A stretch of DNA of 35,226 bases from Elusimicrobiota bacterium (GTDB lineage: Bacteria; Omnitrophota; Gorgyraeia; Zapsychrales; Fredricksoniimonadaceae): the NCBI GenBank assembly GCA_012514595.1, contig JAAYZZ010000084.1, positions 1 through 35,226 of the forward strand. The letters run 5' to 3'. The notes beneath the pieces are model-generated. The model did no database searches, had not been told where the DNA came from, and saw only the letters and a program-made list of their open reading frames with translations. Position numbers and translations under genes: made by a program. Positions 1 through 35,226 of the stretch are shown here, piece after piece (within the stretch, counting starts at the first letter, position 1; the number at the start of each line of letters is the position of its first letter).

Positions 1-1
1 G

Positions 2-3000
2 ATCAAGCCCCACGGTCATGCGTCCGCGGGTCCTATCGGGCGAGGCCTCCCAAAGAAAGGATGCGATCCGGATGAGCTGACCGCGCTTGACATCGGCGGA
101 GGCCCTGATCGCCGGAATGATGTCCGCGTGGAGCAGGGCCCCGCTCTTTTTATCGACAGTCGCGGTGAGAAGGACCACCTCATCGACGGGAAGACCCAAT
201 CTCTCGCACAGGACCGGATGGTCCAGCCCCTCGGCCGATCCCGTGGCGCTGCGCAGCCCCCAGGCCAGATCGATCCTGTCCTCCGGGCCCGAAAACCGCG
301 CGATCGCGACCAGCTCGTCATGTCCGGCATCCGGTCTGGACCGGGTAGAGAATTTCTGAAGGGCCACGGCAAAGGAGGCCCCCCTCACAACGTCGAACGC
401 AGGATCAAGGACCTCCCGGGGCGAGTCGAGAGACAAGACCTCCGAATGCCTCCCGAAACGACTGCGCGCACAAACAGGCGGATCAAAAGAGACCGCCCCC
501 TTGGTCCTGTATGCGGCCAATAGGGGATCAAAACAGTGCCCACACTTTTCCGGAAAACATTCATCGGGACAACAATCAAAGAAACGGTCATAGGCCATGA
601 GGGCGAGCCTCGAACGATCAGAGGTATCCGCGATCCGGATCACGACACGCTGCCCGGTCCACGCCCCGACGGAGAGAACATCCATGACCGATGTCGCGCT
701 CCCGCCCTGTTTTTCGGGACCCGACAACGTGACCAGGCCCCAAAGATCCAGGATCTCGGAGATCGACAGGGAAAGACGCGCGAACGCGCTCGCCGGACGC
801 GCATGAAGACCGTGATCCCAGGACACCACAAAAGACTGCTCGAGCACATCGGATCCTTGTCCAGAAGAACGGACCGAATGGGCGTGCGAGGACCGCAGAA
901 GGGCCAGGACCTGCGCCAGACGGGAGGCCTCCTCGCGGCCATAGGCCCTGTTATCGGACTCGAACGCGATCACCGACGGAAGGCACGCGCTGGTCAACAG
1001 GTTGATCGGAATGATGATCTTTTGATCGATCACGCACGCCGCCAGGAATTCATGCCGCGAGACCGCCCACAGGACCGGAAACTCGTGCGCCGCAAGATCC
1101 CCCGCCGGCATAAAAACAAAGACATCCGGCACGTTCAAAAGGGCCTTGCGGTTCTGCTCGGACAAACGGGTCAGAATGATCGCCGAAAGTTCCGCCGCCG
1201 GGATCAGGACCCCCTCGGAAAGGACCGCACGCGTCCTCCGCTCCGCATCAGGGCTCATCTTCCCGTCCGCGTAAACCCCTTCACCGCAGCCATACGCAGG
1301 CTTCGCGTTATCCTCCGAAGAAGAGCTCGGCGGGATCGTCGACAGACCGGCCGCAGGCGCCTGAGGCCTCTCCGTCACCTCGAGCCCCTGGGTATAAAAA
1401 CGGGCCAAGGCCCCCCGGGCAGTCCGGGCCTTTGCATATTCTGTCAGATGCGTCAGGATCTCGTGACGGATCTCCTGATCGGTCTCTTCGCACTGAAAAT
1501 ACGTGCGCTCCAGGAAAGAAACAGCGCCCGCCTTGTGCAAGACGGACTGCAGACCGATCCAGATATCCTTCCAGGGGATCCTCATCTCCTCGCTCATCTT
1601 TCTAAAGACATCCAGCTCCCTCGCCTGGGTCACGCAGCACCCAAACGCGATCATGGCCACCTCAAAAGTGCCGTCGGTGCGCCAGACCACGAAGTCCTCC
1701 AATGTCAGCTGGACCGGGAAGAGGCGCATTTCGCTCAAGTGATCAAAGGCCACCATCATCCTTTGAACGCTCCATCCCTGTTCATACCCGAGCAGCCTCT
1801 CGAGGATCATGCGCACATTCTCAGGCATTCTCTCAAGATCGATCTTGCGCAGCTCCCTTTCAAGGCCCAGCCGATCAAAGGTCCTCACCTTGCGGTCCAG
1901 ATCGCAGACCAGCGCGATCGCTTCATAGGCGGCCTCTTGCGGCATATAAAAACGGACGAGGGCCCTGACCAGTCTTTGACGAATATACGCCGCATCCTCC
2001 GGGCTGATCGGGGCCTCCTGAAAAGAACGGGTCATCAGGACCTCGGACACGCTGGGATTATGCCCCAGCTTGCGGATCTTCATGCCGCAATAAGCCCCCT
2101 CGCTGATCTCCCGGTAGAACAGCCGCCGGGATATCGGGCCTCGCAGGTAATATGCATTCATCTCGTCGAGCTGCTGGACCTGACGGAACGCCGTTCTGGC
2201 AAGAGACAGGGCCATGGCCGGGATCTCAACCCCGGAGAGACGGATCAGGGCCGCGATCTCCTTGATGACCGCGATACGGATATGATTGGACCCCGCATAA
2301 CACACAGGCGCCCGGATCGTGGTCCGCGGCGACAGGTCCATGATGTCCTCATTCAGCTCGCCATAATCCGTCTCCTCCTCGAGGTCCCGAACGTGCTTGG
2401 CGATATCCAGAGAGAAATCAGGCCGCACGCGAAATACGTCGCGGCAAACATCCTCCACATATTTCCTCATCCTCTCCGCCGGCCCTGTGCCATGACAGAC
2501 CTTTGTCCACGTCACGATATCATTCCGCATGATCTGCAGATTGCGGATAAAGCCCCGGGCCATGCTCATATCCACCTCGTGCCAAGGGATAATCTTTCCC
2601 AGATCAAAAGAACACACGGATCCGGAAAAGGTGTCATACCCATAATTCTCCGTCTTGACGTCCCAATCGACAATGCCGCGGGCGATCATCGAGCGAACGG
2701 CGAGAAAGAACTGCGCGATCAGGAATTCCGCGGTACCAAAAGCCCCGTCTTCGATCGCGTCCGCCAGAATCCCCCGGAACCGGCGGGCCTTCAGCTTCTC
2801 GTCGTACATCGCTTCCTTCAGGACCTCGGGGACATACTTCTGCACCACCGCCCTGGGAATGACCATCTCGTGGACCGTTCCGTCGCCCTCCCGGATATTC
2901 ACCGCAAGAGAAGAAATGATCCGGTAACCTATGACCTTGCGTCCGAGACTTTCCTGGCCCAACCGGTACCCGGAGATCGGACCTTCAGGGGACGGCATCG

Positions 3001-6000
3001 CGATCACATCGCGGTATTTCTCGCAGACATCCTTGAGGATCACAGGATGAGAATTGTCCTCGTTGATGTAGACCGCGGCATCGCTTCCGCCGGAGAAATC
3101 ACGGAAGACCTCCCCTTTCAAGGATTGACGGAACGCCTGTTCAAAGGCCTGGTCCACCTGCTGGATCGACAGGCCATGTTTTTTGAGGACTGTCTCAAGG
3201 TCCTCAAGACGGAGGTCCTTCCAAAGCCCCGCGATCGCGGCGGCCAATCGATCAACAGGATCAGAAAAGCCCTGTTCCAATCCATACCCCTCACGATAAA
3301 AGGCAAAATGGAACTCCAGGACATTCTTCCGCGTTTCCACGCTGACCTTAAAGAGATCCCGGCCTTCCAGCATTTTTCTCGAAAGAACCCGAACACAGAC
3401 GATCTCGTTATGATCGATCCCGAAATCAGAGGCGAACGCGGGATCCCGAAGGGCGCCCCTGATATGCGCCTCGATACCGGGCGTGACCTCTCCGTTGAAC
3501 GAGGGGGCCACGGCAAAAGAATAGGTCCCGCGGCCTGGCGCCTCGGGCATCATGGCACGGTCCAAAAGACCCCCGAAGGCACCGGCCCTCGCCCCGTTCA
3601 CTCGCGCCACCAGGGTACGGCCTTTGGCATCACGATATCTCCCCCGCAGGCGCCAAAGCTCCCCATTTGCGCGGGTGAGGGCCAAATTCTCCTTGTGGGT
3701 CATCTCCACAAGAGCGGCCTGCATCTCATGGGCGATATCTTGAAGCGGGGCATCGGCAGGAAGAAGAACGGCAACGTTCCCGTCGGAAAGAAGGGCGTTC
3801 ACCGCGCGCAGGCGCCATTCCGGCGGGGCATGATAGAAGGTGACCCTGCGCCGGAGCAGAAGTTGCCAGAACGCGTTGTGCCCCATTCCCAGGACCCGCG
3901 AGGCCATCGTCGCGGCCCGGAGGATGCGACGATCAGAAAGAGGAACGGCGATCCTCCTCCCTTCAGAGAAGACCGCCTCCACACCCCCCAGACGCGCGAT
4001 CTCGCTATTGACGATCTCCGCGCCCTCTCCGCCGGCGGCCGGGTCCCGGCCGAGGGGCTGCGGGACGAAGAAGCGATCCCCCCGGGAACTCTCGACGAGG
4101 ATCTTCCCGTCCGCCAGGACCGATACCAGGGGACCGGTTATTTTATCCCGTGTGCGGAAGCCTTCCTCTTTCGGCGGAACCTGCCAGGGCGTCAGGCAAT
4201 CGCGGTCCCCTTCAAAGGCGAGTCTGAGCCGGGACAACGCCTCGGCCCCGGACCCCCCCGGGACGATATTATGCGCGGCGTTGATGGTGACGGACAAGGA
4301 TCCGTGATCAAATGACCCAAAGGCCTGTCGACGGGCCAGATCGGCGGCCTTGGCCCTGTCCTCCTCGTTGATCCCTGCATAACGGAGAGCCCGTTCAAAC
4401 GCCAGACAGATCGCCTCATTGAAGAGCGGCTGACCATCGACATGGGAGACATAAACAACATCAAGACAGTCCTTAAGGGTCTGAATGATATTCCCGTATC
4501 GACGGGCATAGGTCTCGACCCTCTCCTCGCTCACGCGACCATTCCTGAAAATATCGCCGATGACGTCATAGCGGGTATGGAACAGATGGAAGGACAAAAG
4601 CGCCGACCCCGGGGCCCCAGCGGCGACCAGGGCGTTCAGCCGTTCGGCGGCGGCCTGGGCGCGCGCGTCATCCGGTTCCCATCCCCGGGTGGTGAAGCCG
4701 AACCTCCGTCCGGGCTTCTGGCGATGGGCCCATTCGACGATCCCATCGATCCCGACCCCGAAAAAGGGGTCCGACCAGTTCAGGGGATCATTGGACTCCC
4801 AGCCCCGGAAAACATGCCGGTCCGAAGCCAGGATTTTTCCGATGACGACCGGCAGCGGATAGTTGCGCTCCCGGCCGGAGCGATTGCCCTGGATGCAGTG
4901 ATGACAGGCCCAGCGGCATCCCTCGCCCAGCGTATCGGAATCCAGCGACAGGCCATCCAGATCGAACCACCGGAACCAGTTCTGCTCGCCATGGCTCTCG
5001 AGATCAATGTGCTGCGGGTCGGGCATGCGTTCCGCCAGGGCCGCGGCCCGTGCCATCTCCTTTTCCGTCGCCGCGCCGGCCTCGATCTTCTCGAGGAGGC
5101 CCCGGACCTCCAAGGACACTTCGCGGCCATGGGAACTCAGGATATCCTCATAAGCCCTGAACATCCTGTCCATGCGTTCCATCTCCTCCCTCCCCGGGAT
5201 GAAGGAGATCAAACGCACACCGGCCAGATCGCCCAGGGTCACAGGCCGCTGTTTATCCAGATCCTCAAAAAGGCCGCAATATTCAAAGGCCTGGACGATG
5301 AAGACATGATCCAAGACCAGCTTCGGCGAGAATCCGATCAGGACCAGCTTCCGGGCGATGCGGATATACTGATCGTGAAGGGTCTGCGGATCATATTTCT
5401 CCAGAGAGAAGCGGGGACCCACATAGGGCACCAGGGTCAACTGCCCGGTCACGACCACATTCCCCTTGAACGTCCCCGGTCTCCAGGACGGCGAACGGAC
5501 CAGGTCATGCCCCCCCATATCGGTGGGCGATATGGCCCCGAAACGAAAGGCCTTCGCTTCGTCCCGGACCACGAACACGCAACTGGCCTTCTCGGCCCGT
5601 CTCATCCTTTGACGTACCACATCAAGCGGGACCGAGAGATGATCGAGAAAAACAACGCCCTCACGCAGAACGGTCACCGACAGGGAGCTGGCCATGGAGC
5701 GCCAACGGTCGATCCCTCGCTGCAGGATCGCCCTTCCGATGAGGAAAAGAACGGGGACCAGAAGCCCGATCATCCAACTTCTCAGCATGACCGCTGCCAG
5801 AATGCCCGCAGCAAAGACCGTGAATTCCAGGATCGAGAAGACGACGGGAACAAAGGCCGGGCCCTGCTCCTCGACCGTCCTGCCCTTTGCGGTCATGGCA
5901 ACGAACGCCATGGCCGCCAGCGGCAGGTCCACAACAAAAAAGATCATCAGGAACGCCTTGATGAAATCCCCGGCATACGAAAAGACCAGGGTCTCCCGCC

Positions 6001-9000
6001 CCCACAAGGCAAGGACACCGATCGCCACCGCCGAGGCAGTTCCCAACAGCATGATCCATCGCGGCAGGACCCATCCGCCTCGGGCCGCGTCATCCGAAAC
6101 CTCATCGGCGAAAAGCCCCTCTCTGGAAAGAACCCTCTCCCGGACCGTCCGCACATACGGACTCTCCCAAACGATATGGGCCGCGACCGAACTTTCCCCG
6201 ATCCGGTTCAAGGCCGAGAGGCGGTGCGTCCCGTCCCAGACCAGGACCTTTTTCTGCCCCGCCCGGATATCAAGACGGATCGCCCGTCCGTTCACGCCCC
6301 GGAGATCCCCCCGCCGCAGCTTCTCGGCGAGAACGTCCGCCTCTTTCGGAGTGCGGACAATATCTGCATGACGCGAATCGGTAAGGTAGGCGACAGACAC
6401 CTGACGGACCTCGCTCAATTTGGGAGAAAGCGGATTCTCCGCAACATATCGGTGGTGTTCATAGGCCGCGCACTCGGCCAGATACCGCAGGGACCGTGTC
6501 TGCCCCTCTCGTGTCCCGGGCATGGGCGCGGGACGCTTCCCCCCGGCGACCCTGCGAGCGACCCGGTCGGCAAAGGCATGGAGCTGGGCGTAGGAAGGCC
6601 GATAGCCACCACGCTCGCCGGCGAACGCAACGGCCTCATGGACCAGGGACCGGGCGATCTCCTGGGGGGATCCCAGGACCACGACCAGGCGTCCCTTCTC
6701 CTCCAGATGGACGGCCATGACCCGAACACCGTGACTCCTCTCAAAGACACGAAGCTTTCGATCAAAAACAGGCTCCTCATCCGACGCCACCACGCGCGCC
6801 CGCGCCAAGACATCGGAAAAGACCTCGTCATTGCGGTCCCAGGCCGCCATCCGGTCCGCCACGCCCCGACGGACCACCATGCCCGCCGCGGAGTCCGGAA
6901 GCAACAGAAGGGCGTCCTCGCGTTCACGGATCAGGACCAGAAGTTCCCGACGGGCCTCTTCACTTGGGAGCGCGGGAATGCTCCACGCCGGGTCGATCGT
7001 TCTCTCATCCCGCCCATCAGTACGGCCCCCCCGGCCCGCGACCCCCAGGACCTCCCGAAAATCATCCCTCGACGCCACCCGGCTCAACGCATCCACGATC
7101 CGACGATGCGATCTGGGAAGGACCCCCCGTCCGTGGCCCCTGATCCCGTGACGGGGATCAAAGTAAAGACCAAACTCATCCACGGTCCCCTGGCGGTCAA
7201 AAGACGTCTTATGATGACCCTTGTACCCGCGATCGGCATACCTCGCGATCAGATGATCGCTCACGATAAGGATCGACCACAACAGGGCCGCATCAGGATC
7301 GCGCGGCCTAAACCCGAGATAATAACTGTGATGACGCAAGACCTGCCGCAACCAGCCGGGGACATCCACTCCCTTCATGGTCAGGACGATGACCGTCAAC
7401 TCGGCATGCAGCACGGCGAGGATCCGGTTGAGCCATCGCGGGGTCCTCAGGCAGCCACCAAAATAGAGCGAAAGAGGCCAGACCTTCTTACCGATATCAT
7501 GGGCCCGTCCGATCCGGCGCAGCAGGTCCACTCCTTTTTGGTCATACCCCAACTCCCCCGCCAGGAGCCCCGCCATGTCCCCGACGCGCGCCGATTCCTC
7601 TCGATGAAATTCCGGGTTCATAAGGACGAGCTCTTCCTCGCTCAGGTCCTCGAGACGATGGCCCTTGCGGATCCCGCGGATCCTTACCCAGAACGCGAGG
7701 ACCGCGATGACAGGCGCCATCAACAGCATCACAAGAACGGTCGCGCCTTCCAAAGCGCCGATCAAAAACGTCCGACGGACCACTCTCCGGCCGACGTTAT
7801 CAACGACGATATCGAAAAGGCGGCCCAAAAGATAATAGGCGGTCCCGAAAATCCCGACGGCCAGGACAGCGGATCCCCCGGGCGACAAGAGAAGGTGATC
7901 GGGATCCATCCCGCGCGACAACAGGCCGTAACCAAGACCCAGTCCCGCCGCGAGGATCCCCCCCAACGTGAACACGGCCTTTAAAAGCACCGCTCCTTCG
8001 CGGGCCCCGGACTTTATTCTGGGCGCATGGACCGCCGAGATCGCCCGGAAAAGGCGGAGCGCAGGGAGATGCTCAAAGGCGGTCCTGGGGGAAACGATCA
8101 CGGTCTCGGGGATCTCCGCCGCTTCCTCATGCCCGACGTAAATACGGGTCAGCTTGATCGGCGTGTCGATCCCGGCGCGCAAGAGGTCCTGGCTCGTGAG
8201 CGAAAGCATGCTGCGGTCGTTCCCCGGACGAAGACGCGTCCCCAGAGAGTCCCCCAGGATCAACACATGATGCCAGCCCATCCGGCGGATGAGCGTCAGG
8301 AGCGCCTCGGCCTTGGGACGGCAGATGCTCACACAGTCCCAATTCTCGAACACCTGCATATAATCCGGGATCAGGCCTTCCGCCTTGGCCCCTTCCAGAT
8401 CTGCCCTGACCTTCTCGGCGATCTCGCTCCGGAGGACCGCATGTTCGGGACGGGTCATGAAGAGGGCATATTCGATATGGTCACGGATGATCACCTGGAT
8501 CCCCGGCTCATTGGGCCGGACCTGGTGGCGGGTGAACACGTCACTGATCGCATCCGCAAAGATGGTCCGGATGATCTGGTGGCTTTCCTGATCGAGCGCG
8601 AAATGAAGTTCCGGAACGGCGCGGATCTTTCCCCGACCGACAATATGCGCCTCGTTCCCGCTGTTGGTCAGCATCCAGTAGGCCGTGCTCCCCTCTCTCC
8701 AGTGACGGACAGCGTCTTCCCCCCCCAGGGACGGCAACAGCCTGTCAACGGGACGACCGGTGATCTGCACCAGAGGAACCCCGGACCTCAAAAGAGCCCG
8801 GACCGCCTCGGCCATCTTCGGGCGGATCACCGGCTCGCGGTGATCGCGCATCACCCCGTCGAAATCCGAGATCACCGCATCCACGGTCGAAAGGATCGTG
8901 GGGGCATAAAGGAACACCGCAAAAGGATCCTTGAGCCCATGCCGAACGGCGGTCCATTTCCTGAGATCGATCGCATAAGAACAGATCATGTCTCTCCGAC

Positions 9001-12000
9001 GGGACAAGACAACGGACTCCCCGTAATTCTTCAAGAGACGCCCGATCAGTTTCTGGTACCGGGGCTTGCGGTATCCCTGCGGATCCCCGACCCTGTCGGG
9101 CGCATGGGAGCAATACCTGTCGAACCCGGCCTCGGTCAGAAGATGGATCAGCCCGTTCAAGAGAAGGCGGCCCGCGAGAAGATAGGAACCCGATTTGGAG
9201 AAATAATATCCATCGCTCACCGCGATATTGTTCTCCAGGTCCGCCCGGAAGGCCACGACCCCCTGGGGACGCCCTCCCACAAACAGCACCAGGGCGTCCC
9301 GATAGATCTCGTTCTTGTGGCTTCGACGCCAGGTGCGGTCGAAGAAACGGACGGCACGTTCCGGATCCTCAGGGATGGTCCCCTCCATATCTTTTCCGAT
9401 CTTCTTCAAGAGAGAAAGTCCGGAGCGTCTCTGCTGAAAACCCATCGAGGAGTAGAGGACAAAAGACATCTTCTCCTGATAGCGGCGGGCAAGGTCCTCG
9501 TTCAAGGCCTGCAGGATCGTCGTGGTCCGTGAGGAGATCCCGGGCAGGATCGCAATGTTCTCCTGAAGTCTCTCCAGGACATGGCGATTGAAGGAATGGT
9601 CGAACCCGACAAGGGCCCCCGCTTCATGGAGGAAACAGCGGATCAGCGTCCTTCCGTCGGTATGCAGACCGGGCCGGATCCAGATGACCCTGCGGCCCCG
9701 CTGGAATGAATTCGCCGCCGGGACCGGCATCTCCGGAGGACCCGTCGCCAGGATCGCCTCGCGCAACGCATCCGCGGCATGAGGGAACTCCCCGTCGTCA
9801 AGAAGCGCCACCGCGATCTGCCGCGCCTCGTCATACTTGGGATCATGCGGAGGCAGGATCCCACGCGAGGATCCCTCGAGAAGGTCTGCCAGATATCTTT
9901 CCTCTTGCGAGCTCAAGGCTTCTTCACTGCAGGCCATGTCCTTCGCCGGATCCGCTCTGCCATCCGGCCTCGAGGTGCGCGCCAGGCTCTCCAGTTCCCG
10001 TAGGAACGAACTCTCCTCCATCGAATCGATATGCACGATCCCCATCGCCTGCGCCAGGAAGGGTCTGACGCGGTCCCAGGCCTCGCCCTCGCTGGTCATC
10101 GGGACCACCCGGGTCCCGTCCTGCACGCTTCCCATGGACGTGAACTGCCGGTACACCTTGCGCCAAAGGCTCGGGAGAACCTCGATGAGATCGAACATCC
10201 CATGATCAAGAACATCGACGCTGCTGCGCGTCGCATAATGATAAAGCGTCTTGACGAACATCATCAGGACCCACGGCGAATAGGGCCTGCGAAGACCCTC
10301 CGCCTTGGCCTTGATCACCGCCAGCTTGGCCCGGATCCCCTGGATCTCGGCGCACAGGACCTCGGCGGCCTGTGCCTGATCCGGATTCGCCTGGGGCCCG
10401 CCGGAGAGACCGAACGACGCGGAGATCTCGTCGGCAAAAAGCTCGTGGGCCAGAAATTTCCCCATCTCCGGCAAGGGACGGTTGCGGACGTCGAGGGCCA
10501 TGATCTCGACATCCACGAAATCCCCGAACTCGTCGATCACAAAAATGGTCCGGACCTTGTCCACTTCGCTCCAGGATGCCAGACCCCGGCGGGAGGCCTC
10601 CTGGAGGAACGCGCGAATGAATCGGGAAAAACAATGAACAATATCATTATCCAGATCCAGCTCCTCCAGACGCAGGGTCCGGGAAAACCCCTCGATCCCC
10701 AGCGCAAGGGCCGACCCCTCATCAGGAGACCAGGTCCCGCCGGCGGCGAAGGGATCGCCCTGCCGCAGGACGCGCTCAAGTTCCTGGATGCCTTCTGAAA
10801 AATGTTCGATCGTGTCCCCGGCGATCTCTTCCGCATCCGGAGCGGTCCAGGGTCCGGGCAGCCAGCGGGTCCGGATATCCTCATGGATCGCCCGGAACAA
10901 AAGAGCCGTCTTTTTTAGATTCAGATATGCCTGCCGGCGAATGGCCAGACGCCACGGCCAGACCACATCGCGCAGCAGGGTCCTCAGGCGGGCCGTGATC
11001 TCACCCCGGACATCCCGGACCCGGGCGATCACAGGCCCCAGGTCCTCCATGAACGTCCACTCCCGGTCATCACACCCGATCAAAAGAGCCTCCAGCGCAT
11101 GGAACTCCTTGAGGAACACATCCCACTGGGCACGATACCTGGCCTCATCAAGCCCCATCGCGGACTGAACGATCCGCCGCGCCTCACGACGGATCACCTT
11201 CATCCGGCTCCGGACCCCGATGCGAACCGCGAAATACTCGTTCCAGCGCTCCATCTGGGCACGGAACGCCTGCAGGTCGGCCATGATCGTCCGGACATCC
11301 TCCTGGATGTCCTCCTTCATCAAAAGCGCTCCGGCGCGCTCCTTGATCGTGCCCAAGGCCTCCCGAACGATCTCCTCAAAAAGCGGTGTCGCCCCGTGGG
11401 AACGCCTTAAGGCCAGGAACGCCTCCACATCCCGGTCGATCCGTTCGATCGCAGAGATCAGGACATCCAGAGGCCCCCGGTTCTTCTCCAAAAATCTCCG
11501 AAGCGGACGAAAGATCTCCTCGGCCCGGGAGGTCCCTTCGCAGAACTGCTCCCTCACCATCTGTTCAGCCCCGCCCGAGGACATCCGCGTCAGCCCTCTC
11601 TCGATCTCGCGAAGCTCGACCATAATGGGGGCCAGAAAAACAAGACCCAGCCGGCTCCGCAGGTACTCAAGCGCCGTCATCTCGCGATGGAACGATCCCA
11701 AATATATCCGGATGATGCCCTCGACCGCACTGCGCAAAAGGCCGACCTTTCCCTCGACCCAGACCCGGATGATCTCATAACCCGCATTCTCCGGGCGACG
11801 GTCGCGCCCTTCCCGATATCCGAACAGCTTGCTCTTGATGGCCCCCTGCCTGTCCTTGTCCATCCGCCGCTCGCGGATGCCGGCGCGCAGCTCCTGGACC
11901 TCGCGCACGAACATCTGCTGCAGATACCGCATCCGGTCAAAGAGCATCTTCCGGCGGGAGGGATCCTGCAGGACAGATTCGACATCCCACGCCAGAAGCG

Positions 12001-24000: not shown

Positions 24001-27000
24001 GCGTGCTGACAAAGGCATCGATATCGAAATGGTCCGCGAACACAACGATCCGCTGTCCCGGCCTTGCGGAGAGAAGCTGGGCCCTGAAATCCTGTTCAAA
24101 GAAATCTTCCGGCGGATCGACGGAGATGGGGGCTCCCCGGCGGACCTGCGCGAGCACGCGCTCCTTCAAGGCGGAATAGGACGGGAATTCAACAGGCTGC
24201 GGGTGTCGGGAAGGACGGGCCAAGACAAAATCCGCGCTCCAGGACCGGTTGTGTTCCTGATGGATCAGAAATGCCTCTTCATCGGTGATCTTGGGATCGT
24301 GAACGGACAAGAACAGGCGGGTCAACTCTGCGTCACGAACATCCGGGGGAAGCCAGGTGATATACCCATGCGCGGCCACGAACTCGCGCAGCGGCATGCC
24401 GCCATGCCGGATCGCCTCATTCTCCGAACGCACGGATGTCTCAAACAGGATCTCCTCTGCGGATTCGCTGTCCCCCCGGGCCAACGCCTCCTGATAATCC
24501 TGCCAGTTCGGCCCCATCAATCCCGGGACACCCCGGGACCGATCCGCGCTGTTTTCCCCCTGCTCCTCACGCGTTGTCCGGGAAGAACTTCCCTGGGGGA
24601 CGATGATCGTCCGGCCTTTTCTCCGTGATCTCTTCGAAGGTTTTCTCTCGTTCTGGCCGACCGGATCCAAGACCGACGCCCTGTCCGTATCGGAAGAACG
24701 CCCACGAGCGGCGCGGCGTGCCGAGAAAGCACCGACCGTGCCAACAACAACAAACCCCCAGGCCACCTGCTCCCACCAGGGCTGAACACAGTCTCCCAGA
24801 CCCGTCAGGGAACAAAAGACAAGAAATCCGCCGAGAAAGACAAGCACCGAAAATGCGACCGCAAAAATATAGGCTCTGCCGGAACGACTATCCCGGAAAC
24901 TCGTCCGGAAAGGATCTTCCAGAACGCCGGCCCCCTGCGAAACAAAGAGAGGAATGGCCAGCAATATGAAAAGACCCGAGAGCAGGCCCGCGAGCCCCCA
25001 GAAGATATGAAGTCCCGCCAGAAGCGCAGTCCCGCCAAGCCAAAGGAACAGAAACGGTCGCAAAGAAACCGCTCCGGACCTCGAGTCCAGATCCCGGATG
25101 TTCCTCTTGAGGGTGCCCCGGGTTTCCGGATCCTCGACGAACTTCGCGACGCTCCGGCAGATCGCGACATCCCCGTAGCAATTGGGGGAGCCTGTCTCAT
25201 CGCACGACGAGTCCATGATAGATGCAGGGGATGTGCTGATATGTACCGTCGCGGGAACGATCCCGTCCTCCTCAAAAAGACGCTTGAGGAAACTTTTGAT
25301 CGTGTCCTCATCCGCGACGTCCGAACAGATATTGATCACGATCCTCTGCCGCCGCGGCCTCTGGGCCCAGGAGAAATAATCCGCAAATGTCGTTTTATGG
25401 AATTCTGCGACGTGTCTCTTGAGGACATCCAACCCCTGATCCTGATCTCCAATCCCCGGCACGAAGTTCACCCAAATATGCCGACGGATCCTCCCCTTTT
25501 CTGCCAGATCCATCGCGATCGTCCCCGGGGCATAACCATGGGTCCGATCGCTCCAGTACGCGTCAGAATGCAGGTCGATCCAAAGCTGGTCATTCCCCGT
25601 CTCCGAGATCTCTCCTCTTTCGATCGCATCATCAAAATAAAGATCGCTCTTGGCATGACTGTCAAAAATATAGACCCCGAAACCGAGATCCGTATTGATC
25701 CGGACATCCTGCGCCATTTCCGAGAATTCCGCCCCGAAATTTGGCGAACGCCTCACATCGGACGCGTGGCCTTCAATATAATTTTTTCGCAAATACCAAG
25801 CCTGATAAAGCCGTTCGACAGCAAGATTTTCAGCATGACGGCCACCGTGGGATTCATGGACCAAGACCGAAGACGGGGTGGGATTCTCATTCGTGGCAAT
25901 AAGGACATACCCGAGGAGATTCGCGCCGTAGGCGCTCTTCACCGGACCCGCCTTGACCCGGTGGGCGGCCAGCATCTCGCGCAGGCGAACCGCCTGAACC
26001 GTCTTTCCGGTCGCCTCGTAGAAGGACAGGACTGCCTTGACCCACGCCTCATCCCCCGACACCCCGCGCCAGCCCGCAGACGGATCCTTCACAACCCCCG
26101 ACCGGATCAGGCGCTTTGCCTCGCGAACGACATCCGCCTCGCTGAACCCCTTGCGAGGCTTCGCGCGATCCGTCGCGGATCCCTCCTGACCCGAGAGAAC
26201 CCGGGCGGTCCTGGCCTTATCCTGACGTTCCTTGACCTGGTCGTAGGTGCGGTTGTCGGGCCCGAACTGCGGCTGGGAAAAGTACTTGTTGGCATCATCC
26301 TCGATGGCCCAGCGCACATCGATCGGGTCCTTCTCGCCCTTCTGGAAGATCTGCGCAAAGACCTCGCCCGTGTGGATGACCTTGCCCTCATCGTAGACCG
26401 CACCGACAAGGCACGGACCCATGGTCGTGATCTCACGCGCCCGCACATGGAGCAGGATCGAATGATCGGCGATGGACCCCGCCTCCAGGTGCGGACACCC
26501 GAAGGCAAAGACACCCTTTCGGTTCGCCAAAAGAGCTCGAAGGCCCGGGCCACAGTCCGCGATCACGTTCCCGTTCTCATCCGGTACCACATCGAACAAC
26601 GCCTGAAGGGCACGTGCCATCTCCGAGAACACCCCGCCGTCATCCATGGCCAAAAGATCATAGAACGCAGGGACAAAGGTCGAATTCATCCCCGTGTCGA
26701 TGAAGATCATCTCCTCGGGATGCCCCAAGTCGCCGAACCCGACACCCATATCCTCGCGGAAAGACCGTGCGGCATGGAGGACCGCGCACCAGTCCGCAAA
26801 GGTGGTCCTGTTCTTGAGCACGTCCCCGTTCGTGGCCCAGGATTCATCGCGGGCCTCGTCGGTAAATGTCGATCCTCCCACCAGGATCGAGTTCTCGCTC
26901 AACCGTGCGGCCAGATACACCGGGGTCCCCCCCGGGGCCCGGACCGTAAAGTGCCGCATCAGGGCATCGATCCCCGCGGGGGTGTAGCGCCGCACAAAGA

Positions 27001-30000
27001 ACGACATGGCGGCGCGCCCTTCCGCGTCCTTGTAGAACGCCAGTCCGTCGGGGTTTGTCGTATCGTTCCCCACAACGCGAGGCTTCTCGCGGGCCACAAG
27101 GATGCGTCCCGCGGCATCGGTCTTGATGAGACAATTGTTGCGCATCGCGTGGTCGGCAAGGGACAGCATCTCATCCGTGATGTGTTCCCGGACCCCGCAG
27201 GTCACCAGGCCTTCAGCGCGCCCGTCGAAAAGCGTGGCATTTGTCGACAACAGCATCTGATCATTGGCGCGCAGGATCCAGCCCGGCTCGGCAAGACGGA
27301 ACTGGCAGCTCTCAAGGATCGTGCGGGCCATGTAGGACACAAGGCCGGGATTGACAATCAGGTGCTTGCCGCCCAACCCCAGCGCATGCGTGAAGGGTTC
27401 ATTACGCGTCCCGCGGCCGGCCAGCTGAATATGAAGCACGCGGGCCGTGTCTTTGTTCAGGCCCAAACGGGGCAGGGCCTGTTCGATCGCGATGTGGATC
27501 TCGGCCACCGAGGCATTGAGATTGTCCTTGAAGACGCCGCTCGGATTGATGACAAGAATGACCGGAAGGTCTGCCGGGTAGGCGACACCCCGAAGCGCCT
27601 GGATCGCCTGGCGGTTCACATCCAGCATCCACTCTTCCGTATCAAAGACCAGCGCGTCGAACTGGGCGCCGCCCTGCATGAAGACCGTAAAGTTCTCCCA
27701 CATCCGGCGCGCCGCGGCCAGACGGATCTTCAACGTAGAGGATGTGGATGGATCATTCTCCATCCTCGCGAAATAATCCCCATGTCTGCGGGTGATCGGT
27801 CTGGGGGCCTGGAACCCTTCGGGCTTCCTCAGGATCTCATAACGGTTCGGGTAGTCTGCGACCACCTCGGCCTGCCTGCCCCTGACGCGGTCCGCGATCA
27901 TCCGCGTGAACCCGAGCTCCCGGCCCAGGCGCACCGCCATCTGACGCTTGGTCACGAGGGTCCGCGTTCTGGCCTTGAGCCTGGCCTCTTCATCCTTCTG
28001 TTCTTGAGGGTTCAACACCAGGGCGTTCAGGGCCGTCATGAACCGTTGCAGAAGATCCTCATGGGCCAAAAGGGTCCGGGGATCCTCAGGCGCGACATGA
28101 TTGATCGCCGTTCGGGCCGTCTTGGAAAATTCTGCCGCGGCCGGGATCTTGTCCCTTTCGGACTCAAAGACGGCCAAGAGCATCCTGAACAGGATCTCGA
28201 ACTTGAGGCCCGCGCTGAGGACATCATTTCCCTTGACCGCATCGATCGTCCGTTGCGTATCCGTGAGATCGTCGTGCCCAACAGGCTTGTTCGTATCTCC
28301 GTATCCCTGCGGATGGCTCCGGTGCCACTTCCAGGCATCTACGATCGAATCGCGGGTGCTCTTCACCGGGGCCCACCCTGTCACCTGCTGGAACCGGCCC
28401 CCCTTCTCGGCGGTCAAGACATCGGGGTCGCCCTGACGCTTGTTCTCGACTGAGATCCGAGACGCCGCGTCCGGGATATCCGAGGAGACGACCTCGACCA
28501 CAAGATCTCGGATCTCCTTGGCCGACTTGGGATCGCTGGTCCCAAGGTTAAAGGAATCGCTGACGCCGCCCCCCAGAAGATAAACAAAGGCGCGATAATG
28601 CGCATCCGCCAGGTCTCGGCCATCGATATAATCGCGGACCGTTGTTCCGTCGGCCGTCTGGGCACGTTCCCCGGGGATCGTGTCGCCCGTGATGCGGTCC
28701 TTCACGCTCCCGTCGAGATGAATGCTCTTTCCGTTCGCGAGGGTCTTGAGGAACCAGGCGATCAGATGGGTCTCGGGATCGTGGTCCTCTCCCTTCACTC
28801 CCTCGTCAAAGGCGCCCGCGACGTTGAAGTACCGCAGACACACGGAGCGGATCCCCTTGCGGGCCGCATACTCCCTCAGGATCAGCTCCACTTCATATTT
28901 GTTCTCGCCATAAGGATGTATCGGCCGCAGCGGGAAACTCTCATTGATCCCCTGCCCTTCCGCCAGGACCGGTTCCCCATAGACGGCGCAGGAAGAGGAG
29001 AAAATGTAATACGGACACCCGAACTCGACCATCACGTCGAGAAGATTGAGCGAATTGGCGATGTTGTTCACGTAATACTGCGACGGCATGTTCAGGGAAT
29101 CCGGCACAACGATATAGAACGCGGTATGGACGACCACATCAGGCCTGTAGGCATGGAACGTCCGGCGCAGGGCCTCTTTGTCGGCGAGGTCCCCCTCGAC
29201 AAAGACCGCCTCGCCGGGAACCGCGGCACGGTGCCCCCCGGAGAGATTGTCGAAGACGACCACCCGGCAGCCTTGTGCCAGGAAATAATGAGAAAGGAAG
29301 GTCCCGACATATCCGGCCCCGCCCACGATCAGGACGGTCTTCCGGGCAAAATGAAGGACCTGGGCCAACTGCGAGGCCATGTCCCGCTTGACAGGATCTC
29401 TCAGCGCCGAGAACGCGGCCTCATATTTTTCCGCAAGGTCGCGGTCCGCCAGGGCCGCGGCCTCATATTCTCCCAGCTGACGCGTATCCAGGAGGGTCCG
29501 GCCCGCCCGGGCAAAGGCCATGGCCTTGTCTGCTGTGGCCGGCTCGGATTCGAACACGTTCACCAGGAACCGGAACAGGATCTCGAACTGAAGGTCCTTG
29601 GAAAGATATTCGTGAGAAGTCACCGCCTCAATCGTGTTCTTCGTGTCCTGGACCTCGGTCGGCGGAACAGGGACTTCCTCATCCCCGTAGCCGGTGAGAT
29701 GTGTCTTCTGGAACATCCACGCGTGACGCAGCGAATCGAGGAAATTGGTCTCGGCCCTCCAACCCGTCGCCTGCTGGAGCCGGGCGCTCGAGGCGATCAA
29801 GCGGGCCGGGTCCCCGCGCCGGGCGTTCTCGACCCTCAGACGCTCCTCGATCTCGGGGAACTCGTCTTTGAGGACCGTCTTGACCCCCTGGGCGATCTGC
29901 TTCGAGGAGTACCCGTCCGCGGTCCCGCAGTTGAACGGTCCCTGCAGGCCCTTCACGAACGCGGCCTCGTGAGCCTTGGCGAGATCCGTGGCGTCGATGT

Positions 30001-33000
30001 AATCCCGGATCGGGGTCCCGTCGGGAGTGTCCACCTGGATCGGCGGGATCGTCTCTCCCGTCACCGGGTTCTTGGTCGATCCGTCAAGCAACAGGCCCAT
30101 CACCGCCGCACGGCCCGAAAGCTCGCGGAGAAGGTCCAAACCCGCCTTCTGATCGGCCAGGACCTCTTCGGCCTTTTTCCCTCGGATCACATCCTTCAAA
30201 GTCCGACGGAGCGTCCCGTAGATCCGGATCAGTCCGCCCATCCCGATGTAGGGACGCGCCGTCCCCTCGGCCGGGACCGCAGGAACCACGTTCTTCTCTA
30301 ATAAGTCCCTCAACGACCTCTCCTGCGCCAGGCTCAGCACGGCCCCTGCGGTCTGACGCGCGATGAGGTCCCGGACGATCAGCTCGATCAAGGGCAGCTG
30401 CATCAGAAGCGGCACCAGATGCGTCTCGGGACTGTGGTCCTCCCCGATCGATCCATCGGCCGCAGACCCGAACACGTTGAAGTACCGCAGGAAGGTCGTC
30501 TTCACGCCGGTCTTCTTCGTATACGCGGTCAGGATCTCCTCGGTCAGGAACTTGCTATCGCCGTAGGTCTGGATCGGATTATTCGGCGTCTTCTCGGTGA
30601 TCACCGCATCCTCGGGCTGGCCATATGTCGCCGCACTCGAGGAGAAGATGAACTGCGCGACCTTACGGGTCGTCGACGCATTCGCGTTGTGCTCGCTGAT
30701 CGCATCCAGAAGACCCAACAGCCGCGCGATGTTGTTGTCATAGTACTTGCCGGGAAGGCTCACCGACTCCGACACCAAAGAGTGCGCGGCGAAGAAATAC
30801 ACGGCCTCAGGCTGATACGTCCTTAAAACCTCCTCGAGCCTGGAACGGTCCGCCACATCGGCAGAGATGAAATCCGCCCCCTTCACAACAGCCTTCGGAT
30901 GTCCCTTGATGCAGCTGTCGTACACGACCACCCGATATCCGTTCTCCGTCAGATGCTTGACCGTGTGGCTCCCCACATACCCCGCTCCTCCGATCACAAG
31001 GACGGAACGTGATCCGGGGACTTCTGCGGGTTGTTTCTCTTGACCCTCCCCGTTAAAATCAATGACCTGACGGAAAATATGAACACGGTTGGGGGCGTCC
31101 TTTCCGCCGATCTCCTCTCCCCTGTGGCGCAGAATATCGATCTGGATCCGCACCCCGGAACGGATGCTCTCATCTTCCGGCGAGAGCGCCGTGATCGTCC
31201 CCGGTTCCGAGGTCTTCTGATAATCGGCGAGGAGCGCCGGCATGGAGGGAACCTTGCTCTCAATCGTAACATGGACCGGGAGCCGTAAGATCTGGGACAT
31301 CGCCTCAGGTCCCCACCCGTTCCAATAGTCGCGCGTGAAGGTCTCCCGAAGCTTGAGCGGGTTGAAAGGCTTTCCGTTGTGAAGAATGACCAGGCGGATC
31401 CCGCGGTCGAAGGCATAAAGCTCGATGCCCAGGCTTCCCGGCTGACGGTCGCCGTCCGCCACGCGCCGACGGATCGCGTCAAAGGACCGATACACCCAGA
31501 ACTCGATCACATCCGAGAAGATCCTCTGCAATCTCCTGTGCGGACTGATCTCTGCGACGGCCTCCGGGAGGGCGCGGGAATGGAAATCGGAAGACCAATG
31601 CAGGAACTGCTCCTCTAGCGGGATCCCGAACAGCCCTTCGGACAGACGCTCCTTGAGGAACCAGTCCTCTCCCTGCAGATCGATGAAGGCATGGACATCT
31701 TTCTCGGTCCGCTCGTCATACGCCTCAAAACTGGGCACCAGGGACAATCCATAAAAGACCATCTGGATATCCGCCTCGGCCGGATCCTTGTACCCGCGGG
31801 TGCGGTCCTCGAACCGGACCGCGGTCCTGTTCTTGTCGTCGTGAAGGCGATACCGGAGATCCGCGAAATCCTTGAGCGCTTCAATGTTGGTATATTTTCC
31901 CTCGAAGATATAAACGACACCCTTCTCGAAGACGATCGGGATGTCCCGGCGCTCCATCTGACCGCGGATGTACGCATTGCGCACCACATAGTCCTCACGC
32001 TCACGGCCGGAGACACGGAAGGCCTGAAGATGCCGGAGAAGGTCCACGGCCCCGTCGAAATCAAAGAACCCTTCCTCCCCCAGATACGGCTCACCGGACC
32101 GGAGAGTGGTCACAAGGTCCCCGAGCAACGCCCTCTCCTCATCGGTCAGGACCAGTTCGCCGCTCGCCGGGTCATGGGCCACGACCTTCTGGACGGCCTC
32201 GCGCCAATGGCGGTCCCGAAGATACCAGTCCAGTTCCAGGATCTTCACGCGCACCTGGCTCTGGGACAGGACCTTCTCGATCAGTCTCGCGATCACGGTC
32301 TTTCCGGACCCGGACCCTCCGTCGATAGAGACGACCGGCACATTTCCCGGGACCCCGCGGGCCAGGCGTTCTCGGATATGACGCACCATGGGGATCACGA
32401 ACGGCTCCATCCTCGCCTGCAGATATTCAAAGGAACTCGCGAACAGGGGCCTCCCGGTCACGGGATCGATCGGCGGATGATTGTAGTACCCGTGCGCCCT
32501 GGCGAACTCGTGGGCCGCCAGCGGGATCACCGCCTGGTCCTGTCCATAACGATACCTCGTCGAGGAAAGACCCAGATCGATCTGCGAATGCTGCAAAAGT
32601 CCCATGGCAAGACGCTTCGCCCCCCCGTAAAGCGCCATGGCATGTTCGTTGTACTGATCCATCATGGCCTGGCTCATGGCAGCCCCGAACTTCCCGCGCT
32701 GGATCCAGTAAATGCTGATCCGGTGCCGCGGGTCCATCCGTCCCTCATAATCCTTGAAGAACGTATAGAACTGACGGCAGTAATTCACGACCCGCTGTTC
32801 GCTCTCGATCCCGAGAAGGTACACAAAATGCATGCGCCGGCCGCGATTGTCCTCCATCAGACGGATCATGGAGGCGAACCCTTCATCCTCATTATCCGGC
32901 TCGCTGGAAAGGTCCGTGTACCGGACCAGAGGATTGAGGACCGCGATCGCCAGGCGGGACATCATGTGCCGATGTTCCGTCGAGACCTTCTCCGAACGAT

Positions 33001-35224
33001 AAACCTTCTTGTACGCGATCTTCCCCTGCACGCGGATGACCGCCATATCGAGCTTGAGGAGCGCGACCGCAAAGAGCGGCGGGATCAGATGCCCGTGATT
33101 CGGGGGATTCCCTGTGATGGGAAGGAACCCGACCTGGACCTCTCGTTCGGGGGCCGCATCATGAAGGGCCACAGGACCGTCATCCTCGATCGAATGCTTC
33201 AGAAGATTCATGCGCAAAAGCGGATCGCTTTCCCCCCGACGGACATTCTCCGCGATCATGCCCAGGCACCTCTGGTAGGCCCGGAGGATCCGGCCGTTCA
33301 GGAACCGGTCGCTGCGCTGTTTGACCAGGGGATCGGCCGCGATCTGCTGGGCCTCGATCTCGCGCCAGACCTCCTCCACGGCTTCCGAGGCGCTGATATG
33401 CCGGGTCGCGGGGTCCTCTCCTCGACGGGCCCTGAGCCAGTCGCGCAGCACGGCCTCCCGCGAGGCGTTCTCCTCCTCGGTCAGATCGAACTCCGGCCCG
33501 TGGGTCCGAAGCGCGCGGATCTCATGGCCAAGGCTCAGGGCGATCTCAAGGAAGGTGGCATAGGCAGGATAGGAGGTGCTGACCAGAATATGCTCCTGGC
33601 CGTCACGCTCAACGGTCGTGGCCAGGAATCCCTGGAGCGGCGCGCCCTTCAGGAGCCCCGTGCGTCCCATCCAGCGCAGTTTCGCGGCCGCCTGGCCGTC
33701 CCCGGTCTCCTCGAGCCCGCGGGCCATCAGCTCCCACATCTCCCGGGGGATCTCCGTGACCTTGGCCCAATCCAGTCGGGCGAGACCTCTCCTGACGATC
33801 TCCTCCGGGGAAAGGCGCCGAAGGTCCGGCGACAGGATCAAGGAGGGGATCGGCCGGGCCGGATCCTTCTTCGAAGAGCGTGGCGTCTTCACCCGTGCGA
33901 TCCCCAAAAGGATCCTGCGCAATCCGCCATCGGTCACCTGGGAAAGAGGAAGAACCGGCGGCGGGAACATCGGATGAAGGTGGATAAAGACCCGGGTCCT
34001 TGAGAAGATCTCCTGGGCCGCTCCGACCAGCTCATCGAGAACGTCACCTTCCTCGACCTGAACTTCCCGGGCCTCCCGATCGCCCGTGTATTCAAAACCG
34101 ATCTTAACGTCAATATCCGAAGGGAGATCCCAAGAGGCCGCAGAGGAATCGGCCGCATACTTGCGCACCAGTGCGCCCATAAAGGCCTCGAACGTCCACG
34201 GCTCCGGAACGGTCCCGATCTCGGCATGGCCCTGGGCGATCCCGTCCGCGATCCCGACGATCAACGGCCGTACGAGCCCCTCACGCCGCGCGATCTCCCG
34301 AACGCGCTCCAATAAAAGATCGAACGCCTCCTGGTATCGGGAACTCAAGGCCCCGAGGTTCAAGGCTGAAGCATCATTCTCCCGGACCGGATCCTCCGGG
34401 ATCTTATCGGGGTGTGTCACCACGACCATGGTCGTGGTGGGCGTCATGTCCGCCCGTTTTCTCAAGACAACGCCGGGAATGCCCTCTCCCCGGGCATCCA
34501 CGAAGACGATCTCGCCCCCTCGTGTCCGGATGTCGGCGGCCTGGGTCACGACGCGGATCAAGGTCTCCCCGTACTTCGCGCGGTCCTTGAAGTTCGAGAT
34601 GAATTCCTCGTTCTCGTCGACCATGCGGGCGAAGACCGTATCAGGGCCGAAGACAGGATCAAAGCCCGCGCGCAGCAACAGCACATAGCCCTTCACAAAG
34701 GCCCGGAGATCCCCGCTCTTCCGGGCCGGGATCAAAAGCACGAAGTAGAGATAGAACCATTCGCCCATGCGTCCGAAATTCTTTTGGAAGAACTCCAGGT
34801 CTGCAGGCCTGATCTCTCCGGAGGAGACCAGATCGGCGACCGCGCGGTCAAAATCCGCCAGGTACGACCCATCGGTCCGCGCCGGATCAAGCCATGCCCC
34901 CATGATCCGTGCGAGCCTGCGGCGGGCACCAGGACCCGCCTCCTCACGGAAGGCCCGCTCCGCGGCCTCCCTGTTCGTCGTCCCCTCGACAGAACGACGC
35001 ATCAGGTCCGCCACAAAGATCAGATATTCAAGCGCATTCGCATGACTCAGGCCCTCGCCGTTCCCCGCTGCATCTACCGTCCAGAAAAGGATCGTGTCTC
35101 CCAAGAATTCGTCAAGACGGTTCGGGTCGATCGCTCCGGCGGGCGCGAGATGGGCCGCGACATCCGTATCATCAAAAAGCTCAAAGGCGCTGGTCAAAGG
35201 ACGCGAGGCCGCGGCATGCCCCGG
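2..35224 (-). CDS. Single giant open reading frame, partial at both ends (11,741 codons in-window); multi-domain mosaic protein with several transmembrane clusters
   Basis: The minus frame with codons on + triplets starting at 2,5,8... shows no in-frame TAA/TAG/TGA (that is, no + strand TTA/CTA/TCA in that register) on my manual reading of the whole window. None of the ~55 minus-strand ORFs in the track is in this frame: their end coordinates are all 0 or 2 mod 3, never 1. That is what is expected if the frame never closes in-window and a start-to-stop caller cannot emit it. All long + ORFs share one frame (start = 2 mod 3), the exact antisense register. More than 15 textbook catalytic motifs, from nt 33.1k down to 0.5k, all fall in this same frame. 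Confidence 0.9.
533..574 (-). other. Motif: Cys-rich cluster CCX3CX4CX2C directly after the HPr domain
   Basis: FFDCCPDECFPEKCGHCFDP, with Cys codons (aca on the + strand) at 572-574, 569-571, 557-559, 542-544 and 533-535. Confidence 0.35.
590..841 (-). other. Domain: HPr (PTS phosphocarrier) fold
   Basis: EQSFVVSWDHGLHARPASAFARLSLSI...GGSATSVMDVLSVGAWTGQRVVIRIADTSDRSRLALMAYDRFF. The GLHARPA signature (His15 context) lies at 791-811, and SATSVMDVLSVG matches the Ser46 region (KSIMGVMSLG) of Gram-positive-type HPr. The length is about 85 aa. Confidence 0.8.
2400..3100 (-). other. Domain: protein-kinase-like fold (atypical; RIO/Kdo/ABC1-like)
   Basis: FSGGSDAAVYINEDNSHPVILKDV (Gly-rich loop plus the VxxK lysine, 3026-3097), HEMVIPRAVVQKYVPE (hinge-like), GIVDWDVKTENYGYD (catalytic-loop-like, 2645-2668) and VCSFDLGK (DFG-like, 2594-2608). 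Confidence 0.5.
4260..4960 (-). other. Domain (tentative): radical SAM-like
   Basis: GEGCRWACHHCIQG is a CX3CX2C motif (Cys codons at 4916-4918, 4904-4906 and 4895-4897). About 35 aa later comes RGWESNDPLNW (GGEP-like), then FGFTTRGWEP and LLSFHLFH at positions expected for the TIM-barrel strands. Confidence 0.45.
5745..6075 (-). other. Transmembrane cluster 5 (about 4 helices)
   Basis: RWIMLLGTASAVAIGVLALWG, FIKAFLMIFFVVDLPLAAMAFVAM, FVPVVFSILEFTVFAAGILAAVML and SWMIGLLVPVLFLIGRAIL. Confidence 0.75.
6155..6409 (-). other. Domain: ParB/sulfiredoxin-like N-terminal domain
   Basis: VRQVSVAYLTDSRHADIVRTP...AIRLDIRAGQKKVLVWDGTHRLSALNRIGESSVAAHIVW, with the DGxHR core at 6221-6235. Confidence 0.5.
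7208..7610 (-). other. Domain: HD metal-dependent phosphohydrolase, HD-GYP-like layout with degenerate GYP
   Basis: HREESARVGDMAGLLAGELG...VDLLRRIGRAHDIGKK (HD at 7496-7501)...LHAELT...VLRHHSYYLGFRP (HHExxDGxGYP position)...LIVSDHLIARYADRGYK (DxxDAxxSxRxYK position). Confidence 0.7.
7690..7990 (-). other. Transmembrane cluster 4 (3-4 helices)
   Basis: AVLLKAVFTLGGILAAGLGLGYGLL, SAVLAVGIFGTAYYLLGRLF and TFLIGALEGATVLVMLLMAPVIAVLAFWV, followed by RIRGIRKGHR. Confidence 0.7.
8150..8880 (-). other. Domain: HAD-superfamily phosphatase, subfamily IIB (Cof / sugar-phosphate phosphatase type)
   Basis: Motif I VISDFDGVMRD (DxD at 8858-8866), motif II LVQITGRP, a cap-sized insert, and motif IV VLILGDSLGTRLRPGNDRSML (GDS at 8246-8254, ND at 8216-8221). 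Confidence 0.7.
16679..16768 (-). other. Motif: Cys4 zinc-ribbon-like (CX4C ... CX2C)
   Basis: CREVRC (16751-16768) ... 20 aa ... CPWC (16679-16690). This is a pattern only, and no family is assigned. Confidence 0.25.
16955..17030 (-). other. Transmembrane helix 3 (single)
   Basis: STLVGMPLLILGLPVVLLFIFWPLL, immediately followed by the basic stretch RRVWELFKMRRYRRGRRVAR. Confidence 0.6.
17150..18020 (-). other. Domain: calcineurin-like metallophosphoesterase (PPP / ApaH / PrpA-type Ser/Thr phosphatase)
   Basis: All signature blocks occur in order: GDLHGDF (18002-18019), LIFLGDYIDRRPRG, FLMGNHEF (GNHE at 17822-17833), LLNGGG, LYLHAGIP and IVTGHTPF (GHT at 17195-17203). Confidence 0.75.
18200..18349 (-). 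other. Motif: HExxH zinc-metallopeptidase-like (SprT/DUF45-like context)
   Basis: VRRKTIAVNMNMALRAPPLMIDAILLHEILHVIFPRSSEGQIW, with HEILH at 18257-18271. The context resembles YgjP/SprT-type minimal metallopeptidases. Confidence 0.35.
19448..21223 (-). other. Domain: GT-B fold alpha-glucan phosphorylase / glycogen-synthase-like (GT35/GT5-like), divergent
   Basis: RRLYLVSPEITLLSGGLGRVMQYLGRALKKMGLEVVFIEPRY (21167-21223; compare the SxE...YSGGLG...G-L-P-xxGxGLLY N-terminus of glucan phosphorylases). Also ALNDGQS (NEGH position), MVTTHTYRNRIF (TTHTP position), VNAVSDAHAGDV (NGVSxLH), IYGLTNGD (ITNGV), FFIILGNEQP (FAGKAHP) and GTGAAESTEAH (EASGTSxMK position, not conserved). Confidence 0.5.
21908..22048 (-). 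other. Transmembrane cluster 2 (1-2 helices)
   Basis: NVIAVALGTLLFLGLGGILIAVLFHFF, then MPGVSMAAMFPFFV. Confidence 0.6.
23045..24055 (-). other. Domain: DHH/DHHA2-family phosphoesterase (family II pyrophosphatase / exopolyphosphatase-like)
   Basis: IVVFADHFDIDAFVSTLS (motifs I-II, 24008-24049), VKLVQVDSSG (motif III position, non-canonical), WLTIDHHKE (DHH at 23729-23737), GASAAFMISQEY, LYSMMSDTLNFT and MLNDIKYDY (DHHA2-like). Confidence 0.65.
24724..25055 (-). other. Transmembrane cluster 1 (about 4 hydrophobic helices)
   Basis: FLFLWLGGTALLAGLHIFWGLAGLLSGLFILLAIPLFV, YIFAVAFSVLVFLGGFLVFCSLTGL and VAWGFVVVGTVGAFS. The cluster is followed by a strongly basic stretch, ARRAARGRSS...KPSKRSRRKGR. 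Confidence 0.7.
26309..27568 (-). other. Domain: sugar-phosphate nucleotidyltransferase-like (NTP_transferase / pyrophosphorylase type) plus C-terminal extension
   Basis: LPVILVINP...HIQLAGRGTRNEPFTHALGLGGKHLIV (AGxGTR signature at 27386-27427) and ...KTDAAGRILVAREKP (EKP at 27080-27088). The layout resembles GlgC/ManC/RmlA-type enzymes. The C-terminal ~200 aa are unassigned. Confidence 0.5.
28298..29341 (-). other. Domain: UDP-glucose 4-epimerase (GalE)-like NAD-dependent epimerase, copy 2
   Basis: KTVLIVGGAGYVGTFLSHYF (29300-29341), YYVNNI, YIFSSSCAVYGEP, YGENKYEVELIL (YxxxK), CLRYFNVAGA, GEDHDPETHL, VRDYIDGRDLADAH and a C-terminal DAWKWHRSHPQGYG (compare E. coli GalE ...WHWQSRHPQGY). Its 348 aa is the canonical GalE length. 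Confidence 0.85.
29684..31003 (-). other. Domain: UDP-glucose 4-epimerase (GalE)-like NAD-dependent epimerase, copy 1, with a large internal insertion
   Basis: SVLVIGGAGYVGSHTVKHL (GxxGxxG at 30977-30994), YYDNNI, FIFSSSAATYGQP, YGDSKFLTEEIL (YxxxK), FLRYFNVFG, GEDHSPETHL, PIRDYIDATDLAKAH and a C-terminal HAWMFQKTHLTGYG. The domain is collinear with E. coli GalE end to end but about 440 aa long. The extra sequence lies roughly at 30035-30397. Confidence 0.85.
31118..31516 (-). other. Domain (tentative): GHKL/anti-sigma-kinase-like ATPase fold, degenerate
   Basis: SDVIEFWVYRSFDAIRRRVADGDRQPGSLGIELYAFDRGIRLVILHNGKPFNP...WNGWGPEAMSQILRLPVHVTIES loosely follows the N-box / G1 / G2 layout of RsbW/SpoIIAB-type domains. 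The canonical Asn is not evident. Confidence 0.2.
31673..32340 (-). other. Domain: P-loop kinase of the uridine kinase / phosphoribulokinase / nicotinamide-riboside-kinase type
   Basis: Walker A VVSIDGGSGSGKTVIARLIEKV (GGSGSGKT at 32297-32320), then KILELDWYLRD, VVYIFEGKYT and RYRLHDDKNRTAVRFEDRTRG. This pattern is typical of the PRK/Udk family. Confidence 0.65.
32546..33139 (-). other. Domain: NadD/NMNAT-like nucleotidyltransferase (cytidylyltransferase fold)
   Basis: VQVGFLPITGNPPNHGHLIPPL carries the HxGH motif (H-G-H codons at 33089-33097). It is followed by ...EHRHMMSRLAI... and a C-terminal LGLSSTRYRY (ISSTxxR-like motif, 32546-32566). Motif order and spacing match nicotinate/nicotinamide mononucleotide adenylyltransferases. 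Confidence 0.6.
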
Positions 35225-35226
35225 GA

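What the first reader, a model, noticed from the sequence alone, without database searches (positions are those of the whole stretch)
1..35226. One uninterrupted minus-strand reading frame spans the entire window: a fragment of a giant (>11,700 aa) gene absent from the ORF track
In the sequence, the minus frame aligned to + triplets 2,5,8... has no stop codon across 11,741 codons. The other two minus frames close so often that their longest ORF is 173 aa. The track lists no minus ORF in this frame at all, which only makes sense if the frame has no stop for the caller to anchor on. Recognisable catalytic motifs (GalE x2, HPr, PPP phosphatase, HAD, HD, DHH, Walker A, HxGH) all sit in this one frame, spread over 32 kb with no frameshift. 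Both ends are open, so the true gene is longer. From memory, bacterial genes of this size are very rare. The known ones are mostly repeat adhesins or NRPS/PKS, and a recently described class of giant multi-TM ORFs comes from metagenomic genomes such as Omnitrophota. This one is non-repetitive and is not an NRPS/PKS.
Basis: partly seen in the sequence, partly recalled or inferred. Interest (0 to 1): 0.95.

Follow-up and report, generated by a model that had tools for sequence, protein, structure and literature searches.

The report
Fragment of a giant multi-enzyme gene
The whole 35-kb window lies inside one real bacterial gene of more than 11,700 codons, a membrane-threaded string of sugar- and phosphate-handling enzymes of the giant-gene type already described in Omnitrophota, so it is a striking new example of a known oddity rather than a new kind of thing.

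Summary
The minus frame running from 35224 to 2 has 0 stops in 11,741 codons, where 240-375 are expected, and both ends are open. The coding signal is uniform and GC is homogeneous. There are no DNA tandem repeats and no RNA genes. The long plus-strand ORFs are antisense shadows: their 32 stops equal the sense TTA, CTA and TCA codons, and they have no Pfam hits.

The protein is a mosaic of enzyme modules and dark sequence:
- **Significant hits:** GalE x2, a starch-synthase-type GT5 domain, a PPP phosphatase and HPr.
- **Sub-threshold hits or motifs only:** P-loop kinase, HxGH, DHH, HAD, HD and radical SAM.
- **Membrane:** about 13 hydrophobic helices in five clusters.
- **Orphan sequence:** aa 7201-8400 has no homologue among 1.84 billion representative proteins.

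The only homologous long ORFs I found are two wholly open contigs of Candidatus Omnitrophota MAGs. They share modules at 30-56% identity, in a different order. Two modules also exist elsewhere as stand-alone genes, one of them on an archaeal contig.

Verdict: this is a real fragment of an Omnitrophota-type "multi-enzyme / Archaeovorin-like" giant gene, a class described in 2023-2026 papers. It is a new member of a known kind. Its function, total length and host are still inferred.

The parts
2..35224 (-). One uninterrupted reading frame, 11,741 codons, open at both ends (aa i starts at window 35224-3(i-1))
   Evidence: 0 stops, 242-376 expected; uniform GC3 of about 0.74
33521..33889 (-). Internal repeat copy a (aa 446-568), function unknown
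   Evidence: 32% identity to aa 7057-7174, E 1.4e-6
31634..33379 (-). Conserved module aa 616-1197: HxGH (aa 709-712) and SSTRYR (aa 887-892) nucleotidyltransferase-type motifs, then a uridine-kinase-like P-loop (GGSGSGKT, aa 969-976)
   Evidence: 42% identity to L004 aa 2299-2871; only weak PRK/uridine-kinase hits. Motif positions
29354..31009 (-). GalE copy 1 (aa 1406-1957), with an insertion of about 100 aa (aa ~1613-1710) and a helical tail
   Evidence: 51-56% identity to the GalE modules of L003 and L004, which align across the insertion
28289..29341 (-). GalE copy 2 (aa 1962-2312), without the insertion
   Evidence: Epimerase E 3e-67. TIGR01179 galE 426.9 bits against a cut-off of 262.3; 40% identity to copy 1
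26192..28279 (-). Conserved P0001-like module (aa 2316-3011), function unknown; LAGRGTRNEPF and VAREKP motifs resemble sugar-1-P nucleotidyltransferases
   Evidence: 43-50% identity to the stand-alone archaeal P0001 and to L003/L004. No Pfam or PDB match
25142..25771 (-). Conserved module aa 3152-3361, function unknown
   Evidence: 30% identity to L004 aa 2059-2273, E 2e-25. No PDB hit
24713..25054 (-). TM cluster 1 (aa 3391-3504, 3-4 helices)
   Evidence: Kyte-Doolittle hydropathy
23711..24049 (-). DHH-phosphoesterase-like region (aa 3726-3838; DHFDID and DHH motifs)
   Evidence: DHH E 0.12. Mn-dependent pyrophosphatase E 0.003. Motifs. All sub-threshold
21905..22048 (-). TM cluster 2 (aa 4393-4440, 1-2 helices), directly before the GT5 module
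18524..21931 (-). Module of about 1,130 aa (aa 4432-5567) containing the PF08323 starch-synthase-type GT5 domain (aa 4673-4936)
   Evidence: E 2e-11; 31-37% identity over about 1,150 aa to stand-alone proteins of about 1,670 aa that carry a signal peptide (P0002-P0009), and 48% to a partial 'Candidatus Omnitrophica' protein
17195..18022 (-). PPP-family metallophosphatase (aa 5735-6010; GDLHGD, GDYIDR, GNHE); the only HExxH in the protein (aa 5652-5656) lies just upstream at 18257-18271
   Evidence: Metallophos E 1e-9. PP2A catalytic subunit chains. Motifs
16955..17023 (-). Single TM helix (aa 6068-6090), followed by 7 K/R in the next 15 residues
13703..14056 (-). Internal repeat copy b (aa 7057-7174)
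10025..13624 (-). Orphan stretch (aa 7201-8400), predicted almost entirely alpha-helical
   Evidence: 0 hits at E<=1e-3 among 1.84 billion representative proteins; low-confidence AF2 model (pLDDT 40.6), nearly all helix
8246..8884 (-). HAD-phosphatase-like region (aa 8781-8993; DFDG and GDSLG...GND motifs)
   Evidence: Hydrolase E 0.0037, sub-threshold. Motifs
7685..7990 (-). TM cluster 4 (aa 9079-9180, about 3 helices)
7481..7594 (-). HD-domain-like region (aa 9211-9248; AHDIGK)
   Evidence: HD E 0.01, sub-threshold. Motif
5723..6058 (-). TM cluster 5 (aa 9723-9834, about 4 helices)
4514..4927 (-). Radical-SAM-like region (aa 10100-10237; CRWACHHC = CxxxCxxC)
   Evidence: Radical_SAM E 0.0064, sub-threshold. 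Motif
623..841 (-). HPr phosphocarrier domain (aa 11462-11534), with the GLHARPA active-site histidine motif
   Evidence: PTS-HPr E 8.8e-7, 29.3 bits against a cut-off of 23. Motif

Best explanation
The window is an internal piece of one genuine protein-coding gene on the minus strand. It holds at least 11,741 codons, and the true start and stop lie outside the window. The gene belongs to the giant ORFs typical of Omnitrophota, specifically the non-repetitive 'multi-enzyme' (Archaeovorin-like) type. SHOWN: The polypeptide is a mosaic. Whole enzyme-sized modules sit between long stretches with no detectable relatives, and about 13 hydrophobic helices fall in five clusters. The clearly supported modules are two GalE epimerases, a conserved 700-aa module of unknown function, a 1,130-aa GT5 starch-synthase-type module, a PPP phosphatase and HPr. 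P-loop kinase, DHH, HAD, HD and radical-SAM-like regions are weaker. At least two modules also exist elsewhere as ordinary stand-alone genes. Related Omnitrophota giant ORFs carry the same modules in a different order. So the gene looks as if it was built by fusing and shuffling once-separate genes. INFERRED mechanism (about 35% confidence): it is translated as one multi-pass inner-membrane polypeptide that tethers enzymes of nucleotide-sugar and phosphoryl-transfer chemistry at the envelope. Most cofactor-dependent modules (GalE, kinase, radical SAM, HPr) would face the cytoplasm. The segment aa ~4441-6067 (GT5 module plus PPP phosphatase) would be displayed outside. That segment is bracketed by a TM helix on each side, and its stand-alone relatives carry signal peptides. 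The likely role is building or remodelling surface or host glycans in a small host-associated cell.
For: - **Real coding:** 0 stops against 242-376 expected, with uniform codon-position GC in all 23 blocks. Curated-threshold domain hits occur only in this frame. The plus-strand ORFs have no hits.
- **Single unit, not a chimera:** GC is 57-64% throughout. There are no tandem repeats, tRNAs or Rfam families.
- **Kinship:** profile-derived patterns scanned over 185,579 GTDB species genomes returned two loci, both Candidatus Omnitrophota MAGs. Each is one open frame end to end, of 2,210 and 4,867 codons. They share the GalE-with-insertion module (51-56% identity), the P0001-like module (44-46% by BLASTP; 48-50% in the A2 alignment), aa 616-1197 (42%) and aa 3152-3361 (30%), in a different order.
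- **Match to published classes:** PF08323 is the commonest Pfam in Omnitrophota long proteins; the catalogue has a multi-enzyme class and TM content of about 2% of residues. GT5 is the commonest glycosyltransferase in Archaeovorins. [quoted passage not shown]
- **Fusion of stand-alone genes:** P0001 (680 aa) aligns end to end with aa 2316-3011. P0002-P0009 (about 1,670 aa) align with aa 4432-5567 and sit in ordinary gene neighbourhoods.
- **Catalytic motifs intact** in at least 10 modules.
- **Topology clue:** a TM helix lies directly before the GT5 module, and a single TM helix after the phosphatase is followed by 7 K/R in 15 residues. The stand-alone relatives have N-terminal signal-peptide-like sequences.
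Against: - No marker gene or flanking gene is in the window.
- GC (61%) is far above that of the two Omnitrophota relatives (40% and 48%). Module identity is only 30-56%, so the host phylum is not proven.
- No closer relative was found in GTDB representatives or JGI metagenomes.
- The SecA-DEAD, HEAT, NUDIX, methyltransferase and peptidase domains said to typify Archaeovorins were not detected in this fragment.
- Topology rests on a hydropathy scan and the positive-inside rule, not on a trained predictor. TM clusters 4 and 5 give an ambiguous count.
- A GT5 domain outside the cell would lack nucleotide-sugar donors.
- Both AF2 models were unusable (pLDDT 36 and 41).
- There is no expression evidence for this gene.
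Confidence: 0.8

Rival explanations
1. Polyprotein: the giant ORF is translated once and then cut into separate enzymes, so the giant size is only a way of expressing the gene and not a functional scaffold.
For: The modules match complete stand-alone proteins end to end. West-Roberts et al. raise cleavage by C39/S8 peptidase domains near the N-termini of such genes. One HExxH motif is present at aa 5652.
Against: No peptidase family was detected in the window. There is no recurring junction motif: my eyeballed 'HE' linker idea failed, with 26 HE dipeptides against 21.6 expected, and profile searches found only the a/b pair. TM helices between modules argue for a tethered product. This rival is not exclusive with the main explanation.
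Confidence: 0.15
2. The gene is real, but the host is not Omnitrophota. It is another high-GC lineage (for example another PVC phylum), and it shares modules with Omnitrophota giants through common descent of the modules or horizontal transfer.
For: GC is 61% against 40-48% in L003 and L004. Identity is only 30-56%. Neither of the two own-peptide scans found a close relative in any collection. West-Roberts et al. report proteins of 10,000 aa or more in other PVC phyla. The stand-alone archaeal P0001 is as close to L003/L004 (51-52%) as the window is (48-50%), so modules clearly move between lineages.
Against: The only hits in 185,579 species genomes were Omnitrophota. Four separate modules are shared, including a derived insertion of about 100 aa inside GalE and the GalE-P0001-like adjacency. 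The best GT5-module hit by identity is also labelled Candidatus Omnitrophica.
Confidence: 0.2
3. Artefact: several ordinary genes were fused by assembly or sequencing errors, or the plus-strand ORFs are the real genes and the minus frame is their shadow.
For: Plus frame 1 has only 32 stops and ORFs of up to 1,419 aa. Long-read assemblies are known to carry indels.
Against: Errors break frames; they do not remove every stop over 35 kb. The 32 plus-frame stops are exactly the sense TTA (8), CTA (7) and TCA (17) codons, which is the expected antisense shadow of a GC3-rich gene. The six longest plus ORFs have no Pfam hit, whereas the minus frame has hits down to E 1e-67 and homologues at 30-56% identity. 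Composition is homogeneous.
Confidence: 0.02

Closest known systems
Giant ORFs of Omnitrophota, 'Archaeovorin' type (type sequence: the 39,678-aa, 42-TM protein of Velamenicoccus archaeovorus LiM; West-Roberts et al. 2023, bioRxiv 10.1101/2023.11.21.568195; Seymour et al. 2023, PMC10066038)
   Same: A single non-repetitive ORF longer than 30 kb, with scattered TM helices, very divergent domains and mostly unannotatable sequence. GT5 glycogen-synthase-type domains and sugar-nucleotide enzymes are present.
   Different: No SecA-DEAD, HEAT/TPR, NUDIX, methyltransferase, glycoside hydrolase or C39/S8 peptidase was detected in this fragment. GC is much higher than in the two relatives I could read. 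Length of 30,000 aa or more, the N-terminus and the host are unknown.
Class 1 'multi-enzyme metabolic cluster' long proteins, sugar-metabolism module (Nielsen & Lui 2026, bioRxiv 10.64898/2026.06.07.730766)
   Same: Many different enzyme families tile the chain and none dominates. PF08323, HAD, HD and radical-SAM-type content is present. TM helices make up about 2% of residues. No nucleotide tandem repeats. Sequence is essentially unique.
   Different: Only five families pass curated thresholds here. More than half of the chain is dark. The source is not among the collections I could scan.
Open frames of Candidatus Omnitrophota MAG contigs VGKM01000006.1 (L004) and JBFZAQ010000188.1 (L003)
   Same: They share the GalE-with-insertion module, the P0001-like module, the HxGH + P-loop module and the aa 3152-3361 module at 30-56% identity. 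Both contigs are also open end to end.
   Different: Module order differs: the HxGH + P-loop module lies before GalE here and after it in L004. GalE and its tail are duplicated only here. L003/L004 carry HIT/GalT-like, NUDIX and further kinase modules that are absent from the window (read). Their GC is 40-48%.
Eukaryotic multi-enzyme polypeptides (AROM, CAD, fatty-acid synthase) and viral polyproteins (comparison from general knowledge)
   Same: Formerly separate enzymes of related chemistry are encoded as one chain.
   Different: Those have 5-8 domains of one defined pathway, are soluble or are cleaved, and are well conserved. This one is more than 10 times longer, membrane-threaded, mostly orphan and rapidly rearranged.

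Membership tests
Omnitrophota giant/large ORFs (Seymour 2023: >20 kb; West-Roberts 2023: 'large' >=10,000 aa) | A single uninterrupted ORF longer than 20-30 kb | tested here: met
   11,741 codons (35.2 kb) with no stop
Omnitrophota giant/large ORFs | 'Giant' tier, >=30,000 aa | not testable with these tools
   Both ends are open, and the source contig was not found
Omnitrophota giant/large ORFs | Encoded in an Omnitrophota genome | tested here: inconclusive
   The only homologous long ORFs are in two Omnitrophota MAGs, and one GT5-module hit is labelled Candidatus Omnitrophica. However, identity is 30-56%, GC is 61% against 40-48%, and the window has no marker genes
Omnitrophota giant/large ORFs | Multiple TM helices along the chain (about 2% of residues) | tested here: met
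   about 13 helices in 5 clusters, about 2.2% of residues. This comes from hydropathy only, not DeepTMHMM
Omnitrophota giant/large ORFs | Few annotated domains and poor conservation | tested here: met
   Five families pass their cut-offs. There are 0 homologues for aa 7201-8400 and for aa 9841-11140
Archaeovorin type (West-Roberts 2023) | GT5/GT1 glycosyltransferase domains | tested here: met
   PF08323, E 2e-11
Archaeovorin type (West-Roberts 2023) | Divergent SecA DEAD / preprotein-binding domain (present in most) | tested here: not met
   no SecA family in the 11,741 aa. The gene is incomplete, so the domain may lie outside the window
Archaeovorin type (West-Roberts 2023) | HEAT/TPR repeats, methyltransferase, NUDIX, glycoside hydrolase and peptidase domains | tested here: not met
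   none detected. The helical orphan stretch could hide repeats, but the AF2 model is unusable
Archaeovorin type (West-Roberts 2023) | N-terminal signal peptide with C39/S8 peptidase | not testable with these tools
   The N-terminus lies outside the window
Class 1 multi-enzyme long proteins (Nielsen & Lui 2026) | Many distinct families, none dominant by copy number | tested here: met
   Epimerase x2 and single GT5, Metallophos and HPr, plus single sub-threshold PRK, DHH, HAD, HD and rSAM
Class 1 multi-enzyme long proteins (Nielsen & Lui 2026) | No bulk nucleotide tandem repeats | tested here: met
   one 36-bp array only
NRPS/PKS megasynthases | Condensation, adenylation, KS, AT and carrier-protein domains in repeating modules | tested here: not met
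   none found
Repeat adhesins (RTX, Ig-like, cadherin, TSP3/dockerin giants) | One domain repeated many times, with DNA tandem repeats | tested here: not met
   only two pairwise internal duplications and no repeat-family Pfam hits

The most novel reading that the evidence does not exclude
The giant gene grows by capturing whole stand-alone genes and shuffling them, including exchange with archaeal hosts. The 700-aa P0001-like module is shared by three giant ORFs. Its only detected free-standing copy sits in a sugar-nucleotide gene cluster of a Methanofastidiosia/Theionarchaea-type archaeon, and that copy is as close to the Omnitrophota copies (51-52%) as those are to this window (48-50%). The captured enzymes are kept catalytically competent, while more than half of the chain is fast-evolving, stop-free helical spacer with no relatives among about 15 billion proteins. 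On this reading the window comes from an unsampled high-GC lineage and records inter-domain module traffic at a symbiont-host interface.
Probability: 0.25. Interest if true: 0.6.

Novelty: new member of a known kind. Interest (0 to 1): 0.4.

Why it matters
Giant bacterial ORFs are a recognised but unexplained phenomenon. They take up a sizeable share of very small genomes and are expressed in the one enrichment-cultured case studied, V. archaeovorus LiM, yet nobody knows what they do. This fragment does not change that picture.

It is still a clean example with useful handles:
- Two modules have end-to-end stand-alone counterparts, one secreted and bacterial, one archaeal.
- Its module order can be compared with two related ORFs.
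- One segment has a topology clue that can be tested.
- A 1,200-aa stretch is kept open yet has no relatives at all.

These features make "fusion and shuffling of whole genes" and "tethered versus cleaved" concrete, testable questions.

There is also a practical lesson. ORF callers that need a bounding stop miss such genes and report antisense shadow ORFs instead.

Tried and rejected
- **Finding the source contig or close relatives.** Own-peptide pattern scans of GTDB genomes and JGI metagenomes found nothing. A second metagenome scan with the 4-sequence profile also found nothing.
- **'HE' linker idea.** By eye I thought a "hydrophobic strand + HE" mini-module recurred between enzymes and might mark cleavage sites. 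I reject it. HE occurs 26 times against 21.6 expected, there is a single HExxH, and profile searches recover only the aa 446-568 / 7057-7174 pair.
- **P0001-like module as a sugar-1-P nucleotidyltransferase.** The motifs fit (GRGTRNEPF, VAREKP). But Pfam and PDB profile searches found nothing, and hhalign against a bona fide NTP_transferase gave 1.5% probability. It stays a lead only.
- **aa 616-1197 as NadR-like (NMNAT + kinase).** Only weak P-loop and uridine-kinase hits appeared. The NMNAT half is motif-level only.
- **AlphaFold2.** Both models were too poor to use: the P0001-like module (2-sequence alignment, pLDDT 36.4) and aa 7201-8400 (single sequence, pLDDT 40.6). I therefore ran no fold searches.
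- **Promoter and terminator scans.** Promoter-like sites were at chance. Weak terminator-like matches were slightly above the shuffles in 1-20000 (29 against 17.9 +/- 4.5). None had a real T-run, so this is uninformative.
- **Plus-strand ORFs as genes.** Rejected.
Full report
**1. The observation**

A six-frame count shows that the minus frame whose codons occupy + positions 2-4, 5-7 ... 35222-35224 has no stop in 11,741 codons. The other two minus frames have 326 and 343 stops.

From the frame's own position-specific base composition 242 stops are expected, and from overall composition 376. The probability of zero is therefore about 1e-106 to 1e-166. The pattern GC1 about 0.65, GC2 about 0.43, GC3 about 0.74 holds in every one of 23 consecutive 500-codon blocks. 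GC is 57-64% in every 1.5-kb window. So there is no sign of a non-coding stretch or a chimeric join.

There is one trivial 18-bp two-copy tandem repeat. There are no tRNAs and no Rfam families. The frame is missing from ORF lists only because such lists require a bounding stop codon (stated).

**2. The plus-strand ORFs are shadows**

Plus frame 1 is the in-register antisense frame. It has only 32 stops and ORFs of up to 1,419 aa. Those 32 stops are exactly the sense-strand TTA (8), CTA (7) and TCA (17) codons. These codons are rare in a GC3-rich gene. The six longest plus ORFs have no Pfam hit at E<=0.01. They are not genes.

**3. What the protein contains**

Families that pass curated thresholds:

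| Domain | Position (aa) | Evidence |
|---|---|---|
| GalE copy 1, split by an insertion of about 100 aa | 1406-1612 + ~1711-1850 | |
| GalE copy 2 | 1962-2312 | TIGR01179 426.9 bits against cut-off 262.3; |
| Starch-synthase-type GT5 domain (PF08323) | 4673-4936 | |
| PPP-family metallophosphatase | 5735-6010 | |
| HPr | 11462-11534 | |

Sub-threshold hits that carry the expected catalytic motifs:
- a uridine-kinase-type P-loop at aa 969
- DHH (DHFDID ... DHH)
- HAD (DFDG ... GDSLG/GND)
- HD (AHDIGK)
- radical SAM (CRWACHHC)

HxGH and SSTRYR at aa 709 and 887, and a ParB-like WDGTHR at aa 9663, are motif-level only.

No NRPS/PKS, adhesin-repeat, SecA, HEAT, NUDIX or peptidase family was detected.

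A hydropathy scan finds about 13 TM-like helices in five clusters. They lie at aa 3391-3504, 4393-4440, 6068-6090, 9079-9180 and 9723-9834, and make up about 2.2% of residues.

Internal similarity is limited to two pairs:
- a tandem duplication of GalE plus a helical tail (aa 1406-1941 against 1962-2402, about 40% identity)
- one distant pair (aa 446-568 against 7057-7174, 32% identity, E 1e-6)

**4. Relatives**

Most of the chain has none.
- aa 7201-8400 gave zero hits at E<=1e-3 in an exhaustive phmmer search of 1.84 billion representative proteins.
- aa 9841-11140 gave none in the word-indexed search of 5.8 billion.
- PDB sequence searches of the last 3,941 aa found nothing.

Two segments do have relatives, and both relatives are complete stand-alone proteins.

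*(a) aa 2316-3011.* This segment aligns end to end with P0001 (680 aa), at 41.5% identity by BLAST and 43-45% in alignment. P0001 lies on 41%-GC contigs between a mannose-1-P guanylyltransferase and HIT, HAD and hexapeptide-repeat genes. A neighbouring 927-aa protein shares a 90%-identity cluster with proteins of Candidatus Methanofastidiosia and Theionarchaea MAGs. That contig is therefore archaeal.

*(b) aa 4432-5567.* This segment aligns over about 1,150 aa (31-37% identity) with residues ~430-1580 of a family of proteins of about 1,670 aa. Those proteins begin with signal-peptide-like sequences. Two that I looked up sit in ordinary bacterial neighbourhoods. The best hit by identity (48%) is a partial protein that NCBI labels [quoted passage not shown].

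**5. Related giant ORFs**

I aligned the window with P0001 and used patterns from that alignment to scan one genome for each of 185,579 GTDB species. Exactly two loci came back, and both are Candidatus Omnitrophota MAG contigs. Neither has a bounded ORF of 120 aa or more on the matching strand. Each is one open frame from end to end, of 2,210 and 4,867 codons.

They share several modules with the window:
- the GalE module, 51-56% identity, aligned across the ~100-aa insertion
- the P0001-like module directly after GalE, 44-46% identity by BLASTP (48-50% in the A2 alignment)
- in L004, aa 616-1197 (42% identity) and aa 3152-3361 (30% identity)

The order differs. The HxGH/P-loop module lies upstream of GalE in the window and downstream of it in L004. 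These ORFs are therefore homologous at the level of modules, and the modules have been rearranged. [quoted passage not shown]

No closer relative was found by own-peptide scans of GTDB or JGI metagenomes, and the profile scan of the metagenomes was also empty.

**6. Comparison with the literature**

- Seymour et al. 2023 (PMC10066038) report ORFs longer than 20 kb in most Omnitrophota genomes. These ORFs have few annotated domains and poor conservation. The 39,678-aa, 42-TM ORF of V. archaeovorus has peptide evidence.
- West-Roberts et al. 2023 define "large" (>=10,000 aa) and "giant" (>=30,000 aa) proteins. Their Archaeovorin type is rich in GT5 glycosyltransferases and usually carries divergent SecA domains and N-terminal C39/S8 peptidases.
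- Nielsen & Lui 2026 catalogue 3,650 proteins of 10 kAA or more in their samples. Their class of "multi-enzyme metabolic clusters" has PF08323 as its commonest family, alongside HAD, HD and radical SAM. TM helices are about 2% of residues, and 80% of sequence clusters are singletons.

The window fits this class on every feature I could test. The Archaeovorin-specific SecA, HEAT, NUDIX and peptidase domains are the exception: they are absent from this fragment. The gene is incomplete, so this weakens but does not exclude that sub-type.

**7. How it probably works**

*Shown.* This is one reading frame. It strings together enzyme-sized modules whose catalytic motifs are intact, interspersed with TM helices and orphan sequence. 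The orphan sequence is predicted helical, but only from a low-confidence model. At least two modules are derived from, or ancestral to, stand-alone genes.

*Inferred.* The product is a single multi-pass membrane polypeptide that holds nucleotide-sugar and phosphoryl-transfer enzymes at the envelope. The cofactor-dependent modules (NAD-dependent GalE, ATP-dependent kinase, radical SAM, HPr) make sense only in the cytoplasm. The stretch aa ~4441-6067 is probably outside, for three reasons:
- it is preceded by a TM helix;
- it is followed by a single TM helix and then an R/K-rich segment, 7 K/R in 15 residues;
- its stand-alone relatives look secreted.

I put about 35% on this tethered-scaffold mechanism. 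Cleavage into separate enzymes is the main alternative, and the two are not exclusive. Nothing in the window identifies a protease or a recurring junction.

**8. Verdict**

This is a real fragment, open at both ends, of an Omnitrophota-type multi-enzyme giant gene. It is a new member of a known kind from a lineage with no close representative in the collections searched.

Its interest lies in the handles it offers: stand-alone counterparts of whole modules, including an archaeal one, module shuffling, a testable displayed segment, and a long relative-less stretch that stays stop-free. It is not a new category.

Noticed in passing
window 536-4315, 4442-7984, 11687-14623, 18512-22771, 25007-28453, 31691-34003 (+ strand): Very long plus-strand ORFs (770-1,419 aa) lie in the in-register antisense frame. 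Their 32 stops equal the sense TTA, CTA and TCA codons, and none has a Pfam hit. They are shadow ORFs that a naive caller would report in place of the real gene.
   Followed up: yes
L001 10001-12043 (JGI 3300062816, Ga0599221_0000317); window 26192-28279: The only stand-alone homologue found for the 700-aa conserved module is on an archaeal contig, next to sugar-nucleotide genes. A neighbouring protein clusters at 90% identity with Methanofastidiosia/Theionarchaea MAG proteins. The archaeal copy is as close to the Omnitrophota copies (51-52%) as the window is (48-50%). This suggests inter-domain transfer, direction unknown.
   Followed up: partly
L005 10001-15001 (GCA_054037615.1), L007 9118-14169 (ENA ERZ27262676); window 18524-21931: There is a family of GT5-containing proteins of about 1,670 aa that carry a signal peptide and sit in ordinary bacterial neighbourhoods (menaquinone genes, SOD and RNR; HtrA-like protease). 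It is homologous over about 1,150 aa to one module of the giant ORF. Why a 'starch synthase' domain is apparently exported is unexplained.
   Followed up: partly
window 28024-31009 (aa 1406-2402): GalE plus a helical tail is duplicated in tandem at about 40% identity. Copy 1 has an insertion of about 100 aa (aa ~1613-1710) that the GalE modules of L003 and L004 share and copy 2 lacks. The tail is homologous to the N-terminal ~105 aa of P0001.
   Followed up: partly
window 33521-33889 and 13703-14056 (aa 446-568 and 7057-7174): One distant internal repeat (32% identity, E 1e-6), 6,600 aa apart, of unknown function. No further copies were detectable in the window, L003 or L004.
   Followed up: partly
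window 10025-13624 (aa 7201-8400): This 1,200-aa stretch has a normal coding signature and no stops, yet has zero homologues among 1.84 billion representative proteins. A low-confidence AF2 model predicts it to be almost entirely alpha-helical.
   Followed up: partly
L003 1-6633 and L004 1-14604: Both Omnitrophota MAG contigs are single open frames end to end. L004 carries further modules that are absent from the window (HIT/GalT-like, NUDIX, a second GGKGTR nucleotidyltransferase-like motif, an APH-like kinase, radical SAM). It shows almost no hydrophobic helices by eye.
   Followed up: no
window 1-20000: Weak terminator-like stem-loops are somewhat more frequent than in shuffles (29 against 17.9 +/- 4.5), mostly on the coding strand. 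None has a proper T-run, so this is probably a composition effect.
   Followed up: no
window 6221-6238 (aa 9663-9668): A ParB/sulfiredoxin-like 'WDGTHR' motif lies between TM clusters 4 and 5. There is no Pfam support.
   Followed up: no

What the first reader, a model, noticed from the sequence alone, without database searches (positions are those of the whole stretch)
5745..25055. Five hydrophobic clusters punctuate the giant protein, separating blocks of otherwise cytoplasmic-type enzymes
The TM clusters lie at 24724-25055 (~4 helices), 21908-22048 (1-2), 16955-17030 (1), 7690-7990 (3-4) and 5745-6075 (~4). Most are followed by Arg/Lys-rich stretches (ARRAARGRSS..KRSRRKGR; RRVWELFKMRRYRRGRRVAR; RIRGIRKGHR), consistent with the positive-inside rule. 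If the cluster counts are even, all enzyme blocks stay on one face. The single helix at 16955-17030, together with an odd count at 7690-7990, would instead place the ~2,900-aa block 8000-16950 on the opposite side. Repeated membrane stitching of soluble enzyme domains is unusual. From memory, it resembles the many-TM architecture reported for metagenomic giant proteins.
Basis: partly seen in the sequence, partly recalled or inferred. Interest (0 to 1): 0.65.

Follow-up and report, generated by a model that had tools for sequence, protein, structure and literature searches.

The report
Membrane staples in a giant bacterial protein
The five greasy stretches are real membrane-spanning segments that pin an enormous multi-enzyme protein of an uncultured digester bacterium to its membrane. 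This design is already described for giant proteins of the Omnitrophota, so this is a new example rather than a new kind of thing.

Summary
**Observation: confirmed.**
- The whole window lies inside one stop-free minus-strand ORF of 11,741 codons, open at both ends.
- That makes 10-14 helices, about 2.4 % of residues.
- Outside the clusters, the highest score is a GalE Rossmann strand. About 15,000 aa of related soluble proteins score nothing at the same threshold.
- The clusters sit between enzyme modules, not inside them. A free-standing homologue ends 9 residues before cluster 1. Another giant ORF follows the same module with three TM hairpins.

**What it is.**
- The only relatives are rare Omnitrophota proteins.
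- Three papers already report that Omnitrophota giant proteins carry many TM helices, at about 1 per 400-950 aa and about 2 % of residues. These include "multi-enzyme metabolic" giants rich in GT5, HAD and HD domains.
- So this is a new, largely orphan member of a known kind.

**Topology: unresolved.**
- Cluster 3 is an unpaired helix with 9 Arg/Lys in the next 20 residues, so one block must change sides.
- A Lys+Arg count favours aa 4440-6065 as the outside block (36 in / 11 out).
- No dedicated topology predictor was available.

The parts
2..35224 (-). One stop-free ORF of 11,741 codons, open at both ends: an internal piece of a gene longer than 35 kb
   Evidence: Six-frame scan. SNVs from independent metagenomes: 52 of 80 at codon position 3, 53 synonymous.
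24719..25057 (-). TM cluster C1, aa 3390-3502. A 46-aa uncharged stretch (hairpin or one long helix) plus two more helices, followed by the basic tail ARRAARGRSS and an unstructured linker
   Evidence: AF2 secondary structure, low confidence. A free-standing homologue, P0001, stops aligning at aa 3381.
21908..22051 (-). TM cluster C2, aa 4392-4439. One strong 28-aa helix plus a Pro-rich weak segment (aa 4421-4439) that is probably not membrane-spanning
   Evidence: Hand sum of the Hessa scale for the weak segment is about +6.8 kcal/mol. The segment is not helical in the AF2 model.
16955..17029 (-). TM cluster C3, aa 6066-6090: a single unpaired helix
   Evidence: KD 2.72, GES 2.38, Hessa -0.78. 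No second hydrophobic segment nearby.
16895..16954 (-). Arg-rich tail after C3 (RRVWELFKMRRYRRGRRVAR): 9 Lys/Arg in 20 residues
   Evidence: Sequence. Flank counts.
7685..7990 (-). TM cluster C4, aa 9079-9180. Two Gly-rich marginal helices plus one strong 29-aa helix, followed by RIRGIRKGHR
   Evidence: Three long helices in the AF2 model, low confidence.
5723..6061 (-). TM cluster C5, aa 9722-9834: three to four helices
   Evidence: Four long helices in the AF2 model, low confidence.
31655..33391 (-). Nucleotidyltransferase plus P-loop kinase module, aa 612-1190; Walker A motif at about aa 974
   Evidence: 36 % identity to Omnitrophota P0001. The relative P0007 is named uridine kinase/NMN adenylyltransferase. 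Motif.
29750..31018 (-). First GalE-like SDR epimerase, aa 1403-1825, apparently split by an insert
   Evidence: Pfam PF01370/PF16363. PDB UDP-glucose 4-epimerases, E 6e-66.
28289..29347 (-). Second GalE-like SDR epimerase, aa 1960-2312, full length
25076..25849 (-). Module A, aa 3126-3383: a conserved domain of unknown function lying directly before C1
   Evidence: 47-57 % identity to P0001, P0005 and L002; 39 % to L004.
22535..24538 (-). Modules B (aa 3563-3665) and C (aa 3665-4230, DHH-phosphoesterase-like), lying between C1 and C2
   Evidence: Exhaustive HMMER hits P0002-4, P0014, P0015 and P0019. P0003 is named inorganic pyrophosphatase/exopolyphosphatase.
20417..21208 (-). GT5 (starch/glycogen-synthase-like) domain, aa 4673-4936
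   Evidence: PF08323, E 1e-11. Sequence.
17195..18022 (-). PPP-type metallophosphatase, aa 5735-6010, with GDLHG and GNHE motifs; ends about 55 aa before C3
   Evidence: PF00149, E 3e-10. PP2A hits in PDB. Motifs.
8246..8884 (-). Weak HAD-like hydrolase, aa 8781-8993, with a DFDGV motif
   Evidence: PF00702, E 0.02, below the Pfam cut-off. Motif.
7481..7594 (-). Weak HD-domain signature, aa 9211-9248 (GRAHDIGK), just after C4
   Evidence: PF01966, E 0.02-0.04, below the Pfam cut-off. Motif.
4514..4927 (-). Weak radical-SAM-like region, aa 10100-10237, with CxxxCxxC at aa 10103
   Evidence: PF04055, E 0.02, below the Pfam cut-off. Motif.
1400..3484 (-). Conserved module, aa 10581-11275. In another giant ORF (L004) it lies directly before a module-A copy and three TM hairpins
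   Evidence: 36 % identity over 702 aa.
623..841 (-). PTS HPr domain, aa 11462-11534, with intact GLHARPA active site
   Evidence: PF00381, E 1e-6, above the Pfam cut-off. Sequence.

Best explanation
**What it is.** The window is an internal 11,741-codon piece of a gene longer than 35 kb. It comes from an uncultured bacterium of anaerobic digesters and wastewater reactors. Its only detectable relatives are giant and multi-enzyme proteins of Candidatus Omnitrophota.

**What the clusters are.** The five hydrophobic clusters are true alpha-helical transmembrane segments, 10-14 helices in all. They lie in the junctions between enzyme modules.

**How it most likely works (inferred, not shown).**
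1. As the chain is made, each cluster is recognised and inserted into the cytoplasmic membrane.
2. The huge polypeptide is thereby stapled to the membrane at intervals of roughly 500-3,000 residues.
3. C1 and C5 are best read as even-numbered helical bundles with Arg/Lys at both ends. The same holds for hairpins in relatives (L004, P0002). This keeps the flanking nucleotide-sugar, phosphatase and phosphotransfer modules on the cytoplasmic face.

**The exception.** C3 is a single helix with a very basic C-terminal flank, so it reads as N-out/C-in. It must be balanced by another odd cluster. One block is therefore either truly translocated, or one hydrophobic segment does not span the membrane.
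- The charge count favours C2 as the partner, which puts aa 4440-6065 (GT5-like plus PPP phosphatase) outside.
- The alternative is C4 as the partner, which puts aa 6091-9078 outside.
For: **Shown**
- One ORF under purifying selection.
- All strong hydrophobic segments fall in five clusters and exceed both the shuffle null and the soluble controls.
- Helices are 19-29 residues long, uncharged, and rich in small-xxx-small motifs.
- Basic flanks are present.
- Clusters lie outside the conserved modules:
  - P0001 homology ends at aa 3381 and the protein stops soon after, while C1 starts at aa 3390.
  - The exhaustive search aligns modules A, B and C but nothing across C1.
  - The stretch after C1 is predicted to be unstructured.
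  - The PPP domain ends about 55 aa before C3.
- The design recurs in relatives without sequence similarity between the TM segments:
  - L004 follows module A with three TM hairpins with basic ends.
  - P0002, P0004 and P0015 have TM hairpins next to modules B/C.
  - The C1 and L004 hairpins are no more alike than shuffles, z below 1.
- Named relatives are all Omnitrophota.
- The sequence is found in digester, bioreactor and wastewater metagenomes.

**From the literature**
- V. archaeovorus giant ORF: 39,678 aa with 42 TM helices (PMC10066038).
- 94 % of 916 long Omnitrophota proteins have TM helices or a signal peptide, with about 2 % of residues in TM helices, plus a multi-enzyme class (10.64898/2026.06.07.730766).

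**Topology**
- Enumeration of Lys+Arg bias over all models.
- Cytoplasm-dependent chemistry at both ends of the window, so overall parity should be even: GalE NAD sites at the N-terminal end; radical-SAM-like Cys motif and intact HPr at the C-terminal end.
Against: - No dedicated topology predictor (DeepTMHMM, TOPCONS) could be run. The calls rest on my own re-implementations of the KD, GES/TopPred and Hessa scales, with scale values taken from memory.
- Several helices are marginal (C1d, C2b, C4a, C4b, C5d).
- The AF2 models have pLDDT of about 39, so they inform only on secondary structure. One model draws aa 3388-3435 as a single 48-residue helix, which would make C1 odd.
- C4 cannot satisfy the positive-inside rule with three spans.
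- The favoured outside block holds a GT5-like domain, which would be odd in the periplasm.
- Free-standing relatives of several modules start with signal-peptide-like sequences. This warns that localisation cannot be inferred from enzyme type in this lineage.
- The organism is not identified. GC is 61 %, against 40-52 % in most relatives.
- The ends of the gene are not in the window, so the N-terminal orientation is unknown.
- Transcription evidence is only scattered short contigs in RNA libraries.
Confidence: 0.72

Rival explanations
1. C2 is a two-helix hairpin and C4 has three spans. The roughly 2,990-aa block between C3 and C4 (aa 6091-9078, window 8000-16950) then lies outside, and everything else is cytoplasmic.
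For: - Straight helix counting gives C3 = 1 and C4 = 3.
- This keeps the GT5-like, PPP, HD-like, radical-SAM-like and HPr domains inside.
- The block has no domain that demands the cytoplasm except a weak HAD-like match.
- Overall parity is even, as required.
Against: - It places the 9-Lys/Arg tail after C3, the 4-Lys/Arg N-flank of C4 and the 5-Arg loop inside C4 on the outside.
- It scores 33 Lys+Arg in / 17 out, against 36 / 11 for the best model.
- C2b has four prolines, a Hessa sum of about +6.8 kcal/mol, and is not helical in the AF2 model.
Confidence: 0.2
2. A polyprotein or gene-fusion relic. The giant ORF concatenates genes that were once separate. The TM clusters with basic tails mark ends of mature chains released by proteolysis, or are leftover anchors with no role in organising a single chain.
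For: - The same modules occur as separate genes in relatives.
- P0001 ends where C1 begins.
- Module order is shuffled between giants.
- Many free-standing relatives carry N-terminal hydrophobic signal or anchor sequences.
- C39 and S8 peptidase domains are reported in other giants and proposed to cleave them (10.1101/2023.11.21.568195).
- P0022 has repeated RSE(T/M)R linkers that could be processing sites.
Against: - No peptidase domain in the window.
- No repeated linker or cleavage motif in the window.
- No match to C-terminal sorting-signal models.
- The signal-like N-terminus of P0001 is not retained in front of the homologous module in the giant.
- The reading frame is kept open over 35 kb, and a compensated frameshift in one variant suggests selection for a continuous product.
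Confidence: 0.15
3. The hydrophobic stretches are buried core helices or strands of soluble domains, not membrane segments.
For: - A known soluble element, the GalE Rossmann strand, reaches GES 1.41.
- A few other soluble-looking segments score 1.0-1.4.
- Marginal helices (C1d, C4b, C5d) fall in this range.
Against: - Eleven segments score 1.67-2.45, well above the soluble maximum.
- Uncharged runs reach 25-46 aa.
- The segments lie between homology-defined modules, not within them.
- 15,126 aa of related soluble proteins give no such segment.
- Basic flanks are present.
- The weak chance matches of the clusters are to membrane proteins, above all transporter helices.
Confidence: 0.04
4. An assembly chimera or a non-coding artefact: the long ORF is not one real gene.
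For: - Logan contigs are short and low in depth.
- One X4 contig shows a 9,712-nt skip with only 21 matching letters on one side.
Against: - 35 kb without a stop in one frame only.
- A third-position SNV excess.
- Contigs from several independent runs tile the window and span C2, C3 and C4 without indels.
Confidence: 0.02

Closest known systems
Giant ORF of 'Candidatus Velamenicoccus archaeovorus' LiM, and the 'Archaeovorin' class of Omnitrophota giant proteins (Seymour et al. 2023, PMC10066038; West-Roberts et al. 2023, bioRxiv 10.1101/2023.11.21.568195)
   Same: - Tens of kilobases of single ORF.
- TM helices scattered along the chain at about 1 per 900 aa (42 in 39,678 aa there; 10-14 in 11,741 aa here).
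- GT5 glycogen-synthase-like and sugar-phosphate enzyme domains.
- Few annotated domains and poor conservation.
- Methanogenic reactor or digester habitat.
- The same unresolved question of which side the enzyme domains face.
   Different: - No detectable sequence similarity to GTDB representative genomes over the C-terminal 5,000 aa.
- No HEAT, TPR, SecA-DEAD, C39, SLT or dockerin domains within the window.
- GC of 61 %.
- Two GalE domains, an HPr domain and a PPP phosphatase are present.
'Multi-enzyme metabolic cluster' giants of Gorgyraeia/Omnitrophota, with TM-only or SP+TM topology (bioRxiv 10.64898/2026.06.07.730766)
   Same: - Many different enzyme Pfams tile one polypeptide.
- PF08323, HAD, HD and radical-SAM domains are among the common families.
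- About 2 % of residues lie in TM helices.
- Sequences are mostly singletons while the architecture is conserved.
   Different: - Those are complete proteins from groundwater and Baltic genomes, analysed with DeepTMHMM. Here only a fragment is available.
- The habitat here is engineered anaerobic systems.
- Only about a third of the residues here are assigned to any family.
Replicase polyproteins of nidoviruses (coronavirus nsp3, nsp4 and nsp6 hydrophobic clusters). This is a functional analogy recalled from memory (Oostra et al. 2008, J Virol) and was not tested here.
   Same: - Clusters of hydrophobic helices punctuate a very long chain of cytoplasmic enzymes and tether it to a membrane.
- Odd numbers of predicted helices resolve to even numbers of real spans, because some hydrophobic segments do not cross the membrane.
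   Different: - Viral and proteolytically processed.
- About 7,000 aa long.
- No homology to this protein.

Membership tests
Omnitrophota giant membrane-anchored proteins (Archaeovorin / multi-enzyme class) | Single ORF of 10,000 aa or more (West-Roberts 'giant': more than 30,000 aa) | tested here: met
   11,741 codons without a stop, open at both ends. The 10,000-aa threshold is met. The 30,000-aa threshold cannot be judged because the window ends inside the gene.
Omnitrophota giant membrane-anchored proteins (Archaeovorin / multi-enzyme class) | Numerous TM helices spread along the chain, about 2 % of residues | tested here: met
   10-14 helices in five clusters, about 2.4 % of residues, using home-made scale scans. 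DeepTMHMM was not available.
Omnitrophota giant membrane-anchored proteins (Archaeovorin / multi-enzyme class) | Many different enzyme domains, typically sugar metabolism (GT5/PF08323, GT1, PMM, HAD) | tested here: met
   Above the Pfam cut-off: PF08323, PF01370 x2, PF00149, PF00381. Weak: HAD, HD, radical SAM. GT1 and PMM were not found in the window.
Omnitrophota giant membrane-anchored proteins (Archaeovorin / multi-enzyme class) | Encoded by an Omnitrophota genome | tested here: inconclusive
   All named protein relatives are from Candidatus Omnitrophota MAGs. One MAG with two related giant ORFs is titled Planctomycetales. No flanking marker genes are available. The source was not found in GTDB representatives or JGI contigs.
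Omnitrophota giant membrane-anchored proteins (Archaeovorin / multi-enzyme class) | SecA-DEAD-like domain (in 'most' full-length giants), HEAT/TPR repeats, C39 or S8 peptidase | tested here: not met
   None appeared in Pfam scans of all 11,741 aa at E of 0.05 or less. The gene continues beyond both ends of the window, so absence from the whole protein is not shown.
Alpha-helical integral membrane segments (Sec/YidC-type insertion) | Uncharged hydrophobic stretch of about 19 aa or more, with hydrophobicity above the range seen in soluble proteins | tested here: met
   KD up to 2.72, GES 1.67-2.45 against a soluble maximum of 1.41, and Hessa sums down to -2.7.
Alpha-helical integral membrane segments (Sec/YidC-type insertion) | Positive-inside charge bias giving a self-consistent topology | tested here: inconclusive
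   Overall bias is strong: 36 Lys+Arg in / 11 out for the best model. C4 is frustrated with three spans, and several parities are ambiguous.
Alpha-helical integral membrane segments (Sec/YidC-type insertion) | Experimental membrane integration and topology | not testable with these tools
   Needs reporter fusions, fractionation or proteomics.
C-terminal sorting signals (LPXTG, PEP-CTERM and similar: motif, TM helix, basic tail) | Match to a sorting-signal model, located at the C-terminus of the protein | tested here: not met
   The NCBIfam scan of all five clusters at E of 1 or less gave no sorting-signal family. The segments are internal to the ORF.

The most novel reading that the evidence does not exclude
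The unpaired helix C3 and one odd partner cluster really do thread a 1,600-3,000-residue block of enzyme domains across the cytoplasmic membrane. The candidates are the GT5-like glucan enzyme plus PPP phosphatase, or the dark block with a HAD-like domain. One polypeptide would then work on both faces of the membrane.

Free-standing Omnitrophota relatives of these modules carry Sec-type signal-like N-termini, even on radical-SAM/B12, UDPGP and kinase enzymes. Together, these points would mean the lineage exports "cytoplasmic-type" nucleotide-sugar and phosphate enzymes on purpose, for instance to act on a prey or host cell.
Probability: 0.2. Interest if true: 0.75.

Novelty: new member of a known kind. 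Interest (0 to 1): 0.38.

Why it matters
- Giant membrane-threaded multi-enzyme proteins of Omnitrophota are among the largest proteins known, and nobody knows how they are made, folded, inserted or used.
- This window adds a sequence-orphan example that recurs in many anaerobic digesters and wastewater reactors. Such systems can be sampled, enriched and studied by proteomics.
- It offers a compact test case for a question the literature leaves open, namely which side of the membrane the enzyme blocks face:
  - five well-separated clusters;
  - one unpaired helix that forces a change of side;
  - cytoplasm-dependent chemistry at both ends of the window.
- The finding itself, TM clusters punctuating the protein, is expected for this class.

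Tried and rejected
**Homology searches that found little**
- Word-indexed search of aa 8968-10000 (C4, HD, C5) and of aa 5650-6849 (PPP, C3): no hits at all.
- A 5,000-aa query timed out.
- Locus scans with the C-terminal 5,000 aa in GTDB genomes and JGI metagenomes: no relatives.
- Profile A1 in JGI metagenomes: none.
- PDB sequence search of aa 8001-11741: nothing.

**Structure**
- Two single-sequence AF2 runs gave pLDDT of about 39. They were used only for helix boundaries, and no fold search was attempted because matches would be meaningless.

**Ideas tested and rejected**
- C1 being homologous to the TM hairpins that follow the same module in L004: similarity is no better than shuffles.
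- The clusters being internal copies of C-terminal sorting signals: no NCBIfam match.
- A repeated linker or cleavage motif such as RSE(T/M)R, seen in P0022: not present in the window.
- Internal promoters: no enrichment. Terminator-like hits number 27 against 19.5 +/- 5.3 expected, and several sit in the T-rich TM-coding stretches, so they are most simply a composition effect.
- Amino-acid composition of the six soluble blocks: no difference that would tell inside from outside.
- BLASTP of the protein against itself listed no internal repeats, not even the two GalE copies. I therefore do not trust that negative result.
- The plus-strand ORFs listed by the ORF finder are shadow ORFs of the minus-strand gene.

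Full report
**1. What is in the window**

A six-frame scan shows one stop-free frame on the minus strand covering window 2-35224. That is 11,741 codons, open at both ends. All other frames are broken.

The long plus-strand ORFs listed by the ORF finder are shadow ORFs. Of 80 SNVs seen in contigs of independent metagenomes, 52 fall on codon position 3 of the minus-strand frame and 53 are synonymous. One variant carries a +1/-1 pair seven bases apart that restores the frame.

The gene is therefore real, under purifying selection, and longer than 35 kb. Amino-acid position i maps to window coordinate 35224-3(i-1).

**2. The observation**

Three scans agree: Kyte-Doolittle, a Hessa-scale sum, and a TopPred-style GES scan. 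The scale values are from memory and the implementations are mine. Every strong hydrophobic segment lies in one of five clusters.

| Cluster | aa | Content |
|---|---|---|
| C1 | 3390-3502 | A 46-residue uncharged stretch plus two helices |
| C2 | 4392-4439 | One strong 28-residue helix plus a Pro-rich weak segment |
| C3 | 6066-6090 | One helix |
| C4 | 9079-9180 | Two Gly-rich marginal helices plus one strong 29-residue helix |
| C5 | 9722-9834 | Three to four helices |

Against composition-preserving shuffles:
- Six segments reach KD 2.4 or more, with 0.6 expected.
- Seven windows have a Hessa sum of 0 or less, with 0.7 expected.

More telling are two controls:
- Within the protein, the best score outside the clusters is 1.41. 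This is the beta-1 strand of the second GalE Rossmann fold. The clusters hold eleven segments at 1.67-2.45.
- Ten related soluble proteins, 15,126 aa in total, and a 4,458-aa related ORF give no such segment.

**3. TM segments or buried helices?**

The clusters lie between conserved modules, not inside them.
- An Omnitrophota protein of 960 aa (P0001) aligns to aa 612-1190 at 36 % identity and to aa 3126-3381 at 47 %. Its alignment ends nine residues before C1 starts, and the protein itself stops soon after.
- An exhaustive HMMER search of aa 3120-4319 against 1.84 billion representatives found only 20 proteins. They align to three modules: A (aa 3142-3383), B (aa 3563-3665) and C (aa 3665-4230, DHH-phosphoesterase-like). 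None aligns across C1.
- The 65 residues after C1 are charged and come out unstructured in the AF2 model, which is of low confidence.
- The PPP phosphatase domain ends about 55 residues before C3.

The design recurs in relatives.
- A second giant ORF (L004, 4,666 stop-free codons) follows its module-A copy with three TM hairpins, each with Lys/Arg at both ends.
- P0002, P0004 and P0015 have TM hairpins next to modules B/C.
- The hairpins are no more similar in sequence to C1 than shuffled sequences are. Position and character are what recur, not sequence.
- Most module-A relatives have no TM helix after the module. The stitching is therefore a feature of particular proteins, not of the module.

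Scans of the clusters against Pfam and NCBIfam give only insignificant matches. They are to membrane proteins, above all transporter helices, and none is to a sorting signal.

I conclude that the clusters are TM-type segments. The "buried helix" alternative gets about 4 %.

**4. What the protein is**

Pfam, PDB and motif evidence gives these domains.

| aa | Domain | Note |
|---|---|---|
| 612-1190 | Nucleotidyltransferase plus P-loop kinase | |
| 1403-1825 | GalE-type epimerase | Apparently split by an insert |
| 1960-2312 | GalE-type epimerase | Full length |
| 3126-3383, 3563-3665, 3665-4230 | Modules A, B, C | C is DHH-phosphoesterase-like |
| 4673-4936 | GT5-like glucan enzyme | |
| 5735-6010 | PPP metallophosphatase | GDLHG and GNHE motifs |
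| 8781-8993 | HAD-like | Weak match |
| 9211-9248 | HD signature | Weak match |
| from 10100 | Radical-SAM-like | Weak match; CxxxCxxC at aa 10103 |
| 10581-11275 | Conserved module | Shared with L004 |
| 11462-11534 | HPr | Intact GLHARPA |

About one third of the residues are assigned; the rest is dark.

Related giant ORFs carry GPI, PMM/HAD, NAGPA, metallophosphatase, GlgE, GT1, GT5 and amylase domains. All named relatives come from Candidatus Omnitrophota MAGs. One MAG is titled Planctomycetales.

The window sequence occurs at 95-100 % identity in bioreactor, wastewater, biogas-fermenter, digester and landfill metagenomes. Fragments of it also turn up in RNA libraries, which is weak evidence of transcription. 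The source genome is not in the GTDB representatives or the JGI contigs that were scanned.

**5. Comparison with what is known**

- Seymour et al. (PMC10066038) report the V. archaeovorus giant ORF, with 39,678 aa and 42 predicted TM helices. They also report multiple TM helices in most Omnitrophia giants.
- West-Roberts et al. [quoted passage not shown] They note that glycolysis-type enzymes are predicted to be extracellular, "but an overlooked transmembrane" may mislead, and that TMHMM and DeepTMHMM disagree.
- A 2026 preprint (10.64898/2026.06.07.730766) finds TM helices or signal peptides in 94 % of 916 proteins of 10,000 aa or more. About 2 % of residues lie in TM helices. It describes a "multi-enzyme metabolic" class in which PF08323, HAD, HD and radical SAM are frequent, and finds that most such proteins are sequence singletons.

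The present protein fits this description in density (about 2.4 %), domain type and orphan status. It lacks, within the window, the SecA-DEAD, HEAT/TPR, C39 and dockerin domains. It is a new member of a known kind.

**6. Topology**

Cytoplasm-dependent chemistry sits at both ends of the window: NAD-dependent GalE domains acting on UDP-sugars at one end, and the radical-SAM-like Cys motif plus HPr at the other. The total number of spans should therefore be even.

- **C1.** It reads well as four spans, in to in. There are 4 Lys/Arg before it, 4 in the middle loop and 4 or more after it, and none in the two short outside loops.
- **C3.** It is a lone helix with 7 Lys/Arg in the next 15 residues (9 in 20). 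It therefore reads as N-out/C-in and needs an odd partner cluster.

I enumerated all inclusion and exclusion choices for the marginal helices, in both orientations.

| Model (helices in C1, C2, C3, C4, C5) | Block outside | Lys+Arg in / out |
|---|---|---|
| 4, 1, 1, 2, 4 (best) | aa 4440-6065 | 36 / 11 |
| 4, 1, 1, 3, 3 | aa 4440-6065 and aa 9181-9721 | 32 / 12 |

Points bearing on the choice:
- The weak second segment of C2 has four prolines and a Hessa sum of about +6.8 kcal/mol. It is not helical in the AF2 model.
- C4 with three spans cannot satisfy the positive-inside rule. Some hydrophobic segment may not span the membrane, as is known for coronavirus nsp3 and nsp6 (from memory).
- AF2 draws the 46-residue stretch of C1 as one helix. 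If that were a single span, C1 would be odd.

The topology is therefore unresolved. The robust statement is that C3 forces a change of side.

A further caution concerns the free-standing relatives P0001, P0003, P0004, P0008, P0010, P0013, P0020 and P0022.
- They begin with Sec-type signal-like sequences.
- P0010 nevertheless carries a UDPGP domain.
- P0013 carries radical-SAM/B12, UDPGP and GHMP-kinase domains.
- In this lineage, localisation cannot be read from enzyme type.

**7. Verdict**

- Mechanism (inferred): co-translational insertion of helical bundles staples a multi-enzyme chain to the cytoplasmic membrane, with one block possibly exported.
- Novelty: a new member of a known kind.
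- Interest is moderate to low for the finding as stated. It would be higher only if real two-sided topology, or deliberate export of cytoplasmic-type enzymes, were shown.

Noticed in passing
Related proteins P0001, P0003, P0004, P0008, P0010, P0013, P0020, P0022 (N-termini): Free-standing Omnitrophota relatives of the giant's modules start with Sec-type signal-peptide-like sequences, for example MTKNRIISIVLIITFIALDAAWA/YP and MKALAVVLIVAFLCQEISFA/EF. Yet P0010 carries a UDPGP domain, and P0013 carries radical-SAM/B12, UDPGP and GHMP-kinase domains. This is a localisation puzzle.
   Followed up: partly
P0005 / P0022 (Omnitrophota, 2,106 and 5,345 aa): A repeated linker motif of the form LPxASxLxPxExRSE(T/M)R separates modules and could be a processing or junction signal. 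It is absent from the window.
   Followed up: partly
window 25076-25849 and 31655-33391; loci L001/L003, L002, L004: Module order is shuffled between relatives. P0001 joins the aa 612-1190-like and aa 3126-3381-like modules directly, whereas the window has about 1,935 aa, including both GalE domains, between them. L004 places the aa 10581-11275-like module directly before a module-A copy.
   Followed up: partly
window 29750-31018 (aa 1403-1825): The first GalE-like domain appears split. The N-terminal half matches up to about aa 1612, and a C-terminal piece matches at about aa 1738-1825, which suggests an insert of about 125 aa.
   Followed up: no
window 623-841 (aa 11462-11534) and about 4895-4918 (aa 10103-10110): An HPr phosphocarrier domain with intact GLHARPA active site, and a CxxxCxxC radical-SAM-type cysteine motif, are both embedded in the giant protein.
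   Followed up: partly
window 434-441: One metagenome variant (run X1) has a 1-base insertion behind 434 and a 1-base deletion at 441. This is a compensated frameshift that keeps the giant ORF open.
   Followed up: no
window 8170 / 17883: A single contig in run X4 suggests a 9,712-nt skip that is not a multiple of 3. Only 21 matching letters support it on one side, so it is probably a spurious or chimeric contig.
   Followed up: no
window 524-34000, plus strand: One plus-strand frame carries a chain of long shadow ORFs, up to 1,436 stop-free codons, antisense to the giant gene. SNV periodicity shows that the minus-strand frame is the coding one.
   Followed up: yes
window 24972-25091, 21984-22003, 16987-16999, 5755-6004 (minus strand): Terminator-like hairpin plus T-run matches cluster in the TM-coding stretches. 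The total, 27 against 19.5 +/- 5.3 expected, is not significant. The T-rich Phe/Leu codons are the likely cause.
   Followed up: yes
locus L006 (ENA ERZ18626419, GC 61 %): The closest relative of module C (P0002, 43 % identity) lies on a contig with the same high GC as the window. It is an ordinary-sized 1,358-aa protein with a TM hairpin, a basic tail and a GT2-like region. It may come from a closer lineage than the low-GC Omnitrophota MAGs.
   Followed up: partly

What the first reader, a model, noticed from the sequence alone, without database searches (positions are those of the whole stretch)
26309..33139. N-terminal third of the window reads like a fused nucleotide / nucleotide-sugar metabolism module
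One chain carries, in consecutive order, an NMNAT-like nucleotidyltransferase, a Udk/PRK/NRK-like P-loop kinase, a possible GHKL-like fold, two GalE-like UDP-hexose 4-epimerases and a sugar-1-phosphate nucleotidyltransferase-like domain. Further downstream it also carries a GT-B glucan phosphorylase/synthase-like domain, a HAD-IIB sugar-phosphatase-type domain and an HPr domain. These activities are normally separate cytoplasmic enzymes of nucleotide-sugar activation, interconversion and transfer. Fusing them into one membrane-tethered polypeptide suggests a single-chain glycan or envelope-precursor assembly factory. That functional reading is inference only.
Basis: partly seen in the sequence, partly recalled or inferred. 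Interest (0 to 1): 0.75.

Follow-up and report, generated by a model that had tools for sequence, protein, structure and literature searches.

The report
Enzyme cassette inside a giant gene

Summary
The whole 35,226-nt window is one open frame on the minus strand: 11,741 codons, no stop, cut at both ends. The finding covers aa ~696-2972 of that chain.

Confirmed:
- Two tandem-duplicated GalE-type 4-epimerases. Both exceed the curated GalE equivalog cutoff and keep the GxxGxxG and S/YxxxK residues.
- A NadD/NMNAT-type nucleotidyltransferase. The link is transitive: 8 of 11 family members hit NadD models, best E 8e-10.
- A Udk/PRK-family P-loop kinase fused directly after it.
- A very divergent sugar-1-phosphate nucleotidyltransferase-like domain. 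The family profile hits GlgC, UGPase and RmlA structures at E 3e-4, and two family members pass Pfam NTP_transferase.
- Downstream GT5 and HPr domains.

Not confirmed: the GHKL-like fold and the HAD-IIB domain.

Relatives (30-75% identity) all lie in giant ORFs of Candidatus Omnitrophota and allied MAGs. This matches the published "Archaeovorin" or "multi-enzyme metabolic cluster" giant proteins.

The cassette is built from two mobile sub-modules, [NadD-like + kinase] and [epimerase + nucleotidyltransferase], whose order is shuffled between relatives. It is therefore not a fixed assembly line.

Best reading: a membrane-tethered array doing NadR-like pyridine-nucleotide salvage plus NDP-hexose formation and 4-epimerisation. 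Function is inferred, not shown.

Verdict: a new member of a known kind, of moderate interest.

The parts
2..35224 (-). Single open reading frame of 11,741 codons that runs off both ends of the window. It is a fragment of a giant gene.
   Evidence: 0 stops versus ~375 expected. Codon-position GC is 65/43/74%. Homologous segments lie in ORFs that span whole loci in L005-L021.
32465..33139 (-). NadD/NMNAT-type nucleotidyltransferase domain (aa 696-920). Motifs: GNPPNHGH (aa 705-712, with NHGH at window 33089-33100) and SSTRYR (aa 887-892, window 32549-32566).
   Evidence: NCBIfam returns only NadD models. The window copy scores E 0.011; 8 of 11 homologues hit TIGR00482, best E 8.2e-10. hhalign against E. 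coli NadD is collinear over 196 columns, P 0.012. The motifs are conserved in every copy that covers them.
31640..32362 (-). Udk/PRK-family P-loop kinase domain (aa 955-1195), with Walker A GSGSGKT at aa 970-976. It is always fused directly after the NadD-like domain.
   Evidence: Pfam PRK: E 1e-3 in the window, 22.9 bits (above GA) in P0001. NCBIfam nucleoside/nucleotide kinase and Udk models hit 14-16 of 16 homologues, best E 1.2e-9. The profile hits 1rz3 at E 1.7e-5 and aligns to UCK2 over its full length. Foldseek hits 1rz3, 3c8u, GLYK and UCK2 (low-confidence model).
31025..31639 (-). It is conserved only in the closest relatives (L005, L007, L013, L020).
   Evidence: No family or PDB hit supports GHKL. 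pLDDT is below 50. There is a weak CsrA-like match at aa ~1351-1395, E 0.049.
29705..31009 (-). GalE-type epimerase 1 (aa 1406-1840), with a ~120-aa insertion at aa ~1610-1734. Key residues: GGAGYVG 1412-1418, S1530, Y1554, K1558.
   Evidence: TIGR01179 scores 268.5 bits (cutoff 262.3). Pfam Epimerase and GDP_Man_Dehyd hit it. PDB 2c20/8wxk alignment. The insertion is conserved in L011 at 52% identity.
29342..29704 (-). Helical tail/linker after epimerase 1 (aa 1841-1961). It is paralogous to the tail after epimerase 2, and a similar segment opens the stand-alone protein P0003.
   Evidence: Self-BLAST: aa 1802-1939 versus 2263-2400, 39% identity, E 1e-24. L003/L004 match aa 1857-1961.
28301..29341 (-). 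GalE-type epimerase 2 (aa 1962-2308). Key residues: GGAGYVG 1968-1974, S2078, Y2105, K2109.
   Evidence: TIGR01179 scores 273.2 bits (cutoff 262.3) and aligns over the full length, 2-331 of 332. Pfam Epimerase E 5e-68. PDB GalE hits.
27956..28300 (-). Tail/linker after epimerase 2 (aa 2309-2423).
   Evidence: Paralogy with tail 1.
26225..27955 (-). Divergent sugar-1-phosphate nucleotidyltransferase-like domain with a probable C-terminal beta-helix (aa 2424-3000). Family-conserved residues: G2603-R-G-T-R2607, P2610, K2620, D2655, E2713-K-P2715, D2843-T-G2845.
   Evidence: Only 14 relatives in 1.84e9 representative proteins. The family profile A7 hits GlgC 1yp2 at E 2.8e-4, 9xuk at 4.2e-4, UGPase 8x7s at 1.7e-3, and RmlA and GMPPB more weakly. 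In family members P0016 and P0019 the homologous region passes Pfam NTP_transferase (E 1.2e-13 and 1.6e-7). The window copy alone hits nothing.
24809..24997 (-). First pair of hydrophobic (putative transmembrane) segments after the module (aa 3410-3472).
   Evidence: Kyte-Doolittle 19-residue window means of 2.4-2.7. This is a hydropathy scan only.
20417..21208 (-). GT5 starch/glycogen-synthase catalytic domain (aa 4673-4936). It is a possible consumer of the NDP-hexose.
   Evidence: Pfam PF08323, E 1e-11, 45 bits (GA 22.7).
623..841 (-). HPr-like domain (aa 11462-11534) with GLHARPA (His11474).
   Evidence: Pfam PTS-HPr, E 4e-7, 30.4 bits (GA 23). Motif found.

Best explanation
The interval is a real coding segment (aa ~696-3000) of one giant gene of at least 11,741 codons. 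The gene belongs to the kind described in Candidatus Omnitrophota as 'Archaeovorin-type' or 'multi-enzyme metabolic cluster' giant proteins.

The segment is a mosaic of two recurrent, evolutionarily mobile sub-modules.

(A) A NadD-type nucleotidyltransferase fused to a Udk/PRK-type P-loop kinase. The most likely function (inferred) is two consecutive steps of pyridine-nucleotide salvage: (nicotinamide or nicotinate) riboside -> mononucleotide -> dinucleotide. This is the same logic as the bifunctional enzyme NadR, but built from different domain families.

(B) Two tandem-duplicated GalE-type NAD-dependent 4-epimerases next to a highly divergent sugar-1-phosphate nucleotidyltransferase/beta-helix domain. 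The most likely function (inferred) is NTP + hexose-1-P -> NDP-hexose, followed by interconversion of the 4-epimers (Glc/Gal or GlcNAc/GalNAc type). The product would be available to the GT5 glucan-synthase-like domain further along the same membrane-anchored chain.

Shown: the single ORF; the domain homologies; the intact catalytic motifs; the recurrence and adjacency of the modules in relatives.
Inferred: the substrates; the cytoplasmic location; the direction of flux; any channelling between domains.
For: Single ORF.

GalE identity and catalytic residues. The two epimerase-plus-tail units are paralogues at 39-46% identity.

NadD link: the only NCBIfam families hit are NadD models, in 8 of 11 copies, best E 8.2e-10. 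The alignment to E. coli NadD is collinear end to end. The N-x-G-H and SST-x-Y-R motifs are conserved in every copy that covers them across 30-75% identity. JGI names P0002 'uridine kinase/nicotinic acid mononucleotide adenylyltransferase'.

Kinase.

The didomain is always found as NTase followed by kinase. It occurs in 17 other loci, and wherever the locus is long enough it lies inside a giant ORF.

Nucleotidyltransferase-like domain.

Epimerase adjacent to this domain in the window, L011, P0010, P0012 and P0018, in both orders.

Elsewhere the same domain sits next to ROK and GHMP kinases, HAD phosphatase, ribulose-P epimerase and adenylate kinase. As the stand-alone gene P0003 it sits next to a canonical NTP_transferase and to HIT and HAD genes.

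GT5 in the same chain.

Literature: Omnitrophota giant proteins carry GT5, GT1, HAD, PGM, ROK and many TM helices (10.1101/2023.11.21.568195; 10.64898/2026.06.07.730766). NadR performs NR -> NMN -> NAD in one protein (PMC7221760).
Against: - No activity, substrate or topology is shown.
- The window's own NadD-like and nucleotidyltransferase-like copies are far below every curated family threshold, and Pfam sees neither.
- The first His of the (H/T)xGH motif is Asn in the whole family.
- Both AlphaFold2 models were of low confidence (pLDDT 44.9 and 34.5), so no fold-level confirmation was obtained.
- No NadR model or NadR structure was hit, so the NadR parallel is one of architecture only.
- The NadD-like + kinase didomain co-occurs with the epimerase/NTase pair in only 2 of 18 instances of the didomain, counting the window: the window itself and L011. 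A functional link between sub-modules A and B is therefore weak.
- The GalE domains bind NAD as a prosthetic group and do not need a local NAD supply.
- The naive hydropathy topology would put GT5 on the opposite side of the membrane from the N-terminal module.
Confidence: 0.55

Rival explanations
1. The NadD-like + kinase didomain belongs to the sugar-activation pathway. The P-loop kinase would phosphorylate a sugar or polyol, and the cytidylyltransferase-fold domain would make the NDP-derivative. This is the logic of HldE or TagD. The whole interval would then be one nucleotide-sugar line.
For: The kinase's structural and profile neighbours include non-nucleoside kinases of the same family: 3c8u (putative fructose-transport-system kinase), glycerate-3-kinase 7xpc, and NF006746. 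The didomain and the epimerase/NTase pair lie within 2,500 aa of each other in the window and in L011. The catalytic motif is the atypical N-x-G-H.
Against: Every nucleotidyltransferase model hit is NadD. No RfaE-domain-II, TagD or generic cytidylyltransferase model appears. In 16 of the 17 other loci the didomain occurs without an epimerase or NTase neighbour.
Confidence: 0.2
2. Catabolic or salvage direction. The enzymes process sugars taken from prey or host cell walls, with a Leloir-type Gal/GalNAc -> Glc conversion that feeds glycolysis or a storage glucan made by GT5. On this reading they do not build envelope precursors. This is the role proposed for Archaeovorins.
For: West-Roberts et al. 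propose exactly this for the GT5 and epimerase-type content of Omnitrophota giant proteins. Omnitrophota have reduced, host-dependent metabolism. GT5 is a glycogen/starch-synthase family. The top PDB hits of the NTase-like family are ADP-glucose pyrophosphorylases.
Against: GalE and pyrophosphorylases are reversible, so sequence cannot give a direction. No galactokinase or GalT was detected in the window. The similarity to GlgC is too weak to assign specificity.
Confidence: 0.3
3. The domains are catalytically dead relics that serve as structural or scaffold material in a giant surface or adhesion protein.
For: The NadD-like and NTase-like domains are extremely divergent (no Pfam hit). The first His of HxGH is lost. 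Most of the chain has no recognisable family.
Against: Both GalE copies score above the equivalog cutoff and keep all catalytic and NAD-binding residues. The residues conserved family-wide in the divergent domains are precisely the catalytic signatures: GxGTR, K, D, EKP and DTG; NxGH and SSTxYR; Walker A.
Confidence: 0.1
4. The long frame is an assembly or annotation artefact (a chimeric contig, or several genes read through), not one gene.
For: The window has no start or stop, so the gene limits are unseen. One relative (L001) contains an exact internal duplicate that could be an assembly artefact.
Against: 0 stops in 11,741 codons versus ~375 expected. Uniform composition along the window. 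Homologous modules lie in uninterrupted ORFs of 2,000-7,000+ codons in more than 15 independent assemblies. Giant genes of this type have been closed with long reads.
Confidence: 0.02

Closest known systems
Omnitrophota giant proteins: 'Archaeovorins' (West-Roberts et al. 2023, bioRxiv 10.1101/2023.11.21.568195) and 'multi-enzyme metabolic cluster' giants (Nielsen & Lui 2026, bioRxiv 10.64898/2026.06.07.730766)
   Same: An ORF of more than 10,000 codons. Many hydrophobic segments. Many different metabolic enzyme domains tiled on one chain, including the GT5 starch-synthase domain. Most of the sequence is invisible to Pfam. All detectable relatives of the window's modules lie in giant ORFs of Omnitrophota or allied MAGs.
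   Different: The window is 61% GC, against 40-58% in the relatives. No SecA_DEAD, HEAT, NUDIX or C39 domain was detected within the window. The NadD-like + Udk-like didomain and the divergent NTase-like domain are not mentioned in either paper (term searches). The source genome was not found in the collections scanned.
NadR (bifunctional NMN adenylyltransferase / ribosylnicotinamide kinase; PMC7221760)
   Same: A nucleotidyltransferase domain is followed directly by a P-loop kinase domain in one chain, so two consecutive NAD-salvage steps could be fused.
   Different: No sequence homology to NadR was detected. The NTase is of NadD type, not the archaeal-NMNAT type of NadR. The kinase is of Udk/PRK type. 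No HTH domain was detected. The pair is embedded in a giant protein and is sometimes tandemly repeated (L001).
UDP-glucose 4-epimerase GalE (TIGR01179; PDB 2c20, 1udc)
   Same: Full-length homology above the equivalog cutoff. GxxGxxG, Ser, YxxxK and the C-terminal R-x-G-D motifs are all present in both copies.
   Different: There are two tandem copies inside a giant chain. Copy 1 carries a ~120-aa insertion. Each copy is followed by a ~100-aa conserved tail. Substrate range is unknown.
Sugar-1-phosphate nucleotidyltransferases with a C-terminal left-handed beta-helix (GlgC, GMPPB, ST0452, GlmU-type; Pfam PF00483 + Hexapep)
   Same: The signatures G-x-G-T-R...K, D, E-K-P and D-T-G occur in the canonical order. 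The C-terminal region is beta-rich and hexapeptide-like (Hexapep hit in family member P0016).
   Different: There is a ~170-aa conserved N-terminal extension and a ~70-aa insertion between EKP and DTG. The window copy is below detection for Pfam, NCBIfam and PDB single-sequence searches. The family has only ~14 representatives in 1.84 billion clusters.

Membership tests
GalE, UDP-glucose 4-epimerase (TIGR01179 / PF01370) | Whole-domain profile score at or above the curated equivalog cutoff | tested here: met
   268.5 bits (copy 1) and 273.2 bits (copy 2) against a cutoff of 262.3.
GalE, UDP-glucose 4-epimerase (TIGR01179 / PF01370) | N-terminal GxxGxxG NAD-binding motif and catalytic Ser + YxxxK | tested here: met
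   GGAGYVG at aa 1412 and aa 1968. S1530/Y1554/K1558 in copy 1 and S2078/Y2105/K2109 in copy 2.
GalE, UDP-glucose 4-epimerase (TIGR01179 / PF01370) | 4-epimerase activity and substrate range (UDP-Glc/Gal versus UDP-HexNAc) | not testable with these tools
   Needs an enzyme assay.
NadD/NMNAT nucleotidyltransferases (TIGR00482; Pfam CTP_transf_like) | Profile match at or above the family threshold | tested here: not met
   The window copy scores 15.8 bits against a cutoff of 112.45. Homologues reach E 8.2e-10 but stay below the cutoff. There is no Pfam hit. This indicates superfamily-level homology only.
NadD/NMNAT nucleotidyltransferases (TIGR00482; Pfam CTP_transf_like) | (H/T)xGH motif after strand 1 | tested here: inconclusive
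   The motif is G-N-P-P-N-H-G-H. The G-H is conserved in every copy that covers the motif, but the first position is Asn in all of them.
NadD/NMNAT nucleotidyltransferases (TIGR00482; Pfam CTP_transf_like) | C-terminal ISSTxxR motif | tested here: met
   L-S-S-T-R-Y-R at aa 886-892. S-S-T-x-Y-R is invariant in the family.
NadR-type bifunctional NMNAT/RNK | Homology to NadR's own NMNAT and RNK domains | tested here: not met
   No NadR model or NadR structure appears among the hits. Only the NTase-then-kinase architecture is shared.
Udk/PRK nucleoside-kinase family (PF00485) | Walker A motif plus a profile match at or above the gathering score | tested here: inconclusive
   Walker A GSGSGKT is present. 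The window copy scores 19.4 bits against GA 22; homologue P0001 scores 22.9 bits. NCBIfam nucleoside/nucleotide kinase and Udk models hit 14-16 of 16 homologues, best E 1.2e-9, all below the equivalog cutoffs. The profile hits 1rz3 at E 1.7e-5.
Sugar-1-phosphate nucleotidyltransferase (PF00483, +/- LbH) | G-x-G-T-R-x(n)-K signature, plus EKP and the Mg-binding Asp residues in canonical order | tested here: met
   GRGTR 2603-2607, K2620, D2655, EKP 2713-2715, DTG 2843-2845. These are conserved across the 14-sequence family.
Sugar-1-phosphate nucleotidyltransferase (PF00483, +/- LbH) | Profile match at or above the Pfam gathering score | tested here: not met
   The window copy gives no hit even at E<=10. 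Family members P0016 and P0019 pass in the homologous region. The family profile against PDB gives GlgC at E 2.8e-4. The domain is a remote homologue, not a demonstrable member.
GHKL (Bergerat-fold) ATPase | N-box, G1 (DxGxG) and G2 motifs, or an HATPase_c profile match | tested here: not met
   No hit from Pfam, NCBIfam or a PDB profile for aa 1196-1400 or its two homologues. The sequence has HNGKPF where DxGxG would be expected.
Omnitrophota multi-enzyme giant proteins (Archaeovorin-type) | ORF >10,000 aa, multiple TM segments, many unrelated enzyme domains including GT5, and relatives in Omnitrophota | tested here: met
   The taxon of the window itself was not determined; the nearest MAGs are labelled 'uncultured Planctomycetales', at 68-69% identity.
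Omnitrophota multi-enzyme giant proteins (Archaeovorin-type) | SecA_DEAD-like domain (present in most full-length examples) | tested here: not met
   Pfam does not find it within the 11,741 aa of the window. It could lie outside the window.

The most novel reading that the evidence does not exclude
The giant protein is a genuine 'pathway on a chain'. On this reading a membrane-anchored polypeptide would make its own NAD through a NadR analogue built from NadD-type and Udk-type domains. It would also make and epimerise NDP-hexoses, using a previously unrecognised clade of sugar-1-P nucleotidyltransferase found almost only in giant proteins. Finally it would pass those NDP-hexoses to glycosyltransferase domains on the same chain. 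Module shuffling between lineages would act as a combinatorial way of evolving new pathways. Alternatively, the chain could be a polyprotein that is cleaved into these enzymes.
Probability: 0.2. Interest if true: 0.75.

Novelty: new member of a known kind. Interest (0 to 1): 0.45.

Why it matters
What Omnitrophota giant proteins do is an open question, and most of their sequence is 'dark'. This work makes three points.
- Part of that dark sequence resolves into recognisable, probably active enzymes once small family profiles are built from other giant proteins.
- Two compact modules recur and move between giants: a NadD-like + Udk-like didomain, and a GalE + nucleotidyltransferase pair.
- These modules are small enough (500-1,000 aa) to express and assay. 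That would turn speculation about 'prey cell-wall processing versus glycan synthesis' into a direct biochemical test.

The general idea of many metabolic enzymes fused into one membrane-anchored giant chain is already published, so this window adds detail and not a new principle.

Tried and rejected
- The + strand ORFs of up to 1,419 aa were rejected as antisense artefacts of a high-GC gene.
- Single-sequence PDB searches of aa 650-1400 and aa 2300-3100 gave only P-loop noise or nothing.
- AlphaFold2 on aa 690-1400 (3-sequence MSA) and aa 2480-3000 (2-sequence MSA) gave pLDDT 44.9 and 34.5. The second model was unusable. Foldseek on the first gave no hit at E<1e-3, and only the kinase part found sensible neighbours.
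- Word-indexed homologue searches found only 2, 1 and 6 relatives, none with a Pfam domain.
- Pfam on the 11 NadD-like copies found nothing relevant.
This was not used as evidence.
- GHKL was tested with Pfam, NCBIfam and a PDB profile and was not supported.
- HAD-IIB: no Pfam hit at E<=0.01 anywhere in the chain, and no DxDGT motif.
- Searches for the source contig in the genome and metagenome collections found relatives at 68-69% identity at best, so gene ends and neighbours remain unknown.
- The search for related loci with the 14-sequence alignment failed because the alignment was too diverse.
- The ADP-heptose (HldE/HldD) reading was considered. It was set aside because the epimerases score as GalE (heptose epimerase model 90 bits against a cutoff of 275) and the NTase hits only NadD models.


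Full report
**1. What is at these coordinates**

The six-frame scan shows that the minus strand, frame offset 2, is open across the whole window. It has 11,741 codons and no stop, while the other frames have 32-343 stops. From base composition about 375 stops would be expected (ln P of none = -382). GC by codon position is 65/43/74%, a normal coding signature.

The long + strand ORFs listed mechanically are R/P/G/H-rich antisense artefacts. The window is therefore an internal fragment of one gene of at least 11,741 codons.

Amino acid k occupies window bases 35225-3k to 35227-3k. The finding (26309-33139) is aa 696-2972, and its upper end falls exactly at the start of the first domain described.

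**2. Domain-by-domain check**

*Epimerases.* Pfam finds Epimerase/GDP_Man_Dehyd twice (E down to 5e-68). NCBIfam places both copies above the curated GalE equivalog cutoff: 268.5 and 273.2 bits against 262.3. Solved GalE structures match at E 7e-68.

Both copies keep GGAGYVG, the catalytic Ser, YxxxK and the C-terminal RxGD. Copy 1 has a ~120-aa insertion, which is conserved in the Omnitrophota relative L011. The two copies, together with their ~100-aa tails, are paralogues at 39-46% identity.

*NMNAT-like domain (aa 696-920).* Pfam and single-sequence PDB searches see nothing. NCBIfam returns only NadD (nicotinate-nucleotide adenylyltransferase) models. The window copy is weak (E 0.011).

I collected 11 homologous copies from related loci (A5). 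Of these, 8 hit TIGR00482, best E 8.2e-10, and all nine families hit were NadD models.

hhalign of the family profile against E. coli NadD gives an end-to-end collinear alignment of 196 columns, P 0.012.

G-N-P-x-N-x-G-H and S-S-T-x-Y-R are conserved in every copy that covers them. They sit where NadD has its HxGH and ISSTxxR motifs. The domain is therefore a divergent NadD/NMNAT-superfamily nucleotidyltransferase, with Asn in place of the first His.

*Kinase (aa 955-1195).* Walker A is GSGSGKT.
- Pfam PRK is the top hit: 19.4 bits in the window, 22.9 bits (above GA) in homologue P0001.
- Across 16 homologues the consistent NCBIfam hits are 'nucleoside/nucleotide kinase family', 'kinase' PRK07667 and Udk, in 14-16 of 16, best E 1.2e-9.
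- The family profile hits 1rz3 (possible uridine kinase) at E 1.7e-5 and aligns to UCK2 over its full length.
- Foldseek on the moderately confident kinase part of the model finds 1rz3, 3c8u, GLYK, UCK2 and CoaA.

*'GHKL' (aa 1196-1400).* There is no support from Pfam, NCBIfam, a PDB profile or the model. This domain is conserved only in the closest relatives.

*Nucleotidyltransferase-like domain (aa 2424-3000).* The window copy alone hits nothing. An exhaustive HMMER search of 1.84 billion representatives found only 14 relatives, most of them proteins of 1,000-6,500 aa.

Two of these relatives bridge to the known family. The homologous regions of P0016 (aa 630-1061) and P0019 (aa 850-1309) are recognised by Pfam NTP_transferase above its gathering score, at E 1.2e-13 and 1.6e-7.

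A 14-sequence family profile (A7) searched against all PDB sequences returns almost only sugar-1-phosphate nucleotidyltransferases. The hits are ADP-glucose pyrophosphorylases 1yp2 (E 2.8e-4) and 9xuk (4.2e-4), UGPase 8x7s (1.7e-3), then RmlA, ST0452 and GMPPB, with the GxGTR and EKP motifs aligned in order.

The family-conserved residues are G2603/R2607/P2610, K2620, D2655, E2713-K-P and D2843-T-G. These are the catalytic signatures of that family. A Hexapep hit in P0016 and the hexapeptide-like C-terminus suggest a beta-helix.

*Downstream domains.*
- GT5, aa 4673-4936: confirmed.
- Metallophos, aa 5735-6010: present, and not mentioned in the finding.
- HPr, aa 11462-11534, with GLHARPA: confirmed.
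- HAD-IIB: not recovered.

**3. Context and relatives**

A scan of one genome per species found eight loci. Six lie in Candidatus Omnitrophota MAGs at 36-44% identity. Two lie in MAGs labelled 'uncultured Planctomycetales' at 68-69% identity. A metagenome scan added nine more loci.

In every locus long enough to judge, the match lies in an ORF that spans most or all of the locus, from about 2,100 to more than 7,200 codons. This matches the published Omnitrophota giant genes:
- West-Roberts et al. describe 'Archaeovorins' with GT5, GT1, HAD, NUDIX, sugar-phosphate enzymes, many TM helices and largely unannotatable sequence.
- Nielsen & Lui describe a 'multi-enzyme metabolic cluster' class, with PF08323 in 153 long proteins.

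Neither text mentions a NadD/uridine-kinase pair or nucleotidyltransferases.

The window is 61% GC, against 40-58% for the relatives. Its source contig was not found.

**4. Module structure**

The NadD-like + kinase didomain always occurs as a unit and in that order, in all 17 other loci. It is tandemly repeated in L001.

The epimerase and the NTase-like domain are adjacent in the window, L011, P0010, P0012 and P0018, in either order.

All four module types co-occur only in the window and in L011, and in L011 the order is permuted: epimerase -> NTase-like -> aa3152-3361-like -> NadD-like + kinase.

The closest relatives share only aa 448-1395 with the window and have no epimerase downstream.

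The NTase-like domain also exists as a free-standing 680-aa gene (P0003). It sits beside a canonical NTP_transferase, a HIT protein, a HAD hydrolase and an LbH protein. In other long proteins it sits beside ROK and GHMP kinases, HAD, ribulose-phosphate epimerase and adenylate kinase.

The interval is therefore a mosaic of mobile enzyme modules, not a conserved ordered line.

**5. How it most likely works (inference)**

*Sub-module A.* It has the architecture of NadR, which converts nicotinamide riboside to NMN and then to NAD in one protein (PMC7221760). Here the architecture is built from NadD-type and Udk-type domains. Eukaryotic NR kinases are likewise Udk-like (my own knowledge). I take this to be a fused two-step pyridine-nucleotide salvage unit. 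That would be plausible in organisms with partial cofactor biosynthesis.

*Sub-module B.* It is a pyrophosphorylase plus 4-epimerases: NDP-hexose formation and Glc/Gal-type interconversion. GT5 further along the chain is a possible consumer.

The following cannot be decided from sequence:
- whether the domains are cytoplasmic;
- whether the chain is cleaved.

A crude hydropathy scan gives TM segments at aa ~3410/3453, 4393, 6068, 9079/9162 and 9724-9816. Taken literally, this puts GT5 and Metallophos on the other side of the membrane from the N-terminal module. The published work notes the same kind of ambiguity.

**6. Verdict**

Five of the six domain calls inside the interval hold. Two of them could be shown only through family profiles, and the GHKL call is not supported. 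Of the three downstream calls, two hold.

It is a membrane-associated multi-enzyme chain with a coupled nucleotide-sugar pair, but several points weaken it:
- the 'factory' reading is unproven;
- the nucleotidyltransferase + kinase pair points to NAD salvage;
- the module order is not conserved.

The thing is a new member of a known kind. Interest is moderate. The main value is that it defines small, assayable modules within otherwise dark giant proteins.

Noticed in passing
window 1-35226, + strand (e.g. 18512-22771, 25007-28453): The frame antisense to the giant gene has only 32 stops. It yields spurious ORFs of up to 1,419-1,436 aa that are rich in R, P, G and H. A gene caller could mis-annotate these as + strand genes.
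   Followed up: yes
window 31040-31174 (-), aa ~1351-1395: The end of the unassigned domain (SGVRIQIDILRHRGEEIGGKDAPNRVHIFRQVI) resembles the CsrA carbon-storage-regulator fold sequence (PDB 1t3o). The match is weak (E 0.049 with a 3-sequence profile), and Pfam CsrA was not hit.
   Followed up: partly
window 33521-33889 (-) and 13703-14056 (-); also L013:90-353 and 9174-9566: Internal repeat: aa 446-568 resembles aa 7057-7174 (32% identity, E 8e-7). The same two-copy pattern is visible in relative L013. The function is unknown.
   Followed up: no
window 24809-24997, ~21992-22048, ~16967-17023 (-): Hydropathy gives a TM pair at aa 3410/3453 and then single TM segments at aa ~4393 and ~6068. Those single segments bracket the GT5 (4673-4936) and Metallophos (5735-6010) domains. 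Read literally, this puts a nucleotide-sugar-dependent transferase on the opposite membrane face from the enzymes that would make its substrate. Either TM segments are missed, or the topology is unusual.
   Followed up: no
window 25136-25798 (-), aa 3143-3363; L002:336-815; L011:6177-6821: An unannotated ~220-aa module sits immediately upstream of the NadD-like + kinase didomain in L002 and L011, and follows the NTase-like domain in the window. In P0002 the region upstream of it contains an HExxH-like motif (YHELISH). No family was assigned.
   Followed up: no
L001:3860-5224 and L001:6426-7790: L001 (33% GC) carries at least four tandem NadD-like copies. Two stretches give identical tblastn statistics and are probably an exact duplicate. 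This is either a recent tandem duplication or an assembly artefact. Frame changes between copies suggest frameshifts.
   Followed up: partly
L003:10001-12043 and L004:2237-4279 (protein P0003): This is a free-standing 680-aa version of the NTase-like domain, with the epimerase-tail-like N-terminus. It lies in a 41% GC genome next to a canonical NTP_transferase/LbH gene and to HIT, HAD and inositol-monophosphatase-family genes. Some neighbouring genes carry faint S-layer and Methanothermobacter-named domain hits. The organism is undetermined, so this may be the ancestral or donor form of the module.
   Followed up: partly
window, whole: The window is 61% GC (GC3 74%). Relatives sharing up to 75% amino-acid identity in the didomain are 45-47% GC, and most Omnitrophota relatives are 40-44%. 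Only L014 (58%) approaches it. This points to a high-GC lineage carrying this gene type.
   Followed up: no
window 623-841 (-), aa 11462-11534: An HPr-like domain with the canonical phosphorylatable His motif (GLHARPA) is embedded near the low-coordinate end of the window. No other PTS component was detected in the chain.
   Followed up: partly
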